Assembly (NCBI GenBank): GCA_937958645.1
Contig: CALGNI010000038.1
Location: 3,647 to 67,646 of the forward strand
Reading direction: 5' to 3'
Length of the DNA stretch: 64,000 nt
Source of the DNA: Candidatus Absconditabacterales bacterium
Lineage (GTDB): Bacteria > Patescibacteriota > Gracilibacteria > Absconditabacterales > Absconditicoccaceae
Numbering within the stretch: the first letter of the stretch is position 1; every line of letters begins with the position of its first letter. Below are positions 1 to 64,000 of this stretch, in pieces. The position numbers were made by a program, and so were the translations under genes. Below the pieces are notes generated by a model. The model made no database searches. It was given only the letters and a program-made list of their open reading frames with translations, and was not told the origin of the DNA.

Positions 1-101
1 CTTGAGACTCACTAACAGATACATCCCTTGAGGACTGAGAATCTCCTCTTGAATAGACATAGCGAGATGAATGTTATTTTTGCACTTAATTCAATATCTT
101 C

Positions 102-3100
102 ATGTCCAGAAACACAAGACCTCGCAAAAGATCAAAAGATCCTTTGAAGGTGAGAATAAATGACCAGAATCAGAATCTTGCACAAGAAGCAAAGGAAGCT
201 TTCTCTAGTAATAAAAATATAGTGAAGAAAAACGCTGAACTCACTATAGATCTCATGAACATGGAAAATGATAGAGAACCAGCAATCATTAATCTAGATA
301 AATATACAAATCAACAAAAAGCATATCGACATCAATATATAAACTTAACGTATCTAGAAGAGCTTTCTGATAATGCACTCCCTATCGATCTGTCAGGAGT
401 AGTTGTCACCCCAAATAACTTACTAAAGACTGAATTTAGCGCTCAAGAATGGCTTTCCATCATGGAATTTCAGTCAACAGTACAAAAACCTTATGAGCGT
501 GAGGTATATGCAGCTTTCTTACAATCAATAGACCTCTTTGATCGATTGCCTGTGAAGTTGTGGAGTGTGATGAAGGCAATGCAGTGATCTGAGAATCTAG
601 ATGAGTCATGGAAAGAGTTTCTTCAAAACAGGAGTACAGATTTATCTAGTGAATATTTTTTCAAGTTGAGAGCTCAACCCTTAGAAAAAGAACAAGAGAA
701 GATTTTTCAACAATTTCTTGATCAAGGAGGTACTGAAAACGGATTTCATACACTGCGAAATCAATATATGAAGAAGCAATGGAATGTGTTGGATGAGAAA
801 GATGCGAATGAAGAGCAGTTATATAAACGCTGGAGACTTAGGGCTATCATGAGGGTGCTCCCTCGAACTGATGATCAGTTGATGCAGCTAGACATCTTGG
901 AGAAACAAACTTCCGATCCTTTGTGGATGTCGCAGGTGCAAAAGACCCTAGCGCATGCTTTTCATAACAACGAAGACCGAAAAAATAACTCACTACTCCA
1001 GTTTGATGTTCAATCTAAGCTGCTTTTTATCCTATGAAACTTTTTTGATGAAGAATCTGAAGTTATGATTAAGGAGAGAGCGTTAATTAGGCAGGAGGTG
1101 ACTTCTCTTTTTCAATGATTCTCTGGCTCTAAAGAGCAAAGCTGATTATCCTCGCTATTCCAAAATCCATCTTCCCCTGAAGAAATATTTACCAAAAAAA
1201 AACTCAAGACTCTTTTCGATCAGCTATTAGAAAATAGAAGCTATAAGACGTGGGGATTACCGTCTCATATGGAGTTTTATGAGAATATTGAGGCTATGGC
1301 TGATGAGTTGAATAAAGGAGCATGATTTAGATCAGAACTTACTGGTCTTTTTATAGATGAGGATGCATCAGAAGAAAAACAAAATTCAGACCTACTTATC
1401 TTATTTTTCAATACTCTTTCTAGAGAACTCTGAAAGGGGAAAGACCTGGATATTGCAATTATGAAAGCTATCTATGCAATTAATCATACATATTTGAATA
1501 GAGTTCCAACTATTAGAGTGAAGAGTCAGGACTGAACGTCATCTTCTAGAGAAGGATTGTATGTTACAAATATTAAAAAGTTACTTTCTTGGTTATACGA
1601 ACAAAAAAACACAAAAGAAGAGCAGTTGCTTCAGTGAATCGAATATTCCGAAATCAAGCAGTGAAGCATTGCATCTCTTGACCTTGATCCTCAGGTATTT
1701 TCATCAGTAGATACATATATAAACAGAATTATGGAATTGATTCCATTCTTCAGAATAGAAACAGGGATTGGAAATGATGAATTTCAGGCAGTGATTAAGC
1801 ATCTGTATAACGAGCTAGAAATCTACATCCAAACGCTTTCTGATCAAGAAATTCAAGCATATCTTGATCAAACATCTTCAATATGATCTAGTTGAAAGAC
1901 GATTGCTACACAAAAACCTCAAGAAGAATATTGAGATAACAAAGAGTATTTTATGGCTTTGATCAAGGAATACATCAAGGCAGAGTTGTTGTTGCAAAGC
2001 CCTGATGGTCTTTTGTTTTGAGAAGGAATATGGCCTTTGGGTGATGAGGATTCAATCTTATTTCTGAAAAATAATGATGATAAAAAACCTCTGGAGTATT
2101 CATATTTCGATTTTGCTTTTTTATTGAATAATTACGATTTGGTTAGATCTTTAGTTAATAAGATCGATCGATCAAAAACTATGCATTGGATGGAGAGAGA
2201 TTTTTCTGAACCGAAATTAGCGGTGATTACTTCAGATTTTTTTCTTAAATATGCTATGAAGCTCTGAGAGAGTACTTGGTTATTACTTAACAATTCTGCC
2301 AAGAACATTAGCCATAGACTTAATCCCCCTATGCCTATTAACCTAGGTGGGTGAAATAGTGCTGAAAGAAAAATAGAGGTAGAGAAAATATTAGAGTCTC
2401 ATGTTAGATTGTCAGGGGTTTCACATATCGATTTGCATAACATCAACTGAAAATCAATTCTTTCGCATATCCTAAACCAACAGTGACTTTCTGATGATCT
2501 GTTGAAAAAGCGACTTGATGAGTTTGGTGAGATTGATGAGAATGCGTATCATGATGTGTCTTGAGCTGAAGATTTTAAATCAAAAGGTGTACTTCAAACA
2601 ACAGCGATACATGATGCTGTTATAGCTGGAAATGTTAAGGGTTTTGAGTTGCTGTTGAAAAAATGAATAGCGAAAAGTATATATATAAATTTGTATACAC
2701 GCAATCAAATTGATAAACATAGGTACTCCCAAGAAAAGTCAGTAATTGATTTGATAGCTGAACATAATAATCAAGAAACAGCAAGAAAAATGATATGGAT
2801 CTTGTTTTCAATATTACCTGAAAAAACTCATATTGATTACTTTACCGGTGAAATTGATTTGAGGCTAAAAGACCCAAAAGATTTGTTTTCCGTCAGAAAT
2901 CCACCTACTTGACTCACCTGACTCCAAACCCTGGCAGCATATGGACATCTAGATCTTGTGGAGGAGTTGATGGAGCAGTATTCATTAGATATTCGATGAG
3001 ATCTAAATAAAAAGGAAATGATGCTGAAGATTGCATGATCACCTCACGCTAGTGTGCAGGTGCTTGAGTGGTTTGAGAAGAAGTTTTTGGAGGAGGAGTA

Positions 3101-3836
3101 TTTTGGTTCACCGGGTAAGACTACTTCTATTATGTCTTGGGGAGAAGACTGATCAGTAAATAATTTTAGACCTTGAGAACCTTTTCTTGTTGCGACTTGA
3201 TGAGATGGTTATGATGAGAATAATTCACACTTTTTATATGTGTATTGATTAGATTCGAAGAATACTCGAAAACAAGAAGAAAAGTGACGAAAGAAGTATG
3301 ATTTTCCCCTCTTGCCAAGTAAAGATTTTGTAGAGTTCATAAAAGAAAACAATAACTTCTGGAAAGCTAAAAATACGATGTTAGAAACAGAGGGGTATTA
3401 CCAGCGTATGAAGGCTGATTTTCTTAATACGCCTTGATATAGATATAGTATTAAACTATTCGAAAATTACGAATATGTTAATGCAATTATCAGTTCTGGA
3501 GATCCTGAGAAAGTAAAGTATCTATTACGCAAATGAGGATATAGTCACTGAAGACTAGAAAATCAGAGTGATGAACCTACAAGTTTAGAAAAAGTACTCA
3601 ATGAGCTAAAAAGTCCTGATAATATTGGTATTGGAATGCAGGCTGTAATCATAAATATAAGAATGATAGAAAATGATGGGGTTGATTTTTTTGCAACAAA
3701 AATGGGATTGAGAATCAATAACTTATTCAAGATAGTGAGATTGCTTCGAGATGATGATCAGCAGCATAAGAAATTGTATGAAAAGAATCTGAGTAAAGAG
3801 GTGCTACAGAAGGTGAGAGAGATTGTTGGAAAGTAA
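102..3836 (+). CDS. giant hypothetical protein (1244 aa) with ankyrin-like repeat segments
   Basis: ORF-track pieces 102-587, 666-1037, 2037-2267, 2691-2912 and 3636-3836 share one frame. My read-through found only TGA between them, no TAA/TAG, and a TAA end. An in-frame TAG lies upstream at 54-62. ANK-like strings include 'TAIHDAVIAGNVKGFELLLKKG' and 'LAAYGHLDLVEELMEQY'. Confidence 0.65.
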
Positions 3837-3903
3837 AGCACTTTAGTTCAGCAAAAAGAACGAATGTTCTTGATTTCTCCTCACTTAATTTTATACTAAA
3901 TAC

Positions 3904-4503
3904 ATGCCAAAAGAAAAAAACAGAGCCTACATCGATGGACAAAACCTGTATCTAGGAACAAAAGCTGCTAGGTGGCAAGTGGACTTTACGAAGTTTAGAA
4001 TTTATCTCAAAGACAAATATCAAGTAACTGAAGCATATTATTTTATGTGATATGTAGACGAGAATGAAGAAAAATTATATACGCATCTACAAGAGGCTTG
4101 ATTTATTATCGTATTTAGAGAGCATACAGCGAATTTGAAGGGGAAGAAGAAGGGGAATGTAGATGTGGATATCGTGTTCGAGATGATGAGAGCAATGCAT
4201 GAGAAAGATGATTTTGATAAGATCGTGCTGGTGTCTGGTGATGGTGATTATATCAAGCCGGTAAAGTACTTTATTGAGAAGGGATTGTTTAAGAAGATCT
4301 TATTTCCAAATAAGAACTACTCATCCTTGTACAAACAAATTCAGGATAGATTCTCAGTGAACATTAGTGTGAAAGATATTAAGATGAAAATAGCGCATAT
4401 TTCAAAGAAAAAAATCACCAAGAAGCCTACTTCGGACGCAATCGCTACCAAAAAGAAGAAGGTGACTAAGAAAAATAAACAACAAAAAAAAGGGACGGCC
4501 TAA
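3904..4503 (+). CDS. NYN domain (LabA/DUF88-like) protein with Lys-rich tail
   Basis: ATG 3904 is in frame with track ORF 4135-4503 through 2 TGA. Recognised strings: 'RAYIDGQNLY', 'VLVSGDGDYIKPV'. Ends TAA. Confidence 0.7.
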
Positions 4504-4714
4504 AGCACCAACACTTTTCGGAATCCCTTTCGTGGTAAGACAATTCTTATAGTACTGAAAAGATCTAAATATTGCAAGTCTTTTTGCGAGAATCTGATAA
4601 CAATGTTCTATCATTAGTTTAAAGATTCATAGAAACAGTAATGGATTCTGATATACATCAGAATGACGTGCTCTGGATTCTAGCTTCTAATCTCTAGCCT
4701 CTAAATTCTTTTTC

Positions 4715-6211
4715 ATGCCCAAAAAATTTGACCCCATAGCCACACAAGCCTTAGATCTTATGGAAAACTCCACGAAGTCACTTTTTTTGACGGGGAAAGC
4801 GGGGACGGGGAAGTCGACCTTGATCAATCACTTTATCGACACGACGAAGAAAAATATCTTGGTGTTAGCGCCGACTTGAGTGGCTGCCGTGAATATCGGT
4901 GGTACGACCATTCATTCCTTTTTTGGTCTTCATCCTGGGATAACTATAGATGAGGTGAAGGACGGTGAGTATGGGATGAATTCTTTGAAATGGAAGATTC
5001 TTGAAAAGTTAGATGCTATCGTGATCGATGAGATCTCGATGGTGAGAGCTGATATGATGCATATGATTCATCTGATCTTACAGGATGTATATGGTGATGA
5101 GGAGGCCTTTGGAGGGAAGCAGATGATCTTCGTGGGAGATCTGTATCAACTTCCGCCGATCGTGCGCGATGAAGAGAAGAAGTTTTTTCGCGAAGTATAT
5201 GGAAATCAGTATTTTTTCGCTCCCGAGTGCTATGACGCCCTAGGAACAACTACGATCGAATTACAGCATATGTATCGTCAAGAAGATGCGGGTTTCAAGA
5301 GGGTTTTGAATAAGATACGTTTAGGTTTACAGTCTCAAGCAGACCTTGATGTACTGAATGAGAAGGTCGCAAGTGCAGATGATCTTCAGTGAGTCATTCA
5401 CTTGATGACTACCAATGCTGATGCTGCGATGATCAACAAGCAAAAATTGATGCAGCTCAAGACCGATGAATACCGTGCTTTTTCAACTATTGATGGCGAA
5501 GTGCCTCCTTCGATGTTTATGAATGAAAATACTCTGGTGTTTAAGCCTGGTGCGCAGGTGATGATGCTGGTGAATGGGCAGAAGTGGAGTAATGGATCGA
5601 TTGGTACTTTGCTCTCTCGAGATGAAGATGATGAGATTGCTACTATCGAGGTAGATGGTGAGGAAGTACAGATAGAGCCACATACCCGAAATATTCGTAA
5701 ACCAAGTTATGATGAAAAAGAAAAGAAGATAAAAAATGATGTCGTGGGCTCATTTACCCAACTCCCGTTCAAGCTCGCTCGAGCGATCACGATCCACAAA
5801 TCCCAGTGATTAACCTTTGATCGTCTGGTGATTGATTTTGGTGCTCGTGTATTTGCAACGGGTCAATCATATGTAGCTTTGAGTAGAGTGACGAGTCTGG
5901 ATTGACTGACCCTTACCAGACCGCTTCGTATGTCGGATATAAAATGTGAACCGATCGTCCGTGAGTACATGATGGAAGAACTCGCAGATCAACGCGAACA
6001 GATGATAGAAGATGCTATCTCGGAAAAAAGAACGCTGAGTTGTATTTATATGAACTATAGAAACCAGGTTGAGGAGGTAACATTTACCCCGAGTTCATTG
6101 GAAGATGTGAGAAAGCAAGGTATCGAATTTCCGGGAGTGAAGCTTGAGGATAAGAAGGGAGAAGAGAGGTTGTTGAATGCTCAGAGGATGTTTGAGCTTG
6201 TGCGCACGTAG
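4715..6211 (+). CDS. PIF1/RecD-family ATP-dependent DNA helicase
   Basis: Walker A 'GKAGTGKST', 'LAPTGVAAVNIGGTTIHS' (the G is TGA 4877-4879), 'VIDEISMV', 'ITIHKSQGLTFD', 'YVALSRV'. It joins track ORFs 4880-5392, 5402-5809 and 5930-6211 in one frame. Confidence 0.85.
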
Positions 6212-6262
6212 CTCTCCCCTGCGCCCCTCTCAAGGAGAGGGGGATCTGTCGGTTTGGGATTC
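6212..6262. repeat. GC-rich palindromic intergenic element (copy 1)
   Basis: 'ctctcccctgcgcccctctcaaggagagggggatc' with hairpin cccctctc/gagagggg. Related to 8617-8696 and 27130-27250. GC-rich in an AT-rich context. Confidence 0.6.
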
Positions 6263-6288
6263 ACGGTTTAGTATTTCATAAAAAAAAT

Positions 6289-6314
6289 CCCAGATAGTGT
6301 GAACACTATCTGGG
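6289..6314 (-). terminator. rho-independent terminator for the 6338-6772 gene
   Basis: Perfect 11-bp stem cccagatagtg/cactatctggg, followed on the minus strand by a T-run (A-run 6281-6288 on plus). Confidence 0.7.
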
Positions 6315-6337
6315 AAATCTAACTTATAAAAAGCTAG

Positions 6338-6772
6338 TTAATCCGCGGTAAATGGTAAAAAATAGGGACAATAATGTCCAAGCTGTTTGCCATCGATTTC
6401 TTGAGGTAAATAGTCATTTTTTTTGAATCCAAATATTTCTTTTGGATGTTTTTTAGAGATAATTTGACAATCTTTTGTGGGATTAGGATGACCGTCTCTA
6501 TAGAAACACAAGGAACATTTTCTTTGCCATTCTTCTCCATGAGCAAGATCCTCGGGATCATCATAGGTTTGAATAGCTTTTCCTTCTCCTGATAGTAGCT
6601 GTGCCACTCGTAATGATTCTCGGGGATTGACTTGTCCATTTAGGCAAACACTTGGATGTTTTTTTCCACGTTTTTGTCTCCAAGCCCAATGAGCAATAAC
6701 ATATTCGATTGTTCCAATTGGTATTCCCGTAAATAATTTTTCTGTTTTCATTTTTTTATTTTTTATTTTCAA
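6338..6772 (-). CDS. hypothetical protein
   Basis: Intact 144-aa ORF in the track with a TAA stop and no TGA. A terminator lies downstream. No family recognised. Confidence 0.45.
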   Translation of the reverse strand: MKIKNKKMKTEKLFTGIPIGTIEYVIAHWAWRQKRGKKHPSVCLNGQVNPRESLRVAQLLSGEGKAIQTYDDPEDLAHGEEWQRKCSLCFYRDGHPNPTKDCQIISKKHPKEIFGFKKNDYLPQEIDGKQLGHYCPYFLPFTAD

Positions 6773-6936
6773 TTAAATTATGCTTTCTTTATATCTATAA
6801 TTTTACACAAGTCAATATCTACATCATTCATCTTCCTAGAGATTAAACCCAACATACATACAAGTAACTAATGCAAAACCAAGCCCCCTTATTCTCACCA
6901 CCATGATCCCTCTACGTTTCAAACGAAAGAATTTTT

Positions 6937-7314
6937 TTGAAAGAAATCATAACAGATAGAGGATCAAAATACTCTGTATTACTCGATGCACTTGCTCCTT
7001 CAGCTGATCCTCAGAAAGCAGCGAAGATGTTTTTTCATGCCTTAAAAAAAGATAAATTTCATGCAAAAGCAACACACAATAGCTACGCTCGAAGATGTGA
7101 AAGAGATGATGGATTTATCGCTGAAGGGTATTTTGATGATGGAGAAAGAGGTGCAGGGAAAATTATCTTACGCGAAATGACGAAGAATAACTTACTCAAT
7201 GGTATCATCGTAGTCACCAGATATTATGGAGGAGTGAAGTTGGAAGCGGACAGATTCCGTCATGTGGTGGATGCGACGCAGGCCGTGGTACACAAAGTAA
7301 AAAATAGAAAGTAA
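6937..7314 (+). CDS. yigZ: IMPACT/YigZ family (UPF0029) N-terminal domain protein
   Basis: 'ITDRGSKY', 'ATHNSYA', 'DDGERGAG', 'VVVTRYYGGVKL' match the YigZ/IMPACT signature. Track ORF with a TTG start. Confidence 0.65.
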   Translation: MKEIITDRGSKYSVLLDALAPSADPQKAAKMFFHALKKDKFHAKATHNSYARRCERDDGFIAEGYFDDGERGAGKIILREMTKNNLLNGIIVVTRYYGGVKLEADRFRHVVDATQAVVHKVKNRK

Positions 7315-7480
7315 AAAATAGAAATAGAGTTATATTTCGAAGAAAAATTACCAAGAAACTTACTTCGTAGCAAATAAAAAACAAGTCCTACCGAGGATAC
7401 CGCGAAGCTTGCTTCGATGGTAATCATTTTTTCATACTTATTTCTTTGATTTGTGAAGGTTCGAAGTGTATAAAAGATGA

Positions 7481-7897
7481 ATGAAGAAAATTCCTGCTTT
7501 GTTTGATGCGGAAAATGATGCTCGCAAGAGAGTGGAGTTTGCTGGTCGTAAGTTACCAGAGGTAAAAGCCGGTGAGATTTGGTGGTATTATGTTGGTATA
7601 AATATTGGGGAAGAAATTTCTAAGTGATTTCCATATCAAAGACCTTGTTTAGTTTTTAGTGAAGTAAAAAATAGTTCATTGCTTATGATTATACCGTTAT
7701 CAACTAGATTACATAAAAAACGGATATCTACTTCAATTGAACTTAATCATTTTCATAAATATTGATTACATAAAAAATCACGACTATTACTTCATCAAAT
7801 TCAGATTGTTGATAAGAAAAGGCTACAAAATAAAGTAATATGAAAAACTATCGGTAAAAGATTTTTGACGTTAATAAAGAATAGCATGTTTATATAA
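7481..7897 (+). CDS. PemK/MazF-like toxin (mRNA interferase fold)
   Basis: Table-25 ORF of 138 aa, absent from the track because of 3 TGA. 'GEIWWYYVGINIGEEISKGFPYQRPCLV', 'MIIPLSTR', 'LLHQIQIVDKKRL' resemble PemK family motifs. TAA stop at 7895. Confidence 0.55.
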
Positions 7898-7904
7898 AAA
7901 AACT

Positions 7905-7925
7905 CCCTAATCACAAGGATTAGGG
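7905..7925 (-). terminator. terminator hairpin after the 8051-8590 gene
   Basis: ccctaatc/gattaggg stem, with the T-run on the minus strand (A-run 7895-7902 on plus). Confidence 0.55.
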
Positions 7926-8050
7926 CATCCGCAATACGACACAAGGAAGATGCGTAACCAACACGAAGTTGATTAATACTTCTACTATACATATTTCGTT
8001 CTCCAAAATCAAGTTTTGGGAAAGAAAAAAGCAGGAAAAAATGTTAGAAA

Positions 8051-8590
8051 TTATTGTGTTCTTTTCATAAAAACAATTGCATCGATTTCTCTTTGTATAG
8101 TATCGATACTATCATTTCTTAGACATATTTTTTCTTTGTCATTCTCTTGATGTCTCTCCGTAGTTGAGTTGCTGACCTGCGTAGGTATTGATAGACTACG
8201 ATTCATTTTCAGTTCATCAAATGTCTCTCTCATGCATTGTAACGTATCTTTTTTTGCTTCTCGTAGCTGGGAAATTTCTTCAGAGTAGTCTTTATTTTGA
8301 AGTACGTCTTTTGCATATTGCTGATTTAATTCCTCTTTGTATTGAGCTAGGAAATTACTGATAACAGCTATTGGGTCAGCTTCTGTTTTTTCTTTAAGAA
8401 TTTGGCACATTGTAATGTATTCCTTTTCTTTAATTTTTTCTGGAGTATTATTTTGCTTTATAAATTCTGATACGCAGATTGGGGAAAAGAGCAACAGTAA
8501 AGCTGCACTGATTCAAGCCAATGAAGTTGACATTTTTCCACTCTCAATCTGTTTTATAGCAGATGTATACGGATTTTTTCTATTATTCAT
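8051..8590 (-). CDS. hypothetical secreted/anchored coiled-coil protein
   Basis: Track ORF 8051-8494 extends upstream through one TGA to ATG 8590. The N-terminus 'MNNRKNPYTSAIKQIESGKMSTSLAGISAALLLLFSPIC' looks like a signal peptide. Length 540 nt. Confidence 0.5.
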
Positions 8591-8616
8591 GAGGTATATT
8601 GCATAAAACGTATTTT

Positions 8617-8696
8617 TCCCTCACCCCAGCCCTCTACCCTCAAGGGGCATCGAGATCCCAACCCCTTCGCGAGGAGAGGGAGAACGGAAAAATTGT
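8617..8696. repeat. GC-rich palindromic intergenic element (copy 2)
   Basis: 'ccctcaccccagccctctaccctcaaggggcatcgagatcccaaccccttcgcgaggagagggagaacgg'. Confidence 0.55.
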
Positions 8697-8729
8697 TGCC
8701 TGTTTCAATTATCAATTATCAATTTTCAA

Positions 8730-9410
8730 TTAATCAAGGTACACCCTGTCCGAACTCCAAAACAAATAACTAAGCAGTAAGTATCATCCAAGGATATATG
8801 CAGTAAACCCGAGAATCAGTCCATAGTGGAGGCTGAGGTTATACCCAGCATGAAGAATAATACCTATGATGATTCATCAGATGATCCCGAAGATTTGTTT
8901 GAATCCAGTAAGCCTTGAAGCAACCCATCAGATGATTCCGGTAAACAGCGCATGTCCCATGAAACTCGTAAATCACCTAGTCACTGCCAGATTTGCTGCT
9001 TCTGATATTCCTTGGGTTTCACGAACAAGATAGATGATATTCTCGCCAAATCCAAAACCAAGCGCGATGAAAATACTATACAAGATGAGGTCATTGCGAG
9101 TAAGGTGCTGGCGTAGATATCGAATAAATGAACCAGCGAACTTCAAGATTTCTTCTTGAGCAGCCAGAAGAGTATATCAAATCAAAATCCCTGCAGTCAT
9201 TCATGTTTGACCAAAACCAAAATAATCTAAGGGAATCCCAAAGCGTTCTGCGATGCCAGGGAGTGCCAGTAGCCCAATCGCAATACCAATCCCTCCGATC
9301 ACCAACAAGATCTTCGTACTCGATTCTTGTTTCCCAAAAAGTGTCTCAGCGACTCGAAGTCGAACTGAGAACAGTATTCGGGTGATGATGATTCAGATGA
9401 TGATGGACAT
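8730..9410 (-). CDS. prsW: PrsW-family intramembrane metalloprotease
   Basis: 226-aa table-25 ORF (681 nt, many TGA-Gly). 'AAQEEILKF', 'ALGFGFGENIIY', 'SFMGHALFTG', 'ILHAGYN' match PrsW motifs. Multi-pass membrane protein. Confidence 0.7.
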
Positions 9411-9950
9411 GCTAAGTAAAGCTAAAAGCTGAAAGCCAAAAGCTAAAATATATAGTTTAGTTAATAGTCATTCTTGTTATTGGAGCAAGGAGAAAGAAGA
9501 TTTGATTGAGATTGAACAAAAGAGCCTGTACTTTACAGTCTCTTTTTTTATATTCTAGTAAACAAGAGAGGAGTGTCCTAGTGTATTGGTATATTAGTAC
9601 ATTAACTCGCCTTTGCCTTCGGCATATATTCCTTGCAACTGATCACTTCGTCCCTTCGGTCCTAGTTCTCAGACAAGTAATTAACTTACTAATTCACTAA
9701 TATACTAATTTATCCAATTCACCTAATTTACCCAACTCGCCTAACTTGCCTAACTTGTCTTTACCTTCGATCCTAGTTCTCAGACAAGTAATTAATTTAC
9801 TAATATACTAATTTATCCAATTCACTAATTCACTAATTCACTAATTTACTAATTTATCTAATTCACCTAATTTACCCAATTTACTAATTCACTAATTCAC
9901 TAATCTACTAATTCACCTAATTTACCCAATTTACCCAACCTGTCTAAAAA
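9411..9950. repeat. composite repeat region upstream of mutL
   Basis: Contains 'aagctaaaagctgaaagccaaaagctaaaa' and an inverted copy of the 75-bp element at 9608-9684, with a partial copy at 9759-9797. Long degenerate 8-9-nt arrays 'ttcactaa / tttacccaa / ttcacctaa' span about 9684-9940. Confidence 0.8.
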
Positions 9951-9951
9951 A

Positions 9952-11781
9952 ATGATCAAAAAACTCCCCCAACACCTCATCAACAAACTCAAAGCTGGAG
10001 AAATCGTCGAGCGTCCTGTTTCTATCGTGAAGGAACTCGTGGAAAACTCGCTTGATGCCTGAGCTACGCAGATCAGCATGGAGATTTCTGCTTGAGGAAA
10101 AAAGTTGATTAAGATTCAAGATAATGGAACGGGGATGACCAAAGAAGACCTTCAGATGAGTGTGGAACGTTATGCAACATCCAAACTAGACGAGACAAGC
10201 GATATTGAGATGATCGAAAGTTATGGATTTAGGGGTGAGGCCTTAGCGAGTGTGAGTGAGGTGAGTATCTTTCGTATTCAGACTCGTCAAGCAGCAGAAA
10301 CTGAATCAGGGGTCTGATATGAGCTGTATCGCGCTGAAGGAAGATATGATATCAAGCAAATTCCGTTTGCTCGTGAGCATGGAACGACCGTCTTCGTAGA
10401 AGATGTGTTTCATCATATCCCAGCTCGTGAAAAATTCCTCAAATCTGATTCGACCGAACGAAATTATATCAAGAAAATGTTCTTACAATACGCCCTGGTG
10501 CATCGAGATAAAAAACGAGAGCTCCTCAAGGATGGAAAATCGATGTATAGCTTTCTCCCTGCCGATAGTCTCATGGAAAGAGTGCTTTCACTCACCAAGA
10601 AAGATCGAGAAAAAAATCTAAAAACCCTTGCCTATCAAGATAAGCAATTAGAAATATTTGGTGTAGCTGGAGACGCGAGTTTGCATTTTGCGACTGGCCA
10701 ATATTTTTGGTTGTTTGTGAATGGACGTCCTGTGCAAGATAGAGTCTTAAAGTCTGCTGTGATGGAGGCCTATAGAAGGCAGATCGTGCCAGGTAGTCAT
10801 CCTTTCGTGTGTCTTTTCCTGGAGATAGACCCGAGACAAGTAGATGTGAATGTTCATCCAAGAAAACTCGAAGTAAAATTCCTCGACCCATGAAGCGTGC
10901 ATACCCGCGTCAAAGAAACGATCCGTGAAGCAATAGGAAGTCAAAAAGTGAACTATGCTGCCTTCAATCAAGAAGCAGTGAGGAGTAGCTCTCATCCCAG
11001 CTCAGGTTCAGGGAAAAGATTCAATGCTGAGCAATATCGTCAACATCAGTCTGGATTAACAGAATCTCAAATTCAATGATTGAAGCAGGTATGATCGATG
11101 AAAAACTGAGCTGAAGCAATGATGTTTGGTGCCGCAGATATGGATAAGGTTCATCTGGGGCAAAGTCAGTTGTGAACTGAGCTTATGGTCGTGGGTGAGC
11201 AAGAATCATATACCCTGATTGGCCAACTCCGACAGAGTTATATCCTTCTCCAAGCACCCGATGCATTGGTCTATATTGACCAACATGCTTTAGCAGAAAG
11301 AATCGCTTTTGAACAAATGAAGAAAAAAATAACCGCTGATGGCTTTAGTTCTGAAGTGCTTCTTCAGCCCCTAAGTCTCGAGATCCCCAAAGACATAGAT
11401 ATTGATGAGAAGATTGAACTCTTATGAACGATAGGGTTTGATGCTTCGGTATTGAGTGAGCGGAAGCTTGTCATCTATTCAATTCCTCGTGTGTTTCATG
11501 AGTGGAAGGTGGATATAGAATTGATCATCAATCGAGTCTGGTGAGCCAAGCACAACGCCCAAGGTCCAGAACTTTTTGGTCTGATGGTGGATGAAATGGT
11601 AGGGATGAAAGCCTGCAAAGCCTCAATCAAAGCAGGTCAAAAGCTCAGTCCCCAAGAAATGAAACAGCTCGTCCAAGATGGATTTACCTATATCCCAGGA
11701 ATGTTCGTCTGTCAGCACGGAAGACCAAGCGCAGTAAGGATTGAGAAGGGGAATGTGGATGGGTTGTTTGAAAGGCATTAG
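9952..11781 (+). CDS. mutL: DNA mismatch repair protein MutL
   Basis: '[24 protein letters not shown]', 'IQDNGTGM', '[10 protein letters not shown]', '[12 protein letters not shown]', and C-terminal 'CQHGRPS'. Five track ORFs join in one frame through TGA. TAG stop. Confidence 0.95.
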
Positions 11782-11782
11782 A

Positions 11783-11944
11783 GAAGGAAGAATGAAGAAG
11801 GAAGAATAAAGAAGGAAGAATAAAGAAGGAAGAATAAAGAAGGAAGAATAAAGAAGGAAGAATAAAGAAGGAAGAATAAAGAAGGAAGAATAAAGAAGGA
11901 AGAATAAAGAAGGAAGAATAAAGAAGGAAGAATAAAGAAGGAAT
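11783..11944. repeat. 14-bp tandem repeat (gaaggaagaataaa), about 11.5 copies
   Basis: Unit starts fall every 14 nt from 11783 to 11937, immediately after the mutL stop. Track ORF 11623-11961(-) is just its translation. Confidence 0.95.
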
Positions 11945-12081
11945 ATTGTATTATGTGTCATCCTGAATGAGTTCGTAGCGTAGCGGAGAACGATTGAAGG
12001 ATCTCGAGTGGATACTATCCTTGCGAGATCCTTTTAGTTTTTAGCTTTCAACTTTCAACTTTAAATTTTTAACTTTAATTC

Positions 12082-12645
12082 ATGTCCAAGCTCTATTTCC
12101 GTTATGCTGCCATGAATGCAGGGAAAACTACTTCATTGCTGCAAGTAGCTCACAATTATCAAGAGCGTGGTATGAGGGTGTTGATCTGTAAGCCAGCAAC
12201 CGATACCAAGGCTGGTGATCAGCTGAGTAGTAGGATTGGTTTAGCAAAAAAAGTAGATGTTTTGATTCATCCTGATGATTCTTTAGATGCATTGATTCCT
12301 GAGACTGGTGTAGATTGTCTTTTGGTGGATGAAGCACAATTTTTATCTCCTAAGCAAGTAGATCAACTCCGACATATCGCTGTAAAATGAAACGTGCCAG
12401 TGATCTGTTATGGTATTCGTACTGATTTTTTGATGAAATGATTTCCATGAAGCACGAGATTGTTAGAAATCGCTCATAGCATAGAAGAACTCAAGACAAT
12501 ATGTCGCTGTGGTAAAAAAGCAGTCTGCAACATGAGATTGATCAATGGAGAACCTGTTTTTCAAGGAGATCAAGGCGCTATCGATGGAGAAGTCGAGTAT
12601 GAAAGTGTGTGTGGAAGGTGTTTTTTGGAGGAGAGGGTATGATAA
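12082..12645 (+). CDS. tdk: thymidine kinase
   Basis: 'MNAGKTTSLL', 'LLVDEAQFL', and Zn ribbon 'CRCGKKA...CGRCF'. Track ORFs 12082-12390 and 12460-12642 are in frame. Ends GTA TGA TAA. Confidence 0.9.
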
Positions 12646-12740
12646 TAAATATACTATATATATAAATCATCTATTGTAAATCTCCGCAAAATCCTTATTA
12701 TAATTAAGTAATAAAAATCTAAACCTAAAAAAATAAAAAT

Positions 12741-13790
12741 ATGAGAAGTTCATTAATAGTAATAATTATTACTGCAGTATTTTTATGCACCTTGAGTTGT
12801 AATACTACGTGGTATGATGAGGGAGAATTTGAAGAGTTTCCTGAATTATCAATTTCTGGAGATCGCCGAACTCAAGCGATTTGTGATTCTTATCTAGAGT
12901 CGTATGAGTACACGAATGATGTGAGTATTCAGGAGTTATTCTTGGAGTATCAAGTCTTCAAAGCTAATCTTGAAAAATTTTCTTTGTTTGCGATAAAGCA
13001 TAAACAATATCAAACCAAAGGTCTTGGGATCAATATCTTGCCTATGGATATTAAAATACAAGCTTTGTTTGATAGGCGACATATGAAAAGTAAACGAGGT
13101 CAGAATGGCTCGCCATGGTTAATTCTTCAGAACAACTACTATAGAATAGTTAAAAATAAAAGTTCTTCTGAATATCAAAAATACTATTTTGATGGATCTG
13201 AAATAAATAAGAGCGTTGAATTGAAAGACATCTCAAGTTTAACTCTTGGAATGAAAAATTTAGAAGATCTTACGGACTCTGATATTGATTTTAATAGAAA
13301 AAAAGAGTTATTTGATTTCTATAAAGACTTAGAAGATGGATTTACCTATAATCAAGAATGTACTAAGGAAATTTATACTACAGCATTTCTAGGGTGTCCC
13401 TTAGAAAAGCTAGAAAATCTACAAGAAACACCTACTGAGCTTAGAACTAGGACACTACATTCTGAAGAATTAAACTCTTTAGAGTTAGCAGCTCTTAGGC
13501 CTGAAGTATATCATATTTTGAAACAAGCTAATTTCTTTCTTGAGAATTTCACTAAAACTATTTCTAGAAATGATATTCCTTTTTATGATGAGAGTATTGC
13601 AATAGAAATATCTGAAAACTCAGAGAAAGAAATATTCATCGCAGACTGTGATTTTGAAGCAGGTATCGATCAAGACTCATTGAAACTTGGAGCCGAAATT
13701 ACTGTTGGGGGTGATAATCCAATATTAGGATTTGGTGGAGAGTGTAGAGTGAAGATTGAGTGGAAAGCTTTTAAGTCTAAAGCTGAGTAG
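12741..13790 (+). CDS. hypothetical lipoprotein
   Basis: Intact 349-aa ORF. Signal peptide with a lipobox-like 'FLCTLSC'. A terminator lies downstream. No TGA codons. Confidence 0.55.
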   Translation: MRSSLIVIIITAVFLCTLSCNTTWYDEGEFEEFPELSISGDRRTQAICDSYLESYEYTNDVSIQELFLEYQVFKANLEKFSLFAIKHKQYQTKGLGINILPMDIKIQALFDRRHMKSKRGQNGSPWLILQNNYYRIVKNKSSSEYQKYYFDGSEINKSVELKDISSLTLGMKNLEDLTDSDIDFNRKKELFDFYKDLEDGFTYNQECTKEIYTTAFLGCPLEKLENLQETPTELRTRTLHSEELNSLELAALRPEVYHILKQANFFLENFTKTISRNDIPFYDESIAIEISENSEKEIFIADCDFEAGIDQDSLKLGAEITVGGDNPILGFGGECRVKIEWKAFKSKAE

Positions 13791-13815
13791 AGATAAGTTA
13801 TTTTTTAACCAAAAA

Positions 13816-13845
13816 GCCTCGTGATATGATCACGAGGCTTTTCTC
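13816..13845 (+). terminator. rho-independent terminator
   Basis: gcctcgtgat/atcacgaggc stem followed by a T-rich run. Confidence 0.75.
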
Positions 13846-13996
13846 TATATGAAGGTTACTCCTGAGATTCCACGCAGCAATCGTTCACCTTTCGTTTCTC
13901 TCAAGGGAACTCATCCGGCTCTGAATGACGAATTACTATCAAATTTTTCTTTTTCTCACTCTTTATCATCTCTTCTACATTCTATTATTCACGTCT

Positions 13997-14024
13997 GGGA
14001 CGAGGCAATGCCAACGTCCCTACG
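13997..14024 (-). repeat. REP hairpin with GTAG head
   Basis: Minus strand reads cGTAGGGACG-loop-CGTCCC. Confidence 0.55.
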
Positions 14025-14068
14025 ACTCTTACTTCTGCTTTCTTCATTCTTTCTTCTAACTCTAAACT

Positions 14069-15088
14069 CTATTTATCGTCTCCATCAACCATATCTTCAA
14101 CCATATCCTCAGCTTTATCAATCATATCTCCAGCTACTTCTTCTACTTTATCAATAATTCCGCTTGCTACTCATCCAGTAGCAGCATCTACGGTATCAGC
14201 TAGTTTTGTTACGACTCCTTTTGCCATATCACCAGCTCCGTCGATAGCTCCTCATGCTATACCTCCGAGTCATCCAGCGAGTCCTCACATAAGACCTCCA
14301 GCACCTTTTACAGCATCTCCAAGTCCTCATGCAGCTTTACCAGCAAGATCTCCGGCTCATTCAACTACAGATCCAGCAGCGTCTGCTACTCATCATGCAA
14401 CATTTCCAGCAGCATCAACAGCACCAGAAGCAACGCTTCCAGCAGCATCAACAGCACCACTAGCAACAGATCCAGCAGCGTCTACAGCTCCTTTAGCTGC
14501 GTCACCCACCATATTTCCTGCTCATTTTGCAACATCAACAGCACCAGAAGCAACGCTTCCAGCAGCATCAACAGCACCACTAGCAACAGATCCAGCAGCG
14601 TCTACAGCTCATTTTGCTGCGTCACCTACCATATTTCCAGCTCCTTTAGCCATGTCTCCCAGACCACCAGCTAATCAACCAGCCATTCCAGTTGCCTTAC
14701 CTAGAGTTCCTTTTAGGATACTATCAAGTGAGAAGTCTCAAGCTCCCATAAATACAGTAAGGAGTGAACCGATCAAGATGAAGAGTAGTTTAGGATCAAA
14801 TCATCCAACTGCATTCCATGCAACGATCATGATTATTGCACCAATAATACCAGCTAATCTCGTCTTGTATCCTAGAATCAAAGCAGCACCTGCTAAGATT
14901 TCTCATAAGGTTGCTAACCAAAACCAAACAGTGTTTGGAAGTATTTCCAAGAAAGGAATCAACTGTGATGCAGCTCCTCATACGAAATCAATATTTCCTG
15001 GCATACCACCAAATTTACCAAGTCCAGCTACCAATAATAAGATACCTACAGCAACGCGAATAATTCAAAGTACTTTTCACATAATCAT
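14069..15088 (-). CDS. DoxX-family membrane protein fused to a roughly 210-aa Gly/Ala-rich repeat tail
   Basis: Table-25 ORF of 1020 nt. N-terminus 'VLGIIRVAVGILLLVAGLGKFGG...' with 4 TM segments (DoxX-like). The tail is 'GDAAKGAVDAAGSVASGAVDAAGSVASGAVD...' with a near-identical internal DNA duplication (about 14400-14520 vs 14530-14640). Many Gly are TGA. TAG stop. Confidence 0.65.
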
Positions 15089-15197
15089 AAAAAAAGATAA
15101 AAAAAGATTAATCCCTTTCGATAAGTCTAATATTCGCTTCATTTGCAAGGAGTAGTTGGTTGATATGAGTGCTAAGTTCTTTACAAAAAAGAAAAAA

Positions 15198-15219
15198 CCA
15201 CCAATGACTGGTGGTTTTT
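15198..15219. terminator. bidirectional terminator between the two DoxX genes
   Basis: ccacca/tggtgg hairpin flanked by an A-run and a T-run. Confidence 0.6.
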
Positions 15220-15238
15220 CTCTTTATGGAGAGATATT

Positions 15239-15766
15239 TTATTTATTCTTTTTCTTTTTTCCTCATGTAGGTATTTCACATGATCCATCACTACATCATC
15301 AAGCATCACAACCGCAAGAGCCATCATTTTTATCACATGCACAAGATCCTCATGAACATTTGTTGCATGGACATCATTTTCCACACAATTTTCGAGCTCA
15401 TGGTCATTGTGTAAGTACTACCAATGATCATAGTACTACCACAATCCATGGTGGCATGATTCATTGTGTACTTGCAAAAGCCATGATTACTAGTGCTAAA
15501 ATAGCTCATGCTTTACTTAGGATACGACATCCTGAAAGAAGAAACAATCAAGCAATAATTTCACCTATGGTTGCGATCCAACCCCAAGCAACAGCTGACA
15601 AGAATCCTAGGAACGGCAATAAATCTGTTGCTGCAGCTCAGTATTGTGCCATTCATGCTGATCATCCAGCTACTTTCATGATACCAAACGCTAACATAAC
15701 TAATCATGTGATAATACGCACTACTCAAAGAATTTTTCCGCGGTTTCAAGTGTTTCAATGTTTCAT
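15239..15766 (-). CDS. DoxX-family membrane protein with Cys-rich C-terminal tail
   Basis: Table-25 ORF of 528 nt. 'ILGVVRIITGLVMLAFGIMKVAGG' (DoxX-like). The tail is 'CGKGCPCNKCSGGSCACDKNDGSCGCDAGGCSDGSC'. TAA stop. Confidence 0.65.
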
Positions 15767-15924
15767 AGATACTAATAATGAATAAAAAAATATATGACTA
15801 TTATAGTAATTTTATCAATCAAATATAGTAATAATAACATTAGAAAATTCTGAGAAAGTCTCACTAGAATTCTGAAGTTGAATTGCTAGAAACGGAGTAA
15901 CGATTTATCACTTATTTAACTCTC

Positions 15925-17205
15925 ATGATTCATAGTACTGATCCAAAGATTGCTGCGCTAATCCAGGCAGAGCAAGAAAGACAAGCAACAGGAATGGAAT
16001 TTATTGCTAGTGAAAACTATCAGTCAAAAGCAGTGCTGGAAGCGCAATCTAGTGTGTTTGCGAATAAGTACAGTGAATGAACCCCTGGGAGAAGGTATTA
16101 TGGAGGTCAAGAAAACACCGATCTGATGGAACAGTTGGCGATCGATAGAGCGAAAGCATTGTTTGGTTCAGATCATGCGAATGTGCAAGCTTTGAGCTGA
16201 GCTGCAGCAAATGTGTGTATCTATGCAGGATTATTGCAGCCAGGAGATACGGTACTGGGTATGGATCTTACTCATTGAGGACATCTTACTCATGGTCATC
16301 CAGTGACCTTCATGGGAAAGATATTCAATTTTGTTCGCTATGGAATGAAGGACATCAGCACGGGTGAGATAGACTTTGAAGGTATTAGAGCTATGGCACA
16401 TGAACACAAACCTAAAATAATTCTTGCGGGATTTAGTGCATATCCCAGAGAGCTGGATTATGCTAAGTTCGCTGAGATTGCAAATGAGGTATGAGCAGTA
16501 GCGATGGCGGATATGTCTCATATTGGAGGATTGATTGCTGGGGGAGTATTGGCAAATCCTTTTGATGCAGGGTTTCAAGTAATGATGACCACGACGCACA
16601 AATCCCTGAGAGGGCCAAGAGGTTCTTTGATCTTGAGTAAAGGAACCGTAGGAAATCCATTGAAGAAGCCTGAAGATACGGTAGAAAATATTCCAACACG
16701 TATCGATAGAGCAGTATTCCCTGGTGTGCAATGAGGACCTCATATGAATACGATCGCTGGGATCGCAGTAGCATTGCATGAAGCAAATACAGAAAGCTTT
16801 AAAACCTATGCACAACAAACCATAGACAATGCAAAAGCAATGGCAGAAGAATTCCTTAGCAGAGGATACAAACTCGTGACTTGATGAACCGATAATCATA
16901 TGATCGTTTTAGATTTTTCATGAACTAATATTAACGGTTCTGTGGCAGAAAAATCCTTGGATGTGTTGGGAATTAGTACAAGTAAAAGCACGATTCCTGA
17001 TGATCCAAATCCTCCCTTCAGACCCTCAGGTCTCAGAATCTGAACTCCAGCGATGACCACCAGAGGTCTCAAGGAAGATGAGATCAAGACGATAGTGGGT
17101 TGGATGGATTCAGCATTCAAGCATCACGACAAAGAAGATATCCTTACGGGACTTCAGGCGGAGGTGGAGATTATGAGTAAGGCTTTTCCGAGTCCGAGTG
17201 TGTAG
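15925..17205 (+). CDS. glyA: serine hydroxymethyltransferase
   Basis: 'IASENY', '[13 protein letters not shown]', 'LTHGGHLTHG' (TGA 16276-16278 is Gly), '[12 protein letters not shown]', 'VFPGVQGGPH'. Track ORFs 16303-16494 and 16504-16734 are in frame with ATG 15925. Confidence 0.95.
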
Positions 17206-17212
17206 AAAGAAG

Positions 17213-17240
17213 GCGCGGTCATCGACCGCGCTTTCTTTTC
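17213..17240 (+). terminator. rho-independent terminator after glyA
   Basis: gcgcggtc/gaccgcgc stem followed by a T-rich tract. Confidence 0.75.
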
Positions 17241-17304
17241 CCTCCCTTGATTATTCTCACTAGATCCCTATATAGTACTCAATCCATGTACTTTCTCACT
17301 TCAT

Positions 17305-17853
17305 ATGAACTTAGAGAAACTCTTCTGATCTAGAACGAAAACCGACATACTGAAGTACCTTGTCTTTCGTAGGCAAGGAATTTCTGTTCGTGCATTTGAG
17401 ACAGAGTTAACACGATCTTTCCCCGCTATCAAGAAGCAAATCGATCAACTAGAAGAGGCTTGAGTGATTAGAGTAACTAAAGACAACAACAGACGATCGA
17501 TCTTTATGGTCGATGGAATCGACGATTATATAAAGAGTATTTTTATGTATACACTCAAGTTTGATTTGAGTGAGTATTTTTGATGAATGCCAAAAGATGT
17601 TGATAAATATTTCCTAGGAAAAGTATTTGGAAATGATTTTGATATGGATCTGGTGATCGTTCATCAAGCATCAGGAAAAGAAAAAATACCTCAAATGAAG
17701 CAAGATATTTCAACGATCTTCGAAAAATACCTCATCCTCACCGTAAACGTGGTGTTTATGTCTGCAGATGAGTTCCAAAAACGTAACAGACTCGCTGATA
17801 AGTTCGTTCTTTCATTGCTGGCAAGTGGTAAGCCGCAGCCTGAGGTGGAGTAG
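17305..17853 (+). CDS. winged-helix DNA-binding domain protein
   Basis: ATG 17305 is in frame with track ORF 17587-17853 through TGA. 'TKTDILKYLVFRRQGISVRAFETELTRSFPAIKKQIDQLEEAGVI' looks ArsR/MarR-like. Confidence 0.5.
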
Positions 17854-17954
17854 GAGGAAAGTAGAAATGAATGGAGAAGGAAGAATGAAGAAATGTGTCG
17901 AAAAGAAAAGACCGAGGAAAATATTCCTTCGGTCTTTTGTTTTAGATAATAAGA

Positions 17955-19016
17955 TTATTGTGGCATCATACCTAATCGTTTCCAAAAAATAGAATTGATT
18001 GATTTTATGCACAATTCAAGAAATGGAGTAATAGTAGTCCACTGCCATTTCTTTTTTGTGAACTTTATTCTTTTGTTTCCTATTCGACAAAATACTACGG
18101 TAATTAAGAAGCTCATAGACACAGAAAATATAGTCACTGCAATGAGTTGAAATGAGTGATTTGTTTCAATTATTCGACCCCACATTAAAAAGATTACTAA
18201 TGAAGCTGATAATATACCAGTTAATAGCTCGATCTCCAATAGTTTTTCGATAATCACCTTGCATCCATCTTTGCATACATCATACCCACCCAATACGATG
18301 ATGAAAGGTGAGGTAGGAATCACGAATAAGCTGATTACTAATGCTATTATCATTTTGCAGATCATCTTTGTGCCAGACAAAAGTGAGTACATTTTTACTT
18401 TAAGAATTCCAAATTCTTCAATAGCTATCAATGCTTCTTGATACAGGAGAGAAATTCGTTTTTGAACTTTGATTTTAGCATTTTCTTTTGACAAATTTTT
18501 TTCAGCAACTTTAGATTTAATATGTGATTCTTCACTTGTAAAATCAAGTTTTGTAAAATTAAAAGACAAATAACTTAGAATGCTGTATTCTTTAATTTCT
18601 TTTTTTGTATAAATGAAGAAAGTTATTACAAACATGAAAGATGTAAAGTAGAAAATTTCGATAATCACTTTTGCTGTTGTGCTTAAGAAGTCAAAGTTAA
18701 TAAATTGTGATACTTGAACAAAAATGAATGAAAAAAATATAGAATTTATTATCAAGCTAATCGTAACTAATTTATCAGATACTCTTGCTAGCTTTTTCAC
18801 TTTTTCTTCAGCCGATGGTTCTACATTGGTTTTCTTAAGTTTGTTTTTAAGTTCTTTGAAATGGTATCCTAGGTAGGCTATGCAGCCAATAAGGATTGAA
18901 GCGCTGTACACAACTATCATATTGGTAGTTATCAGTCTCATAATAGCAATAGCTGCTAAAACGATGATAGCAGAACAACATCCCGCTATGAGTTGTTTGT
19001 TTGTTAATGACGTCAT
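17955..19016 (-). CDS. hypothetical polytopic membrane protein
   Basis: Intact 353-aa track ORF with multiple hydrophobic segments. No family recognised. Confidence 0.55.
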   Translation of the reverse strand: MTSLTNKQLIAGCCSAIIVLAAIAIMRLITTNMIVVYSASILIGCIAYLGYHFKELKNKLKKTNVEPSAEEKVKKLARVSDKLVTISLIINSIFFSFIFVQVSQFINFDFLSTTAKVIIEIFYFTSFMFVITFFIYTKKEIKEYSILSYLSFNFTKLDFTSEESHIKSKVAEKNLSKENAKIKVQKRISLLYQEALIAIEEFGILKVKMYSLLSGTKMICKMIIALVISLFVIPTSPFIIVLGGYDVCKDGCKVIIEKLLEIELLTGILSASLVIFLMWGRIIETNHSFQLIAVTIFSVSMSFLITVVFCRIGNKRIKFTKKKWQWTTITPFLELCIKSINSIFWKRLGMMPQ

Positions 19017-19264
19017 AATTCAGATTTTTAGTGATATTTTATTTACAAATTTTATTTCTTCGTTATTGTAGGAAAAATATCTCAACTTGCAATCTTTAGT
19101 TTTGTCCGTATACATATCTTAGTGGGCGAGCCCATTTTTTTTATTCGAAGAAGAATGCTAGATTTCGTAGTATTCATCGTTGAATTTCATAAGTGGTGCT
19201 GAGTCAAATATGACGCTCAAGACTGATGAAATTTGTGAGAAGTATTTATTTTTGACCATATATA

Positions 19265-19456
19265 ATGTTGAACTTTTTCTATGACAGTTTGGAAACACTG
19301 AAGAAAGTAAAAAAACCTAAAAGCGCTGATGTATGGAGCCTTACGCTTATCATCTTCGTGGTAGTGATTATTGCTGCGTTGATGTTCGCATTGATGGATG
19401 GTGTCTTTGGTGAAGTGTATAATGCTATTTATGAAGCGTTAAGTTGAGCTTTCTAA
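19265..19456 (+). CDS. secE: preprotein translocase subunit SecE
   Basis: 63-aa single-TM protein directly upstream of nusG (conserved synteny). 'KKVKKPKSADVWSLTLIIFVVVIIAALMFAL'. The TGA at 19445 is read through to TAA 19454. Confidence 0.7.
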
Positions 19457-19582
19457 GTGTTGGTGATTCTCTTTGGAGGTTTGCTCCTTGTGACGATATT
19501 CTTTAGGATATGCGGCACATTTCAAAATAGATTTGGGCGAAATTTGATTCGTCGGTAATCATTTACTCATTTACCATTATCC

Positions 19583-20155
19583 ATGGCAGAAGCAATAGAT
19601 ATAGCGAAACAGATTGAAGATAATCAATATAGATGGTATGTACTGAGTGTAAACTCTGGACAAGAACAGCTCGTAGTTGATAATCTTCAAGAAAGAGTTT
19701 CAAAACAACAAATGGAACTAGAAATCGTTGATTATTTCAATCCAGTGGTGAATGAAGTATATTACAAGAAAGGAGAAAAGGTCGTGAGACATACAAAATT
19801 ATATCCTGGATATGTTTTTGTGAAGAGCAAAATGAATGAAAAGATCTGGTATATTATTAGAAATACTCCTGGTGTGAGATTGATTGTATGAGCTGAGATT
19901 AGACCGATTCCATTGACCGATAAGGAATACGATGAAATGGTAGCTCATGTTGAAGAAAAGAATGCTAGAGCAGAATTTGCAGTACCTTTCGAAGAAGGTG
20001 ATGTTGTGATTCTAAGAGACGGAGACTTCAATGGAATGAAATGATTGATCACTGAAATCGATCCAGTAAAATGAATGGTATACGCTAACGTTGAAATCCT
20101 TGGGAGAAATACACCGGTGATGGTGAGTTTTGATAAGGTTGAGAGAGTGGCGTAG
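19583..20155 (+). CDS. nusG: transcription termination/antitermination factor NusG
   Basis: 'WYVLSVNSGQE', 'LYPGYVFVK', 'IRNTPGV', and KOW 'GDVVILRDGDFNGMKGLITEID'. TAG stop. Confidence 0.9.
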
Positions 20156-20279
20156 AGAGAAATAGAGAAATAGAGAAAGTGAGAAATAGAAAAAGTGAGA
20201 AAGAGCTGTCATCCAGAATGACGAAAGTTCCAACTTGTCCAATTCAGCTAACTTGCCTAATTTTATCCTCTTTTCACTC

Positions 20280-21290
20280 ATGTATCCTAGAGATGAATCA
20301 AAAAGAGTAGGTCGATCATTGATTGTCTTATTGGCAGCATTGTTATTGGTGTATGTGATCTTTTTTGATGTTCATGGTGATAAGTTGCGTATCGGTTCAT
20401 TGACGGGTCTGGATGAAATCGAGCAAACTCGTTCTTGAAATGAACTTACCGGTGCTGATATTGATAGAATGGTCTATATTGATACTACCAATCAAGTCTC
20501 AAACAACCAAAACTCAGACGATGTATATTATCCATCATATTACCAAGATAGCCCAAATGTAGCACAGACTCAACCCGATACATGATTAATCCAAGCACAA
20601 AATATTCAAAAGGATGCATTAGTCGTTGATCCAACACCTCAAGCAGGTGACACTTCTACCGTCCCAGATATCATCAATGATACGCAAGGAAGAAGATTTT
20701 ACTCAACAGATTTCTTGTTTGGGAGATCTGATCCAGATGATCTTTCATCGGTAAATGTATGATCTACTGCCAATCCTGTATGAGTAAATGCAGGCGTAAG
20801 CAACACAAATGTTGCTCAACAAGCACAAAATATTGTTGCTCCAGCAGTAGCTCCAACCACCACTCCTACAAATCCAATTTCTACCTTGCCCACAGGATCA
20901 ATTCAGTTTGCAAATACCCGAGTGTGGGACGGGATGTTAACTATTCTTCAGAGCCTAGAACTTGATGATGATGTTCGTTATATCTTGAAAGATATTAACA
21001 ATACGCACTATATCTATATGGGTCAACTCCAGTGATCTGTTGCTTCATTAGTAACTTTTTTGTGAGGAACAACCGTTGACATTAACGATCAAACCACTAT
21101 AAAAAACAATCAACTGTTCGGGGCAAATGTCCAAAGAATCACCATGCCATCATATAAGAGTAATCTAAAGGAACTGATGCTGGTGAGATTTGCTAATGGA
21201 GATGTTCGATTTCTTCAAATCGATAAGGATTGGTACAATCAATTGCAAAACAAATTGGAGATAAAGCAGAAGTTTGAGACATATTATTAA
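20280..21290 (+). CDS. hypothetical membrane-anchored protein inserted between nusG and rplK
   Basis: Table-25 ORF. N-terminal TM 'RSLIVLLAALLLVYVIFF', then a low-complexity Q/N/T/P-rich linker, then a C-terminal globular part. TAA stop at 21288. Confidence 0.55.
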
Positions 21291-21404
21291 AATAGAAAGT
21301 TAATTACTTGCCTATGAAACCAGAGCGAAGCGATAGGTTGAGTAGATGTAAGTGATATATGCCTCAGGTAAAAAAGTAAAAAATAGAAAAGAAAGAAAAG
21401 AAGC

Positions 21405-21429
21405 GTAGGGTCATGATTTCTTATGACCC
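21405..21429 (+). repeat. REP hairpin with GTAG head
   Basis: GTAGGGTCAT-loop-ATGACCC. Confidence 0.55.
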
Positions 21430-21588
21430 AAGCGAGGCATTTTATATCGTCACTGAATGACGGGTATATATCAAAGCATCTTATGAACACTCGCGCGATG
21501 AGTATTCATTAGATCCTTTGGATCTTATCTAGGATAGACAAGTATTTTTTAGATACTTATTCTAGGTTGCGGAAGGCTTTGCGCTGTT

Positions 21589-21615
21589 GGACCGCTTTTA
21601 TTATTATTTATACAC
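21589..21615 (+). promoter_or_regulatory. conserved leader motif upstream of rplK (paralogous motif at 22152-22177)
   Basis: 'gcgg.ag.ctt....c..t..gaccgctttta..tta..tatacaca' occurs just 5' of both rplK and rplA. A GCGG...CCGC closing helix is present in both copies. Confidence 0.4.
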
Positions 21616-22056
21616 ATGGCAGGAAAGATTCAAGTACAGTTTACGCTGCATATGCCAGCATGAAAAGCAACACCAGCACCTCCTATTGGACCTATTTTGG
21701 GTCAGCACGGTATCAATATCGGTGAATTCGTTAAGAAGTTTAACGACAGCACGATGGAAATCATGCAAAAATATGGATGAGCAGAAATCAAAGTACCGGT
21801 AGATATTACGGTATTCATCGATAGATCATTTAAGATGGAAATCCATCCACCTGTAACTTCTTCATTGTTAAAATACAAAGCGAAGATCAAATCAGGGAGT
21901 GGAGAACCAAATTCTAATAAAGTTGCAACACTTTCAATGGAAGACCTAGAAGAAATCATCGATATCAAGTTGCCTGTAATGAACACAAACAACAGAGATT
22001 CAGTAAGAAAGAGTATCATAGGTACTGCTAAGAGCCTTTGAATAGAAGTAAAATAA
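21616..22056 (+). CDS. rplK: 50S ribosomal protein L11
   Basis: '[22 protein letters not shown]', 'FVKKFN', 'PPVTSLLK'. In frame with track ORF 21835-22041. TAA at 22054. Confidence 0.95.
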
Positions 22057-22151
22057 GAGTTAAAAATCAGAGTTAGAGTTAGATCGTATCTAAATTCTAA
22101 CTCTAAACTCAAACTCTAAACTCTAGTATCCGCGGCAGACTTACGTCGTTA

Positions 22152-22177
22152 TGACCGCTTTTAACTTATTATACACA
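22152..22177 (+). promoter_or_regulatory. conserved leader motif upstream of rplA
   Basis: See 21589-21615. 'tgaccgcttttaacttattatacaca'. Confidence 0.4.
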
Positions 22178-22182
22178 TTATC

Positions 22183-22863
22183 ATGGCTAAGAAAGGAAAG
22201 AAGTTTGTTGAAGCTAAAGCAAAGGTAGAAGTGGAAAAGAAATATCCACTTGCTGAAGCTGTAGCATTGGTAAAAGAAGTATCTACAAGTAAGTTCGTAG
22301 GAACACTAGAGCTTCATGTTTGTACTAATGCAAACCCAAAGTATAATGACCAAATCTTGAGAGGGACTGTAGTTCTTCCTCATGGAACAGGGAAAAAAGT
22401 AACAGTTGCTGCATTTGTTGGTGACGAAAACAGAGACGAAGCTACTAAGGCTGGAGCTGATATCGTAGGAAACAAGGAGTTGATCGCTGCTATTGATAAA
22501 GGAGATATCAACTTCGATATCTTGGTAACAACAGCTGATCAAATGAGAGATCTTGCTAAAGTTGCGAGACAGCTTGGACCAAAGGGTCTTATGCCTAGTC
22601 CAAAAGCTGGTACAGTAACAGCAAATCTTGCTAAGACGATTGATGAATTGAAAAAGGGGAGAGTAGAATACAAGCTAGATAAAACAGGAAATGCTCATCT
22701 TGCAGTGGGGAAACTCGACTTCGATGATGCTAAACTTATGGAAAATGTAAGATCAATTCTAGACTCTATGGAAGAAAATAAACCAGTAGGAGTAAAAGGA
22801 AATCTTATCAAAAAGATTGTCCTCGCACCTACTATGGGTCCTGGAGTACAAATTGAAGGATAA
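22183..22863 (+). CDS. rplA: 50S ribosomal protein L1
   Basis: Intact track ORF. 'LPHGTGK', '[15 protein letters not shown]'. No TGA codons. Confidence 0.95.
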
Positions 22864-22890
22864 AAGAGAATTTAAGAAAAAATAAAGAAA

Positions 22891-22917
22891 AATCGGTCGT
22901 GAGATCGATTTTTTTTC
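22891..22917 (+). terminator. rho-independent terminator after rplA
   Basis: aatcggtc/gatcgatt hairpin followed by T8. Confidence 0.7.
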
Positions 22918-22974
22918 ATGTTTTTTTCACACGTATCAATCTGTTTTTTGAGGGAGTATCCTTAGAATAATTTT

Positions 22975-23613
22975 ATGAAAAATAGAAAATCGCCTCGCAA
23001 GAAATGATATGATTATACGTCCTCAGGAGCGTATTTTGTTACGATTAACACAAAAAATCGTAAACCCTTTTTTTGACGGATCATTAAGTCAGATGATCCC
23101 AAAAAAGAACAATATATGAGACTAAATTCATTATGAAAATGCTGTAAACAAAAAATTGAACAAATAAATACCAGAAAAAATGTTACCATAAATGAATGGG
23201 TAATCATGCCGGATCATATCCATATGATTGTGATATTGGCGGAATGGGATATAAATCGAAATGACAAAAAATCCACCATCATAAATAATAATCCTATGAA
23301 CCTATCGTTAAACAATAATCCTATGAACCTATCGTTAATAGGTCCTGGGCGTGATAATCAAAATCAAACGGAATTTTCGAATCAAACGCAGGACGGTTTA
23401 ACGAACCGTCCCTACGATTGACCAACGTTATGAAATATTATAAAATTATTCAAATGAAACGTATCTAAATACGCTAAACAAAATAATATATCATTTGCAC
23501 GACAATCACGTTATCACGATCATATCATCAGGAATCATAATGAATATCGTCGTATTCAATGGTATATCATCAATAATCCTAGACACCGAAAAGGTCTAAT
23601 AAAAACTGACTAA
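22975..23613 (+). CDS. REP-associated tyrosine transposase (RAYT; IS200/Y1_Tnp-like)
   Basis: 'KGYDYTSSGAYFVTINTKNR', 'WVIMPDHIHMIV' (HUH), 'SRYHDHIIRNHNEYRRIQWYIINNP' (catalytic Tyr region). It carries an internal 27-bp tandem duplication (NNNPMNLSL x2) and a REP hairpin at 23391-23416. Confidence 0.75.
23391..23416 (-). repeat. REP hairpin with GTAG head inside the RAYT CDS
   Basis: Minus strand reads cGTAGGGACGGTT-loop-AACCGTCC. Confidence 0.55.
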
Positions 23614-23635
23614 TCAAAACCCCGAAGGGGATATT

Positions 23636-24634
23636 TTATTGCTCAAAATCAATCAAACCTGCACGAGGATTCTGAAGTAAAAACTCACGGGCTTTTGCGA
23701 CGCTTCCTGCGACTCATAGTAAGGTTTTTGCATGATCTGCTTTTATACCAAATTCTTTTACTAACATATCAATACCTCTCTGGTTTAGTTTGTTGTTTGA
23801 TAGTTTCATATAGATCATTTTGTTTCCCAGGGTTCTTTCAAGTTGCACCATAATTGATGTAGAGATTGCATTTAGAACAAGTTTTTGAGCAGTACCAGGA
23901 CTCATTCTTGAGCTTCATTCGATAAAGGCCTCACCAATATTTACCTCTATAGGATAGTCGACGTGCTTTCATAGTGGTGTTCATGGGGAAGTACTAATAC
24001 ATCATGTGAGAATGCCGTTTGCTTTGCAGTCTTTTACTCATCAGATGACATAAGGAGTAGTTCATGAGGCAGCCACTCAAATCACGATGTCTTTGTGTGT
24101 GATAGCATAGTTTTGTAAATCTTTTCGTGCTTGGGTGCTAACGTCTTCTGCATTTTCAACTGAATTTCTCAGAGCTTTATCTCATCAGGCAATGATTCAA
24201 ATCACGGTGTTAGCATCAACACCAAACGTAGGAGGGCATTCTGAGGCATCGAGCACTCCCAGACGTCAACTGGTCCCAGCACCGATAAAAACAAAGATCT
24301 AAAATTGGGCTCACTTCGCCGCAAGCAAACGGAGTATTTGCCCAATTTTTCTTCTCGTTCCTCGAAGACCGATCTTTGTTTTCGTTCGGAAGCCTTCGAA
24401 AGCAACACTATCATGAAGAAGTATGATATCTATTATTGCCTCGCACTAAAGTGACGAGGTAATATTCCGAATATAAAACAGTCTTCACCCAAGTTTCATT
24501 CTTCAACTAATAGCATCAATCAGTTCTCAAGCAGCTTTTGAGCATTTCCTCACTGCAGGAGCAATGAATAAGTCCTTATCATTGATGTGAAGAAAAAGTT
24601 CTTCTCAACTCATCGATGAATGAATTTCAGACAT
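23636..24634 (-). pseudogene. murQ: N-acetylmuramic acid 6-phosphate etherase (MurQ), ORF split by a 186-nt element
   Basis: The 5' part (24634-24473) ends '...KLGGRLFY'. The 3' part (24286-23636) starts '[23 protein letters not shown]' and contains 'GSSRMSPGTAQKLVLNAIST'. Removing 24287-24472 restores the SIS motif [14 protein letters not shown] in frame (813 nt). Read-through hits TAG after 8 codons. Confidence 0.8.
24287..24472 (-). mobile_element. structured roughly 180-nt insertion element, copy A (inside murQ)
   Basis: Homologous to 26721-26897(+) and 57313-57485(+). It has a 5' hairpin acctcgtcac/gtgcgagg and nested helices with compensatory changes between copies. Inserted at tAT|ATc with no target duplication. 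Confidence 0.75.
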
Positions 24635-24810
24635 GCTATCCTACAAAATAAATAACCCTATTGTATGGAATTTATAAAAGATGTATACTGTAAGAACACA
24701 TATCTGATAATTGACCACATGACCTGTTTTTTCATGCGATTTTATTTGTTTTTTATCATTGCTTTATTTATAGTCTAAATAGTAACAAGACCTTTAGAAA
24801 TCTCATACTC

Positions 24811-25407
24811 ATGACAGGTATTCCAAATATAGTCTTAGAAGAAATAGAGCAGCTTAAGGCTGAGGGTAATTATGATAAGGCCTTGAAGAGGGTGAATGGA
24901 CTTTTGTCACGCGATCCTACCAATAGAGAAGCCTTGTATCAAGTGGCTGATATTGAATATAGAAGAGGAGAGATTGGAAAAGCTGAGAAGCCGGTAGATT
25001 TTTTGCTTCAGTCGAATAAGGACGATGCGATGAGTTGGTATATCAAAGGAGTATTGGAAATGGAGAAGACCAATCGATGAACAGCCAAGGAAAAGTTTCA
25101 AAAAGCTCTAGATATGCTTGATCAAGACAATCCAGAGATCTTGAGATGTTATGGATTGTGTGAATATTGGTCTGGAAATAGGGAAGAATGAATGAGTTAT
25201 CTCATGGAATCTCACAAAGTAAATGCGCTTGACGCAGAGGTGATTCTAAATATCATAGAAGTAAGTATTTTGGAACAAGAGAAAGAAACTGCATTGGAAT
25301 ATGTGCAGTATTATTATAAAGTGAAAGATAAGCTTCAATGCTTTGATAGAGACATCACGTATTATGAAGAAAAAATTCAACTGTTTGAAGAGTTTCTCAA
25401 AGGATAA
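24811..25407 (+). CDS. TPR repeat protein
   Basis: Track ORFs 24811-25080 and 25192-25407 are in frame through TGA. 'AEGNYDKALKRVNGLLSRDPTNREALYQVADIEYRRG' is TPR-like. Confidence 0.65.
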
Positions 25408-25433
25408 GAAAGGAGGCGAATTTTTGTTAAACG

Positions 25434-26354
25434 ATGTTGATGAAAAATACTACACGACAAATGATCAAATCATCATGGACCCATATGCTTTCTCTGGTAG
25501 GAATCATTAGTTTTTTGTTGTTCTTTCTAAATTTGTTGATTATCTTATCGTACAATACAGGAGTCTTCAATGAAGATGTAAGAGAAAAATTATGAGTGTA
25601 TCTGTACTTGGATGATACAGAAGTCGCTAAAGACCTCATATATTCCGAAGCAATTGATATGAAATCAGAGTTGGAAGCAGCATGAATGACCGTTGATTTT
25701 TACTCGAAAGATGATGCATTTGAAATATTAGAAGAAAGATTACCGAATGTGATCGATAATTTTGAAAGATACGGTATTGATAATCCCTTACCGCCGACCT
25801 TGTATATCCAGTTTTCCAATGAACAAGATTATTCTCGTTTGAAAGACATCGTATTGAGTTATGAAGATGTGATTATAAATTTATCAGACTTAGAATCTTC
25901 CTGATTTACCTTTACTGAACAAGAGCGTAGATCAGCTAATGTGATCAACCTTACAAACTTTCTAAATCAGTTTAGTTATTTCCTTATCGCGATCGTTCTT
26001 GCGATTATTATTGCCTTTCTTCTATTTGGATTGAAAATTACCTTCTATCGCTTTCGAGAACAAATCGAAGTGGAGAAGCTGTTATGAGCAGGATATTTTC
26101 ATATCAAAAAGCCCTTCCTGATCATGTCAGCGATTGTGCTTTTGGTTGCATTTGGCCTTATGGTACTGTATTTCCTTGGGTTCTTTGCTGCATTGGATGG
26201 ATATGTGATGTCAGTATTTAGCGTCTCAGTATATGAATACCTCCTACCGCTCAACTTCATCCAAGAGTTTCTCACCCGAGAAGCATTGATTCTAGTATGT
26301 CTCGGGGTGTTGTTTTCTCGAGGGTTTTTGAGTAGGTTGATTAGGAGGGTGTAG
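25434..26354 (+). CDS. ftsX: cell division protein FtsX-like permease
   Basis: N-terminal TM segment, periplasmic domain 'DAFEILEERLPNVIDNF...PLPPTLYIQF', and three C-terminal TM segments. SD 'aaggagg' at 25410. Track ORFs 25686-25904 and 26124-26354 are in frame. Confidence 0.75.
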
Positions 26355-26356
26355 GT

Positions 26357-26506
26357 AAGTTAATTACTTGCCTATAAGCTAGGACCAAAGGGACGAAGTG
26401 ATCAGTTGCAAGGAATATATGCCGAAGGCAAAGGCAAGCTAGTTTGTATGTCATCCTGAACGTAGGGACATAATTTCTTATGTTCCGTAGTGAAGGATCT
26501 CGAGAG
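26357..26506 (+). repeat. 75-bp element copy plus GTAG-REP / 'gtcatcctgaa...gaaggatctcgag' element
   Basis: 26357-26436 is 'taattacttgcctataagctaggaccaaagggacgaagtgatcagttgcaaggaatatatgccgaaggcaaagg'. 26449-26506 contains GTAGGGACA-loop-TGTTCC. Confidence 0.8.
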
Positions 26507-26531
26507 GTTTTGGTTCTAGAATAGATAAAAT

Positions 26532-26568
26532 AAAAAGATCTACCTAATAATCAGGTAGATCTTTTTTT
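26532..26568. terminator. bidirectional terminator
   Basis: agatctacct/aggtagatct 10-bp stem flanked by A5 and T7. Confidence 0.8.
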
Positions 26569-26962
26569 ACACAGTAAATTCTCTATTTATGATTCAGTCT
26601 TCATAGTCTGGATGCTTTTCATTAGTCTTAAGTGTTTTGTAAGCTTCACGTTGTTTATCTATTCTTGCCTTTGCCGCGTTTTTTGCGCAATCATCTCGAT
26701 ATTCAGAATGTCAGAAAGATATTCGGATCATTACCTCGTCACTTTAATTAGAAGCAATCAAAGAAAACCTACTTCTTCATGATTCATAATGAATTTGTCG
26801 ACATCCGAACGAAACAAAATATCGATTATTGAAGAATGAGATGAAAATTTAGGCGAATACCTCGTCGAGGTGAGTCTAAATTTAGATATTTTGTTTTATT
26901 AGATTTTTGGCAGCTTTGATTTTTAGAATAGAGTCTGGCTTTGTGCGCTTTTGGATTTTCAT
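26567..26962 (-). pseudogene. small ORF (72 aa if repaired) split by element copy C lying antisense
   Basis: 26962-26898 encodes 'MKIQKRTKPDSILKIKAAKNL'. Joining it to 26720-26567 gives an in-frame '...ISFGHSEYRDDCAKNAAKARIDKQREAYKTLKTNEKHPDYEDGIINREFTV', ending exactly at the terminator (219 nt total). Confidence 0.45.
26721..26897 (+). mobile_element. structured roughly 180-nt insertion element, copy C
   Basis: 'attcggatcattacctcgtcac...tacttcttcatgat...ccgaacgaaacaaaatatcg...aaaatttaggcgaatacctcgtcgaggtgagtctaaatttagatattttgtttt'. Inserted at gAT|ATt. Confidence 0.7.
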
Positions 26963-27004
26963 AGGTAATTTATATAAAGATAAAATTCTTCTTCCTTCTT
27001 CCTT

Positions 27005-28201
27005 CTAAACTCTACTTTCTATCACCCCACTCCCTACCAATTCATCACCATCGTACAAAACAACAATCTGTCCTGGTGAGATGGCGCGTTGGGGTGTGGT
27101 GAATGTTACGAGGTAGGATTGATTTGACTCATGCTGGGTTAATCCCTCTCAGTCCCCCTTTGAAAAGGGGTCTTTACGCTTGGGTTTGCCGTCGAACCCC
27201 TCTGTCTTTCACTGCGTTCAAGACATCTCCCCTAAGGGGAGACCATCAGATTGTTTTTCAATTTTTGTAATTTCACACTCTTGGTCTTCTTGTCTGTAAC
27301 GGATCTTGGCGTGGCCTTTCCGGGGAACTGAAGGAGTCTCTCATGAGGTCCACTGAATTTCTGATGCAATGAGTGAATCGTGCATAAGGTCTTTTTCTTG
27401 ATCTTTACTGACAGTGATCGTGTTTGAAGAGGTGTCTTTTGCAATTACATACCAAGGACCTCCACCGAGTCAGAGTCATGTTCTTTGACCAATAGTCACA
27501 AAGTGAGCTCATTCATGCTGTCAGAGGATTTTTCCTTCGGTATCAACTATGTTTCAGGGCTTTTTTGGCAAGGCTTCTTGAAGAAATTCTTTGATGGGCA
27601 CCTTTCCGATGAAACATAGTCATTGGCTGTCTTTGCGATCTGCATTGGGAAGTTTGATTTCTTGAGCGATCTTTCTTACTTCATCTTTGGTGAGTTCTCC
27701 CAGAGGAAATAAAGAGGATGCTAATTGCTCTTGGTTTAGTCCTGAGAGAAAATATGACTGATCTTTGTTGTGATCGATTCATTTTAAGAGTAATTTTTTT
27801 CAATCATGTTCTGAGATTCTTGCATAATGGCCTGTAGCGACGTAATCACAGTTGAGTTTTTTTGCTTCATCCAAAAAAAGTTTGAATTTAACTTCGCTGT
27901 TACATAAGACATCAGGATTTGGGGTAAGGCCTTTTTCATAGCCATCATAGATGTACTGGATGATGGTTTGATGGTATTGTTCACGAAAGTCAAAGATGAT
28001 AAATGTCTTGATTCATAGGTGTTTTGCAACTTTTAGTGCCATATCTCTATCTTGTCTGGTATGACAGTGGGGATTTTCTTCTTCAGCATAGTTTTTCATA
28101 AATCCCGCAATGACCTCATATCATTGGGTTTGCAAAAGATGTGCTGACACCGCAGAGTCAACTCATCAAGATAATCATAAGAGGACGCGTTTTTTTTTCA
28201 T
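27005..28201 (-). CDS. mnmA: tRNA-specific 2-thiouridylase MnmA, with an in-frame GC-rich insert
   Basis: PP-loop 'VLLGLSGGVDSAV' (both G of SGG are TGA, about 28161-28166), '[12 protein letters not shown]', 'ATGHYAR', 'KDQSYFL', 'DSQGLCFIG', 'PQRAISPGQ'. Length 1197 nt. TAG stop. Confidence 0.9.
27130..27250. repeat. GC-rich palindromic element embedded in frame in mnmA
   Basis: 'tccctctcagtccccctttgaaaaggggtc...acatctcccctaaggggagacc', with hairpins tctcccc/ggggaga and cccctttt/aaaagggg. Translated as about '[41 protein letters not shown]'. Confidence 0.7.
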
Positions 28202-28204
28202 AAG

Positions 28205-28390
28205 GTGAATTAGGCAAGTTGGGTAAATTAGACAAGTTAATTACTTGCCTGAGAACTAGGACCGAAGGGACGAAGTGATCAGCTGCAAGGAATATATGCC
28301 GAAGGCAAAGGTAAATTAATTACTTGCCTGAGAACTAGGACCGAAGGGACCAGCTGCAAGGAATATATGCCGAAGGCAAAGGCAAGTAAT
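28205..28390 (+). repeat. octamer array plus two tandem copies of the 75-bp element
   Basis: Copies lie at about 28237-28311 and 28312-28382. The second lacks 'gaagtgat'. Confidence 0.85.
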
Positions 28391-28416
28391 TATTTAACGA
28401 TTATATCATTATTGCT

Positions 28417-29247
28417 TCATAAGTCTAGTCTAGTGACTGCGTTGAAATCGTTGTAGTACTGGGTAAGGTCCAGGAGTTTGGCGAGTTGAGAGTCGATAGA
28501 TTTGTCTAAGTGAAATAAGATGAGTTTATCTTTGTAAGTGAGATGAAGTTTTTGCCCTCCTGCAAAATATTCGATATCTTTGATGTCTTTAGCGTCTATG
28601 ATATCAAAGATGTTGTTGATCACCGTGACTAGCGTGCTGCTGTGAATATGATAAAAAATACCTTCTAGTGATTCGTATCATGTCTCCCTAGATGGGAGTC
28701 TTATTCTTGTTAATCATTCTTGGATACTATCTGAGGCCTGGACTTTGTAAGCCTGATTATCGCTAGCGATCCAGGTGCTACCATCATGCGTGAGTGCCAA
28801 ATCAGCTGAATTAAAGATGATCTGCGCGAGGATCGTGTTTTTTTGTTTGGGCTTTGTGATTTGGATGTCTTGTATGATGGGAAATTGTTCTTTGATGGTG
28901 GATTCAAAGTCTCCTTGTTTGGTATAGGTATAGGTGCTTCGATTCATGCCTGAGAAGTACTGAGTGATTCATTCTTGTATCTCTTGGCTATCGTATATTA
29001 TCAAGCTTTCTTCATCAATAATTACTTGTTGAATAATATTTTCTGGATTGGTAAGAAAACGACTCGTGATCAGTCGTCAAATTCCAGTCAATATCGGCAC
29101 TCAAAAAATAAGTCCCCAATTTGTTGGGGAGATACTCTTCCGGATTCTTTGTTTTTTGCGTTTTCTAATCTTCGTGATTTCTTTCTTCTTGCTTTTTCAT
29201 CAAGATCAGAGTTTTAGCGGTATTTTTAAGTTTTTAGATTTTAGCAT
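28417..29247 (-). CDS. hypothetical membrane-anchored protein
   Basis: Track ORFs 28417-28623 and 28714-28947 are in frame. They extend through TGA to ATG 29247 (831 nt). Basic N-terminus plus TM 'NWGLIFGVPILTGIGRLITSRFL'. Confidence 0.5.
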
Positions 29248-29298
29248 TGGGGAAGACAGGGGTAAACTACGCTTATTTTGTGATAGCTAACTATGTGT

Positions 29299-29736
29299 TT
29301 ATCATATGATCGTGAGGAGCAAAAGCGTAATCAGTACTCATGCAAGGATTCATCAAATAACTTCTCATACCGTATGACCCAATCTTTCTTTGAGTTGCTC
29401 TGGAGTTTCTTGTCCCGGATTTAGTTCATTGAGTCCTTTAGTGATCTGATTCAACGAGCTAGCGTGTTGACCCGCTTGATATCTTATGTTGGCTGCATCA
29501 TACCAAAACAAAAATGAAAAAGTGATGGTAATCGCAAACTCTACCGAATGCAGGCCAGTATAGTATACCACTAAGGTACAAATGCTTGATGAGATACCAC
29601 TATGAACAGAAGGGAATCATCAAGATCACCAGAGTCAGCTCATAGTGAAGGTTTTTTCTACAGTATAGTCAATCAAGACTTTGACCGCTTGGATCAAAGC
29701 TCCTACTACTAGGGGAACTATAAAGAGTAATTTCAT
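29299..29736 (-). CDS. divergent PAP2 / DUF212 family membrane protein
   Basis: 'GGFPSVHSG', 'WYDAANIRYQAGQHA', 'LKERLGHTVGEVIGG'. Track ORF 29365-29571 extended both ways through TGA. Ends ATA TGA TAA. Confidence 0.65.
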
Positions 29737-30082
29737 GAGAATAAGTAAGTCAAAGACTGAATTAGTGAAACTATAGGAATATGGCGCTAGGGATCAATAG
29801 CAATAGGGTATCTGTTGCTTTTTGGTCTGGAAGTCTTGATTTGAATCTTGCTAACCGTATGCTTGAAGTTCTTTAAAAAAAAACAGAGAATTATCTATTA
29901 AGGAGGTGATGATTTACTTCGAAAAGAGATAGAAAGATGGTTTTTTTTATATTTTTTCGAGCAGTGAAGAATTGCCTCCTCGAGGAAATGATAGCAAACA
30001 AGCCAATTCATTTTTTTGAATTTTCTTCGAACTTCTGTATTCTAACTCTTCGCTAAGTTTTTCATCATTTCCTTAAAGCACA

Positions 30083-31246
30083 ATGGTATCTATCATATTG
30101 TTAGTACTTAGTTTGATTATCTTGATTTGAATGGTAGCTTGGTCTCTGTTGAGAGGGTGGCGAATACTGTTTTTTGGTTGTTTGTTGTTATTATTTGGGA
30201 TAGGGGCGATGTTTAGTGTAAGTATTCATGAGTCTTTTGAATACACCCGTAAGTTTCTTGATGCCCCTTCAAATTACTTCTACTTCTTTGAACATATAGA
30301 AAAATTTATTTTGTGAGCGATCGTTTGTCTCATTGCGTATGTTACCCCCTGGGCTTGGGTCAAGAAGAGTAGTTTCTTGCTGTTTGCGGGGAGTTTGATT
30401 TTGATGCTGGCACTGTTTTTTATCTGAGATGATTTCAATAAAGGGGCCAACTTATGGATTAGGATTGCAGGGAATACCATCCAACCAGGGGAGTTCTTTA
30501 AGGTCTGAATGGTGTTCTTCTTAGTTTCACGGCTGTCTAGGAAAAAAAGAGTCTTCGATGAACTTCAATATTATCTTTGATTTGCTATGATTGCGTGACT
30601 TTGTGCATGAATCTACTTCTTCTTGCCTGATTATGGGTCATTACTGATTATCGGTCCCGTTGCTTTGATTCTGTTTCGATTTTATGGAGGTAAACGATAT
30701 TATATTCTCACGACGCTAGTGTTAGGATTTTTTGTGGTTGTATTAGCTTCTGCCAAAAGTACCTATGTAAATGAAAGAATTGGGTATTTCTTAGACCCCA
30801 GTAGTGACCCTAGTTCAAGAGGGATTGGATGGCAAACTACACAGTCATTGGTAGCAGTAGGATGATGATGAATTATTGGGAAAGGGTATGGAAAGGGATT
30901 ACAAAAGTTTTGATATATCCCGGAAGCTCAAAGTGACTTTATCTTTGCTGCGTTTTCGGAAGAAATAGGATTTTTGGGAAATAGTATCTTACTGACTCTG
31001 TACTTCTTGCTTGCCCGAAACGTCCTCAAATGACTCAAGTGACTTCGCGATCCTTTCGATAGAGGAATCGTAGTGTGACTTCTTTCGTTGATTATCATGC
31101 AGATGTTCGTAAATATCGGAGTAAATATCAAATTACTTCCTTTGACCTGAGTGACCTTGCCTTTCATTAGTCATGGATGATCCGCGTTGATGGTGAATAT
31201 GCTCGAGATCGTGTTGTTGCATAAGATTGTTAATAAGATACCGTAA
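30083..31246 (+). CDS. ftsW: FtsW/RodA/SpoVE family peptidoglycan glycosyltransferase
   Basis: 'IQPGEFFKV', 'PDYGS', 'GGGGIIGKGYGKG', 'IPEAQSDFIFAAFSEE', 'GVTLPFISHGGSA'. Track ORFs 30131-30316 and 30623-30865 are in frame. Confidence 0.9.
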
Positions 31247-31510
31247 AGAGAAAGAGATAATAATTCGTCAGTAGGGATGCTTCATTAAAGCATCCCGGAA
31301 TCAAGAATTCTCCATCATTTAGTATATAGGAAATTCTAAATACTGACTGTACAAGCTGCTTATGAACGAGTGATTAAAAAAAATAGTATATATTTGCTGA
31401 ATACATATAAATACTCCAATTACTGACTAAGCAATAAGTTTTGGAGTACTAATTCTATATTAAAAAGATTGAATCAAAAACCCGAAGGATTATTTTATTT
31501 TATTACGCTC

Positions 31511-32290
31511 ATGATCCTAGAACCAAAGACATGATTTGTTGGAAATGCCTTGTGAGATGAGGTATATGATTTGCAAGTAAAGGAGGGAGTTTTCCCAACT
31601 CATTGTGAGGAGGTTTTGGTGATGCATAAGTGAAATATAAAGAGCATGAGGCCTCAAGAAATCTGAGATGGTATGGAGGTGGTAAAGCTAAAAGCTAAAA
31701 GCTGAAAGCTAAAAGATGAAATTGACAAGGTGAATCTTATTTCGGGGATGAGTATCTATCAATGGTTTGATGAGAATACATGAACGCAGGAAACATATGC
31801 TTATGGAATTGATAGATCTAAAATTGATTGGATAAATGATGTTTGCAAGGATTTATGATTATGAGTATCATTGGAAGATGAAAAATTTGTAAAAATCACC
31901 AACTGATCGTTCCAGATTCCTGAGGATTGATTGCTCTCTTTCTTCTTTTGACTAGTGCTGATTTATGGTAAATTTACCATCGTTGATGAGGTCTTGAGAC
32001 ATGCAGTAATTCAACTTCCTTTGGTGGGGAGTATAGCAATGCAGGAAGAAATTCTGTTAAACTTAAAAGAAGTATTATTTGAGCAAGAATTGTATCTAAC
32101 GATTACTTATCTCACACAAAAGTCATGACAACTCTTGCAAGTCAATATTCATGATGAAGAAATCTTAGATATATGGAGTAGTTGGCTATGATGAGAAGCT
32201 CATGAGTATGATACTCTCCGCAATGAGATCAAAAATTTTGCTCAAATCGATGAAATTGATAACTACGTTTTGAAATTCCTTCATAAATAA
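31511..32290 (+). CDS. hypothetical protein
   Basis: 780-nt table-25 ORF with many TGA and a TAA stop. It contains the 'aagctaaaagct' repeat in frame. No family recognised. Confidence 0.4.
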
Positions 32291-33031
32291 GTACATTCAA
32301 TCAAAGAGTAGAGTCATTCAAAAAAGGCACACGTCGTCATCCAGAAGGAGGTACGACTGAAGGATCCAGTCATTTTGTAACCTTACTCCGATAATTGATA
32401 TATTTTAGAGGCAATGTCTTAAGACGATAGTAATTACCTCAGGTAAAAATTATTTATGCCTAGATTCCACGTCGCAAACGACCACTACTCACTTCGTTCG
32501 CAGGGTCTTATCCGACTCTGAATGACGAGCTTTAAATTTTAAACTTTACCTCTGGCTAGAACAAACAAAGCGTGAATAGCAAAGAAAAAGGTGCAACAAG
32601 CGAAGCAGAAACTTTTGTCATGACCAAAAACGAGATCAAATGAGGGGATGAAGAGAGACTATACCAATCCCAAGTGAAACTCATATGAATGGTTCATGAG
32701 ATCAGGGAAACGAGTATGTGATAGAACTTCATGCCGCGAAGATCCTGATGGATTTAGACTTATCCGCAAGCCAAGTGGAGGAGAACCAACCTTCGTAGAG
32801 ATAGGGAAGCAGAGTTGGGCGTATAGAAGGTATTTAAAGAGGGCGCATAGGATGTCGTTGAAGTAATTGATAATGGAAAATTGATTATTGAAAATAAATG
32901 GGTGCGAAAACACGGTAAACTACTATATGCAAAACGAAAAGATACATCAAGACGTCATCCCGTGTACACGGGATTCAGGATCTTCGGATCTATTCGTCGC
33001 AGAGCTCCTTATAGCTCTCGAATTCACCTGA

Positions 33032-33105
33032 AGGGGGGTGGTGTAATGGGAACACAGAGGTCTTCGGCACCTCGGTTATCAGTTCAAATCTGATCCTCTC
33101 TGCCA
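33032..33105 (+). tRNA. tRNA-Arg (anticodon UCG), CCA encoded
   Basis: Hand-folded cloverleaf: acceptor agggggg/cctctct (with G3.U70 and G5.U68), U8, D stem gtgt/acac with loop aatggga, anticodon stem gaggt/acctc with loop cTTCGgc, variable ggtt, T stem atcag/ctgat with loop ttcaaat, discriminator g, cca. Confidence 0.8.
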
Positions 33106-33161
33106 TTGACAATTTACATGAAAAGTATATAAAAATTAAGCTTTAGGGTTTAATTTTTTTT

Positions 33162-33782
33162 ATGTGAGAACGAGATAAATTATTACGTCATGATGACTAT
33201 GTAATTGAAGTTGAAGGTATATCAATCCTTATAAAGGATAAGGTATTTAGCCCAGATCCAAGAATTACTCAATCATCCAATATGCTTTTGAAGCATTTGC
33301 CTAATGTTAGCTGAAAAGAAGTATTAGATATTTGATGTTGAACAGGAATAGTTTGACTAACTGCTGCCAAGAAAGGAGCTAAGAGAGTTGTGTGTAGTGA
33401 TGTAGATATGCATGCTATTCTCAATGCGAAGGAAAATGTAGCTTCTAATAATTTACAAAATAATATTGAGGTTTTACAATCCAACTTATTTGATGCTTTA
33501 GATTGAAAATTTGATTATATCTTTGCTAATCTTCCAATATTGGATGAAGTTTGGAATTCGAATGTTCAAAAAAATAATTCTACTTCAACTCTGATTCAGA
33601 GATTTCTTAGAGAAAAAAGTAAGTATCTTTCAAAGAATTGAAAAACTTATTTAACACGAGCATCATTTGCAGATATTGAGCCTTTATATTCATATTTTAA
33701 GAGTATGAAGCTTGATGTTAAGGAAATCAAAGAAACTAAAGCGTGATATGATCGATATATTTTCGAAATATTAAGTCACTAA
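33162..33782 (+). CDS. class I SAM-dependent methyltransferase (HemK/PrmC-like small MTase domain)
   Basis: Motif I 'VLDIGCGTGIVGL' (TGA at 33333 and 33339 are Gly), 'CSDVD', and an NPPY-like 'FANLPI'. 206 aa. Confidence 0.7.
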
Positions 33783-33886
33783 TTTTCTATCTAAGTGCAT
33801 TGATTTTATTTTGCTATTTTTTTGTGAATACATTGTGAAAATGCTTGATTACAGGAAAAATAAATATTGAAAATTAACCAAAGCAA

Positions 33887-33952
33887 GTCAATATCTACAT
33901 TACTAATATGCTGATGTAAGGAGTAAAGGAGAGTAGCATTCTCTCTGAATTT
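33887..33952 (+). repeat. roughly 65-nt structured direct repeat (copy 1)
   Basis: 'gtcaatatctacattactaatatgctgatgtaaggagtaaaggagagtagcattctctctgaatt'. Nearly identical to 35437-35500. Its first 16 nt also occur at about 6803-6820. Confidence 0.8.
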
Positions 33953-34132
33953 GATTATGAGACATATAGATTTTTAGAGATCTGGCTTTTCGGGGTGGGA
34001 TTTTTTTGTTTTGATAGATTTTGCCTATCTTAGAATTAGACTTGTAGTTACAAGATCTTGTTAATCTTTTAGTATTGACTATATATCAGAAGGCAAAGTT
34101 GTTTTTGGTTATATTTTATTTTAGTCATATTT

Positions 34133-35392
34133 ATGTCTCTTTTGAAAAGTGGATTTGCTATCATTCTTATTTTTACCTCCTTATCATTATGAGCTGCATT
34201 TGCTACATCCCATGATATTGAAGATCTATATATAGATGGAGAGTTAGTTCCTCAGAGTATTTTAGATACATTTGAACATATTAATCCATGACACTTAGAT
34301 GGAAATAGTTGAGTACAGAATTATGGTTACCGAAAAGATGAAAATAATGTATATATTCATGATGGTCACACTCAAGATTGATCCCCTCAATATTATACTT
34401 TACCAAATGTTGATCCAGATACGTTTGAAATCATAGAATTAGAAATAAAACCTGAAAATCTTTGGAGAGCATACTATGATATGTACACTACTTGGTGAGT
34501 GTCAATAGGATATACTAAAGATGCATCACACGTGTATTACAAAAACAAGCTTATTCCCAAAGCTGATCCATTGACTTATAAAACTCTTCTATGAGGGTAT
34601 TTTATAGACAAAGATAGCGTCTACTCTCATAATGATGATATGCCTAGCCGTCTAATACATGTAGATGTAGATACGTTTGAAGTGTTGTGAGTAGATGAAT
34701 TATGAGAAGAGTGGGAAACTTCGAGTTGGTTTTATGGTAAATATTATGCTCGTGATAAGAATAATTTATTCTACAAAGGAAATATTGTTCAATGAGCTGA
34801 TCCAGATGACTTTACAAAACTGAATGATTTTGGTTATTATGTTAGTAATGATTTTGTTTTGCACCACTGAAGGGTGATTCCTTGAGTTAGCGAATCAGAT
34901 TTTTCCACGCAAAACTACATAGTCCCTTTAGCTCCTGAGGAGCCTGTCAAAGGAACTTCTCCTGATGGAATTGCTTTGTCTCTTCCATGAGCCGATACTA
35001 CAAAAAACTATTGATTCTATGTCTTTAACAATAAGATATTCACGCCTCACTGAAAAGTTGTTAGCTTTCTTCATACAAACAAATTGAAACTTCATGAGCT
35101 ATGAATTACTGATGACAATATGTTTTATATTGAGTACTACCATACATATGGTCAATTTTCTTCTTATCGTGAACATTTTAAGATAAAGTTTCTTCCCAAA
35201 CATGCAGATGTGATTGATCTTTATATGAAAGAGAGTGTAGCATCTAGGATGACAGTGGAAACATTGGTAAAGAAACTTGAATTATATAAAGAAAGTAGAC
35301 CAGAGGACTATATGGAATGATGAACGAATGATGTACTAATATGGGCACTAGTAGATCATGTATTGGAAAATGGATATACGTATTATCAGTAG
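34133..35392 (+). CDS. DKNYY-domain secreted protein
   Basis: Signal peptide 'LLKSGFAIILIFTSLSLGAAFA'. Repeated 'D.SHVYYKNK', 'DKDSVYSH', 'DKNNLFYKGN' motifs. Track ORF 35120-35320 is in frame. TAG at 35390. Confidence 0.7.
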
Positions 35393-35436
35393 ATTTCTGA
35401 TTGAGATCTTTTTTTATGGCATAAATTATCTATGAA

Positions 35437-35500
35437 TCAGTATCTACATTACTAATATGCTGATGTAAGGAGTAAAGAAGAGAAGCATTCTCTTTGAGTT
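35437..35500 (+). repeat. roughly 65-nt structured direct repeat (copy 2)
   Basis: 'tcagtatctacattactaatatgctgatgtaaggagtaaagaagagaagcattctctttgagtt'. Its second hairpin differs from copy 1 by a compensatory G-C to A-T change. Confidence 0.8.
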
Positions 35501-35671
35501 CTTGCTTGAGAATAGTTCAATCGTTCTCTCTGCTTGTTGCATTATTTGTTGCATTCTCAATTTTTATCAGTATCATTAGAGCAGTTAAGAAATAAGCTCC
35601 CTTTGAAGCGAAAGTCGACTCCATGTCGTGTAGTGATTAAGTTCCACTACTAGCTCCTTAGGGGGCTTTTC

Positions 35672-36376
35672 TTATTGTTGAAATTCAGAGTTATCTCGAA
35701 GTACTAAGGTACTATGAATTTTTTCTTTAAGAAAATCTATATATCTAGGTTCATTCTTAGTGTGAGATCTTTGTATTCCTCGATTGATATAGTCACTAAC
35801 TTGCAAGCAAGGTTCATCAGATGGCATTTGTACACGCACCTCAAAGGGATACTGCTTATTGATATTCTGCATAGCTTTTTGAATACTATTTGTGAGAGCA
35901 ACTTGTTTACTTTTGTTTTGTCTTTTCTCAAAGCAAATAAGATTCTTCTCATTACTCAAGCATCCATGAGTATGCTCAAACAGTTCTTGAACAGTAGTAT
36001 TGTAGAACACCTCTGGCTTATTGTTGTGTTTAGATTTGAAGATAGCTTCGTCTTTGTGTACAATAATCGTATGAGCTTCAAAAGGGAGATCAATGAGTTT
36101 CTTGTAGAGTTTCTCTCTAACCTCAGGCACATCCTCAGAAGCATGAAAGACAAATCTTTCTCTTCTTTTTTCTACACTAGGTATTCAAGCAAGGTATGGG
36201 TCATTTAAGACTTCATCTCTAGCTTCTTGTATTGCTTTCCTAATTGTTTTGGGATCATCTGTGATAATCATGCATAGCTGAAGATAGGACGAGCATCAAT
36301 GCGTCCCTACGATGAGCTTCCCATATTTACTATAGAAAGTATTGTCTCAGCTTTCATCGATAAAAATATACTTCAC
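35672..36376 (-). CDS. DUF3800 domain protein
   Basis: N-terminus 'VKYIFIDESGDNTFY' (the DUF3800 signature), GTG start. Track ORF 35672-36130 extended through TGA. Contains an in-frame REP hairpin at 36287-36311. Confidence 0.7.
36287..36311 (-). repeat. REP hairpin with GTAG head inside the DUF3800 CDS
   Basis: Minus strand reads cGTAGGGACG-cattgatgc-tCGTCCT, translated as 'IVGTHGCSSY'. Confidence 0.55.
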
Positions 36377-36886
36377 AAGATATGTGTGGATAAAATGTAT
36401 ATAGCTCAACTATATATAAGTGAGAAATAAGACCAAGCACAATCTCAAACTTTATCATCAATTTGCATCTCATTTTCAGTTCCATATATGCATCTTACGA
36501 GAGTAGTGACGTGATCCATCTATTTTGAAAAAAATATGATCACATCTGCTAGTATCTACCTAGCTTCAAGATAGTACTTATCAGTTGGTACGGCAAATAT
36601 ATAAAATGTTTGGATCTTACGGAGTTGGATACTAGTGCAGTTAGTAAACTTCTTACAGACTACTTATACAGATTTCTTCGCTTTCCAACTGATGTTTTAG
36701 TGCAAGTAAAGCACTTGAATTGGTGCGAACATATTGCTTTTAACAGTTGTAATACGCTTTCTGAACTTAAGAAAATTGATGGTAAGCATATATGAAAATC
36801 TAGCCTGAGGGTTAGATTTTTTCTTTTATAAAAAAAACACCAAGGTAAACCTTGATGCTTATGCGACTTAAAGAAGCCACATGAAT

Positions 36887-37564
36887 TTAATGATAGAATT
36901 GTAGCTTAATCGCGGTCGGATCGAATCCAACAGTAATCTGCGGAGAGGCATAGCCAACTGCAGCAGTTGAACCATCCAAATAGATTGCATTGTTGCAGTC
37001 TTGTAATCGTAGAGCTTCACTAAGCTCATAAAAGGTAACGGGTTGATTTGATATAGCTACTACTAGTGAGCCATCATCTCGGTATCCAACTCCAGATCTA
37101 ATATATCTAGATGGATTGGACTTGTTGTGTAAGTTCTTTCCTTGGAGTACTAGGATCATCCCATTCTGAAACCCCCATAAGAGATATTCAGGTGTATGTA
37201 TCCAATCTTCATACCGTTGGAGGATCATCTTGCCTTGCTTTGTTAATCCAAATATTCCATTATCATTACTGAAGTTGCCAGGATAGTCACTTGGTTCTAC
37301 CCAAGGCTTTTTCTGTAAGGAAATACTGTAATACTTTTGAGTTTTTTTATTATAACGATGTTCTGTTACAACATAACCACCAACAGGTGTCCCATCTCCT
37401 ACAAACAATGGACCATTGACCACATAAGAGATATGCTTAGTGCAGTCCTGGAACTTACCAAATCCAATATCATAATTATTGTTTGGGTATAGGAAGGTAA
37501 AGTTCTGAGCGAAGGTACTTGAAAGTACACAAACGAAGGTAACTAATGTTAAGAAGTTTTTCAT
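36887..37564 (-). CDS. phosphodiester glycosidase family (DUF2233) secreted protein
   Basis: Intact track ORF. Signal peptide ends 'SSTFAQ'. 'RSGVGYRDDGSLVVA', 'AIYLDGSTAA'. No TGA among about 20 Gly codons. Confidence 0.7.
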   Translation of the reverse strand: MKNFLTLVTFVCVLSSTFAQNFTFLYPNNNYDIGFGKFQDCTKHISYVVNGPLFVGDGTPVGGYVVTEHRYNKKTQKYYSISLQKKPWVEPSDYPGNFSNDNGIFGLTKQGKMILQRYEDWIHTPEYLLWGFQNGMILVLQGKNLHNKSNPSRYIRSGVGYRDDGSLVVAISNQPVTFYELSEALRLQDCNNAIYLDGSTAAVGYASPQITVGFDPTAIKLQFYH

Positions 37565-38388
37565 ATTTTTAGTTTTATTTTTTATTAAGGTAATATATCT
37601 CTAATTCTCGAGAGTCCCTTATTGAACTCATCAGAGGTGTGCTCAAGTTCACGTAATTTTTTCAATTCTTCTCTTTGAGTAGTGTGATCTCAGACTGATC
37701 TAACTCTGGATTCTTTCCGAGCAATTTATGGAGTAAAGCTAATGTAAGTTCTGTGTTCTTCATATATATTTTTATATTTTGATACATTACTTATCAAATG
37801 AGGATCATGATTCGCATCACGATCTCTCATCATCAAAGGAGACTTTGACCTTACGCGATTTAGTCATTCATGTAGTTCGTTAAAGCAAGAGAGTACAACT
37901 GTACGTGTTACAAACTTGGCAACTACTTATAGCGGCCTACAACAACTAAATATTTTACTCGTCGTAGTTTGCTGGGATTATAAAAGATTCTGATACGATA
38001 GTATAGTGTATGCCTGTAATAGGGTCATACATATAGTATTGTGTCGCCTCTAAAATAATTTTTCGGTCATATCTCAATGGACCGCAACCCTTTTTCATTA
38101 TATACTGTTAAGGAGCATTTTCTTTGTTAGTATTGTTTATGGGAGAGGCGAGACAACTGTTTATCTACAGGATCGAATCCCCATGTATCTACATCTGTTG
38201 ATGAGAGAATGTGTTTATAGACATAAAAATATATAAGTCAACACACTAAGATCCTTGTGTGTTGTTAGAGATTTACAACAGCTTCGAGAAATAAGCGATA
38301 GAGAATCGTTATTATGTAATAACTTTTTGATGTGAGATGTTATCAGGATTGGTATAGAATAGACGCAATTATTGATCGAAATTGAAAA

Positions 38389-38415
38389 GCACTAGCGTTA
38401 GCTAGTGCTTTTTTT
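38389..38415. terminator. terminator hairpin
   Basis: gcactagc/gctagtgc stem followed by T7. Lies downstream of the minus-strand 38450-39910 gene, but the T-run is on the plus side. Confidence 0.6.
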
Positions 38416-38449
38416 GGTTTTTCAATAATGAAAAACACGCCTCGATTTC

Positions 38450-39910
38450 TTAGGAATCTGTGGTATTAATATAAACTTCAGGATAAATTTTTGATTGTGC
38501 AATAAATGAATTTTGACCTGTATCATCAATCACGATTTCTGCTGTCGCTCAAGCATAGTCATATTTACTCACTACTGGTCGAGTAATTCACAAAGATCTT
38601 AGATACTTCTTTTTTAGTTCAACATTTCATCAAGTCCATACGATAATCTCTTTTCATTCGGCTTCGTATTTTTTGAGGAGCTCAACGACCTTTGGTCTTA
38701 ATTTTTGCGTTCACTCTTTCCCAGAATGAATCCCTACATAATCAATCAGTGTACCATCTACATCTACATATACTCATTCTATTCTTTCTCATTTCATTAC
38801 TTCAGGTAGATCTAGATTAATATGTAGTATATAGTCCATCGCCTTATCAAATGTTTCGAGTCATGGAAAGAATTTTTGCACTTCTTTTAATCGTTCTACT
38901 TGTTCGCTTTCAGTCATATCATAAGGATCTTCTTTGTGTTGTAGAGTGTGACGAAACTTTCATATCCTTCTACCTGCTTCACTAGATATTAGAGCAGTTA
39001 AATTTTTTCACTTTTTATTTTCTATAGTTTTTTCTGCTCATCATATGTGTTTACTAGATAGAGATTCTTGTTTTAGATTATTTACAAGTAATTCATTCGG
39101 GTTAAATGGAAGTTGTTTAAGTTTGCTCTTAGGATAAGAGAGAAATAATTTAATTTGATCAGCTTTTTGGGGAGATAATTTCTTGATATTATCTAGTGTC
39201 AAAAACGACATAAGAACAATACTCTCTTTTTTATTTTTTGCAAGAAGTTCCAGTGCATCACTGAGTCAAGATAGATCCGTTCTACTTCATCAATCTTTTT
39301 TGTATTCACATATAATAAAGTGAGTATTTTTATATCTATGATCTATTTCCATATGTAGATTAGATAAATAGTCTTTTATATTCTCAGTCTCTTCATGAAA
39401 AGTGATTGAACTAAGTATCCTGTTATGACTATTCTCATTTATCTTTTCATGATCTGATTTCTTTGACATTAATTCCATTGGATTAAATGGAAGTTGGATA
39501 TACTCAGTGTTTGGATATGTAAGAAATAGCTTCATACTCTTTGAAGTTTTTGCTTGTTCATTCTCCATGAATTCTTGAGGAAAAAATCACATTAATACAA
39601 TTTTTTCATTTTCATTTTTAGCAAGTAATTCTAATGAATCATCAAGTCATTTCATGTCTAGTCTATTTCCTCAATGATGATCGTGTGTAGCATAAAGAAA
39701 ATGAGCATTCTTATATTTCTCACGGAAGTCTTTTCCTTTCAAATCGTCTTTATTTACATTGTTTCCAAACCAAACCTTCATATCTTGATCAAAGGTAATT
39801 GAATTCCAAATTGGCTTATCATTTAGAATCGAATAAATTTCATTTCTAGCAATTGCTAAATCTTCTTGGGAAGGGAACTTACATTCTCATCATGCAGGTG
39901 CTTCAGACAT
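38450..39910 (-). CDS. hypothetical protein: two tandem roughly 130-aa repeats plus a C-terminal HAD-like domain
   Basis: 1461-nt table-25 ORF. Repeats: 'HFLYATHDHHGGNRLDMKGLDDSLELLAKNENEKIVLMGF...LPFNPMELM' vs 'HFIICEYKKDGGSRTDLSGLSDALELLAKNKKESIVLMSF...LPFNPNELL'. HAD motif I 'VYVDVDGTLIDY', later 'IVWTGGN' and 'VIDD'. Confidence 0.6.
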
Positions 39911-40006
39911 AACAATGATGTGTAAAAAATAAAATCTAACTATAGCTCTAAATATTTTATTACCAATAGGGGGATTGGTTGTTCTGTTGTCATAAGATTA
40001 CAACTA

Positions 40007-40762
40007 TTATATTTCTTTTGTATGATTCCGAATAAATTCAAACAAACTATATATGCTTTGATACATATTTTGATTTTCAATTATAAGAACATGAGGAGTG
40101 TTAGATCAATCAAAAAACAAAAATGATATTTTATTTGGTCAGTAAAGATTTATATCAGCATTTATATCAAAGGGGAGTTTGTCGATAAGTTTAGATTCTC
40201 TGTTGTGTTCTTTATCTTTGTCTTTTAGTTCTTGAATATTGGTATTATGTTGCGACAATATCCTATATGTTTTCAATTTATTCTTTTTTCTGGCTCTTCT
40301 GTAAACTCATACATGCTGTAACAACTTCTCATCAAAGTACTTAGGCGTTCATAGAATTGATCTCATATCTACAGTGCTGTTAGCGAAATCTTGAAACAAC
40401 TTTTCTAATCAAGAAGATCATTCTAGGTAAGTAACTTTAGGTTTTGATCACTTGGTACTTGAGAGCTCCAGCAATAGAGGGACAATCTCTTTGAATCATT
40501 CGGTTTTGCTCTCAATGTGCTTGAGAAGCAACTCGGGAGATACCACAGAAAAAAATGAAATATCTTTTCTTTTTAATTCTTGAATGGTTCATTCTCAAGT
40601 TAGTTTTTTTAGTAGAGCATATACCGTGGTTCTTTTTTCTTCTGCATGTCTTGCGACCGTACTCGCTGGTGCACTTCACAATTCCAAAACTGTCAGGTAG
40701 ATCTTTGCCTCCTTTTCGCTCATTCATCGATCTTTTAGTGCTCAGATAAGGTTGTCTTGCAT
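40007..40762 (-). CDS. TrmB-family transcriptional regulator
   Basis: 'GMSEKEAKIYLTVLELGSAPASTVARHAEEKRTTVYALLKKLTGEGTIQE' is wHTH. The C-terminal domain is similar to 56332-57138 and 57547-58287. Track ORF 40512-40727 is an out-of-frame artefact. Confidence 0.7.
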
Positions 40763-40939
40763 GACTAAAGTGATGGTAAATACTTCACTAAGTATACCTG
40801 TATCTAGAAAAAATAGCAAAAAAACCATGGCCTGTTGCTATTTCCTAACAACACATACCACACTCAGGCTATTGACAAATTGATTTAAATAATTATTATA
40901 TAAACACTTCTCGATGTTGAGAAGTGCTAAAACAAAAAT

Positions 40940-41503
40940 ATGTTGCAAAATATCTTAAAAACCGCTTTCATTTGCTTTTTATCTCTTTCTTTCAGTTCTT
41001 TGTTTGCTCAAGATGAGCCAATCAACTTGACTGATATGCATCAACGAATACAAGAGTTGGAAAAGAAACTAGCTGAGAATGGAGATGAAACAGTAGCTGA
41101 AATTGAAATTGATGAAGGCTGGAAGATGAGTATCGGATTTACTTTAAGTCCATCATTCATCTACACTCTAGAGGATGATGCTCCGACACAGCTTGGGGCA
41201 CCATTGTTAGCTACCTTCTCTTTAGCTAAGGAGAAGTGGTTCATCGGGGCTTACTATAGCTTAGCGAGTAATGAGCCATCAATATTGGTGAATTATTCAC
41301 TAAATCCCAAGCTTGGTGTATATTACTTAGGGAGTATCAATCCAAAGATTGATCTGAAGTATAGTTCTATAGGTCTTACAACACCCTTAGGAAATGCGCT
41401 AGGATTTATCGAGGTGGGAAGGAATTTTGGCTCAGAAGCTTCAAGTACTAAACCTTACCTGGTTGGAGGAGTGTTAATCTTCTTCATGAAGGACTTAAAC
41501 TAA
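40940..41503 (+). CDS. hypothetical secreted protein (possible small beta-barrel)
   Basis: Intact track ORF. Signal peptide ends 'SSLFAQ'. Alternating hydrophobic pattern. No TGA. Confidence 0.55.
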   Translation: MLQNILKTAFICFLSLSFSSLFAQDEPINLTDMHQRIQELEKKLAENGDETVAEIEIDEGWKMSIGFTLSPSFIYTLEDDAPTQLGAPLLATFSLAKEKWFIGAYYSLASNEPSILVNYSLNPKLGVYYLGSINPKIDLKYSSIGLTTPLGNALGFIEVGRNFGSEASSTKPYLVGGVLIFFMKDLN

Positions 41504-41712
41504 AAATTATCTTAACAAGGCGCGCCAGAAGCCAAAAAAAAGTCCCAAAGGCATGGGCGATTAAAAGTATGAGGAATTTAGTAAGAGATGTACTAGCTAT
41601 GTTTGACAAGCCGAATTACAAGAAACTGCAAGAGCAGAAAGCATTTAAGAAGAAATTAGATGATTTCAAAAACTTGCTAGATGACTAAGTATTCTCTAGT
41701 CACTATAAGTGA

Positions 41713-42774
41713 TTACAAATTCTCAAACTTTTCCCTCAACTCATCTTTTTGAAAAAAATCTAATTTAGAGATGAAGTGCAAGGCTGCATCGAGTCTTTTT
41801 CTGTTTTTTGCAAATTTGTTCTTATGTACTAGTACTTCGATATATCACCAAAGTTCTTCTTGTGATGAAATATGTTCCTTCACAAATTTTTGGAGTAAGA
41901 TAGCTTCTCTAGCACTAGATTTGTTATTTGCGCGCAGGTAGAGCGTCTGAAAAGTGAACTTTTTGAGAGAAGGAGAAAGTGTTAAGTTGTTTTTCTTGAA
42001 TCCTTCCAAGATAAAGGTAGTGATTTCTGTCATGGTGTTTTTTGGTTTCAATGAAGCTACTTTTTCTCAAAGCAAAAATCGTTTATACATATTCTGTGAT
42101 CATGATTCAATTTGCTGTGATATTCAACTAATATGATGGAAGTCTGGATTACCAGGGATCTCATCCTTTAGTTTCTTTTTGAAGTTTCTTATTTTTAGGT
42201 CTTTTGATCCTTTTATTGCTGCAAATGCCGTTTCTCTCTCTATTTTGGATTCACTTTGAATGTCCAAAGTACTGATGTCAGGTCATCAAATTGTTTCTTC
42301 GTAGCTATAATTATCTAGAGTAGCTGCTATCTCATGTTTGTGATGGGTAGAAATTTCGTCTGCTGGTGTTGTTTGCATAGAATCCGTTCATTGTTTGTTA
42401 GTACTGATCTGAGTCGGAGAATCATGGAAGACAGCAACGATGCTATCGATAGCGATGATATTATTAATCACTCTTTCTTTCTCATTGAGTTCCTTGATGA
42501 GTGAATCAATAATTGTGGCTTTTAGCGTAGGTTTATTGTGTAGAACAATTGCTTTATTTAGAGTTTGTATGATTTCTTTGAGCATCTGAGCACTTATATG
42601 TGATCAGTTCTGTTCAATCAAAGAAAGAACGTCATCACGAAAAAACATTTCAACAACGAAGTTGCTAGCGTCCTTCATTGTATCCACAAGAAAATTCACT
42701 TGTGATTGAAGTTCTTCTGAGATGTTTTTTCACTCTTGTGGAGTGTTTAGTGGTGTTGGGGTTAGATTTTTCAT
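41713..42774 (-). CDS. hypothetical protein
   Basis: 1062-nt table-25 ORF that joins track ORFs 41845-42051 and 42388-42585 in frame. No family recognised. Confidence 0.5.
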
Positions 42775-43011
42775 AGTAGTAATTTATTTATTCTACTGCT
42801 GTTGTCAATATTAATTCTGCTTTTATTTACTTATCCCTTTATTTGAGCTTCGAAATACACGCTAACTATTAGCCCTTGAAATCACCCCCATTATTCATTA
42901 TCAACAAGACATGAATATGCTGATCTGCAAAAAATCTGCAAAACCTTGTAAGCCACATTGTGGTAGGTTTTTGTAGGCAATAAAGAATACATCTTATTAG
43001 CTCTATCAAAT

Positions 43012-43042
43012 CAACCTATCCATAGCGGAGGTTGTTTTTTTT
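43012..43042 (+). promoter_or_regulatory. terminator-like hairpin in the 5' leader of the decarboxylase gene (candidate attenuator/riboswitch platform)
   Basis: caacct/aggttg stem followed by T8, ending 19 nt before ATG 43061. The nearest upstream gene is divergent, so there is no upstream plus-strand gene to terminate. Confidence 0.45.
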
Positions 43043-43060
43043 ATGTTTTGATTTTTTATT

Positions 43061-44332
43061 ATGACGACATTGAGAATAAGTAATGATGGTATTTCCCCTG
43101 AGTTGGATCCTAAGATCTTGGATGTGATTGCCCAGGTTGATCACACAGGTGCATATTACCTGTATGATGAGCAATATATCGTCGATCAAATAGCCGTGTT
43201 TAAGCAGCGAGAGATGGCTTGAGGATTTCAGTTGAGGTATGCGATGAAGGCAAATCCGATCAAAAGGATCTTGGAAACCATGAATAAGAATGATGTGCAT
43301 ATCGATGCGTGTAGTGAATATGAAGTCTGGAGGGCGATGGACGCAGGGTTCGAACCACATCAGATTCAACTCACCGGGCAGGTGTTACCTGAGAACTTAG
43401 GAAAATTGCTTGAGTTGTGAATATCGATTTGTGCATGTTCTTTGCATCAAATAGCTATGATCTGAAAGATTAAACCTGGAGCTACGATGTGAATAAGACT
43501 CAATCCCTGATCAGGATCAGGTCAATTTCCTGGAGTGAACGTATGAGGAGAGAATTCTTCATTTGGGATATGGTATGACAAAATTCCTGAGATTCTTGCT
43601 TTGGCTCAGGAGTATGATTTGCGTATCACGACCATGCATACGCATATCGGTTCAGGTACAAACCCTGATGTACGAGAAGATGTAGCATCTCATTCTCTAT
43701 GATTTTCTAAGCATTTCAAAGATCTTGAAACCATAAACTTATGATGATGATTTAAGATAGCCAGAACCCTTCATGAAAAGGCTGTTGATATCTCGGAAGT
43801 ATGAAAAAAACTCCAGGAAGCGCTTGCTCTCCATGAAAAAAACACCGGAATCAGTCTCAAGCTTGAAGTAGAGCCCGGAAGTAACCTTGTAGCAAATGCA
43901 GGCTATCTCGTAGCTCAAATCGATGATCTGGTAGATACTGGAGCATCATGAAATACCTTCGTGAAACTCAATATCGGGATGTCAGATATCATCCGTCCTA
44001 TCATGTACGGAGCTGAACATCCGATTCGATTTTTGACCACAGATCCAGATGATACCCAGCAAGAAGTCATCATCGTAGGACACAGTTGTGAAAGTTCAGA
44101 TATGCTGACGGTAGATAATATTTGAACCCCACGCAAACGTAAAGTTCCTAGCAACATCGATATCTGAGATCTAGTCATCATAGGTGGAGCGTGAGCATAC
44201 TGCAGCAGTATGAATACCAAAAATTACAACTCATTCCCTGAGATCCCAGAATATCTTCATACTACACACTGAATGATAGATCTTATCAAAGCAGGTCAGG
44301 AGGTTGAGGATATATGGGCTTTGGAGGTGTAG
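43061..44332 (+). CDS. fold-type III PLP-dependent decarboxylase (Orn/DAP/Arg decarboxylase family, LysA-like)
   Basis: 'LRYAMKANP' (PLP Lys), 'HTHIGSG', 'INLGGGF' (three consecutive TGA at 43742-43750), 'EVEPGSNLVANAG', 'GAGAYCSSM'. Confidence 0.8.
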
Positions 44333-44427
44333 GGAATGGACTTAGGGGGTGTGCGTGAGTGCATATGGTTTGATTTTTGATTTACTTAGTTTATGATGAA
44401 TGCATTCATTTATTTCCCCTATAAACT

Positions 44428-45456
44428 ATGATAATAGATCTCCATCAAGATTGGTCAGATAATAGTCTTACTACGACTCATAAGGATTTCTTTTCTAAGG
44501 AAGAAAATCTTCATGGCTGGAATATGGAATGAATGGACGCAGTAAATCATGCTACATTTGAAAAATTAAGATCATCAGGCATTGTTGCTGTCATAGGAGC
44601 GCTATTTATCGACCCGATCACAATGGAAGCGAGTGATCATTCATTTTCTCAGTGAAGACAACCCATCGAAGCTGCTTTGTATGAGCTACATCGTCACAAT
44701 AAGTTTTATGACTACGTAGTTTGAGCATCAGATGGAGAACTTCGTTTGATAGTATCAGGAAATGATCTGGATGAATGTATTCAAGAGAAGAAAATGTGAC
44801 TTATTAAGCATATCGAATGATATTATGTGCAAGATCCGTCAGGAAATATGGATGTGTTAGACCGCCTGTATGATCAGTGAATTAGATCGGTATGAATGAC
44901 TCGAAATATCAATAACAATTTAGCTCAAGCATCGAATGATGGAGAGCATACTCATTGATTGACTGAGTTGTGAAGAATCTTTGTAGAAACACTAATAAAA
45001 AAATGAATGATTCTTGATCTTGCTCATCTTTCGAGAACGTCAGTTGATGATGTGCTAGATATTGTCTCTTCTCCGGTTATGGTTTCTCATACTGCATTGA
45101 CCTGAGATAACGATAATCATAGATTTATCACTCCTGATCAAGCAAAGAAAGTAGCGGACAAGTGATGAATTATTTGATTAGCTGCTATGAAAAACAAATC
45201 TGATGAGTTTCCTCTAATCACACTTGATCATTATGGCGATCAAATAAAAACATTAATTAATTTGCTTGGAGAGGATTATGTCTGAATTTGAACGGATTTT
45301 GATTGATTGCCAAGTGAGTATGTGGTTGAATGATTTGATGATACGAGTAAATATCATCTAGTGCAAGAGCAGTTGCTAAAGAAATGACTCAAGCAAGCTC
45401 AAATTGAGAAAGTGATGTGATGAAATGCAAAGAGATTTATCCAGGCAGTATTATAA
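44428..45456 (+). CDS. membrane dipeptidase (peptidase M19) family protein
   Basis: 'IIDLHQD', 'LIKHIEG', 'GIRSVGMTRN', 'ILDLAHLS', 'VMVSHT', 'GIGTDFDG', 'VMGGNAKRF'. Confidence 0.75.
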
Positions 45457-45479
45457 ATATATAAAATTGTATGAAAAAA

Positions 45480-45506
45480 GAGTGAGACGTCTTCTCACTC
45501 TTTTTT
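45480..45506. terminator. bidirectional terminator between convergent genes
   Basis: gagtgaga/tctcactc stem flanked by A6 and T6. Confidence 0.75.
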
Positions 45507-45508
45507 CT

Positions 45509-46477
45509 TTATCAGGAGTATTTATATCACTTCCGTCTAGATTCAGCTTCAATATAAAGAATCACTACTTCTTGACCTACTTGCATATCATATGATGATA
45601 CTCAAAGGGATGTCTTTTTATCTATGATGCAAATAAGGTCAGGGAATGATGCTTCAAATCAAGAGCTAGAGATTTCCATATACTCGTTTTTGATGATAAC
45701 GTTTCGTTCAGTATTCTTGTCATCGAAAATTGATGCAGTTCACTGGAGGAATCATCACTTTTTGGTTATGTTTACCTGGTTGACTATTCACTGACTCACT
45801 ATCGTTCCTAGTGATGGCAAGATTTTTTCATCGTTTTCAATAGCCGCTCATACGAGAATACTTCTACTCAATGCTCATGCGCTTGCATGTTCTTTGAAGA
45901 TATTGGCTGTACAGATATGATCAATACAAATTAACGACCCTCAAGTTGTGGTTACCAATCTTCTCAGTTCTTTATCCGCTTTCTTGATATTTTGTTCTTC
46001 GAGGTAATGAATATGGAGATCTTTATCAACAGCGATGATGGGAAACACACTAATGCTAGCTAAGAGAAAGTTATCATATTGAAGTTCTGGCACAGCTCTT
46101 CCTCAAACAATATCAGCATCCACTAGGGGAATATTTGTCATTCAGCTCAAGCCAAGCACCATCATTTCAATTCCCGTTTCTACGGGAACTAGTCAGTGGA
46201 GATCCTGTTGATAGCGCTCATTGACATACTTGAGTCATGCTAGTGCTTGCTGTTTTATCGTGTCAGATACGGTTCAAGCAGGTCAAACACCATACACACA
46301 TGCAAGAAGCTGCGTATCATCAAACTCCTGAATTCCTTTTAGTTCAGGGTATGGAATCTTATCTTTTACGAATTTTTCTAACAATGATTCTTGGGTATCT
46401 ATCGAGAATCCTCATCATGTGCTAAATATTGATGCTCAAGCGATCATCTGTTTGCAGGTTTGATAATTAAGCTTCAT
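45509..46477 (-). CDS. DUF917 family protein
   Basis: 'GASIFSTGGGFS', 'VPVETGIEMMVLGLSGMTNIPLVDADIVGGRAVPELQYDNF'. Its start overlaps the upstream gene's stop by 11 nt. Ends TCC TGA TAA. Confidence 0.65.
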
Positions 46478-47537
46478 GAGTTGGGTTAGAGGTTAAAGTA
46501 GTTTTGAGGTAAGATCAAATGATGCTTTTGGTTAAGTTGACTGAGCTTTTAATATCTGCAAAATAATTAAACTCATCTTCTTGAAAGGTAGAATGTGAGG
46601 GGATATATCATGCAATCATTCATGGAACCTCACATCATAGTGATTTAATTGCCTCATCCGTTTGTATCAAAATTTTCATTTCATTTGTATTTTCGAGAGC
46701 CAATCAGAATCATTGTTCCATATTTTGAATATATGCAGCAATATAGCTTGCGTTCACAATATCTTTCAATGAGCTTGGCGGATTCATTTGGAAATATTGC
46801 TTCAAAAATGGATCTGTAATCTTTTCGCTCAGCTCTTGAACAGACGGTTTTTTTGATTGGGCTAGTTCTTGCTTGATATATGCTCAAATCTCAGCAAGAG
46901 GCTCTATTGTTTGCGTCTTTTCTTGTAGTGATTTTGGAACTCTTTTTTTGATTGCTTTGCTTACGTAGTTGGATTGAAGATCAATTTTTTCTATATACTT
47001 ATTCAGTAGATCAGGTCAAAGTAAAGGAGAATCTAGATAATACAAATAATATTCAACTCTTGGGATATGAAATGATACAGAGTTAATCATTTCTGGATTC
47101 ATTCATTCAAGTACTCCTTTTGGTATCCTACACAAATAATCAATATCATAAGGGCTCAAATTCGGGTTTCCAAGGATATCTATTAGCTGTCATTTACTTG
47201 GCAATTTACGAGGATCCGTGAGAATTACTTGATCTCAAGTTTCGTTTAGTCAGGTGAGTGTATTATTGCCAAACAAGCAAATTCAACTAATGACTGCAAG
47301 TTTTTCTCAAGGTGGAGGAGTTTTAGATATTCAGTTTTTTAGTCAACGAAAATGTCACGAAAATGCATTAGATTGAGTTTCTAAGCTGATATAGGTATCC
47401 TGTCCAGTTTTGCTAAAAGTAGTATCGTTTGATGATGGAAGATAGTCTTCCAGTGCTTCTACGTAATGAAGTTGTTTGTTTTTACTCTTGGTAGAGATGT
47501 TTTGTGGGGTATTACCGTTTCATGGTGTATTGATCAT
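46467..47537 (-). CDS. hypothetical protein, translationally coupled to DUF917
   Basis: 1071-nt table-25 ORF that joins track ORF 46681-46887 in frame. No confident family. A weak 'EQGFGLA' resemblance to QEGLA-motif proteins is not trusted. Confidence 0.45.
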
Positions 47538-47641
47538 GAGAATTGATGAATGATTAAAAATAACACAAAGGTTCGTCGAAACTAACTTCTTCGAAGCATA
47601 TGTCCATTCATCAGTCTCGGGCCCGATCCTGATATCTTAAC

Positions 47642-47673
47642 AAAAAAAACCTCCTGTAATTGTTACAGAAGGG
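47642..47673 (-). promoter_or_regulatory. terminator hairpin in the 5' leader of the 47537-45509 operon (candidate attenuator)
   Basis: Minus strand reads cccttctgtaa-caa-ttacaggagg followed by T8, about 105 nt upstream of ATG 47537. An upstream segment 'acagaggggagg' could compete for the 5' arm. It overlaps a 15-codon uORF (METFLLKQRGGFLMM). Confidence 0.4.
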
Positions 47674-47943
47674 TTTGAATGATTATTGTGATGAGTGTAA
47701 CTTACTTAATTACATCATCAGAAAACCTCCCCTCTGTTTGAGAAGAAATGTCTCCATGAAAATGAATTAATTAGATTAGTCATCAGAACAATAAACTAAA
47801 TGTTAAGATACATTATGTATACATGATTCTATTCTTGGTTTCAAGGGGAAATGTAAGCGACTTTGATAAGCGGCTTATTTTCCTCTTGCAAAATAATTTT
47901 CTATCAGTAATAATAAAATGTTTTACTGAAGTAATACACTAAT

Positions 47944-48204
47944 ATGTTATTTCCAGAATCATTGAAATTAGTTACTGATACACTTTGGCGCATCAAAAAG
48001 GAAGATCTAGATTGAAGTCTAGAAGATCTTTTTACACCTTCAGAAATTATAGAGATCGCTGATAGAATACTAATATTAAAAGCCCTCAAGGAAGGGAAAA
48101 AACAAAGAGCCATTGCTGAAGAGCTATGATTATCGGTTACTACTGTTAGTAAAGGATCTAGAGTGTTGAAGTATGGGAGAAGAAAAATAGAGAAAGTGCT
48201 CTAA
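47944..48204 (+). CDS. Trp repressor family protein (YerC/YecD-like)
   Basis: 'TPSEIIEIADRILILKALKEGKKQRAIAEELGLSVTTVSKGSRVLKYG' matches the TrpR/YerC HTH pattern. 86 aa. Confidence 0.65.
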
Positions 48205-48270
48205 AAATTTTACCCGCATGTTTTAGTGTAGTAATACGATTTGATTATTTTTTTATAAAATATTTTAAAG

Positions 48271-49236
48271 ATGAAAAATACACCATATATTGAAAACGCT
48301 CATATAAATATTGAGCAAGAGTTTAGATTGCTTAATGATTCATGAGAACTTGTTATAGAAAAAGATGGGATGAGTTTGCCAGAGTATATTCACTATTCGA
48401 TAAAGCTAAAACCTGAATTAACTTTATTGTTGAAGCAATGATACATCCAAATACACCCAGAATTTAATAAAGATCAGTTTGAAGTTGCAAGCTATGGGAA
48501 GAATAGTTTTTCATCAGTGAAAGATATTATGCTTACGACATATACTTGATTGTCTGAAGTGCTCGCTGAGCAGTGAGAAACCATAGATTTACGTGTACTT
48601 CCACCTGAAGGACCCGCGATATGACATACTGAATATAAACCCTATTATCCATTGTTAGCTAAGAAAGTAATAGAACAAACTGGTGATAGTAATTCGATTA
48701 AGAAATTTGATATTACTTCATGTCAGTTCAATATTGATGATCCTGAGTTGACTCTGTATAGAGCAATTGCAGATGATTTTCATCAGCACGGATTTTTTAA
48801 TTCGAAGTATGGCTCTTTGAGATCGCCACATAGAGCAAAGATTTTCAAAGATATTATTGATAGAATTACAGAAACCTGAATGATATCTTGAGGAATTTAC
48901 CCTCCATATCTTGAGTGAGTCACACTAGAAGAACCTTGATTTCTACCATTTATGCCCCCAAGTTCCTATGATAGAATGTTACGTAATGATGAACTACTAA
49001 AGTATTTTCTTGATTGACCAAATACTCAACATTATTTAGAAATTAAAAGCAGCGACATTAACAATTCAGGACATTACCTTGAAATCAAACCCTTTGATTT
49101 ATGAGTAGAAAATCATGGACTAATTGAATCTGGGGACTGAAGTGAGATTATTTCAAAAAGATATGATACAATTTACAAATATTTAATTGATACTCATGAT
49201 GAATATGATAACAGAATACCTCAATCTGAGATCTAG
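48271..49236 (+). CDS. divergent carboxylate-amine ligase-like protein (GCS2-like, tentative)
   Basis: 'IEQEFRLLNDSGELV', 'IHPEFNKDQFEVAS', 'LEIKPFD' loosely follow YbdK/GCS2 motifs. Track ORF 48652-48879 is in frame. Confidence 0.4.
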
Positions 49237-49268
49237 TACATTAAAAGTTTTATTAAAAGATACTTTCC

Positions 49269-50078
49269 ATGATATACCCAAGAATAGAAACTATTAACTC
49301 TTGAGTCCCTTGACCTACCACAACAATTATCTGAGGAATTCATGGGAATGAACCAACGTGATTTGAGTTGATTCAGATGCTAAAAGATTCGTTATGTATT
49401 GATGCTGGAGTAGTAACACTAATCTCAGCTCATCATGAGGCAAAAGAAAAGAATGCAAGATTCATCGATAAAGATCTTAATAGAAGTTTTGGTAAGAGCG
49501 TAGACGAGACCATTGAGTCTCGTCTTGCTCAACTCATATCTCCATATATCACAAAGGCTAACTATGTACTTGATGTCCACAATACAGTAAAAAACTCCTC
49601 ACCGAGATTTTGTATTAGTGAACATGAGGAGTTTGCGCAGTTTATTGGTATTCCTTTTTATGTTTGATGATGCTGAGAGAAATTTATGTGAAGTACCGAT
49701 CAATTTGCCGATCGTGAGTGAGCAAAGTGATTTTGTCTGGAAGCTTGATGGATTCATGAGAGTAAAGACCACACTCAGTTTGCTTACGATTCGAGTATTA
49801 ATCTTTTGAAGTCTTTTGGTAACATAGAATGAGATCCGAACAATTATTGATCAAGCAAGAAGTTGGTAATGGATATAATGTATCACGCTACCTGAAATTA
49901 TGAAAGTAAACGTGAGTTTGCTGATTTCGATCCAGTAAAGGCAGGGGAAATGATTTGAGTTGATGAAGATAGACCGATCATGGCAACTGAAGATTGATTT
50001 ATCTTATTTTCCAGCATGGAAGCAAGAAGAGGTGAGTTGGGCTTTATGTTTTTGAAGGAGAGGGGTAATTCTAAATAG
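49269..50078 (+). CDS. succinylglutamate desuccinylase/aspartoacylase (AstE/AspA, M14-like) family deacylase 1
   Basis: 'IIGGIHGNEPTG', 'IDKDLNRSF', 'VLDVHNT'. Track ORF 49368-49667 is in frame. Confidence 0.7.
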
Positions 50079-50251
50079 TGAAGCTGAGTACACTTGAGAA
50101 TTAAAGTAAACTCATAGTACTTGATAAGTTAATGTTGTGTTAGTTTTTGCTGTTATTATTTTTAACAACAGATAATATATTATGTTATTGATTTTATGTT
50201 CTTTATATAAATAAATTCTAAGTCTAGTTATTTTATTCTCTTCTATTAAAA

Positions 50252-51961
50252 ATGCTCAATAATTCAAAAAATAACATCTTATGAAAGTATAAAAAGTATT
50301 TTCTAGAAGAATGAGAATGAAATGCTAGTGATGTAAAAAAATATTTTGATGGACTTTATGATAGAGTTTTTTCCAAGTTTCAAGAATGAAATCAAGCGTT
50401 AATGAAGAAAAATGATAATCAATCATTGCGTTATATTGATAGTATAAAAGATGAAACCTTCCCTGAAAAAGGATTAAACATTGATGAGGTCTTAGAAAAA
50501 ACAAGTAAGGCATTTTGATGAGCATTGAGACGACATTCAACTCAAACCGCGTATAACGTTTGACCTAGTCCAATTCTTCCTACTGTTGGTGTGAATGCAG
50601 TAGTAAACTTATTTAATCCTAACTGTTTAATGGATGAGGTTTGTTGAGACTTTATGGTGACTGAAAAAAAAGTAGTCAAATTTTTGAGTGATATCGCGTG
50701 AATAGATTACAATAAATCAGACTGAATGTCTACTTATTGATGAGCATGAACTTTAATGTATGCTATCAAGACTAGCCTTTGAAAGGTCTCTAGTACATCA
50801 TTTTCACAATGAATCCGTAATGATTATTACGTACTTACTTGAGAATCAAATCATTATTTTATCACAAATATATGCTGATTTCTTTGAATTTGAACAGATC
50901 AATGTATTAGGATACCTTCAATAGATCATGGAATTATGGATTTAGTAGAATTAAGATCAGTCTATGAATCCCTGCTTAAGGAAGATAAGAAGGTGATTTG
51001 TATAATAGCTAATTGATGAGAGACTATTAATCATGCAATTGATGATTTATCAGAAATAACAAAAATAATCGACAACCTCACTAAAATATATGAATCAAAC
51101 AGGCCCCATTTACATTTAGATAGTGTAAATTGACGATGTTGGTTAACATTTCAGTGATATGATTTCGAAGAAAATCAATTAAAGATCAATGAAATAGATT
51201 TAAGTAAAATTCGTAAAGCCTATACCTTACTTTCTAAAGTATACCTTGCTGACTCTTTTTCAGCAGATTTTCATAAAACATGACTATGTCCTTATACCTC
51301 AGCTTTTTATCTTGTTAAAAATTTTGAAGATTTAAAGCATATTCAATGAATTGAAAGTTATAAGAAGGATATTTCTCGATGAGAAGGAATTAATTTAAAA
51401 ACATCTATAGAGCATTCTAGATCTTGAACATGAATATTAAGTGCATATGTTTCAATATTAACAATGTGAAAAGAATGATTTCAAGCGTACTTGAGTACTT
51501 TATTCAATAGTTGAAGGAATATCAAGAACGTAATTTTAAATAAATATCCTGATAAGATTGAAATTGTAAATAAATTGTGAAATCGATTTGTTAATATTAT
51601 TGTACTTAAATTCTTTAACAATCAGCCTGAATTTGAAGATCTATGTAGGTCTAGCGATGAAATCAAATTGAAATACAATCAATTTGCTCGTTGATACTAT
51701 GAATTTTGTCTGTCTAAAGTTAGAGAATGAAATTCAATGTACCCATATTTATGATACATTAGTAATTATACACATTTAGGAGAAAAAACCTGATTGGTCA
51801 CTTTTAAGATCTATGGAATGTCAGTTAACTACACCAATAAAGATTATACTTATTTTGTGAAATCAGTGGTTCATTCGTTAAACGAATACAAGAAAACAAT
51901 GGCTAAATGATCAAATCGCAAGACTATGCTTACCAAAGAAAAAAGGCATACTTTAAAGTAA
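50252..51961 (+). CDS. group II PLP-dependent decarboxylase (aromatic amino acid/Tyr/Glu decarboxylase-like)
   Basis: 569-aa table-25 ORF with about 38 TGA. PLP-lysine motif 'SADFHKTGLCPY', and 'YGGAGTLMYAIK'. TAA at 51959. Confidence 0.7.
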
Positions 51962-51995
51962 AGGAGTAGTGCTATTTTAAATCTTATGACATAAT

Positions 51996-52766
51996 ATGGA
52001 TAAGATTATAGAATTTTATTGAACAAGATCTAAGAATGAGGTTGGTATTCTAAATACAGTTCTAGATGATCTGAATGAACTCTTAGTAAATGTTGATAGA
52101 TGAAATTCTCACAATATTTCATGTATATTATATTGATCTTTAGCAACCTATGACCAAACGAAAAATTCCGATATTGACGTAATGTTTATGAAGAACGGAA
52201 AATCATCTAAGGAATTGTTTGATCAATTGAAATGATGACTGATAGATATTTCAAAAAAAAACAAACTAGAAGTTGATGAAGAAGTCCCGTTCAAGAGTAA
52301 GTTGATATTCAGTCATAACGAAATTTTAGAGTCTTTGTTAGCAAAATGATTTCCAAACATAGATTGAAAAATAGAAGTTCCAAATATCATTTCAACTAAG
52401 GATCTTAGAAAAAAATCCACAAAAATTAGATTATGAACCAACATTATAACCACGCCAAATATTTGAATTTTCCATTCAGTAAGTGAAAAAGAATTTTATG
52501 ATCAAATAAAGTATAGATGATGATTGCTCTTACAAAGCTTGGCTAGAAACCTCTTTACACAAAATTTTAAAAATCAAAAGATCACTCAGAATGACCTTCT
52601 TGAAGTGTTGGCTACTAGCAATTGAAATGAATGAAGGAAGCATCTCTGATATAAAATTGAAAGGCCTTTTGTAAGAAAATATTTAGTTAACTTATTGGAA
52701 AAAAAGTACTCCAATCAGGAGTTAGATAGCATGGAAAATAGTTTATGAAGTCAAATATTTTTATAA
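51996..52766 (+). CDS. nucleotidyltransferase (Pol-beta superfamily) domain protein
   Basis: 'ILYGSLATYDQTKNSDIDVMF' matches the GS...D.D NTase motif. Confidence 0.55.
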
Positions 52767-52779
52767 TATACTTAAATTT

Positions 52780-53595
52780 ATGAAAATTAATTTACAAATA
52801 CTTTGATCTTGATGATCAATCCCTACGCCTAGAATATGATCAAAGAGTGAAATATCAAAATTGGCAAGAGAAGTCTGACATCCATATAAGAAGAACTCAA
52901 GCTGTCTGTGAATTCCTGAAATTCATGCACTTATTGATTGTCCCGAAGATATATCTGATTCATTAAATAAAATAGACTTTCCTAATGTAAAGCACTTATT
53001 CTTAACACATTGGCATCCTGATCATACATTTTGATTAAGAGTGTTGCTTTCAAGCGTATTCGATCCAATAGATAAGAAAATTGATGAGCCAATACAACTT
53101 TACTTTCCAAAAAAAGTTTATCAAGATTTAAGACAACATTACCCTTCAATTGATTATTTTGTTGATGAAATGTGATTTTGAGTTGTGAATTTCCTAGAGC
53201 ATTGAGAATCAGTAAATATTTGATGAGTTAGCATCACAACTATATGATATTCATGAGAATGATCATGGGTAAATTGATATTTAATTGAGTCAAACTGAAA
53301 GCGTGCTTTATATTCACCTTGTGAGACAATTTTATTCGAACAATTTGAAATTAATGATTTGGATATACTTATTACTGAGTGTTGAGTTTTTTCTTTTGAT
53401 AAGGTGAAAACTGAAATATCTTTTCCAAAAATGATCAAAAATATAGAGAGATTACAGCCAAAAAAAACGTATATAACCCATATTGAGGAAGTTGAATTAG
53501 CGAGATGGGGGTATGATTACTTGCAAGAAATGAAGGAAAAATATTCAGATATTCCTTTCGAATTCGCTTTAGATTGACTAAAAATAGACTTATAA
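52780..53595 (+). CDS. MBL-fold metallo-hydrolase
   Basis: 'ILGSGGSIPTP', 'LFLTHWHPDHTFGL' (HxHxDH). Confidence 0.7.
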
Positions 53596-53596
53596 C

Positions 53597-54955
53597 ATGT
53601 CAAAAAGTGTAACTATAGTCTGATGGGGAACAAGTGCAGCGATAGCTGCATTGAATTACTACAATGAATGATATAACATTGAAGTTTATACTAAGTGACC
53701 AGAACCTACGTTAGACAATATTTCATCATCGGATATTGACTTTTATGCTTCATCAATGACTTGATGAACTGATATTCAGCGTTTTATAACTTGAATTGAG
53801 TGAAATCCATGGAATTTTTGTGCTTTTAGTTCACACCAATGCGAAGACTGGTCTAAGATGTGGAAAACTACAATTTCCGAATGATGATGGTTAGAAAAAG
53901 AGGCCTCGCTTTATTCTAAAAAGATGCAAAATAAAATTAAAAATAGAGCTTTATTTTACAATAAAATGTGAATTGAAGAGCAAACTACTAACTATAATAA
54001 ATGGATTATTAAAAATAAGGAAAGTTTATCATTACGAAAAAAATGTATCATTGACTCACCAGAGCTATTTAAATGAACTGAAATACAGTGATTTGATTCT
54101 GGTGTGTTAAAACTCTTTTTGAATCAGAAATATTTTGAAAAAACATATTTCAAGTTCAAGAGACTTGATCTTTTAGCTAAAAAATTGACGTTTAAAAGTA
54201 TCGTAAACTGACATGAGATGTTTTGATTTCGAGAAAAATGAATAAATATATCTAAATTTACTTATCTATTGGTAAAGATTAAAGACCTTTTAATGTCAAA
54301 TTGAGTAAAATTTTATTTTGACAATGAAATTAAAAGCATTTCCTTAAATCGTAAAAAAATTATTGAATGAATAGTGTTGAGTTCATGAGAGGTAGTTCAT
54401 AATCAAAATTTTTCATTTCATTTGTGAGCTTATAATTCTAGTTCAAAAATTAATGCAGAGTTACAAGACATTGTTCCAGTTTGATGATTGTGGTCAATTG
54501 TTGAGATAGGAGACGAAGTCGATCCATTCTATCTTAAACATCCAATGAAACTTCACACGACTAAAGAAGGAGATATCTTCTGACGAGATATTAATATTTC
54601 CAGGATAGATCATCCAAATAAAAATTTATTTCTAGCATGATATTGATATATCGTGAGTGAGCATGCATGAAAACAGAACAGTGATATTGAATTTGCAAAA
54701 ACTAGACTTCATTCTCGATTTGAAACGGAGATTTGTAGACGGTTTAAGAAGAAAGATATTAAATCTATCAAACACATAGAAAATATTTGTTATAGGTCAT
54801 TTACACCAACGGACAGAGAGACATTATATGCATATGAAACATGAAAGTGATGAAAAGCAATATTCTGCTCAGGTTGAAATACTTGAAGCACTACAATTAG
54901 TTTTAAAGATGCAAAACTATGTATTGACATATTGAATAATAAAGTTAAGAACTAA
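53597..54955 (+). CDS. FAD-dependent oxidoreductase (DAO/amine-oxidase-like)
   Basis: N-terminal dinucleotide fold 'VTIVGWGTSAAIAALNYYNEGYNIEVY'. C-terminal 'FCSGGNTGSTTIS'. The start lies 1 nt after the MBL stop codon. Confidence 0.55.
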
Positions 54956-54980
54956 TTACTTTTATCTTTAAGTGTATCTC

Positions 54981-56291
54981 ATGGAATGAAATGACAAAAA
55001 TTTACCTAATGGTTATGAATCTACTCCTGACGATGAGAAAGTTACATTATGAAGTAAGAATTCTTTATTAGATTCATTACAATTGAATCGAGAGGAATAT
55101 TTGAACAATGCAATAGATACTGCAGAATCAGAGAAAAAAAAGGCATATTTTATGAGAATAAAAAAATTATTAGGATTGAAGGATTTATCTAAAGAACCAT
55201 GAAATCCTATCGCATTAATCATTGATAGTATAAAAAATGATGAATTTTATAGTTCTTTTGAAGATATTGAGGCTTCAGAAATTGCTTCAGAATGGGCGAC
55301 GTTTGATGTATTTAATTTTCCTGAGGACCATGTTGCTAGGAGAACATCAGATAGTTATTTCTTGTTAAAATCTAATAATGTTAGTGAAAGTATATTGCTT
55401 AGACCTCATACTTCGATCGTCCGATATGACTATTTAATGACGATGGATTGAAAGAAAAAACTAGAAGAAGAAGGGGAGATTAAGATATTATCATCTTGAA
55501 AAGTATATCGTGTTGATACTTTGGATCCAACTCATCATGAATGTTTTCATCAAATTGACTGATTGAGAATTGTTAAAAAGGACAAAGAAATTATTACACA
55601 AGAAACATTAAAAGATGTTTTAACAGTTACAATTAAGGCAGTTTTTGGTGACGATGTAGAGTTTAAATTTTATGAGGATAGCTTTCCATATACAGTTGAG
55701 TCATTAGAAGCATATGTTAAATTTGAGGATAAATGGATAGAAGTTTTAGGCGCATGAATAGTGCATCCTTCAGTTTTAGAGAAATTATGAATTAATTCTG
55801 ATGAATATAACTGACGGGCTTATTGATTTTGAATCGAGAGACTCGCTATGGCATTAAAGAAAGTGCCTGATATTAGAATTTTTTGGTCAGAAGATGAGAG
55901 AGTAACTAATCAGCGATGAAACTTTGAGCCGTATGAAGAAATCAGTAAATTCCCACCAGTTTACAAAGATATATCTTTAGTTGTTCCTAAAAATAAATTT
56001 GTTGAGGATACTTCTGAATGAGCTGATCCTTTTGATTTAAATGAAACAACAGAGTCAAATTTCTTTGAATTTTCAATTATTGCTAGAAATGTATGATGAG
56101 ATCTTATTGAAGCAGTAGAAATTACTGATATATTTAAGAATGATGCTAAATTTTGAGAGGAGTTGATGTCTATAACATTAAGAATTACGTTTAGATCATT
56201 AGAAAGAACTCTTACAAACGAAGAAATCAATAAAATGTACTTTGATATTAGACATGAAATTGAAAACTGATTAGGGTATGAATTAAGATAG
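54981..56291 (+). CDS. monomeric phenylalanyl-tRNA synthetase-like protein (PheS catalytic core fused to an FDX-ACB domain)
   Basis: 'FNFPEDHVARRTSDSYF', 'LLRPHTS', motif 2 'GKVYRVDTLDPTHHECFHQIDGL', motif 3 'AYGFGIERLAMAL' (TGA at 55824 and 55830), then 'FPPVYKDISLVVP...ITLRITFRS' (FDX-ACB). 436 aa. Confidence 0.8.
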
Positions 56292-56331
56292 AAACGATTT
56301 TTAGTTTGTCTTTAGTGTTAACATAGATTGA

Positions 56332-57138
56332 ATGGATGAAAATATCATACGTTCTCTAATAGGACGATGAATGACCGATAAGGAAGCCATAATATACTAC
56401 GCGCTTCTGGAACTATGAAGTTCTCCTGCGAGTTCAATTTCGAGATATTTAAATCAAAATAGAACTACAGTCTATACAATACTAAAAAGAATGAAAGAGA
56501 GATGAATTGTTCAAGAGTTAAGATCAAAAAAAACTTTATACTATTCAGTTATCGAGCCCGATAAGTTATTTAGAGACCTTTCCAATAGAGCGACAGCATT
56601 TAGCTCTATAATTCCTGAGTTATTAAACTTAAGTAAGTCTTTTGATTCTAAGCCAAAAATTCAATATTTTGAATGAAAAAAATGATTTCACTTTCTCATG
56701 GAAGATATTTTGGCAAGTAGATCTGATGTTAGATCTTTGCGAGGATCATCTCCGTTTTATACAGATGAGGAATTCATTTCTCGACTATCAAAATCTGCGC
56801 AAAAATATAGAGAAACTTTGCATAATAATTGATTTGTCTCTTATAGAATTTTCTGAATTAGTACTTTAAATACCCACATTGGGGATACATTAAAAAATGA
56901 TAAGTTATTCCGTAGAGAAATGAGAATAGTTGAAAATCCTATATTTGATATTAAAACAGATTTGGTGATATATGCAAAGGATAAGGTTTCATTATCATTT
57001 TTTGATGACAACTGAATTCCACATATTCTAATAATTACTAATGTAGCTATTTATAAAACTATGCTGAGCATCTTTAAGTTTCTTTGGTGAAGTTGAATAG
57101 AATATTCAGATGATTTTTTCCTTTGAAAGAAAAGATAA
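56332..57138 (+). CDS. TrmB-family transcriptional regulator
   Basis: 'GMTDKEAIIYYALLELGSSPASSISRYLNQNRTTVYTILKRMKERGIVQE'. Track ORF 56642-56869 is out of frame. Confidence 0.7.
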
Positions 57139-57214
57139 AGCGCTCAAGTAGTTGTTATATGAGATCGTTGACTATTCTGTATGTGCTTTTTTGAATTGAT
57201 TTGAACAACTTCTT

Positions 57215-57485
57215 TTATTGCGTCGCACTGAAGTGATGAGGTAATATTCCGAATATATATTAAATCAGAAATATCAAAACTTTTTTATAAGTTATATATG
57301 ACTAAATAATTCTACTTCTTCGTGATAGTAATGCTTTCCCAGACTTTCGAACGAAAACAAAGGTCTATCTTCGAGGAACGAGAAGAAAAATTGGGCGAAT
57401 AGTTTCATTTCATGAAACCGCTAATCAAAGATTAGTACTCCGTTCGCTTGCGACGGAGCAAGTCCAATCTTAGATTTTTGTTTTT
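57215..57485 (+). mobile_element. structured element copy B (rearranged, intergenic)
   Basis: The core 57313-57485 aligns with copies A and C and carries an extra hairpin insert. The 5' hairpin module (57215-57255) is present but inverted and displaced by about 57 nt. Confidence 0.65.
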
Positions 57486-57546
57486 ACTTCATTGCAAATT
57501 TGAGTATCTATTATATAGATATGTTGCGATTTATAACAGTCATATT

Positions 57547-58287
57547 ATGATTCAAAAAGTACTACAAGATATTTGATTTAGTGATAGGGAGGCTAAAATT
57601 TATTTAGCTTGACTTGAAACATGACTTGCTCCAGCTAGTAAGATTGCTAAATATGCTAATGAAAGAAGAGTGACAACATATCAAACTTTGTTACAAATGT
57701 CGAAAAAACAATGGGTAAAACAGGTAGTTAAGAATAATGTGTCTCAATACGAGATGGTTTCACCAAAAGAGTTATGAACTATTTATACTAAGAGAGTTTG
57801 ATTATTAAACGAAAAAATACCAGAGATGGTTGCGTTAATGAACAACTTTTCTTCGAAACCTATTGTGAAATATTATCAATGAAGAGAACAGCTAAAAGAG
57901 CTATTTAATAAGATCGTTTTTGATTGATTTAAAATGAATCAGGATGATTATTTTTTAAGTTTTCTATGAACTTGAGACGTAGATAAAGAATTTTCTAATC
58001 GGCTTTCAACTGAATTTAAAAGATACAGACTCACTTGTCCTACTAGATCAAGATTTCTCCTTTCAGAGTGAGATCATGAATATTTAAAATATAATATGAA
58101 ACATCACGAATTTCGTTTGGTAAAAGACCCTATATTTAAAATTGCAAATCAGATAGTTATTTATGGAGATCTTAAAGTAGCTATTTTGATGTATAACGCT
58201 GACGAATTATCTTGAGTAGTTATTCAAAGTCAAAGTTTTCATGATGCTCTAAAATGAATATTTTATACTATTTGGAACGTGCTTTAA
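57547..58287 (+). CDS. TrmB-family transcriptional regulator
   Basis: 'GFSDREAKIYLAGLETGLAPASKIAKYANERRVTTYQTLLQMSKKQWV'. 246 aa. Confidence 0.7.
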
Positions 58288-58438
58288 GAATTCAAAACTT
58301 ATTAAATTTGTTTTGTTGTTTATTTTTACAACACGTAGCTTTTAAAAACCTTGTTATTAAATAAATCTCTACTAATATGAACTTTAATACTACATTGAAG
58401 TTTTTTTAGATAGTATTTATTTGCTCATATCAATTCAA

Positions 58439-59203
58439 ATGAAGCTTACAAAAAAAAGTTATGAACGTGAATCTCATAGTATTTGGAGGGCAATGTATAC
58501 TATGCAGATGGATACAATCAAAAAGTATGATTGCGTTTCTAAAGAAATTTTGAAATGAATTCACAAGATCGGTTTCGATCCCAAAAAAATACCTAATGCT
58601 CGTAATATATCTAGAAAATTAATATGATTAACATGATGGTCTCTTTGTGATGCAACTAGTCCTTTTATGACACATGATGATTGGTTTTCGTGTTTGATAA
58701 ATAAGAAATTTCCTGTTACCAATTATATTCGTAAACATAAGGATATACTCTATACTCCATTGCCAGATATGTTTCACGAATATTTTTGACATATGCCTCA
58801 AATGTCACTTGACTTCTTTGCTAATTTAGAGTATAAAATGGCTAGAATTCATCAGAATGCAATTTCATTAGATCTTAAGATAAAATTATATGATTTCTCA
58901 TGGTGGACTATTGAGTACTGAGTACTTATGGAAGATTGAATTCCAAAAGCAGTCTGAGCATGATTGTTATCTTCTCCTTGAGATTTGCGTGATTTTGTTG
59001 ATTGAAAATTTGAACTAAAAAGATGAACTCTTGCTTCTTTGATATCTCATAAGCCAAGTCCACATCAACAGCATAAATTTCTTTTCTATTTTGAATCACT
59101 TCAAGAGTGGGATACATTGCTAGATGAATACGTTGCGTTTTCAAAGAAACAATCTAAAGTAAAAGAATGATTGCCCTCTGGAAGGGTAATTAGTGATGAA
59201 TAG
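58439..59203 (+). CDS. phhA: phenylalanine-4-hydroxylase (aromatic amino acid hydroxylase family)
   Basis: 'PLPDMFHEYFGHMP' (iron His pair), 'WWTIEYGV', 'GAGLLSSPGD'. Confidence 0.8.
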
Positions 59204-59232
59204 TGATTTTAGTTATTTACTGATCTAATTAA

Positions 59233-60375
59233 ATGGAAAACGTTAATGCAAGTTGATACATAAATAAGAATGTCGAAATTAGAAATGACAAAAACATTAT
59301 TCAATTGTCGTTGTGACGTAATCCTTTAGGAATGCATCAAGCTTTGAAAGATTTTTATAAATCTTGAGAAAACTGACTTCTTATTCCATCTGAATCATAT
59401 TGAGATCCAAGTTTAACAGCTTCGAAATCGCTTATTGTAGAATGATTGTGATTGCAAGATGTGACTAATGATCAAATATTACTCGATTGAAATTGAAGTT
59501 ATGGTATGTGAGATGAGATAACACGTATTTTGGCAAATCAATGATTCAAAACTATAACAGTTTTGCCATACTCATTTCCAAATGTATGAGAACGAGCGAA
59601 AAGACATAAAGTACAGTACAAGAGCTATTGAGAAGAGAAAGATTCAATACAAGAAAATTTTGATAAATTGTTGAATAGCTCTAATAATTCTTTTATCGAG
59701 AGTATAGTCTATATTGATTTTCCAAATAATCCAACATGATTTAGTGTAAATGTTGAAAAACTTTACGATTTGGTAACCAAAGTTAAAAAATCAGGTTGAA
59801 TTGTCTTCTTGGACTGAGCATTTTGAGAATACAATGAAGATTTTTCACTAATAATATCGGAAGTTGTAAGAAGATGATGAATTGTTATCTGATCTACTTC
59901 AAAAATGCATTGAATTCCTGATATGAGAATTGGTCGATGAGTTCTCCCAGAGGACTTAGTTTGAAAGACAGATTCGTTGGTATTTTGAATTAATCATTTT
60001 ACAAAAGTGACAATAAAAAAACTCTTTGAACAAGATGAAAATAATGAATCAATTTCATCACTTCATATTCAAGATTCTATACAACACAATACTAAAGTTA
60101 ATAAAATCTTAACCCAAGAGCTTGATAGGTTGTGATATACTGTTCTATCATCAAATTTGCAAGTACCGATTCAAACAGTAATATCGCATATTCATGAGGA
60201 TTTATATACTGTTCTGAAAAATGAATGAAAGATTGCTACTGAATCACTGCATCACTACAATAGCACGTTACTTGATTCTAAAAAATGATATGAGGAGACT
60301 TGAGTGCGCATGCTGACTCCACATGAAGATCAGTTAGATTTGGTTATAGAAAGATTTAAGAAAATAAATAAATAA
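59233..60375 (+). CDS. class I/II PLP aminotransferase (histidinol-phosphate/aromatic aminotransferase-like)
   Basis: 'YIDFPNNPTGF', 'GSTSKMHGIPDMRIG' (PLP Lys). Starts 30 nt after the phhA stop. Confidence 0.7.
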
Positions 60376-60411
60376 ATTTTGATGAACTTAGTTTTATTCT
60401 GTATTTATTAG

Positions 60412-61827
60412 ATGAAAGAAACATACTGAGCAGAAATAGAATTTTTCTCTACTAATAGCGATTGAAAATTAACATGAATTGACGCAGCATGATATGTTAA
60501 TAACTCACTAAATGATTCATCAAGCATGAAATTACATCATGATTCTTGTACGCATTTACTTGAGTTGAACTGAATCGTTTCTGAGGATTTGTCTCTAATC
60601 TTGAGTCAAATTGTGAATGACGTAGATGAGGCAATTAGATATGTTCATAACAAGGATCTTCATGTGCTGAATTCTTCAACACATCCAACTATGACTCATG
60701 CTGAAGCTTATCAAAATAATATTCGTAAGCCGATATATGCTTTATTAAGGCCTGCATCTCATGAAAATGATGTAAATATTCAGTCAGCATTACAGTCAAA
60801 TCATAGAAATTGGAAGCATGAACTCTCTTCATTACATGCTGGTATTCAACCATGGAATTCAATTGAAATAGACTCACTTCAAGAATCATACAATTCATTA
60901 CTTGCTACAGATTTCTTGATTCGTTATTTATCAGCAAATAGCCCATTTTTTGAAGGAAAAATTCAATGATGATTAGATAATAGATGGAGAATGTACGATC
61001 AAGAAAAGTGAATGTTATCAACCTCGATTTATAGTGACGAAACTAGTTGACTGATAAAAAAATATAATCATGATGAAATTACTCTTTCAAAATATCTTGA
61101 TGGTGTATTTTCTCAAAGCAATTTATTTTGAATATGAACTAAGAAGAGTATGTTTGTTCATCAATCACAAAATAAAATTTATGAAGTATTTTGAGATTCA
61201 GGAAAAGAGAAATTTTTGGACATAAATACTTTAAAAACACATACTTTAGATCCATTTGAATCATTCTCTTTTAATGAGCTGGCAAGATTTATACCATATT
61301 TCACTTCATTTTGAATTAGATTAGTTTGAGGAGAAACTATCACTTGAGAAGATTTTAAGCTAACGATGAAATATATACAAGAAAAAAATGAAACTAATCT
61401 GTTACGTATGTTTAAGAAGTATTGAATCAAATTTGCAGTTGAGTGAAGATGATGATCAACGGTGATGCCTGAATGAGATGATTATTCACTTATGTTATTG
61501 CCTTTAATACTCCAATCATATGCTTTAAAGGAGTCCTCTGCTGTAAATAAACGGATAAATCAGCAGCAATGATGATGGGACACGATCAGTAAATTAAATA
61601 AATCTGTTCTAGATTGATGAATTTCTGAAGAGTATACAGAATTTGCTTTGTGATTAATGGAAGTATTATTCGATTCTACTCAAGAATTGTGAGATTCTTC
61701 AGGGTTAATTAACCAATCAGTAGAAAAAGCAAAGGATATGATTAGACTCAATGAAAATAAGGCTCAAAGAGACATTAAGCTTTCAAAAGGTAGTGTTGAT
61801 AAATATACTGAGATGAATTTACTATAG
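60412..61827 (+). CDS. glutamate-cysteine ligase family 2 (GCS2) type carboxylate-amine ligase
   Basis: 'YGAEIEFF', 'LLELN', 'SLHAGIQPW', 'LSANSPFFEGK', 'AVEGRGG'. Track ORF 60589-60969 is in frame. Confidence 0.6.
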
Positions 61828-61836
61828 TATAGGCTT

Positions 61837-62952
61837 ATGATTATAAAATCTTGTGAAATCAGAGTTATATCAGTACCAATGAAGCAATCACTTCTTGTAT
61901 CTTTTGGTGAACTTAAAGAGATTCAAACATTAATTATCGAATTAAAAGATGAGGATTGAAATATTTGATATGGAGAAAGTATTTTAGTGCCATTTCTATC
62001 TTCTTCATTTACGAGTTTTGATGTGTGAAGAATTGTTGCAAAAAAGTATTTAAAACCACTTGTGCAATGATATGAGATTGATGATTATGAAGACCGGAAA
62101 AAAACAATAAGTAAGTTTTCAAAGCACTTAGATCAGATATATTGATATGAAATGGTGAAAGCTTGATTTAATAATGCTTGTATTCATTTGTTGGCAAAAA
62201 GAAAATGACTGTCAGTTTTTCAACTATTCGATGTCAATAAGTCAGAATTTAATGCGCAAGAATCCATTTCAATATGAGATTTTGACTCTATTTCAGCTGA
62301 ATTAGATATATTGAAGAAAAAATGATACACCTTTGTTAAAATAAAAATATGAGATAATAGTGACCTAGATTTGCTATCGACTTTAATCAAATCAAATCCT
62401 TCACTTAAGATTTGAGTCGATGCGAATGCTTGATTCAATAGGTGAGATACTGATTCGCTGCTATTATTTGCGAAAAATAGTTGAGTAGCTTTTATTGAGC
62501 AGCCATTCTGAAAAGAAAGGCTTTTTGACCATGCTCAACTCCAACTATGATTGAAATGTTGAGTGAGCTTAGATGAATCAATAATAACAATTAACGATCT
62601 TAGTGATGCCATTAATTTAGTTTCTTGTAGAATGATAAATATAAAAATTTGAAGAGTCTGATGATTGATGCATTGAATTAAATTGTATGAGCTTGCAGAA
62701 CGTAACCATATTGATGTACGAGTTTGATGAATGTTAGAAACCTGAATTTGAAGAATATATAGTCTTTGCTTATGAGCGCTGATCCAGAATGAAGTTTGAC
62801 ATGATATTTCTGAAGTAAATACTCGATATGAACAAGATATTGTGAAAAAATCATACAAAATAGAAGAAGGAAAATTGAAAATACTGAATTTAACTAAAGA
62901 TATCGAAATTGATTTTGAGGTTTATGAAAAATATACTATTGAAATCTTTTAA
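61837..62952 (+). CDS. enolase-superfamily enzyme (OSBS / N-succinylamino-acid racemase / dipeptide epimerase subgroup)
   Basis: 'FVKIKIG', 'IGVDANAGF', 'FIEQPF', 'VSLDESI', 'INIKIGRVGG', 'GGMLETGIG'. Confidence 0.75.
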
Positions 62953-62971
62953 TCTTAACCTAATCTAAAAA

Positions 62972-63928
62972 ATGAATTCAATACTTACCTCTGTACACAA
63001 TGAAGTGCCTTGAGTACTGCATCTGGATTCTTGAACACAGTGACCTGTATTCTGAGTTAGCTCATGCGTTCATTGATGAGAAGTGACTTGAATAAGAATT
63101 ATTGAAGAATTTCTTAAGAGTAATAAAGAATGAAGAATAAAATTAATAAAATGATCGTTAATGTTAATTCTCGCAAATGTAGATGCGTATAAGTCATTTA
63201 TAGATGTTACTTCTTCGTTAGATAATACTATGACTAAGGAGAAATTAGAGGCAGTGAAAAAATATAGATATCTAGATGAAAATATGAATCGCTGTACAGC
63301 TGAAGATAACTTGAATGTATCCATATCAAGAGAAGTGAAAAGAGTGAATGAATTATCAAAAACATTAGAAAATATTGATATCTTGTTGGATATACATACC
63401 ACCAGTACACCTTCAGACTCAATTATGATTTATTCTTCTTGAATGGGTCGTGAAAAATATTCTGATATATGTAACACAAAAGAACATCTGATAGATATTA
63501 CTGATCATCTAGCTTGAAAACCATTTTTTGATATGGTAGAGCGTAGTGGAGGAGTATGACTAGCAATTGAGTCTTGATATGAACTAGATGATCAATGATA
63601 TAAAGTATGATTTGAAAATCTAATTAGATTGCTAGATGAGGAATGAATGATAGAAGTAGAATGATGAGTCGATCAATTTTACTCTCCTAGAAAAGAAAAT
63701 AGAAAAATACAGATCTATGATCATATTGTCTTCAGAAATAATGATTTCTCCTCAATTTATCTTAAAGATAAGCCATTGCATCATGGACAAATTCTTCCGG
63801 AAGGGACGTATATGTGATTTGATTGATTAGCTGATATATTCTTGAGTGAGGTGTCAATTATAATTATGCCGAATGTAGGAGTAAAATATATATGAGAAGA
63901 GTTTTGTTTTTTGTGAAGATTAGTCTAG
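62972..63928 (+). CDS. succinylglutamate desuccinylase/aspartoacylase (AstE/AspA) family deacylase 2
   Basis: 'GVSSCVHGGEVTG', 'LDENMNR', 'LLDIHTTS'. Track ORF 63161-63442 is in frame. Confidence 0.65.
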
Positions 63929-64000
63929 TAAAATAAACTAAAAAATGAGTTTGTAATGCATGTCAATATATATATAATATTTTTACTAAAAACATTGCTA

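Follow-up and report, generated by a model that had tools for sequence, protein, structure and literature searches.

Predicted reassignment of UGA to glycine and of CGA, and probably CGG, to tryptophan in a 64-kb stretch of Absconditabacterales DNA

Known codes and the code of the window

NCBI translation table 25, for which PMC8629427 and the gTranslate preprint cite Campbell et al. 2013 and Rinke et al. 2013, is the Candidate Division SR1 and Gracilibacteria code. For Absconditabacteria, Codetta has predicted that UGA is read as Gly and that both CGA and CGG are read as Trp (Shulgina & Eddy 2021, eLife, PMC8629427); the same study reports, for Pfam-aligned columns, a CGA count below 37 per 10,000 codons for every species. 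In Anaerococcus and RFN20 Bacilli only CGG is reassigned to Trp, and these bacteria possess tRNA(CCG) without tRNA(UCG) (PMC8629427). The UGA-recoded clade is taken here as Absconditabacteria/SR1 together with BD1-5 "Gracilibacteria", i.e. the GTDB class JAEDAM01 (Absconditabacterales + BD1-5).

The stretch analysed here in its full length of 64 kb (positions 1..64000, no strand assigned; hereafter "the window") is gene-dense cellular DNA with TGA as a sense codon, very probably chromosomal DNA of an uncultured bacterium from this clade of Patescibacteria. Its closest named relatives in database matches are "candidate division SR1", "Candidatus Absconditabacteria" and "Candidatus Vampirococcus lugosii", and further ones are "Candidatus Gracilibacteria" and the ACD bins of "uncultured bacterium (gcode 4)", in agreement with the SR1/Gracilibacteria affiliation proposed in the original prediction. 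With high confidence, sequence comparisons point to a code in which UGA encodes Gly, CGA and very probably CGG encode Trp, and only UAA and UAG terminate.

This code matches the Absconditabacteria code of Shulgina & Eddy (2021): the reassigned codons are identical in number, kind and meaning, a tRNA(UCG) with G73 and without A20 is present, and AGA is the main Arg codon (in the window 319 of the 609 codons of the six standard Arg boxes, or of the 507 left without CGA and CGG). The designation "genetic code 25" used in the original prediction holds for UGA = Gly and for the TAA/TAG stops, but it is insufficient, since both CGA and CGG are still Arg codons in table 25, while in the window CGA, and probably CGG, behave as Trp and make up about half of the Trp codons. 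Otherwise the window resembles table 25 genomes also in UGG = Trp and in the low-GC, small genome of the CPR type. Annotation with table 25 would place Arg at ~100 Trp positions. Over all called genes of the window CGA has a frequency of 53 per 10,000, compared with the published limit of 37, though the two measures may differ; it is close to that of UGG (68 per 10,000), and CGG is rare (8 per 10,000). If both CGA measures are comparable, the window would represent a later, "rebounded" stage. With Anaerococcus and RFN20 Bacilli it shares an Arg CGN codon taken by Trp in a low-GC genome, but it differs from them in having tRNA(UCG) and in CGA being the main reassigned codon.

CGA and CGG codons and the tRNA(UCG)

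The window contains 112 TGG, 88 CGA and 14 CGG codons, so that CGA and CGG, if both encode Trp, would together account for ~48% of its Trp codons. We aligned codons with those of a close syntenic relative (proteins 62-96% identical) with TGA, CGA and CGG masked. The partners of CGA are CGA (25), TGG (23), CGG (3), CGT (1) and AGA (1), and those of TGG are TGG (34), CGA (23) and CGG (3); CGT is paired with CGT, CGC or AGA, and AGA with AGA, AGG, AAA or AAG, never with CGA. Since the step from TGG to CGA takes two base changes, this pattern suggests synonymous drift and not replacement of W by R. Against solved standard-code proteins, 16 CGA/CGG positions face W (3), F (6), Y (1), L (2), I (2), Q (1) and T (1), i.e. 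aromatic residues in 10 of 16 and R or K in none, as read by us from printed alignments. At the level of alignments these comparisons show CGA to be interchangeable with TGG and not with Arg codons, and to occupy Trp or aromatic positions. We regard CGA = Trp as very likely and CGG = Trp as likely.

Individual genes illustrate the pattern. In the single-chain PheRS (tRNA-synt_2d + FDX-ACB; 54981..56291, plus strand, with TGA, CGA and CGG codons), two CGA codons (55422-55424 and 55914-55916) fall on clade Trp columns, and a CGG (55815-55817) is opposite W of human mitochondrial PheRS; these three columns contain W in 110-111 of 119 clade homologs (111 for the CGG at residue 279), "R" in the others and never G. 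In the NSAR/OSBS-type gene of the enolase superfamily (61837-62952, plus strand) a CGA (62719..62721) stands at the conserved Trp of "VWCGGMLE", which is W in 1wuf and 1wue, and in the diaminopimelate-decarboxylase-like gene (43043-44332, plus strand) the CGA of residue 211 (43673..43675) is opposite W in 7jpj. The mutL gene (9952..11781, plus strand; 10 TGA, 6 CGA, 1 CGG) has CGA codons at, among others, 10459, 10504, 10516, 10606 and 11230, and comparison of its CGA codons with E. coli MutL yields F, F, I and F. In clade alignments, columns with W or "R" and without G occur at PheRS 148, 279 and 312 as well as at MutL 219 (W61/R57) and 427 (W83/R35), and the columns of CGT, AGA and AGG contain R/K. 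In ftsW (30083..31246, plus strand; 16 TGA, 4 CGA, 1 CGG), the CGR codons at 30530, 30677, 30695 and 31016 are opposite Y, L, F and L in the alignment with 8bh1. The clearly aromatic columns among the 14 CGG codons are only two, PheRS 279 and FtsW 150 (aligned with Y/F); CGG at MnmA 294 and MutL 504 is in variable columns, and the CGG partners in the close relative are TGG (3), CGA (3) and other codons (8).

Pfam scores rise by a net 16.7 bits when CGR is translated as W instead of R. For FtsW they are 258.9 bits with CGR=W and 251.6 with CGR=R (213.7 with TGA=W), and in the M19 dipeptidase gene (44428-45456, plus strand), whose single CGA is at 44902..44904, the Peptidase_M19 score is 185.0 bits with R and 191.4 bits with W at this one residue.

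The only tRNA of the window, located at 33032-33105 (plus strand), has the anticodon UCG and is labeled by ARAGORN as Arg, but carries identity marks of the Trp type: A1:U72, the discriminator G73 and the D-loop AAUGGGA with G20 and hence without A20, the determinant recognized by ArgRS. According to the rule of Shulgina & Eddy 2021 (PMC8629427), Trp-type identity of tRNA(UCG) is defined by G73 and no A20, with A/G1:U72 as a supporting feature; by this rule the tRNA(UCG) is of tryptophan-type identity, and its charging with Trp is predicted. Two relatives have this tRNA in the syntenic position with 74 of 74 nucleotides identical, and two variants from recoded metagenome contigs retain A1:U72 and G73 with a compensatory change of G7:C66 to A7:U66. 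The "no A20" feature is weak when taken alone, because the same D-arm is found in unrelated metagenome tRNAs, including one with an apparent GCG anticodon. By analogy with the clade literature, the tRNA would be charged by TrpRS and would read CGA and, via U34 wobble, CGG. Separately from the fate of UGA, TGG would spread to CGG and CGA by synonymous changes.

The strongest competing explanation is that UGA = Gly is the sole change, as in table 25, and that CGA and CGG remain Arg codons, with the W/R alternations being real substitutions. This is the official code for the clade; it agrees with the ARAGORN label, the Pfam MutL_C domain scores 4.4 bits lower with CGR=W than with CGR=R, and some CGA codons lie on polar columns or face a non-aromatic residue (D at PheRS 37, elsewhere Q and T). 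It would nevertheless require that in proteins of 62-96% identity CGA has TGG as its partner in 23 cases and another Arg codon in only two, that no R or K faces the 16 structure-aligned positions, that Arg occupies the invariant Trp columns of PheRS 148/279/312 and of "VWCGGM" in NSAR, and that an Arg tRNA lacks A20 and possesses A1:U72 and G73. We consider it unlikely. Apart from these two readings, decoding of CGA and CGG may be ambiguous, with both Trp and Arg inserted.

The gradient of TGA usage

The share of TGA among Gly codons (TGA+GGN) increases from 25% in the first 27 kb to 76% in the last 21 kb (Spearman 0.76 against position), and GC content decreases along the window from 0.38-0.40 to 0.29-0.31. 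In each of three zones of the window TGA and GGN together account for a steady 6.8-7.5% of residues; GGN alone drops from 5.1% to 1.8%, and TGA counted together with TGG would climb from 2.4% to 6.2%. Following the clade literature, AT-biased mutation would drive GGN to TGA.

Joining of DNA from two recoded organisms into one chimeric assembly could also produce the shift in TGA share and GC, and it would fit the strength of both trends, the end of synteny with the close relative near 37.5 kb, and the presence of identical MnmA and PheRS, but not of an identical MutL, in a public collection. We find it very improbable, since MnmA (27-28 kb) and PheRS (55-56 kb) are on one public contig of 84,159 bp, the shift is gradual through 27-43 kb, and CGA is on Trp/aromatic columns in both halves. 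Moreover, the per-gene TGA fraction is repeated in the relative:.12/.12 for PIF1,.21/.19 for SHMT,.42/.41 for MnmA and.38/.40 for FtsW.

TGA as a sense codon for glycine

Translation table 4, with UGA = Trp, is used by Mycoplasmatales and some insect endosymbionts, and is often picked by automated pipelines. The public protein collection translates the source contig of the window with this table. The window resembles table 4 genomes in having UGA as a sense codon and an AT-rich composition, but its UGA columns are Gly, and in MnmA never Trp. In 79 standard-code orthologs of MnmA (27005..28201, minus strand; 17 TGA, including both Gly codons of the PP-loop SGGVDS at 28163-28168), 1018 of the 1111 non-gap cells in the TGA columns are G (92%) and none is W, and all 14 alignable TGA columns have a Gly majority. 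As controls, GGN columns contain G in 52-95% and TGG columns W in 97% of cells, so the earlier claim that TGG still encodes Trp is borne out. In the best PDB alignments TGA corresponds to Gly at 47 of 78 aligned positions and to Trp at one, by our reading of the printed alignments. Of ten proteins compared with Pfam under alternative codes, nine gave comparable matches, and all 15 domains in these nine score lower with TGA=W than with TGA=G, with a total loss of 322.8 bits. In the masked codon alignment with the close relative the partner of TGA is TGA in 86 pairs, GGN in 122 and TGG in one, which shows TGA to be interchangeable with GGN and to lie on glycine positions.

These code-free tests strongly support the assignment of UGA to Gly, and neither to Trp nor to termination, as originally predicted; we hold it to be nearly certain. 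Table 4 could appeal to the public entries, where the MnmA and PheRS identical to those of the window have W at each of their 17+17 TGA positions, and to relatives named "gcode 4", but it is refuted by the alignments and by the Pfam and codon-pair results, and it would leave the last 21 kb with 6.2% Trp and 1.8% Gly; its probability is minimal.

The TGA codons cited in the original prediction were each found within the motif named. In glyA (SHMT; 15925..17205, plus strand; 9 TGA) one is in THGGH (16276-16278); TGA is opposite Gly at 8 of 9 positions in 5vmb, 1dfo and E. coli GlyA, and the Pfam SHMT score drops from 496.2 bits under TGA=G to 459.8 bits under TGA=W. Others are in APTGVAA of PIF1 (4877-4879), in DIGCGTG (33333-33335 and 33339-33341) and in the motif-3 YGFGIERL of PheRS (55824-55826 and 55830-55832). 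In NLGGGF of the decarboxylase-like gene three consecutive TGA (43742..43750, plus strand) are opposite GGG in 7jpj and 1knw. In FtsW, whose GGGG run includes TGA at 30863-30871, Gly is found at 8 of 15 aligned TGA positions in the printed alignment with 8bh1.

From the clade literature, UGA would be read by tRNA-Gly(UCA), and release factor 2 would be lost. Within the 64-kb window neither tRNA-Gly(UCA) nor prfB, TrpRS or ArgRS was found, with 39 of the 59 ORFs scanned against Pfam and no release-factor domain detected among these 39. Rescanned loci of seven relatives (about 106 kb) and the relatives' loci of another scan likewise contain no tRNA(UCA); in the clade, tRNA-Gly(UCA) is recognized by G1:C72, C2:G71, G3:C70 and U73.

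Release of TGA alone restores coding, as a re-call under alternative stop sets reveals. With table 11 the ORFs of at least 100 aa sum to 20.5 kb over the six frames of the window, and with only TAA/TAG as stops to 103 kb, compared with 47 kb when TAA is freed and 33 kb when TAG is freed. Greedy calling of non-overlapping ORFs under table 11 gives 35 ORFs (median 106 aa) that cover 22.8% of the window, as opposed to 83.4% in 59 ORFs of up to 1244 aa (median 269 aa) with TGA as sense, a difference far beyond chance; the controls reach 36% (TAA-sense) and 28% (TAG-sense). The 59 ORFs contain 625 in-frame TGA (3.6% of codons) and, by construction, no in-frame TAA or TAG. Out of frame the three stop triplets occur 1440, 1015 and 740 times; since all are common there, TGA alone is exempt in frame. 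That the genes look fragmented under table 11 would suit true TGA stops, with pseudogenes, sequencing errors, selenocysteine or read-through sites, but this explanation is refuted, with negligible probability left to it, by the coverage, by the TGA codons on conserved Gly, by a TGA density that far exceeds any selenocysteine usage, and by the ORF order and length kept in the relative at 62-96% identity, where TGA is partly GGN. All 59 ORFs end with TAA (38) or TAG (21), in keeping with the gene ends originally proposed, and gene lengths equal those of the close relative (PIF1 498/498, SHMT 426/426, NusG 190/190, L1 226/226).

Reading frames and the meaning of UGA

Under the standard bacterial code (table 11), open reading frames of at least 100 aa in the six frames of the window sum to 20.5 kb, compared with 103 kb when TAA and TAG are the sole stops; as controls, freeing TAA yields 47 kb and freeing TAG 33 kb. 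In a greedy, non-overlapping gene call, table 11 covers 22.8% of the window with ORFs of median length 106 aa, whereas reading TGA as sense covers 83.4% with 59 ORFs of median length 269 aa (controls: 36% with TAA and 28% with TAG as sense). These 59 ORFs contain 625 in-frame TGA codons and are terminated by TAA (38) or TAG (21); the three stop triplets occur 1440, 1015 and 740 times outside the reading frame. The original prediction that TGA is a sense codon here, that genes end in TAA or TAG, and that table 11 would destroy the annotation is thus borne out. Every TGA codon that it had assigned to a named motif is present, those in MnmA at 28163-28168 instead of "about 28161-28166".

To presuppose no code, the alignments were made with TGA masked as X. 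A genome scan with the MnmA alignment supplied 79 bacterial MnmA genes, mostly from Proteobacteria; because the scan was ranked by standard-code tblastn, only a single SR1 genome is among the matches, which makes the set a good standard-code control and useless for close relatives. Across the 14 alignable TGA columns, Gly occupies 1018 of 1111 non-gap cells and Trp none, while the control columns show Gly in 52-95% of cells for GGN and Trp in 97% for TGG. The expectations that TGA would fall on conserved Gly columns and that TGG would still encode Trp were therefore both correct. In the best alignments to PDB sequences as printed, read by eye, TGA falls on Gly in 8 of 9 positions in SHMT, 12 of 16 in the DAP-decarboxylase-like protein, 8 of 11 in PheRS, 11 of 27 in the NSAR-like protein and 8 of 15 in FtsW; pooled, Gly is found at 47 of 78 positions and Trp at one. 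Ten proteins were also scored against Pfam with TGA translated as Gly or as Trp. The FtsX-like protein gave no comparable match; in the other nine the Trp reading lowers the scores of all 15 domains, by 322.8 bits in total (e.g. M19 from 185.0 to 111.8 and SHMT from 496.2 to 459.8 bits).

Close relatives, ROTH18-1 scaffold_120 (loci L084 and L087) and JGI 3300002055, are syntenic with 0.1-37.5 kb of the window at 62-96% protein identity. Codons paired with the close relative comprise 86 TGA-TGA, 122 TGA-GGN and a single TGA-TGG pair. Composition agrees with the glycine reading: over three successive zones of the window GGN by itself drops from 5.1% of residues to 3.6% and 1.8%, and the sum of TGA and GGN amounts to 6.8%, 7.1% and 7.5%; with TGA as Trp, the last 21 kb would contain 6.2% Trp and 1.8% Gly. 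Judged from the sequence, UGA is glycine.

This assignment has been known in SR1/Absconditabacteria and Gracilibacteria since 2013 and corresponds to NCBI table 25. According to the gTranslate preprint, the table-25 clade equals the GTDB class JAEDAM01 with the orders Absconditabacterales and BD1-5, and its hallmarks are the loss of RF2 and a tRNA-Gly(UCA). The 64-kb window contains no tRNA-Gly(UCA), prfB, TrpRS or ArgRS gene (the release-factor domain was sought with Pfam over 39 window ORFs). The predicted SR1/Gracilibacteria lineage is supported by the closest matches that bear a name, which belong to SR1, Absconditabacteria, Vampirococcus and "Gracilibacteria". The recoding itself is not new, and the window is a clean, well-supported further case of a known code.

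Probable tryptophan at CGA and CGG codons

The designation of the code as table 25 proved right for UGA, but it understates the recoding, since CGA and probably CGG behave as tryptophan codons. For Absconditabacteria, Shulgina & Eddy 2021 (PMC8629427) predicted Trp at both CGA and CGG, and for some Gracilibacteria at CGG; in the literature searched, a single paper besides that Codetta prediction refers to the CGA/CGG reassignment. The window fits their Absconditabacteria code and differs from it in degree: it has 53 CGA per 10,000 codons, as against fewer than 37 in all species of PMC8629427, where Pfam-aligned columns only were counted. The 51 ORFs called with confidence (16,566 codons) contain 88 CGA, 14 CGG, 112 TGG, 319 AGA, 90 CGT, 65 AGG and 33 CGC; CGA thus makes up 41% of the Trp codons, at a frequency close to that of UGG.

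One line of evidence comes from codon pairs with the close relative. CGA is matched by CGA 25 times, TGG 23 times, CGG three times, and CGT and AGA once each, and TGG is matched by TGG (34), CGA (23) and CGG (3). CGT pairs with CGT (26), CGC (19) and AGA (4), and AGA with AGA, AGG, AAA and AAG, never with CGA. An exchange between TGG and CGA involves two nucleotides, and the high number of these exchanges in such similar proteins argues for synonymous drift and not for replacement of Trp by Arg.

Comparison with proteins points the same way. Against solved standard-code structures, 16 CGA/CGG positions read by eye correspond to Trp (3), Phe (6), Tyr (1), Leu (2), Ile (2), Gln (1) and Thr (1), and none to Arg or Lys; of the three Trp matches, one is to the Trp in "VWCGGM" of 1wuf/1wue, and 7jpj and human mitochondrial PheRS account for one each. 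In the clade alignments, 110-111 of 119 sequences have W at PheRS columns 148, 279 and 312, the others having "R", MutL columns 219 and 427 are divided between W and R (61/57 and 83/35, respectively), and MutL columns 170, 185 and 189 contain F, Y, W or "R"; columns with CGT, AGA and AGG hold R or K. A misplaced Trp usually costs several Pfam bits per site. Translating CGA/CGG as Trp instead of Arg raises the scores of FtsW (+7.3), the PheRS core (+3.3), the enolase C-terminal domain (+2.6), the decarboxylase (+2.3) and M19 (+6.4, from one codon alone) and lowers that of MutL_C (-4.4), with a net change of +16.7 bits. CGA and CGG may alternatively be decoded ambiguously. Taking the tRNA described next into account, we consider CGA to be very probably tryptophan; CGG, with fewer codons than CGA, is probably tryptophan as well, and this tRNA should read both codons by wobble.

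A tRNA with the anticodon UCG (33032-33105), which folds into a cloverleaf, is the sole tRNA of the window and the only match of an Rfam search. It has the pair A1:U72, the discriminator G73 and the D-loop AAUGGGA with G at position 20. ArgRS requires A20, and the rule of PMC8629427 assigns such a tRNA to Trp; because of A1:U72, G73 and G20 in place of A20, it would be a Trp acceptor by this rule, its charging being predicted. Both relatives carry the gene unchanged (74/74) at the corresponding place, despite differences of 5-25% in the proteins encoded next to it. Two tRNA(UCG) variants found on clearly recoded metagenome contigs retain A1:U72 and G73, and both carry a compensatory change of G7:C66 to A7:U66. 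They are the only tRNA(UCG) genes on recoded contigs among the matches of a metagenome scan with the D-arm, a generic pattern that also occurs in Gln, Asp, Glu, Trp and other tRNAs of unrelated organisms, so the lack of A20 is by itself a weak argument. The same D-arm also turned up in a tRNA-Trp(CCA); as its contigs are not clearly recoded, it has no bearing on the origin of tRNA(UCG).

Public copies and consequences for annotation

The window's MnmA (27005-28201, minus strand) and PheRS (54981-56291, plus strand) have identical copies in a public collection, which share a single contig of 84,159 bp, and short Logan contigs of run ERR9287619 match both. These copies carry Trp at 34 of 34 TGA positions, i.e. 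a code 4 translation, and show CGA/CGG as Arg. The clade alignments contain mixtures of G and "W" at exactly the TGA or GGN columns of the window, and true TGG columns are free of G. Many clade homologs bear the same code 4 artifact, with a W content of 3-7%. In contrast to MnmA and PheRS, MutL (9952-11781) has no identical copy in the public collection, where the best match is 84% identical; a different gene call may be responsible, or the public contig may end short of MutL.

The value of the window lies foremost in annotation. Table 11 wrecks the gene calls, table 4 turns every TGA-encoded Gly into Trp, and table 25 sets Arg at roughly half of the tryptophans; such translations would pass errors to family models, structure predictions and metaproteomic search databases. 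Assignment of CGA/CGG to Trp was until now based on one computational screen; the window provides independent codon-level support for it, including a cognate tRNA gene and a close relative for counting synonymous exchanges.

Uneven use of TGA and gene content

The share of TGA among Gly codons rises from 25% (1-27000) to 50% (27000-43000) and 76% (43000-64000), and ranges from 0 to 0.95 in individual genes (Spearman 0.76 with position and -0.62 with GC). GC declines in parallel: it is 34.8% overall, 0.38-0.40 at 4-12 kb and 0.29-0.31 at 48-64 kb. As the per-gene values are reproduced in the relative, they belong to the genes or the region themselves and do not stem from the assembly. Five genes have no TGA despite 11-20 GGN codons each: the NAGPA-like secreted protein (36887-37564, minus strand; 0/20, likewise 0/20 in the relative), a signal-peptide-bearing protein of 187 aa (40940-41503, plus strand; 0/14), rplA (22183-22863, plus strand; 0/20, with 5/21 in the relative), and hypothetical proteins at 12741-13790 (plus strand) and 6338-6751 (minus strand). 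The two for secreted proteins are surrounded by DNA rich in TGA and may have been acquired recently from bacteria that use the standard code. A broader joint reading, which we consider unlikely, is that the window represents the most advanced known capture of CGA by Trp and that the share of new codons per gene records gene history; the TGA-free genes at 36887-37564, 40940-41503 and 12741-13790 would then come from standard-code donors across a "genetic firewall", and the block at 43-64 kb, low in GC and rich in TGA, would differ in origin or have resided there for longer.

Genes were named with Pfam on TGA-sense translations, except that NusG, L1 and NAGPA were named from Pfam-annotated orthologs in the relative, and the L11 gene (~21.6-22.0 kb) and a SecE-like ORF directly upstream of nusG from their own translation together with such orthologs. 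The window is cellular chromosome, not phage. It encodes NYN, PIF1 helicase, Impact_N/UPF0029, PemK toxin, MutL, thymidine kinase and DoxX proteins (0-15 kb); SHMT, NusG, ribosomal proteins L11 and L1, SecE-like and FtsX-like proteins, MnmA and FtsW (15-33 kb); and a small methyltransferase, a DKNYY protein and NAGPA (33-43 kb). The last part (43-64 kb) encodes DAP-decarboxylase-like, M19 dipeptidase, S-Me-THD-like, two AstE/AspA, PLP decarboxylase, nucleotidyltransferase, MBL-fold, biopterin-type hydroxylase, class I/II aminotransferase, GCS2-like and NSAR/OSBS-type enolase-superfamily (racemase) proteins, PheRS, TrmB-type regulators and a Trp-repressor-like gene. Within it, 43043-63928 forms a low-GC block of amino-acid-modifying enzymes past the stretch of gene order shared with the relative.

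PheRS consists of one chain, in which a C-terminal FDX-ACB domain follows the catalytic core, an architecture shared by 120 of the 120 clade homologs listed; among solved structures, human mitochondrial PheRS is its best match, and a pheT-like gene is found beside it neither in the window nor in two other lineages, which suggests that the clade PheRS is monomeric and of mitochondrial type. Since its neighborhood is not conserved in those two lineages, the idea that it belongs to the surrounding metabolic cluster was dropped.

Several local features deserve mention. Between tRNA(UCG) and NAGPA, three window genes (33162-36271), for the small methyltransferase, the DKNYY protein and a 199-aa protein, are absent from the relative (L087, 4257-5364), in which a gene for a 23S-rRNA-intervening-sequence protein adjoins the tRNA. 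The 1.5 kb at 8051-9558, with the highest local GC, holds short and unconvincing ORFs on both strands (g07-g09), and the relative has other small ORFs in its place; the stretch could be non-coding or the remains of a gene. MnmA contains a Gly/Lys/Glu-rich insertion of ~45 residues (residues ~310-355, window ~27140-27280, minus strand), where 73-77 of the 79 standard-code orthologs and most clade homologs show a gap. The DoxX-domain membrane protein (14069-15142, minus strand) has a long, repetitive Gly/Ala-rich tail with units such as GAVDAAGSVAS, and 20.7% Gly with its 17 TGA codons counted in.

What the first reader, a model, noticed from the sequence alone, without database searches (positions are those of the whole stretch)
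23636..24634. murQ is seamlessly interrupted by a 186-nt structured element at the conserved SIS motif
The MurQ reading frame stops being MurQ after '...GGRLFY' (codon at 24473-24475) and resumes with '[22 protein letters not shown]' at 24286. Deleting exactly 24287-24472 restores the canonical [14 protein letters not shown] motif in frame. There is no target-site duplication and the junction is tAT|ATc. As assembled, translation terminates 8 codons into the insert. The insert belongs to a repeat family (next finding), and a RAYT/Y1 transposase gene ends only about 670 bp away (23613). Two readings fit: a freshly inactivated gene in a streamlined genome, or a reversible interruption that excises precisely as IS200/IS605-type elements do.
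Basis: partly seen in the sequence, partly recalled or inferred. Interest (0 to 1): 0.8.

Follow-up and report, generated by a model that had tools for sequence, protein, structure and literature searches.

The report
Small hairpin-ended mobile element splits murQ
A 186-base non-coding mobile DNA element of a previously undescribed family has inserted cleanly into the murQ gene, and a sister copy into a second small gene, of a bacterium that reads TGA as glycine; this most likely switched both genes off recently, and nothing here shows the interruption is repaired.

Summary
With genetic code 25 (TGA = Gly), murQ (24634..23636, minus strand) is open except for 24287-24472. Removing those 186 nt gives a 270-aa MurQ with [14 protein letters not shown]. 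Four orthologous loci from relatives carry an uninterrupted murQ. The closest reads CTGTTTTAT|ATTGG at the predicted junction. An independent assembly of run ERR9287619 crosses the junction, so it is not an assembly artefact.

The insert is non-coding, strongly folded (z about -5), has no terminal inverted repeats and matches no Rfam family. None of the relatives carries it.

New findings:
- Copy B (26721-26897) seamlessly splits a second conserved gene of 72 aa, in antisense orientation. This argues against RNA splicing.
- "No target-site duplication" is not established, because TAT brackets copy A and TATT brackets copy B.
- The neighbouring Y1 gene is RAYT-like and is absent from that position in three relatives. 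It is not flanked by the element's hairpins.

Best reading: a recent insertion of a non-autonomous, hairpin-ended element, probably moved by an HUH/Y1-type single-strand mechanism, has inactivated murQ. Reversible excision is possible but untested. Moderate interest; a new member of a known kind.

The parts
24473..24634 (-). murQ 5' segment, codons 1-54, ending ...GGRLFY
   Evidence: Code-25 translation; collinear with L030 murQ
24287..24472 (-). Element copy A, 186 nt, non-coding and strongly folded, sense to murQ. Boundaries are ambiguous from -1 to +2 nt.
   Evidence: absent from L030 and L033-L035
23636..24286 (-). murQ 3' segment, codons 55-270 plus stop, starting [10 protein letters not shown]
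24471..24473 (-). TAT at the left junction, one of two direct copies
24285..24287 (-). TAT at the right junction, the second direct copy
24446..24448 (-). First in-frame stop (TAG), 8 codons into the insert
24385..24471 (-). 5' folded domain (element nt 2-88), closed by UUCGGAA/UUCCGAA
24439..24459 (-). Left subterminal hairpin CCTCGTCAC-TTTA-GTGCGAGG (nt 14-34), preceded by ATTA
24287..24383 (-). 3' folded domain (nt 90-186), a three-way structure. Most of the 9 compensatory pairs among copies A, B and C lie here.
24312..24336 (-). Right hairpin (nt 137-161), preceded by AATA. It resembles the left hairpin and lies in the same orientation.
26721..26897 (+). Element copy B, 177 nt, 71% identical to A, bracketed by TATT. 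It splits a conserved 72-aa gene in antisense orientation.
26898..26962 (-). 5' part of the small gene split by copy B (MKIQKRTKPDSILKIKAAKNLI)
26567..26720 (-). 3' part of the small gene (SFGHSEYRDDC...REFTV plus stop)
   Evidence: the restored protein is 48% identical, without gaps, E = 2e-23, to the syntenic 74-aa gene of L033-L035
57308..57485 (+). Element copy C, nt 45-186, with a 34-nt internal insertion; intergenic between two TrmB-like genes
57211..57254 (-). Left-end module (nt 1-44) of copy C, inverted relative to the rest of that copy
22975..23613 (+). Y1/HUH gene, RAYT-like, with an HIH motif and an internal duplication. It is convergent with murQ and absent from this position in L033-L035.

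Best explanation
Copy A is a recent insertion of a small non-autonomous mobile element of a previously undescribed family. The element is about 183-186 nt, has no ORF and no terminal inverted repeats, and folds into two back-to-back domains. It carries a similar hairpin near each end in the same orientation and is always joined to a TAT.

It landed between the Tyr and Ile codons of the MurQ phosphate-binding loop. In the assembled genotype murQ is therefore truncated after 54 residues plus 8 junk codons, and is non-functional. A sister copy did the same to a 72-aa gene next to mnmA.

Shown here: the insertion itself, the empty sites in relatives, the structure, the absence of terminal inverted repeats, and the restriction of the element to this genome.

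Inferred: movement by an HUH/Y1-type single-strand 'peel and paste' mechanism like IS200/IS605, supplied in trans. That mechanism would also allow precise excision. The recently arrived RAYT-like gene 674 nt away is the only candidate enzyme in view.
For: - Insertion: removing exactly 186 nt restores MurQ. The empty site is at the identical position in L030, and murQ is intact in L033-L035.
- Not an artefact: Logan contig L037, an independent assembly of ERR9287619, runs from the Y1 gene across the murQ/element junction and 52 nt into the element. It stops next to a 29-mer shared with copy C. Copy B's junction is also crossed.
- Mobile family: there are three copies in 64 kb and none in about 57 kb of relatives. 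Copy B also splits a gene seamlessly.
- Recent: murQ has no other lesion, and its dN/dS against L030 is 0.12, compared with 0.04-0.17 for seven neighbouring genes.
- Type: there are no terminal inverted repeats (5/20 and 3/20 matches). The hairpins near both ends have related sequence, A(T/A/G)TA followed by C(C/T)(T/C)CG...; copy B's right hairpin shares TACCTCGTC with the left hairpin. All three left flanks end in AT, or in ATAT if the boundary is placed at +2; the chance of two further AT is about 0.012.
- Selection on the fold: helices are kept through 9 compensatory pairs.
- Fit to the known mechanism: IS200/IS605 elements insert 3' of a specific tetra- or pentanucleotide, carry subterminal hairpins and excise precisely (PMC5027513, PMC6006769).
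- Candidate enzyme: a Y1 gene is present only in this genome at this locus.
Against: - No IS200-type tnpA or tnpB is in the window.
- The Y1 gene is RAYT-like and scores below its family cut-off (62.6 against 80 bits). It is not flanked by the element's hairpins.
- Copy A lies opposite to copies B and C although GC skew is uniform across the window. That does not fit a strict lagging-strand orientation bias, though there are only three copies.
- The TAT/TATT direct repeats could be a true 3-bp target duplication, which would point to another transposase type.
- The strand preference of the fold is slight: -44.7 against -41.5 kcal/mol.
- Only three copies were available, because the rest of the genome could not be read.
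Confidence: 0.68

Rival explanations
1. Reversible interruption. The element is regularly and precisely excised at the DNA level, by a Y1/HUH enzyme or by slippage between the TAT repeats across the extruded hairpins. murQ and the small gene would then remain usable in part of the population and stay under selection, as a switch or an IES-like intervening sequence.
For: - Two of three copies sit inside otherwise intact conserved genes, in either orientation.
- Both ends of the element lie at the base of closed helices, which brings the flanks together.
- Identical TAT repeats sit at both junctions.
- murQ shows no relaxed selection.
- IS200/IS605-type excision is precise (PMC5027513).
Against: - There is no direct evidence of an empty allele. 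The restored MurQ of this genome is not among 15 billion proteins, although this test is weak because my guessed interrupted fragments were absent too.
- The Logan contig crosses the junction without a break there.
- Intact flanking halves and a low dN/dS are equally expected for a recent insertion.
Confidence: 0.12
2. A classical cut-and-paste miniature element, moved by a DDE transposase, that duplicates a 3-bp TAT target.
For: TAT brackets copy A and TATT brackets copy B, so a 183-nt core plus a 3-bp duplication fits the empty site exactly.
Against: - There are no terminal inverted repeats under either boundary definition.
- No DDE transposase is in the window.
- The same trinucleotide in every copy suggests sequence-specific joining rather than a staggered cut at arbitrary sites.
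Confidence: 0.12
3. RNA-level removal. The insert is a new kind of intron or ribozyme-bounded intervening sequence, spliced from the mRNA to give intact MurQ.
For: - The fold is strong and conserved, with compensatory changes.
- The insert length is a multiple of three.
- The gene is otherwise intact.
Against: - No Rfam intron or self-cleaving ribozyme matches, even at E up to 10.
- The possible ends are U or A, with no terminal G of group I and no GUGYG...AY of group II.
- There is no exon-exon pairing or bulge-helix-bulge.
- Copy B is antisense to the gene it splits.
- Copy C is intergenic.
- No RtcB or maturase gene is in the window.
Confidence: 0.03
4. Assembly artefact, or ancestral presence with loss in the relatives.
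For: The window comes from a metagenome-assembled contig. Repeats can be misplaced in such assemblies.
Against: - An independent assembler reproduces both the A and B junctions.
- All MurQ homologues examined, including four syntenic relatives at two distances, lack the insert.
Confidence: 0.03

Closest known systems
Non-autonomous IS200/IS605 derivatives (palindrome-associated transposable elements) moved by Y1/HUH TnpA
   Same: No terminal inverted repeats. Related hairpins near both ends on the same strand. The left end always abuts the same short motif, (AT)AT. Insertion is seamless, with the empty site exactly restored in relatives. The mechanism would allow precise excision (PMC5027513, PMC6006769).
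   Different: No cognate IS200-type tnpA or tnpB was seen. The right hairpin lies 25 nt from the end, nested inside a longer stem. Copy orientations are mixed despite uniform GC skew. TAT occurs on both sides. Two of three copies are inside genes.
REP/REPIN elements with their RAYT (REP-associated tyrosine transposase)
   Same: A RAYT-like Y1 gene is the only candidate enzyme, and like the element it is restricted to this genome. The elements are short and structured. Copy C has one hairpin module inverted, as in BIMEs.
   Different: The element is not extragenic. It is 180 nt with two different domains rather than a doublet of 20-40-nt palindromes. It has no GTAG/CGTC-type tag. The RAYT gene is not flanked by the hairpins.
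Rickettsia palindromic elements (in-frame insertions in coding genes); comparison from my own knowledge
   Same: Small structured repeats found inside conserved protein genes, with lengths that are multiples of three (186 and 177 nt).
   Different: Those are translated as part of the host protein. Here the host frame meets two TAG stops in copy A and four stops in copy B.
IStrons and group I/II introns; comparison from my own knowledge
   Same: A structured element interrupts an ORF seamlessly. IStrons share IS605-type ends.
   Different: The element is too short, has no intron model match and no terminal G, and one genic copy is antisense.

Membership tests
IS200/IS605-type non-autonomous element | No terminal inverted repeats | tested here: met
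   5/20 and 3/20 matching positions between the two ends
IS200/IS605-type non-autonomous element | Left end inserts 3' of an element-specific tetra- or pentanucleotide, without target duplication | tested here: inconclusive
   All three left flanks end in AT (ATAT at boundary +2). But TAT or TATT also follows the right end in copies A and B, which mimics a 3-bp duplication. Only three copies.
IS200/IS605-type non-autonomous element | Similar subterminal hairpins of about 20-25 nt at both ends on the same strand, each with a 5' guide tetranucleotide | tested here: met
   Left hairpin at nt 14-34 after ATTA; right hairpin at nt 137-161 after AATA/AGTA, with related stems. Guide-to-cleavage-site pairing could not be established.
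IS200/IS605-type non-autonomous element | A cognate IS200-type tnpA carrying the same ends | tested here: not met
   None in the 64-kb window. The rest of the genome could not be read.
IS200/IS605-type non-autonomous element | Orientation bias relative to replication | tested here: inconclusive
   GC skew is positive throughout the window. Copy A lies opposite to B and C. Only three copies.
IS200/IS605-type non-autonomous element | Precise excision as a single-stranded circle | not testable with these tools
   Needs raw reads or an experiment.
REP/REPIN-RAYT system | RAYT gene flanked by its own REPs (REPtron) | tested here: not met
   No element hairpin flanks 22975-23613; only ordinary terminators are there.
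REP/REPIN-RAYT system | Extragenic 20-40-nt palindromes, or inverted doublets, with a GTAG/CGTC-type 5' tag | tested here: not met
   The element is 177-186 nt with two domains and hairpins in direct orientation. The 5' flank is A(T/A/G)TA. Two of three copies are inside genes.
REP/REPIN-RAYT system | The protein is a RAYT | tested here: inconclusive
   NF047646 scores 62.6 bits, below the 80-bit cut-off; IS200 TnpA scores only 20 bits; Pfam Y1_Tnp scores 24.9 against 23.
Self-splicing intron or IStron | Match to intron or ribozyme covariance models, and canonical termini | tested here: not met
   No Rfam hit at E up to 10. The possible ends are U or A.
Self-splicing intron or IStron | Sense orientation in every interrupted gene | tested here: not met
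   Copy B is antisense to the 72-aa gene.
Classical MITE (DDE transposase) | Terminal inverted repeats plus target-site duplication | tested here: not met
   Terminal inverted repeats are absent. A TAT repeat is present.
In-frame coding repeat (RPE-like) | Open host reading frame through the element | tested here: not met
   Two TAG stops in copy A and four stops in copy B, in the host frame.
MurQ (N-acetylmuramic acid 6-phosphate etherase), the host gene | Passes the curated family model and matches solved MurQ structures | tested here: met
   NF003915 scores 298 bits against a 168-bit cut-off. 4S12 matches at E = 8e-55.

The most novel reading that the evidence does not exclude
The family is a bacterial counterpart of ciliate internal eliminated sequences. 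In this reading, TAT-bounded, hairpin-ended DNA segments reside inside functional genes in either orientation. A recently acquired Y1/RAYT-type enzyme removes them precisely in enough cells, or on one strand, for murQ and the 72-aa gene to remain under selection.
Probability: 0.08. Interest if true: 0.85.

Novelty: new member of a known kind. Interest (0 to 1): 0.45.

Why it matters
This documents, with exact empty sites, an active family of tiny mobile elements without terminal inverted repeats in a code-25 candidate-phyla-type bacterium. Mobile DNA is poorly described in such lineages, and their genomes are assumed to be streamlined.

Two of three copies disrupt conserved genes. The family is therefore either eroding genes right now or is tolerated because it can leave cleanly. 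Raw reads could distinguish the two.

It also gives a concrete, testable substrate for a divergent RAYT-like Y1 enzyme, a protein class whose activity on anything other than REPs is largely unknown.

There is a practical point too. Gene callers using code 4 or 11 mis-annotate these loci.

Tried and rejected
- Pattern scans for the element in genome contigs and metagenome contigs gave only chance hits.
- Two viral-contig scans and distant blastn against phages and plasmids found nothing.
- A protein search with the concatenated six-frame peptides of the element, meant to catch spurious ORFs over other copies, found nothing.
- A protein search with concatenated lineage-specific window proteins found nothing.
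- Exact look-ups with TGA = Gly failed because the collection called these genes with TGA = Trp. Cluster look-ups with code-4 translations then worked and led to L033-L038.
- Translational bypass was rejected. There is no stop right after the take-off codon. The only matching take-off and landing pairs would drop the conserved Tyr or shift the frame. The gap of 186 nt is far longer than known hops (reasoned from the sequence).
- An archaeal-type bulge-helix-bulge was rejected: there is no exon-exon pairing.
- IS110/bridge-RNA type was rejected: the flanks of A and B share nothing beyond TAT, and no recombinase is present.
- A TnpB guide-RNA remnant could not be supported: there is no tnpB and no Rfam match.
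- My early statement that the fold clearly favours the sense strand was withdrawn after a fair two-strand comparison.

Full report
**1. The observation**

The window uses genetic code 25. The murQ frame on the minus strand contains 17 in-frame TGA codons. Eight lie on alignment columns where all nine compared homologues have glycine. Three more lie on columns where glycine is the commonest residue, and none lies on a tryptophan column. The table-11 ORF list is therefore misleading here.

With code 25, murQ (24634..23636) reads normally to ...GGRLFY and then enters 186 nt of unrelated sequence. That stretch gives IRNITSSL followed by a TAG stop at 24448-24446. MurQ resumes at [10 protein letters not shown]. 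Deleting 24287-24472 gives a 270-aa protein. This protein passes the NCBIfam MurQ subfamily model (298 bits against a 168-bit cut-off). It also matches solved MurQ structures 4S12, 4LZJ and 1NRI at E about 1e-54.

**2. It is an insertion, shown by empty sites**

The closest MurQ in 5.8 billion proteins (P0001, 86% identity) lies on contig L030. That contig has the same gene order as window 23612-31762 and is 88-94% identical in DNA. Its murQ is uninterrupted and reads CTGTTTTAT|ATTGGTGC at the predicted junction.

A cluster look-up of the neighbouring TPR protein led to three more distant syntenic loci, L033-L035, at 73-85% nt identity. All three have an intact 269-aa murQ. Ten aligned MurQ homologues show nothing between FY and IGAG.

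**3. It is not an assembly artefact**

The organism is also present in the Logan assembly of run ERR9287619. Contig L037 matches window 22584-24338 at 99.94%. It runs from the Y1 gene through the murQ 3' segment, across the junction, and 52 nt into the element. It ends beside a 29-mer shared with copy C, which looks like a repeat-induced break rather than a break at the junction. Contig L038 likewise crosses copy B's junction.

**4. The element**

- BLAST and a profile search find copy A, copy B (26721-26897, plus strand, 71% identical) and copy C. Copy C is at 57308-57485 on the plus strand and is 84-91% identical to A over its aligned segments. It has a 34-nt internal insertion, and its first 44 nt are inverted at 57254..57211.
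- No frame is open in all copies, so the element is non-coding.
- It folds far better than shuffled sequence: RNA z = -4.9 and DNA z = -5.6.
- The fold has two back-to-back closed domains, nt 2-88 and nt 90-186, so both element ends sit at the base of helices.
- Across the three copies the consensus fold has 63 pairs, and 9 of these are kept through changes on both sides. Copy B's divergence is therefore at least partly subfamily divergence under structural constraint, not simple decay.
- The preference for one strand is slight: -44.7 against -41.5 kcal/mol.
- No Rfam family matches, even at E up to 10.
- There are no terminal inverted repeats.
- A hairpin lies near each end in the same orientation. 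Each is preceded by A(T/A/G)TA and has a related stem. Copy B's right hairpin shares TACCTCGTC with the left hairpin.

**5. The junctions**

TAT straddles both junctions of copy A, and TATT straddles both junctions of copy B. Copy C has TAT on the left and TAC on the right.

The data fit either of two readings:
- a 183-nt core with a 3-bp TAT repeat;
- an element that ends in (T)TAT and always joins 3' of (AT)AT.

All three left flanks end in AT. The chance of that for the two additional copies is about 0.012.

**6. A second interrupted gene**

Copy B lies in a minus-strand ORF. Only removal of exactly 177 nt joins its two halves in frame. The restored 72-aa protein is 48% identical to the 74-aa protein encoded just downstream of mnmA in L033-L035, with no gaps and E = 2e-23. 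The alignment runs across the insertion point. An exhaustive search with a 38-residue fragment of this protein found nothing except this genome's own truncated product.

So two of the three copies split conserved genes seamlessly, one in sense and one in antisense orientation. This argues strongly against any RNA self-splicing explanation. Further points against splicing are the unsuitable termini, the absence of exon pairing and the lack of intron or ribozyme matches.

**7. Age and selection**

Apart from the insert, murQ has no lesion. Its dN/dS against L030 is 0.12, within the 0.04-0.17 range of seven neighbouring genes. That fits a recent insertion. It fits continued function equally well and cannot separate the two.

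**8. The Y1 gene**

The gene at 22975-23613 has an HIH motif. It scores best as a REP-associated tyrosine transposase: 62.6 bits, below the 80-bit cut-off, against 20 bits for IS200 TnpA. In L033-L035, L1 is followed directly by murQ across a 76-nt spacer, so this gene is itself a recent arrival.

None of the relatives' roughly 57 kb carries the element, compared with three copies in 64 kb here. The element and the Y1 gene are thus both restricted to this genome, which is only a correlation.

The Y1 gene is not flanked by the element's hairpins. No other transposase, TnpB, reverse transcriptase or RNA ligase was found among the roughly 40 predicted window proteins scanned against Pfam.

**9. 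Mechanism**

The best-supported reading is a non-autonomous element moved in trans by an HUH/Y1-type single-strand mechanism. The evidence is:
- no terminal inverted repeats;
- like hairpins near both ends on one strand;
- a fixed motif at the left junction;
- exact empty sites in relatives.

These match the IS200/IS605 description: insertion 3' of a specific tetra- or pentanucleotide, subterminal hairpins and precise excision (PMC5027513, PMC6006769).

Several points weigh against membership of that family:
- no cognate tnpA was seen;
- copy orientations are mixed under uniform GC skew;
- TAT occurs on both sides.

As assembled, murQ is inactivated. Precise excision is mechanistically plausible but not shown. 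The restored MurQ of this genome is absent from 15 billion proteins. That test is weak, because my guessed forms of the interrupted fragments were absent too.

**10. Verdict**

This is a new family of a known general kind of element. It is notable for sitting inside genes in a code-25 lineage. The exciting reading, reversible IES-like interruption, is not excluded but has no positive support.

Noticed in passing
whole window: The genetic code is 25 (TGA = Gly). Public gene calls for this contig and its relatives used TGA = Trp, so their proteins carry W at conserved Gly positions, for example P0001 and P0121.
   Followed up: yes
window 22864-23635, compared with L033 8937-9012: The RAYT-like Y1 gene is itself an insertion between rplA (L1) and murQ. 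Three relatives have only a 76-nt spacer there. The gene also contains a 27-nt tandem duplication (23282-23335) encoding NNNPMNLSL twice.
   Followed up: partly
window about 31325-31500; L030 7101-7174: A second insertion without target duplication, about 176 nt, lies between ftsW and the next gene. L030 reads CATCATTTAGT^TTATTACG at that place. Its only homologue sits next to the murQ terminator in L030, where the window has the Y1 gene. It may be a fragment of a gene's 3' end plus terminator.
   Followed up: partly
window 9601-9703, 21281-21384, 26352-26444, 28229-28392: Another repeat family of about 90 nt, in both orientations at gene ends, forming a long hairpin (REPIN-like). The copy at 26352-26444 is absent from L030.
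   Followed up: no
window 57211-57485: Copy C is rearranged. Its left-end module is inverted and separated from the rest by a spacer of about 50-58 nt. A 34-nt insertion with two small hairpins lies just 5' of the right hairpin.
   Followed up: partly
window about 24314 (element nt 159) compared with L037: The Logan contig differs from the window by one base inside copy A (CGAAG to CGGAG). The change restores a base pair in the right hairpin. This is either population variation or cross-talk with another copy.
   Followed up: no
window 26445-26990, compared with L030 4351-4503 and L033 11589-12480: The ftsX-mnmA spacer differs in each lineage. The window has the small gene plus copy B. L030 has only TTAGTAGA-type tandem repeats and has lost the small gene. 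L033-L035 have the small gene plus a Cu-oxidase_4 gene.
   Followed up: partly
window 48000-64000: This is a low-GC block (29-31%, against 35-40% elsewhere). All ten of its proteins that I looked up are singletons at 90% identity. It encodes amino-acid-related enzymes, including a single-chain PheRS-like protein (tRNA-synt_2d plus FDX-ACB, 54981-56291), a biopterin-dependent hydroxylase, an aminotransferase, GCS2 and an MR_MLE enzyme. It may be an acquired island.
   Followed up: partly
window 12741-13790, 22183-22863, 36887-37564, 40940-41503: Only four of the 50 predicted genes checked contain no TGA codon. Three of them, apart from rplA, are lineage-poor or secreted-looking proteins. They may be recent acquisitions from a standard-code donor.
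   Followed up: no
murQ 23636-24634: Outside its own lineage, the nearest MurQ homologues are Bacteroidota (Flavobacteriia) at 57-61% identity, which suggests horizontal acquisition of murQ. The more distant relatives' murQ is only about 65% identical in DNA, although the neighbouring genes are 73-85% identical.
   Followed up: no
window 11737-11985, 14376-14681, 9653-9925: Three tandem repeat arrays: a 14-nt unit starting at the 3' end of mutL and running past it, a 33-nt unit inside a low-complexity ORF, and TTAGTAAAT-like units in a spacer.
   Followed up: no

What the first reader, a model, noticed from the sequence alone, without database searches (positions are those of the whole stretch)
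26567..26962. Roughly 180-nt element family with compensatory base changes, inserting at ATAT in either orientation
Copies A (24287-24472, minus), C (26721-26897, plus) and B (core 57313-57485, plus) share a 5' hairpin, a conserved 'tacttcttc(a/g)tgat' and two nested long-range helices. The helix sequences differ between copies but stay complementary. Helix 1 is aaaacaaagatc/gatctttgtttt in A, aaacaaaatatc/gatattttgttt in C, and aaaacaaaggtct/agatttttgtttt with G.U pairs in B. Helix 2 is attgggc/gcccaat in A, tttaggc/gtctaaa in C and attgggc/gtccaat in B. Each copy also has an apical hairpin of different sequence. Copy C splits a second ORF: removing exactly 26721-26897 fuses 'MKIQKRTKPDSILKIKAAKNL' in frame to 'ISFGHSEYRDDC...REFTV', which ends right at a terminator. 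Here the element is antisense to the host ORF, which argues against a self-splicing intron. It favours a DNA-level, TSD-less, hairpin-dependent (IS200/IS605/PATE-like or RAYT-mobilised) non-autonomous element. The conserved structure may act in ssDNA or as an RNA. I do not recognise this as a described family.
Basis: partly seen in the sequence, partly recalled or inferred. Interest (0 to 1): 0.8.

Follow-up and report, generated by a model that had tools for sequence, protein, structure and literature searches.

The report
Small structured mobile DNA element family
A roughly 180-base, gene-less mobile DNA element in a Gracilibacteria-type genome (TGA read as glycine) has landed next to ATAT in two genes and one intergenic site, and it keeps a conserved single-strand fold; it is a new family of an already known kind of element.

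Summary
Three copies exist: A 24285-24470 (-), C 26723-26899 (+) and B about 57300-57487 (+). I also found a solo 5' module, X, at 57211-57252 (-). The copies share invariant motifs and nested helices: 9 of 52 pairs changed on both sides, against 3.3 in shuffles and 0-1 in slid controls. G.U pairs favour one strand.

The window uses TGA as a sense codon (Gly), so it is Gracilibacteria-like.

Copy A splits murQ in sense orientation at [12 protein letters not shown]. A close relative has the intact gene, which is a precise empty site. Copy C splits, antisense, a 72-aa ORF with gene-like codon usage but no homologues. All four left ends follow ATAT. There are no terminal inverted repeats, and any duplication is at most 3 bp (TAT).

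The only recombinase gene in the window is a RAYT-like Y1/HUH transposase, 670 bp from copy A. It too is missing at that spot in the relative.

No copy was found anywhere else, so statistics rest on three sequences.

Best reading: a lineage-specific non-autonomous element, mobilised in trans as single-stranded DNA, comparable to IS200/IS605 PATEs and B. cereus bcr1. An omegaRNA role or RNA-level removal is not excluded. It is a new member of a known kind, of moderate interest.

The parts
24285..24470 (-). Copy A, complete (186 nt). P1 24465-24471/24385-24391; 5' hairpin H1 24439-24459; invariant motif 24410-24423; helix 1 24371-24383/24287-24299; small hairpin 24350-24368; helix 2 24340-24349/24301-24310; apical hairpin H3 24312-24336.
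26723..26899 (+). Copy C (177 nt). P1 26722-26728/26803-26809 with a compensated A-U to U-A change; H1 26734-26754 broken; motif 26770-26783; helix 1 26811-26823/26885-26897; small hairpin 26826-26844; helix 2 26845-26854/26874-26883; short H3 26858-26872.
57300..57487 (+). Copy B. It is truncated at the 5' end (no P1 5' strand, no H1). The motif starts at 57313. The 3' domain is intact, with G.U pairs and a 36-nt insertion carrying two extra hairpins in the apical region. It ends in TTTTTAC.
57211..57252 (-). X, a solo 5' module (left end plus H1 with two mismatches), 91% identical to A's. It lies head-to-head with B across a shared ATATAT.
   Evidence: (D17)
24471..24634 (-). murQ 5' part (MSEIHSS...GGRLFY), ending in the target TATAT.
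23636..24284 (-). murQ 3' part ((I)[21 protein letters not shown]... to the stop codon). It is in frame with the 5' part once copy A is removed.
26900..26962 (-). 5' part of the 72-aa orphan ORF (MKIQKRTKPDSILKIKAAKNL).
26567..26722 (-). 3' part of the 72-aa orphan ORF (ISFGHSEY...REFTV plus stop codon). The source's gene caller calls it as a 54-aa fragment that starts inside the element (P0241).
26532..26566 (.). Bidirectional terminator hairpin (16-bp stem) shared by the FtsX-like gene and the orphan ORF.
22975..23613 (+). RAYT-like Y1/HUH transposase gene (212 aa, six in-frame TGA codons). It has the HUH motif HIH and the RYHDHIIRN...WYIINNP motif. It is the candidate trans-acting mobiliser.

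Best explanation
These are copies of a lineage-specific, non-autonomous mobile DNA element of 177-186 bp with no coding capacity.

It integrates immediately 3' of ATAT. It has no terminal inverted repeats and leaves at most a 3-bp repeat. It can land in either orientation, inside genes or between them.

One strand folds into two adjacent closed domains:
- P1 pairs the extreme left end with the segment just before domain 2.
- Helix 1 pairs the start of domain 2 with the last bases before the right end.
As a result both termini sit at the foot of one junction.

I infer that this fold is what the mobilising enzyme needs, on single-stranded DNA. I infer that the enzyme is a Y1/HUH transposase supplied in trans. 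The RAYT-like gene at 22975-23613 is the only candidate in view. The mechanism would be IS200/IS605-style 'peel-and-paste', which excises precisely and could therefore restore murQ.

Shown: the repeat family, the fold conserved by compensatory changes, the strand asymmetry, the precise insertion with an empty site in a relative, the ATAT context, and the absence of terminal inverted repeats.

Inferred: the single-stranded DNA intermediate, the identity of the transposase, and present-day activity.
For: - Three copies plus one fragment lie in 64 kb.
- An independent Logan assembly contig (L119), 100% identical to window 47541-57397, ends inside copy B, as expected where a repeat collapses an assembly.
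- The empty site is intact in relative L117. murQ dN/dS is 0.12, within the neighbouring genes' range of 0.04-0.17, so the insertion is recent or reversible.
- Copy C is antisense in an ORF whose codon score of 0.207 equals the mean of true genes and exceeds all 193 spurious ORFs.
- ATAT precedes four of four left ends, and the TATAT is already present in the empty site.
- Structure: 93% of cells are paired, and 9 pairs changed on both sides against 3.3 expected.
- In the 3' domain there are 14 G.U cells against 3 A.C cells. That domain folds better than its reverse complement in all three copies.
- The Y1_Tnp / REP_Tyr_transpos match, the closest solved structure 4er8 (TnpA-REP), and the HUH and Tyr motifs are all present.
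- The tail of the relative's contig lacks the end of that gene at the same spot.
- No other transposase, TnpB, IscB, IS110-type or serine recombinase was found among the 41 window proteins scanned.
Against: - The RAYT-like gene is not flanked by element ends. It scores below NCBIfam's equivalog cut-off (62.6 against 80 bits), so its role is a guess.
- The left-end and right-end hairpins are only weakly alike (p about 0.01 for C; not significant for A or B).
- Copies lie two on each strand although GC skew is uniform, so there is no lagging-strand bias of the kind reported for IS608 and ISDra2 (n = 4).
- A 3-bp TAT duplication cannot be excluded.
- No copies were found outside this genome, so nothing shows ongoing mobility.
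- Quasi-palindrome correction at the DNA level could mimic some of the 'compensatory' changes.
Confidence: 0.55

Rival explanations
1. The same mobile element, but the conserved 3' domain (about 100-135 nt, running to within 2-3 nt of the right end) is a guide-RNA scaffold (omegaRNA) for a TnpB- or IscB-type nuclease encoded elsewhere in the genome. The guide would continue into the right flank, and the nuclease would cut empty ATAT-plus-flank sites to preserve the element.
For: The structure is strand-specific and kept by compensatory changes. It abuts the right end. The 3' domain stays intact in B and C although their 5' parts are lost or broken. PATEs are reported to 'often encode omegaRNAs' acted on in trans (PMC10055086). 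The size fits known scaffolds (my own knowledge).
Against: No tnpB or iscB was found among the 41 window proteins scanned. There is no Rfam hit, including HEARO. No expression data exist. The rest of the genome could not be searched.
Confidence: 0.2
2. The element is removed at the RNA level when it is in sense orientation. This would be either a new compact self-splicing ribozyme or host-assisted removal, making it an IStron-like 'stealth' transposon without a group I core. murQ would then remain functional.
For: - Copy A is in sense orientation at the most conserved motif of murQ, and both halves of the gene are intact with dN/dS 0.12.
- The fold places both junctions at the foot of adjacent helices.
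- G.U bias favours the transcribed strand.
- B and C point the same way as the upstream genes.
Against: - In every possible register there is no terminal G and no GUGYG...AY, and neither group I nor group II introns match in Rfam.
- No internal guide covaries with the differing flanks.
- C is antisense in an ORF with gene-like codon usage.
- B lacks the 5' domain.
- Such an RNA has no precedent.
Confidence: 0.05
3. The element is mobilised as double-stranded DNA by a site-specific (serine or tyrosine, IS607-like) recombinase, or by a DDE enzyme. TAT or AT would be the crossover core or a 2-3 bp duplication, and the fold would be incidental or regulatory.
For: TAT occurs at both junctions of A and C. 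IS607-type elements also lack terminal inverted repeats and share a core dinucleotide with the target (10.1101/2023.11.20.567912).
Against: No such enzyme gene is in the window. There are no terminal inverted repeats for a DDE enzyme. B ends in TAC, not TAT. Strand-specific G.U conservation would be unexplained.
Confidence: 0.12
4. It is primarily a host-useful structured RNA module, such as a 3'-end stabiliser, terminator or small RNA. On this view it spread by recombination, and the two gene disruptions are accidents.
For: B sits between two co-oriented TrmB genes, and C sits downstream of the FtsX-like gene. The 3' domain is conserved where the 5' parts decay. The analogous bcr1 repeats are transcribed (PMC3184786).
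Against: The insertions into murQ and the orphan ORF are precise, and the relative has an empty site. The ATAT junction is shared. The terminator scan does not flag the element.
Confidence: 0.08

Closest known systems
PATEs (palindrome-associated transposable elements), the non-autonomous derivatives of IS200/IS605
   Same: They are short and have no ORF. They lack terminal inverted repeats and a long duplication. They insert next to a short fixed motif at the left end, carry sub-terminal hairpins on one strand, and depend on a Y1/HUH transposase in trans. They often carry a structured RNA at the right end (PMC10055086).
   Different: No autonomous IS with the same ends is known. The only Y1 gene nearby is RAYT-like and is not flanked by the ends. 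The two ends are not clearly alike. There is no strand bias. The fold ties both termini into one junction, which has not been described for PATEs as far as I know.
bcr1 (group A repeats of the Bacillus cereus group)
   Same: bcr1 is about 155 bp, mobile and non-autonomous, with a variable distribution between strains. It has AT-rich T-T-A-T ends. Its predicted RNA has two independent stem-loop domains kept by compensatory changes (PMC3184786; PMC6542083).
   Different: The sequence and the host phylum are unrelated. bcr1 has 5-bp TTTAT direct repeats; here the empty site rules out a 5-bp duplication. The mobiliser of bcr1 is also unknown.
REP/REPIN elements with RAYT transposases
   Same: The neighbouring gene is closest to REP-associated tyrosine transposases. 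The elements are hairpin-rich and have no ORF.
   Different: REPs are 20-40 nt palindromes tagged with GTAG or CGTC. They are mostly extragenic, arranged as inverted doublets, and flank the RAYT gene (PMC3733652). None of that holds here.
IStrons and their ORF-less derivatives
   Same: They are transposons whose DNA boundaries coincide with RNA-level removal, so that sense insertions in genes are tolerated (10.1101/2023.11.20.567912).
   Different: IStrons contain a recognisable group I intron several hundred nt long. This element has no group I hallmarks and no Rfam match.

Membership tests
IS200/IS605-derived PATE | No terminal inverted repeats | tested here: met
   The left end is TCGGAATATTACC. 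The reverse complement of the right end is ATAAAAACAAAGA. They show no complementarity.
IS200/IS605-derived PATE | Insertion 3' of a short conserved motif abutting the left end | tested here: met
   ATAT precedes A, C, X and the B junction. TATAT is present in the empty site of L117.
IS200/IS605-derived PATE | No target-site duplication | tested here: inconclusive
   The empty site excludes a duplication of 4 bp or more. TAT occurs at both junctions of A and C, so 0-3 bp remains possible.
IS200/IS605-derived PATE | Similar sub-terminal hairpins at both ends on the same strand | tested here: inconclusive
   H1 lies 12 nt from the left end and is intact only in A. TACYYCGTY starts both H1 and H3 (6 hits against 1.3 expected). 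Local alignment is significant only for C (p = 0.012).
IS200/IS605-derived PATE | An autonomous partner encoding TnpA(Y1) bounded by the same ends | tested here: not met
   Tested within the window only. The Y1 gene at 22975-23613 has plain terminators on both sides and no element ends. The rest of the genome could not be searched.
IS200/IS605-derived PATE | Orientation bias relative to replication | tested here: inconclusive
   Two copies lie on each strand with uniformly positive GC skew. Four copies are too few to judge.
REP/REPIN-RAYT system | 20-40 nt palindromes with a GTAG or CGTC tag, as inverted doublets, extragenic, flanking the RAYT gene | tested here: not met
   The element is 177-186 nt with five or six helices. 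Two copies are inside ORFs, and none flanks the RAYT-like gene.
REP/REPIN-RAYT system | Presence of a RAYT-type Y1 transposase | tested here: inconclusive
   NF047646 scores 62.6 bits, below the 80-bit cut-off. Pfam Y1_Tnp scores 24.9 bits, above its 23-bit cut-off. The best PDB match is 4er8, at E = 0.01.
DDE-type MITE | Terminal inverted repeats plus a fixed-length duplication | tested here: not met
   There are no terminal inverted repeats, and any duplication is at most 3 bp.
Group I intron | 3'-terminal G, a U.G pair at the 5' splice site in P1, and a P3-P9 core | tested here: not met
   None of the four possible registers ends in G. No Intron_gpI match appears even at E up to 10.
Group II intron | 5' GUGYG, 3' AY, and domain V | tested here: not met
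   All are absent from the sequence, and there is no Rfam match.
TnpB/IscB omegaRNA | A structured scaffold abutting a transposon end, and a cognate nuclease gene in the genome | not testable with these tools
   The scaffold-like domain abuts the right end. No nuclease gene lies in the window. The rest of the MAG could not be reached.
bcr1-type repeats | 5-bp TTTAT direct repeats and sequence similarity to the bcr1 consensus | tested here: not met
   The empty site shows no 5-bp duplication. Sequence similarity to the bcr1 consensus was not tested, because that sequence was not held.

The most novel reading that the evidence does not exclude
The fold that brings both junctions together may serve RNA-level removal of sense-oriented copies. 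This could be a previously unknown compact ribozyme or a host-assisted splice. The element would then be a 'stealth' transposon whose DNA boundaries equal its RNA splice sites, an IStron analogue of about 180 nt without a group I core. murQ would stay functional despite the insertion.
Probability: 0.05. Interest if true: 0.9.

Novelty: new member of a known kind. Interest (0 to 1): 0.4.

Why it matters
Mobile elements are little described in Gracilibacteria and their relatives, which have very small genomes and a reassigned stop codon.

This family gives a clean case: a precise insertion, an empty site in a relative, and a fold kept by compensatory changes. It could be used to ask what a RAYT-like transposase actually moves. 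It could also show whether tiny elements carry guide-RNA-like scaffolds in these lineages.

Practically, the element breaks assemblies and splits gene calls. Here murQ and a small ORF are annotated as fragments. Both effects matter for annotating MAGs.

Tried and rejected
1. Public-collection scans.
- The strict pattern in the metagenome collection gave three chance hits in GC-rich contigs.
- Three viral scans gave nothing.

2. Other searches for copies.
- A six-frame peptide query made from the three copies found nothing among 5.8 billion proteins, even at E up to 10.
- blastn against phages and plasmids gave no match.
- nhmmer and covariance model R1 on about 78 kb from Gracilibacteria relatives (L117, L120-L123) found no copy.

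3. Reaching the rest of the source contig.
- The L1 protein and P0241 are not on record.

4. Interpretations considered and rejected.
- A peptide encoded from the conserved ATG/GTG in TTC(A/G)TGAT. The frame is open in A but stops early in B and is shifted in C, and the substitutions follow the helices, not codons.
- An IS110-type bridge RNA. The flanks share only ATAT, and there is no DEDD recombinase.
- A split-MurQ rescue. No in-frame start codon lies before the GAGTSG loop.
- A decayed 5' module upstream of B. The alignment is not better than shuffles.
- A Helitron- or IS91-like element. The 'A|T' register fits, but there is no CTRR end.
- A pseudoknot between UUCUUC and the small-hairpin loop GARGAA. 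It is possible in all three copies but has roughly a 0.1 chance expectation, so I do not claim it.

Full report
**Genetic code and host**

Under the standard bacterial code the window has almost no long ORFs. ORFs of at least 150 codons total 10 kb under code 11, but 75 kb when TGA is read through. In MurQ the invariant glycines of [15 protein letters not shown] are TGA codons. TGA therefore means Gly (code 25).

The nearest PheS homologues, apart from the genome's own copy, are 'Candidatus Gracilibacteria' MAG proteins at about 60% identity.

The window's own PheS (P0121, with W written at TGA) is on record from an 84,159-bp NCBI/ENA contig and from a Logan contig of run ERR9287619. All protein work below uses code-25 translations made in Python.

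Yes. The three copies align over their whole length at 71-75% mean column identity. The 14-nt motif TACTTCTTC(A/G)TGAT and the motif YCGAACGAAAMMAAA each occur exactly three times, always in these copies. The repeat finder and nhmmer recover the same three copies with E-values of 1e-46 to 1e-64.

It is a 42-47 nt copy of the 5' module, 91% identical to A's, lying inverted 55 nt upstream of B (D17, 39).

An independent assembly contig (L119) is 100% identical to window 47541-57397 and stops inside copy B. That is what a genomic repeat does to an assembler.

**Anatomy** (coordinates)

The element is 177-186 nt. On the strand as oriented it contains, in order:
- P1: 7 bp pairing nucleotides 0-6 at the left end (TTCGGAA) with TTCCGAA about 80 nt downstream.
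- H1: hairpin CCTCGTCAC...GTGCGAGG, 12 nt from the left end.
- An invariant unpaired stretch, TACTTCTTCRTGAT.
- An invariant CCGAACGAAA.
- A 3' domain made of helix 1 (13 bp), a 5-bp side hairpin, helix 2 (10 bp) and an apical hairpin H3 of variable sequence. B carries a 36-nt insertion with two extra hairpins there.

Helix 1 ends 2-3 nt before the right end, and P1 ends one nucleotide before helix 1 starts. The fold therefore brings both termini to one junction.

Across the three copies 93% of cells pair. Nine pairs changed on both sides: 3 in helix 1, 2 in helix 2, 2 in H3, 1 in the side hairpin and 1 in P1. Column shuffles give 3.3 +/- 1.4 (0 of 500 reach 9), and slid partners give 0-1.

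In the 3' domain I count 14 G.U cells against 3 A.C cells from the pair table. That domain also folds better than its reverse complement in every copy: A -34.8 against -31.9, C -26.7 against -16.1, and B -43.5 against -36.9 kcal/mol. The constraint therefore acts on one strand, either RNA or single-stranded DNA. Three sequences cannot give a formal covariation test, and quasi-palindrome correction could contribute to the pattern.

The parts decay unevenly. In C, H1 has four uncompensated changes while the 74 paired bases of its 3' domain are essentially all paired. X has two H1 mismatches. B has no recognisable 5' domain.

**Insertion sites**

Copy A sits in murQ, in sense orientation, between GRLFY and IGAGTSG. 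Removing it restores a 270-aa MurQ with SIS-domain matches.

A relative's MurQ (P0001) is uninterrupted. It is 86% identical as stored, with TGA written as W, and 91% identical in a code-25 alignment. It lies on ENA contig L117, which is syntenic over FtsW, DUF212, MnmA, the FtsX-like gene, the TPR gene and murQ. Its sequence at the site is ...CTGTTTTATATTGGTGCT.... This is a precise empty site.

The empty site shows three things:
- TATAT belongs to the target, not to the element.
- No duplication of 4 bp or more was made.
- The junction register is ambiguous by the TAT present at both ends.

murQ dN/dS against the relative is 0.12 (dS 0.46), within the range of its neighbours (0.04-0.17). The gene has therefore not drifted for long as a pseudogene.

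Copy C sits antisense in a 72-aa ORF that is restored in frame by removing the element. The restored ORF scores 0.207 bits per codon on a codon model trained on window genes. That equals the true-gene mean (0.20 +/- 0.08) and exceeds all 193 spurious ORFs of at least 60 codons (maximum 0.145).

However, an exhaustive HMMER search with the ORF's TGA-free 38-residue centre found only two hits. One is the genome's own 54-aa fragment call, and the other is a low-complexity hit. The relative has 9-nt tandem repeats at the syntenic place instead of this ORF. It is therefore a plausible orphan gene, not a proven one.

B lies between two co-oriented TrmB-family genes. X and B face each other across ATATAT, as expected if a palindromic target was used once on each strand.

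All four left ends follow ATAT. The right ends are TTTTTAT (A and C) or TTTTTAC (B). There are no terminal inverted repeats.

**Surroundings**

I scanned 41 window proteins in Pfam. The only recombinase-like gene is at 22975-23613, 670 bp from copy A.
- Pfam: Y1_Tnp, 24.9 bits (cut-off 23).
- NCBIfam: REP-associated tyrosine transposase, 62.6 bits (cut-off 80), against IS200 at 20 bits.
- Closest solved structure: E. coli TnpA-REP, 4er8.
- The HUH motif (HIH) and the RYHDHIIRN...WYIINNP region align with it.

The gene's flanks are ordinary terminators, not element ends. Its codon score is low (0.054). The 141 nt after the murQ terminator in the relative do not encode its C-terminus. The gene therefore appears to be a lineage-specific arrival, as the element copies are.

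GC skew is positive across the whole window, yet two pieces lie on each strand. No TnpB, IscB, IS110-type or serine recombinase gene is present.

**Distribution**

Nothing related turned up in any of these searches:
- Rfam, at the gathering threshold and at E up to 10.
- Phage and plasmid collections.
- IMG/VR.
- JGI metagenomes with an exact two-anchor pattern.
- 5.8 billion predicted proteins, searched with six-frame peptides.
- About 78 kb from Gracilibacteria relatives.

My one scan of the GTDB genomes was wasted on too loose a pattern. Absence from other genomes is therefore not established.

**Mechanism**

The evidence shows a mobile DNA insertion that is site-selective (ATAT), lacks terminal inverted repeats and is essentially scarless. 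One strand is under structural selection.

The established class with these properties is the IS200/IS605 'peel-and-paste' family and its PATE derivatives. These are moved as single-stranded DNA by Y1/HUH transposases and often carry an omegaRNA at the right end (PMC10055086). The neighbouring RAYT-like Y1 gene fits that class of enzyme.

I therefore take trans-mobilisation by a Y1/HUH enzyme as the most likely mechanism (confidence 0.55). The fold would serve to present both ends.

Three sub-hypotheses remain open:
- The 3' domain doubles as an omegaRNA-like scaffold (0.2).
- The element is moved by a recombinase using TAT as the crossover core (0.12).
- The element is mainly a host RNA module (0.08).

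An intron-like reading is attractive because of the sense insertion at the conserved MurQ loop and the junction-closing fold. But it has no group I or group II hallmark in any register, and it conflicts with the antisense copy C and the truncated copy B (0.05).

**Comparison and novelty**

The closest described things are PATEs and the bcr1 repeats of the Bacillus cereus group. bcr1 is about 155 bp, mobile, has T-T-A-T ends, and has a two-domain RNA kept by compensatory changes (PMC3184786, PMC6542083).

Classical REP/REPIN features are not met (PMC3733652).

This is a new family in an unusual host, but of a known kind. Its interest lies in being a tidy test case for RAYT-like enzymes and for small structured transposons in code-25 bacteria. 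It also has a practical effect on assembly and gene calling.

Noticed in passing
whole window: TGA is a sense codon, with up to 37 per gene. Conserved MurQ glycines are encoded by TGA, so the code is 25 (Gly) rather than 4 (Trp). Public gene calls for this genome (P0121, P0241, and P0001 of the relative) translate TGA as W.
   Followed up: yes
9601-9687 (-), 21292-21384, 26352-26444, 28229-28321, 28300-28392: A second, unrelated repeat family of about 90 nt sits at gene ends. Its consensus fold has 22 pairs, 6 of which changed on both sides. One copy lies 280 nt upstream of copy C.
   Followed up: partly
9698-9956; L117 4360-4510: Arrays of 9-nt units (AATTCACCT / AATTTACCC). In the relative, such an array fills the interval where the window has the 72-aa ORF, copy C and a 90-nt repeat.
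   Followed up: partly
11737-11985; 26986-27020: A 14-nt tandem array (GAAGGAAGAATAAA, about 13 copies) lies after mutL. A short run of the same GAAGGAAGAA motif follows MnmA, next to the orphan ORF.
   Followed up: no
22975-23613: The RAYT-like gene carries an internal low-complexity insertion with a tandem NNNPMNLSL duplication. Its codon score is low (0.054, against 0.20 for typical genes). Its end is absent from the same position in relative L117.
   Followed up: partly
33888-33951 and 35437-35500: 64-nt direct repeats (92% identical) flank the DKNYY-family gene at 34133-35392.
   Followed up: no
L119 (= window 47541-57397): The Logan assembly contig of run ERR9287619 ends at window position 57397, inside copy B. 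The element breaks short-read assemblies.
   Followed up: yes
40007-40828, 56332-57138, 57550-58287: There are three TrmB-family regulator paralogues. Copy B and fragment X lie between the last two.
   Followed up: no
24410-24423, 26770-26783, 57313-57326: The variable base of the invariant motif TTC(A/G)TGAT makes ATG or GTG, both start codons. An ORF is open in A, but the reading frame is not conserved in C and stops early in B. I judged it non-coding.
   Followed up: yes
L118 10001-11179 (unrelated ENA contig): A 392-aa MurQ homologue (P0002) contains an exact internal duplication of about 120 residues. This is either an assembly artefact or a real tandem duplication. It is not related to the element.
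   Followed up: no

Follow-up and report, generated by a model that had tools for sequence, protein, structure and literature searches.

The use of TGA as a glycine codon along the window, a stretch of 64,000 nucleotides from the genome of a Candidatus Absconditabacterales bacterium, records composition, constraint and gene history in layers, and is not the mark of one island. The explanation that is cautiously favoured here superimposes a setting of the species, a setting of the individual gene, a recombination-prone region carrying a block from an unsampled recoded lineage, and a separate class of TGA-free genes. The genome (referred to as G000) is a metagenomic bin that comprises 105 contigs, is 91.5% complete and has an estimated contamination of 4%; it is compared with four congeneric species (G001–G004), of which G003 is the closest sampled congener. 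The measure used for each gene is TGA/(TGA+GGN), and the features discussed are listed in Table 1.

Table 1. Features of the window, with their glycine-TGA use and the basis of their delineation
Feature	Position	Strand	Composition and TGA use	Basis
Core block with conserved gene order	3904..22863		TGA 0.19; GC 0.386	Segmentation, Pfam, collinearity with G003:C23
Orphan lipoprotein gene, inserted into collinear core	12741..13790	+	TGA-free (0/17)	
Core segment of intermediate TGA use	22975..32866		TGA 0.49 (for 22975-35392)	Pfam, segmentation, collinearity
tRNA, anticodon UCG; final feature of the conserved order, bordering the changeable region	33032..33105	+		ARAGORN
Changeable region 3' of the tRNA	33106..64000		Mixed: TGA-rich, TGA-free and intermediate genes	
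Secreted NAGPA/DUF2233-like protein	36887..37564	-	TGA-free (0/20)	Pfam
HAD fusion and TrmB regulator	38450..40828	-	TGA 21/29 and 13/14	Pfam, codon counts
Signal-peptide protein	40940..41503	+	TGA-free (0/14)	
Twelve-gene same-strand accessory block	50252..63928	+	TGA 256/303 = 0.84; GC 0.296	
Diverged copy (88-91%) of a small genome-wide repeat element, between the block's two TrmB genes	57211..57401			

The unevenness is real and far beyond chance. The genome-wide fraction is 0.39, individual genes span 0% to 95%, and the chi-square for homogeneity among genes is 4464 on 916 degrees of freedom. TGA-free genes number 44, against 1.05 expected from a GC-based binomial, and 12 genes in a row have a fraction of at least 0.7, the longest such run in 2000 shuffles being 5. 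A recount reproduced the counts of the initial annotation, both for low users (rplA 0/20, PIF1 4/33, the DUF2233/NAGPA gene 0/20, glyA 9/43 and ftsW 16/42) and for heavy users (SAM-MTase 8/11, HAD fusion 21/29, M19 dipeptidase 21/30, PheRS-like 17/23 and decarboxylase 37/44). The sharp heterogeneity described there is thus confirmed, but the single step to AT-rich DNA that it placed at about 31.3 kb is absent; GC in 2-kb windows is 0.31–0.40 over 31–50 kb and 0.28–0.30 from 50 kb onward, so that the sliding-window check does detect a step change, located at 50.2 kb. Segmentation by TGA use divides the contig into about nine segments, with fractions of 0.19 at 3.9–22.9 kb, 0.49 at 23–35.4 kb, 0.61 at 38.5–50.1 kb and 0.84 at 50.25–63.93 kb, and with TGA-free genes scattered among them.

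GC alone can be rejected as the cause, as a binomial on GC3 and GC12 lowers the chi-square only from 4464 to 3786. Adding likeness to ribosomal-protein codon usage brings it to 3261 (917 genes), and most of the variation among genes remains after both GC and this expression proxy are taken into account. The use of CGA for tryptophan was also considered as a second clock and discarded, its correlation with TGA use being weak (rho 0.10). That TGA is poorly decoded and avoided in proportion to expression level would suit the low fractions of the ribosomal-protein operon (0.23) and EF-Tu (3/40), against 0.39 genome-wide, and that of rplA, whose codon usage is like that of highly expressed genes (99th percentile). 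An explanation by expression only, which the initial annotation had named as a possible refutation, is nevertheless improbable: likeness to the ribosomal operon is only weakly related to TGA fraction (rho −0.08), PIF1 and mutL are within the lowest 2% for ribosomal likeness yet TGA-poor, and rplA itself varies from 0 TGA in G000 to 3 in G002, 3 in G004 and 8 in G001, among 18–20 glycine codons. The TGA-free genes exclude TGA more strictly than EF-Tu does (one of them has 0/156), and expression cannot give a two-fold difference between species across the whole core.

UGA is known to encode glycine in Absconditabacteria (code 25; Campbell et al. 2013 and Rinke et al. 2013, as cited in PMC8629427), and CGA/CGG have been predicted to encode tryptophan in the same group (Shulgina & Eddy 2021, PMC8629427). 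The genome conforms to this code: TGA falls on conserved glycines, CGA/CGG align with tryptophan, and a tRNA-Gly with anticodon UCA is present on contig C75; RF2 was not found in the 91.5% complete assembly, the prfB model giving a single match below its cut-off (257 vs 370 bits). The tRNA at 33032–33105, labelled Arg(TCG) by ARAGORN and likewise called tRNA-Arg in the initial annotation, is most likely, as judged from its sequence and by comparison with other tRNAs, a tryptophan tRNA for the reassigned CGA/CGG codons. It has A1:U72, G73, no A20, a D-loop of AATGGGA and an encoded CCA, and it shares with the tRNA of anticodon CCG the G73 and the lack of A20 that serve in PMC8629427 as criteria for tryptophan acceptors. 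The arginine label is also at odds with the orthologues, in which CGA of G000 is aligned in G003 with CGA (17), TGG (13) or CGG (3) and never with AGA or CGT, and TGG of G000 with CGA of G003 at 10 positions. CGA aligns with W in standard-code homologues, and approximately 49% of tryptophan codons in G000 are CGA or CGG; the existing label and translation with code 25 give arginine where tryptophan is most likely encoded. Whilst PMC8629427 assigns codes per genome, use of the reassigned codon ranges here from 0 to 95% among the genes of one genome, and TGA use differs approximately two-fold between species of one genus.

The species-level setting would place the G000 core at the low-TGA end of its genus. 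In core genes compared across the species, the TGA fraction is 0.30–0.34 in G000 (GC 0.39), 0.32 in G002 (GC 0.41), 0.43 in G004 (GC 0.36), 0.57 in G001 (GC 0.35) and 0.60 in G003 (GC 0.32); it thus differs about two-fold between species and is lower where GC is higher. At glycine sites common to G000 and G003, both have TGA in 181 cases, GGN in G000 faces TGA in G003 in 180, and the reverse occurs in 41. A derived loss of TGA from the core was considered and set aside, as the congeners, two of higher and three of lower GC, give the difference no polarity; any direction given to the shift would be inferential. If the species-level reading is correct, the reassigned codon spreads or retreats quickly with GC, and such rapid shifts bear on how stop-codon reassignments become fixed. 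Upon this, a gene-level setting may be kept across species, with conserved proteins using less TGA and the ranking of genes shared with the closest congener: the TGA fractions of orthologues are correlated (rho 0.65), and fraction and amino-acid identity are inversely correlated (rho −0.65).

The core block consists of NYN, PIF1, UPF0029, mutL, tdk, a DoxX pair, glyA, secE, nusG, rplK and rplA, and is collinear with G003:C23 at 66–83% DNA identity, its orthologues there having about twice the TGA fraction. NYN and PIF1, which had been proposed as recent imports from standard-code donors, are core genes in conserved order, present in this close relative at 73% and 70% DNA identity and with amino-acid identities (82% and 69%) like those of their neighbours. 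Both contain recoded codons (TGA at 2 of 10 glycines in NYN; at 4 of 33 in PIF1, together with 3 CGA), and the PIF1 orthologue in G003 has 18/34 TGA. They are TGA-poor because the G000 core uses half the TGA of G003 (0.30 vs 0.60), and the position of this core at the low end of the genus would likewise account for mutL, glyA and rplA. An insertion into the collinear core is the orphan lipoprotein gene, for which no DNA match was found in the four congeners and no homologue in a word-indexed search of 5.8 billion proteins. The intermediate segment that follows contains an IS200-like remnant, an interrupted murQ, TPR, FtsX-like, mnmA, DUF212, ftsW and two small genes, and 24.8–33.16 kb is collinear with G003:C23, G001:C1, G002:C58 and G004:C76.

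Comparison of synteny around the tRNA, as had been suggested, shows that the gene order common to the four congeners, which runs from 3.85 kb, ends at approximately 33159, directly after the tRNA. In G002:C58 the tRNA is followed immediately by AsnRS (86% amino-acid identity), which in G000 lies approximately 37.5 kb further; in G003:C23 it is followed by an ArgRS-like block. The changeable region extends past the end of the window to approximately 70.6 kb (window coordinates), where AsnRS resumes the core. A recombination-prone region may therefore be proposed to start at this tRNA, with approximately 37.5 kb of extra genes relative to one congener. Of the transition that had been placed at the tRNA, the end of conserved gene order stands whereas a compositional step there does not, and of the proposed large accessory island, the start at the tRNA and the inserted length relative to G002 stand, but the region is a mosaic and not one island. 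Composition differs from that of the host at 50.25–63.93 kb and only weakly at 33–50 kb.

The proposed att site is not supported: the 26 nt at the tRNA 3' end, with up to 3 mismatches, have no second match in the window, and 14–20-nt pieces of both tRNAs have no match elsewhere on the whole contig. Pfam scans of the genes between 33.1 and 70.6 kb revealed no integrase, recombinase or transposase; the proteins at 41713, 48271 and 53597 and one 148-aa ORF have no Pfam match at all. The region thus resembles tRNA-associated islands in its tRNA border, in the end of conserved order there, in extra DNA absent from close relatives, in atypical composition and in accessory metabolism genes. It differs from them in that no integrase and no repeat of the tRNA 3' end were found, in lacking a single boundary, in having at least three compositional classes and in being partly ancestral at the locus in related lineages. 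In other recoded lineages, too, NAGPA, the HAD fusion and TrmB adjoin the ftsW-mnmA neighbourhood, and in locus L104 the homologue of the HAD fusion is 56% identical with 18/27 TGA and adjoins NAGPA, as does a TrmB gene (identified by its Pfam label) with 9/12 TGA.

The twelve-gene block encodes a group II PLP decarboxylase, a nucleotidyltransferase, an MBL hydrolase, an unknown protein, a PheRS-like paralogue, two TrmB proteins, an aromatic amino-acid hydroxylase, an aminotransferase, a GCS2 ligase, an enolase-superfamily enzyme and an AstE/AspA deacylase. It is the largest low-GC stretch in the assembly, well below the genome mean of 0.362 (sd 0.023, 5-kb windows), with GC values of 0.19 at four-fold sites (0.29 genome-wide) and 0.249 in intergenic DNA (against 0.328). 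TGA:GGA is 10:1 in the block against T:G of 3.8:1 at four-fold sites, and 0.58:1 against 1.9:1 in the core. Comparison of the decarboxylase with a standard-code homologue puts 21 of 37 TGA codons at conserved glycines and 3 of 4 CGA codons at conserved tryptophans, which bears out the earlier proposal of long evolution under the altered code. Of the three block genes tested, none occurs in any of the four congeners, and two are lacking from the whole set of 60 relatives. The block may thus be an accessory amino-acid-metabolism cluster long written in the same code (TGA as glycine, CGA/CGG as tryptophan), under a past regime of lower GC and TGA preference from which it would not yet have drifted towards the host composition, and its most likely source is a low-GC lineage, as yet unsampled, that uses that code. 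Family members with GC of 0.27–0.31 and heavy TGA use exist.

A search for a donor of the decarboxylase found none, and the contig carrying its best homologue (42% identity) is read in the standard code. Homologues of the PheRS-like paralogue in other genera reach no more than 59% identity; a conserved cluster around this paralogue was considered and rejected, as in G007 it adjoins a type I restriction system. Neither it nor NAGPA had relatives in viral contigs, and a phage or viral origin was discarded on this basis. No repeat pair flanks 50.2–64 kb. The repeat element within the block matches C42, C21, C29 and C38:27981-28121, which ties the block to G000, and its divergence of approximately 10% from the active copies indicates that arrival was not very recent. 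Against the favoured explanation stand the want of a donor for the block and of any att repeat, integrase or other mobility gene, the divergence of this repeat copy, the ArgRS-like block discussed below, and the large residual variance left by GC and the expression proxy.

An alternative without transfer, which is possible but on the evidence rather unlikely, holds that the block and the other TGA-rich genes have long been resident as accessory genes that are weakly expressed and evolve fast, and that they have drifted to an AT-rich mutational equilibrium, in which G-to-T changes turn GGA into TGA whilst selection or GC-biased gene conversion keeps the core GC-richer and TGA-poorer. It gains from the two correlations of TGA use given above, from the mobility genes and att repeat that were not found, and from the HAD fusion and adjoining TrmB, TGA-rich here and in L104. 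The ArgRS-like block also favours it, having GC of 0.30 and TGA of 0.7–0.9 in G000 and G003 alike, although the cores differ; since G003 shares this block, next to the tRNA, a low-GC, TGA-rich state can persist in resident accessory genes without recent transfer. However, the tested genes of the twelve-gene block are absent from congeners and relatives, its intergenic DNA is AT-richer as well, its TGA:GGA ratio is 2.7-fold above T:G at four-fold sites, suggesting a different codon preference beyond drift, and it is the single largest low-GC stretch and not the common state of accessory genes.

It is highly improbable that the block comes from a different recoded organism and that misassembly placed it on the contig. 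Such an artefact would suit a metagenome bin of 105 contigs with some estimated contamination, and the abrupt change of composition at 50.2 kb, but core genes lie on both sides on one contig, and the core on the tRNA side and AsnRS are adjacent in G002. In addition, the block contains a copy of a genome- or genus-specific repeat family, a second low-GC block lies further along, its G003 counterpart being linked with this tRNA, and alternating blocks are not expected from a single chimeric join. Retention of lower GC and a distinct codon usage by the block fits the general concepts of amelioration of horizontally acquired genes and of AT-rich accessory DNA. The reassigned stop codon goes beyond plain amelioration as an extra marker that works both ways, saturated in the block and absent from standard-style genes. 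If the favoured explanation holds, the share of the reassigned codon in each gene can be taken to record history and selection in layers; it separates core genes, accessory genes from same-code lineages and standard-code-style genes, and thereby offers a practical means of tracing gene flow across the code boundary.

Some of the interspersed TGA-free genes look like imports from standard-code Bacteroidota. An ELFV dehydrogenase just past the window end (64075–65307) has 0/38 TGA, is absent from 60 relatives and has its best matches in Bacteroidota and others at approximately 41% identity, a value so low that either no donor has been sampled or the gene did not arrive recently. Freedom from TGA is nevertheless no reliable sign of recent arrival, which had been suggested earlier for TGA-poor genes: NAGPA homologues in seven other recoded lineages have 3/157 TGA where their neighbours use 0.4–0.9, giving 3/177 glycine codons for the family across eight recoded lineages. 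Homologues of the signal-peptide protein, at 51–52% identity, have 0/14 (L097) and 1/16 (L104). This points to selection, not recent arrival, for at least the NAGPA-like and signal-peptide genes, although the reason why genes for secreted proteins would avoid TGA can only be surmised. It may tentatively be suggested that a defined gene class is kept UGA-free by selection across diverged recoded lineages, comprising these two neighbouring genes and, genome-wide, approximately 44 genes, among them T9SS-cargo adhesins of Bacteroidota type. Decoding of UGA as glycine would then, under some conditions, be unavailable for the class or harmful to it, possibly with tRNA-Gly(UCA) limiting in a host-contact or growth state or, alternatively, with a phage-imposed return to UGA termination, and the recoded codon would act as a genome-wide switch separating two gene sets.

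Shine-Dalgarno motifs, present at approximately 2% of G000 genes, occur at none of the TGA-free 44. Phages of Gracilibacteria and Absconditabacteria that are compatible with code 11 have no in-frame TGA (Liu et al. 2023, PMC10746230), and the genes described here are likewise TGA-less coding sequences in the gene pool of recoded hosts. Unlike those phages, the TGA-free genes are chromosomal, and for two of them the adjoining core neighbourhood is the same in several lineages. They also contain CGA/CGG codons and are therefore not fully code-neutral; to have stayed TGA-free through speciation and yet carry CGA-tryptophan codons would suggest a specific cost or a regulatory role of UGA decoding.

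The window, C38:3647-67646, derives from a metagenome-assembled genome of 1.55 Mb in 105 contigs, whose long open reading frames (ORFs) emerge only if TGA is translated instead of taken as a stop. Contig C75 encodes a tRNA with the UCA anticodon, and the sole match to a release-factor-2 model scores below its cut-off. ORFs were called under code 25 with a simple longest-ORF heuristic, which leaves some shadow ORFs within the genome-wide statistics, TGA and GGN codons were counted per gene, and window genes were annotated with Pfam; the hand counts of TGA-Gly in the initial annotation were off by no more than one or two codons. TGA accounts for 39% of all glycine codons in the genome, and its use is patchy. 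The per-gene fraction is overdispersed relative to binomial sampling (chi-square 4464, 916 degrees of freedom), 44 genes (≥150 aa, ≥10 Gly codons) are TGA-free where a GC-conditioned binomial predicts 1.05, and the 12 consecutive genes of an accessory cluster (the block) have fractions of 0.74-0.95 each, the longest such run in 2000 shuffles being five. The unevenness is therefore real.

Base composition and a codon-usage proxy for expression account for only part of this variation. The TGA fraction falls with gene GC (rho -0.43), but a binomial model containing GC3 and GC12 leaves a residual chi-square of 3786, and all block genes lie 1.7-3.6 standard errors above its prediction. Highly expressed genes do avoid TGA, as seen in the ribosomal-protein operon on contig C27 (fraction 0.23) and in EF-Tu (3/40). 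Likeness of codon usage to that operon is nevertheless only weakly related to the TGA fraction (rho -0.08), its addition to the model leaves a residual chi-square of 3261, and PIF1 and mutL are TGA-poor although they are among the least ribosomal-like genes.

A single transition had been proposed at 31.3 kb. When the contig was segmented by likelihood on TGA use (see table), the likelihood of a single split was flat from ~23 to ~44 kb, which leaves no unique step at that point; the sharp compositional step lies instead at 50.2 kb, and the low-GC stretch at 50-64 kb is longer than any other in the assembly (GC ~0.29; 5-kb windows average 0.362, sd 0.023).

Segments and features, in window coordinates unless a contig is named (TGA: TGA/(TGA+GGN), as fraction or counts)
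Feature	Position	TGA	GC
Segment	3904-22863	0.19	0.386
Segment	22975-35392	0.49	
Segment	35672-37564	0.11	
Segment	38450-50078	0.61	
Segment (the block)	50252-63928	0.84	0.296
Segment, beyond window end	64075-65674	0.00	
Segment	65637-72008	0.40	
Segment	72362-80376	0.73	0.303
tRNA(UCG)	33032-33105		
tRNA(CCG)	C73:9267-9339		
tRNA-Arg(GCG), beyond window end	C38:75733-75807 (window 72087-72161)		
Insert before tRNA(UCG) in G002	G002:C58 (L019) ~6610-6710		
Orphan gene	12741-13790	0/17	
DKNYY-family gene	34133-35392		
64-nt direct repeat	33888-33951; 35437-35500		
NAGPA-like secreted protein	36887-37564	0/20	
Signal-peptide protein	40940-41503	0/14	
PheRS-like protein	54972-56291		
ELFV-type dehydrogenase, just beyond window end	64075-65307	0/38	
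Intergenic repeat copies	24285-24476; 26711-26900; 28204-28385; 29898-30077; 31318-31500; 57211-57401		
TGA-free genes with Bacteroidota hallmarks	C103:9770-16098; C104:4696-9224; C97:988-2907; C4:9869-11548		

In DNA searches against four congeners (G001-G004), 3.85-33.16 kb aligned collinearly, at 66-85% identity, with G003:C23 and with segments of G001:C1, G002:C58/C71 and G004:C33/C76. The TGA fraction and GC of the same core genes are 0.30-0.34 and about 0.39 in the genome under study (G000), 0.32 and 0.41 in G002, 0.43 and 0.36 in G004, 0.57 and 0.35 in G001, and 0.60 and 0.32 in G003, the nearest of the four by protein identity. PIF1 uses TGA at 4/33 glycine codons in G000 and 18/34 in G003, ftsW at 16/42 in G000, 26/41 in G003 and 39/46 in G001, and rplA at 0/20 in G000, 3/18 in both G002 and G004, and 8/20 in G001. 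Among glycine positions common to G000 and G003, 180 are GGN in G000 and TGA in G003, with 41 in the reverse state. The low fraction at 3.9-22.9 kb thus reflects a species-wide setting, and the lineage that changed could be either. NYN and PIF1 belong to the collinear core (82% and 69% amino-acid identity with G003) and are not the recent imports they were once suspected to be. Over 25 orthologue pairs, TGA fractions in G000 and G003 are correlated (rho 0.65) and the G000 fraction declines with protein identity (rho -0.65), so a gene-specific component of TGA use is conserved between species.

Congener DNA matches end immediately past the tRNA(UCG) gene, originally labelled tRNA-Arg. This tRNA has an A1:U72 pair, discriminator G73, an encoded CCA and a D-loop without A20; tRNA(CCG) shares these features (A1:U72, G73, no A20), whereas the D-arm of the Arg tRNAs (anticodons CCU, GCG and UCU) differs and is of the Arg type. 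The same features served Shulgina and Eddy (PMC8629427) as criteria for Trp acceptors in Absconditabacteria, so the gene most likely specifies a tRNA that inserts Trp at the reassigned codons. In 26 orthologue pairs, CGA of G000 stands opposite CGA (17), TGG (13) and CGG (3) in G003 and never opposite AGA or CGT, while the partners of CGT and CGC are CGT, CGC and AGA. CGA and CGG represent 49% of CGA, CGG and TGG codons genome-wide; since they act as Trp codons in these alignments, plain code-25 translations place Arg at about 49% of the codons that most likely encode Trp.

In G002 the tRNA is followed directly by AsnRS, 86% identical to the G000 AsnRS at ~70.7-72.0 kb, so that G000 carries an additional ~37.5 kb between these two genes. 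In G003 an ArgRS-like block follows the tRNA; the same block is located at 72.8-80.4 kb in G000, preceded by a second tRNA, Arg(GCG). The idea of a tRNA-linked island stands in part: the synteny comparison places the break in gene order at the tRNA, with extra DNA beyond it, but the predicted att repeat is missing, neither tRNA's 3' end being repeated on the whole contig, and Pfam scans of the stretch from the tRNA to AsnRS detected neither an integrase nor a recombinase domain. The tRNA is the border of a changeable region rather than of a classical integrated island. The second low-GC, TGA-rich block begins exactly at the Arg(GCG) tRNA and contains the ArgRS-like gene, amidinotransferases, DUF917, a second M19 dipeptidase and a GNAT gene. 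In G002, tRNA(UCG) is preceded by an insert of ~81 bp that contains a second copy of the tRNA's first 11 nt and resembles the trace of an earlier insertion there. The copies of a 64-nt direct repeat, 92% identical, lie on either side of the DKNYY-family gene.

The block at 50 kb encodes, on one strand, a group II PLP decarboxylase, a nucleotidyltransferase, an MBL hydrolase, an unknown protein, a PheRS-alpha/FDX-ACB paralogue, two TrmB regulators, an aromatic amino-acid hydroxylase, an aminotransferase, a GCS2 ligase, an enolase-superfamily enzyme and an AstE/AspA deacylase; three of the 12 were sought in 60 relatives. For the decarboxylase this gave remote matches only, one full-length at 29% identity and one short and weak, with none in any congener, and the aminotransferase has one weak match (26% identity). 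The PheRS-like paralogue, a single chain with a class II core and an FDX-ACB domain, is found in 0/4 congeners and patchily in other genera (40-59% identity), adjoining a type I restriction system in the more distant relative G007; canonical pheS is also present in G000, on contig C15. The best match of the decarboxylase in 5.8 billion proteins has 42% identity and comes from a contig translating under the standard code. Of the TGA codons in the decarboxylase gene, 21/37 align with conserved Gly, as do 3/4 CGA codons with Trp; the gene is nevertheless deeply recoded, in agreement with the earlier suggestion of long evolution under an altered code.

GC is lower in the block both at four-fold sites (0.19 versus 0.29 for the genome) and between genes (0.249 versus 0.328). 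TGA:GGA is 10:1 where four-fold T:G is 3.8:1, compared with 0.58:1 and 1.9:1 in the core; the codon regime of the block therefore differs, beyond its extra A+T. We favour the reading that the block was acquired from a low-GC lineage, as yet unsampled, that uses the same code, and family members with GC of 0.27-0.31 and heavy TGA use exist. The main alternative, long residence under weak selection, is strengthened by the ArgRS-like block, equally low in GC and rich in TGA in G000 and in G003. If the block was acquired, the repeat copy within it, a diverged version (88-91%) of a repeat spread through G000, argues against very recent arrival, and likewise against a chimeric contig. Short intergenic repeats (~110-190 nt, 85-98% identity) have many copies in the assembly, often at contig ends, and probably cause much of its fragmentation.

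TGA-free genes, all flanked by TGA-using genes on their contigs, appear to fall into three situations: apparent import, orphan and maintained avoidance. The ELFV-type amino-acid dehydrogenase is consistent with import from a donor using the standard code: it has no homologue in 60 relatives, its conserved Trp residues are TGG (3/3), and its nearest homologues are in Bacteroidota and others at ~41% identity, a level compatible with various donors and dates. The orphan gene is inserted within the collinear core. Homologues of the NAGPA-like protein in seven other recoded contexts (~43-65% identity) have TGA counts of 1/25, 0/27, 0/18, 1/24, 0/20, 1/24 and 0/19 among neighbouring genes with fractions of 0.4-0.9, and in two of these loci adjoin the same ftsW-DUF212-mnmA neighbourhood. 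Homologues of the signal-peptide protein have 0/14 and 1/16, and the adjoining HAD-fusion gene is TGA-rich both in G000 (21/29) and at the comparison locus L104 (18/27), at a similar divergence (56%). As TGA state changed at 37% of shared Gly sites in core genes of smaller divergence, persistence of the TGA-free state in these two genes would need selection; more distant NAGPA homologues have at least 7 TGA. These genes contain CGA/CGG, including at a conserved Trp, and so are not neutral between codes. When NAGPA is aligned with its G003 counterpart (L092:1800-2555), some CGG/CGA pair with AGA at Arg-like positions and another CGA lies opposite CGG at a conserved Trp, a mixture not seen in core genes and possibly left over from spelling in the standard code.

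Signal peptides are enriched among TGA-free genes genome-wide (odds ratio 3.3, p = 4e-4, with a crude predictor). Some TGA-free proteins carry SprB repeats and T9SS sorting domains (Por_Secre_tail, CHU_C), which are hallmarks of Bacteroidota and hint at a Bacteroidota partner or donor; one such gene has 0/156 TGA, and four-fold-site GC in the SprB-like pair is just 0.11-0.17. Shine-Dalgarno motifs are essentially absent genome-wide. By eye, A-rich leaders ending ...AAAAATATG precede the TGA-free genes at 12741, 36887, 40940, 64075 and 69152 (the last two beyond the window end), and T/C-rich leaders precede many other genes.
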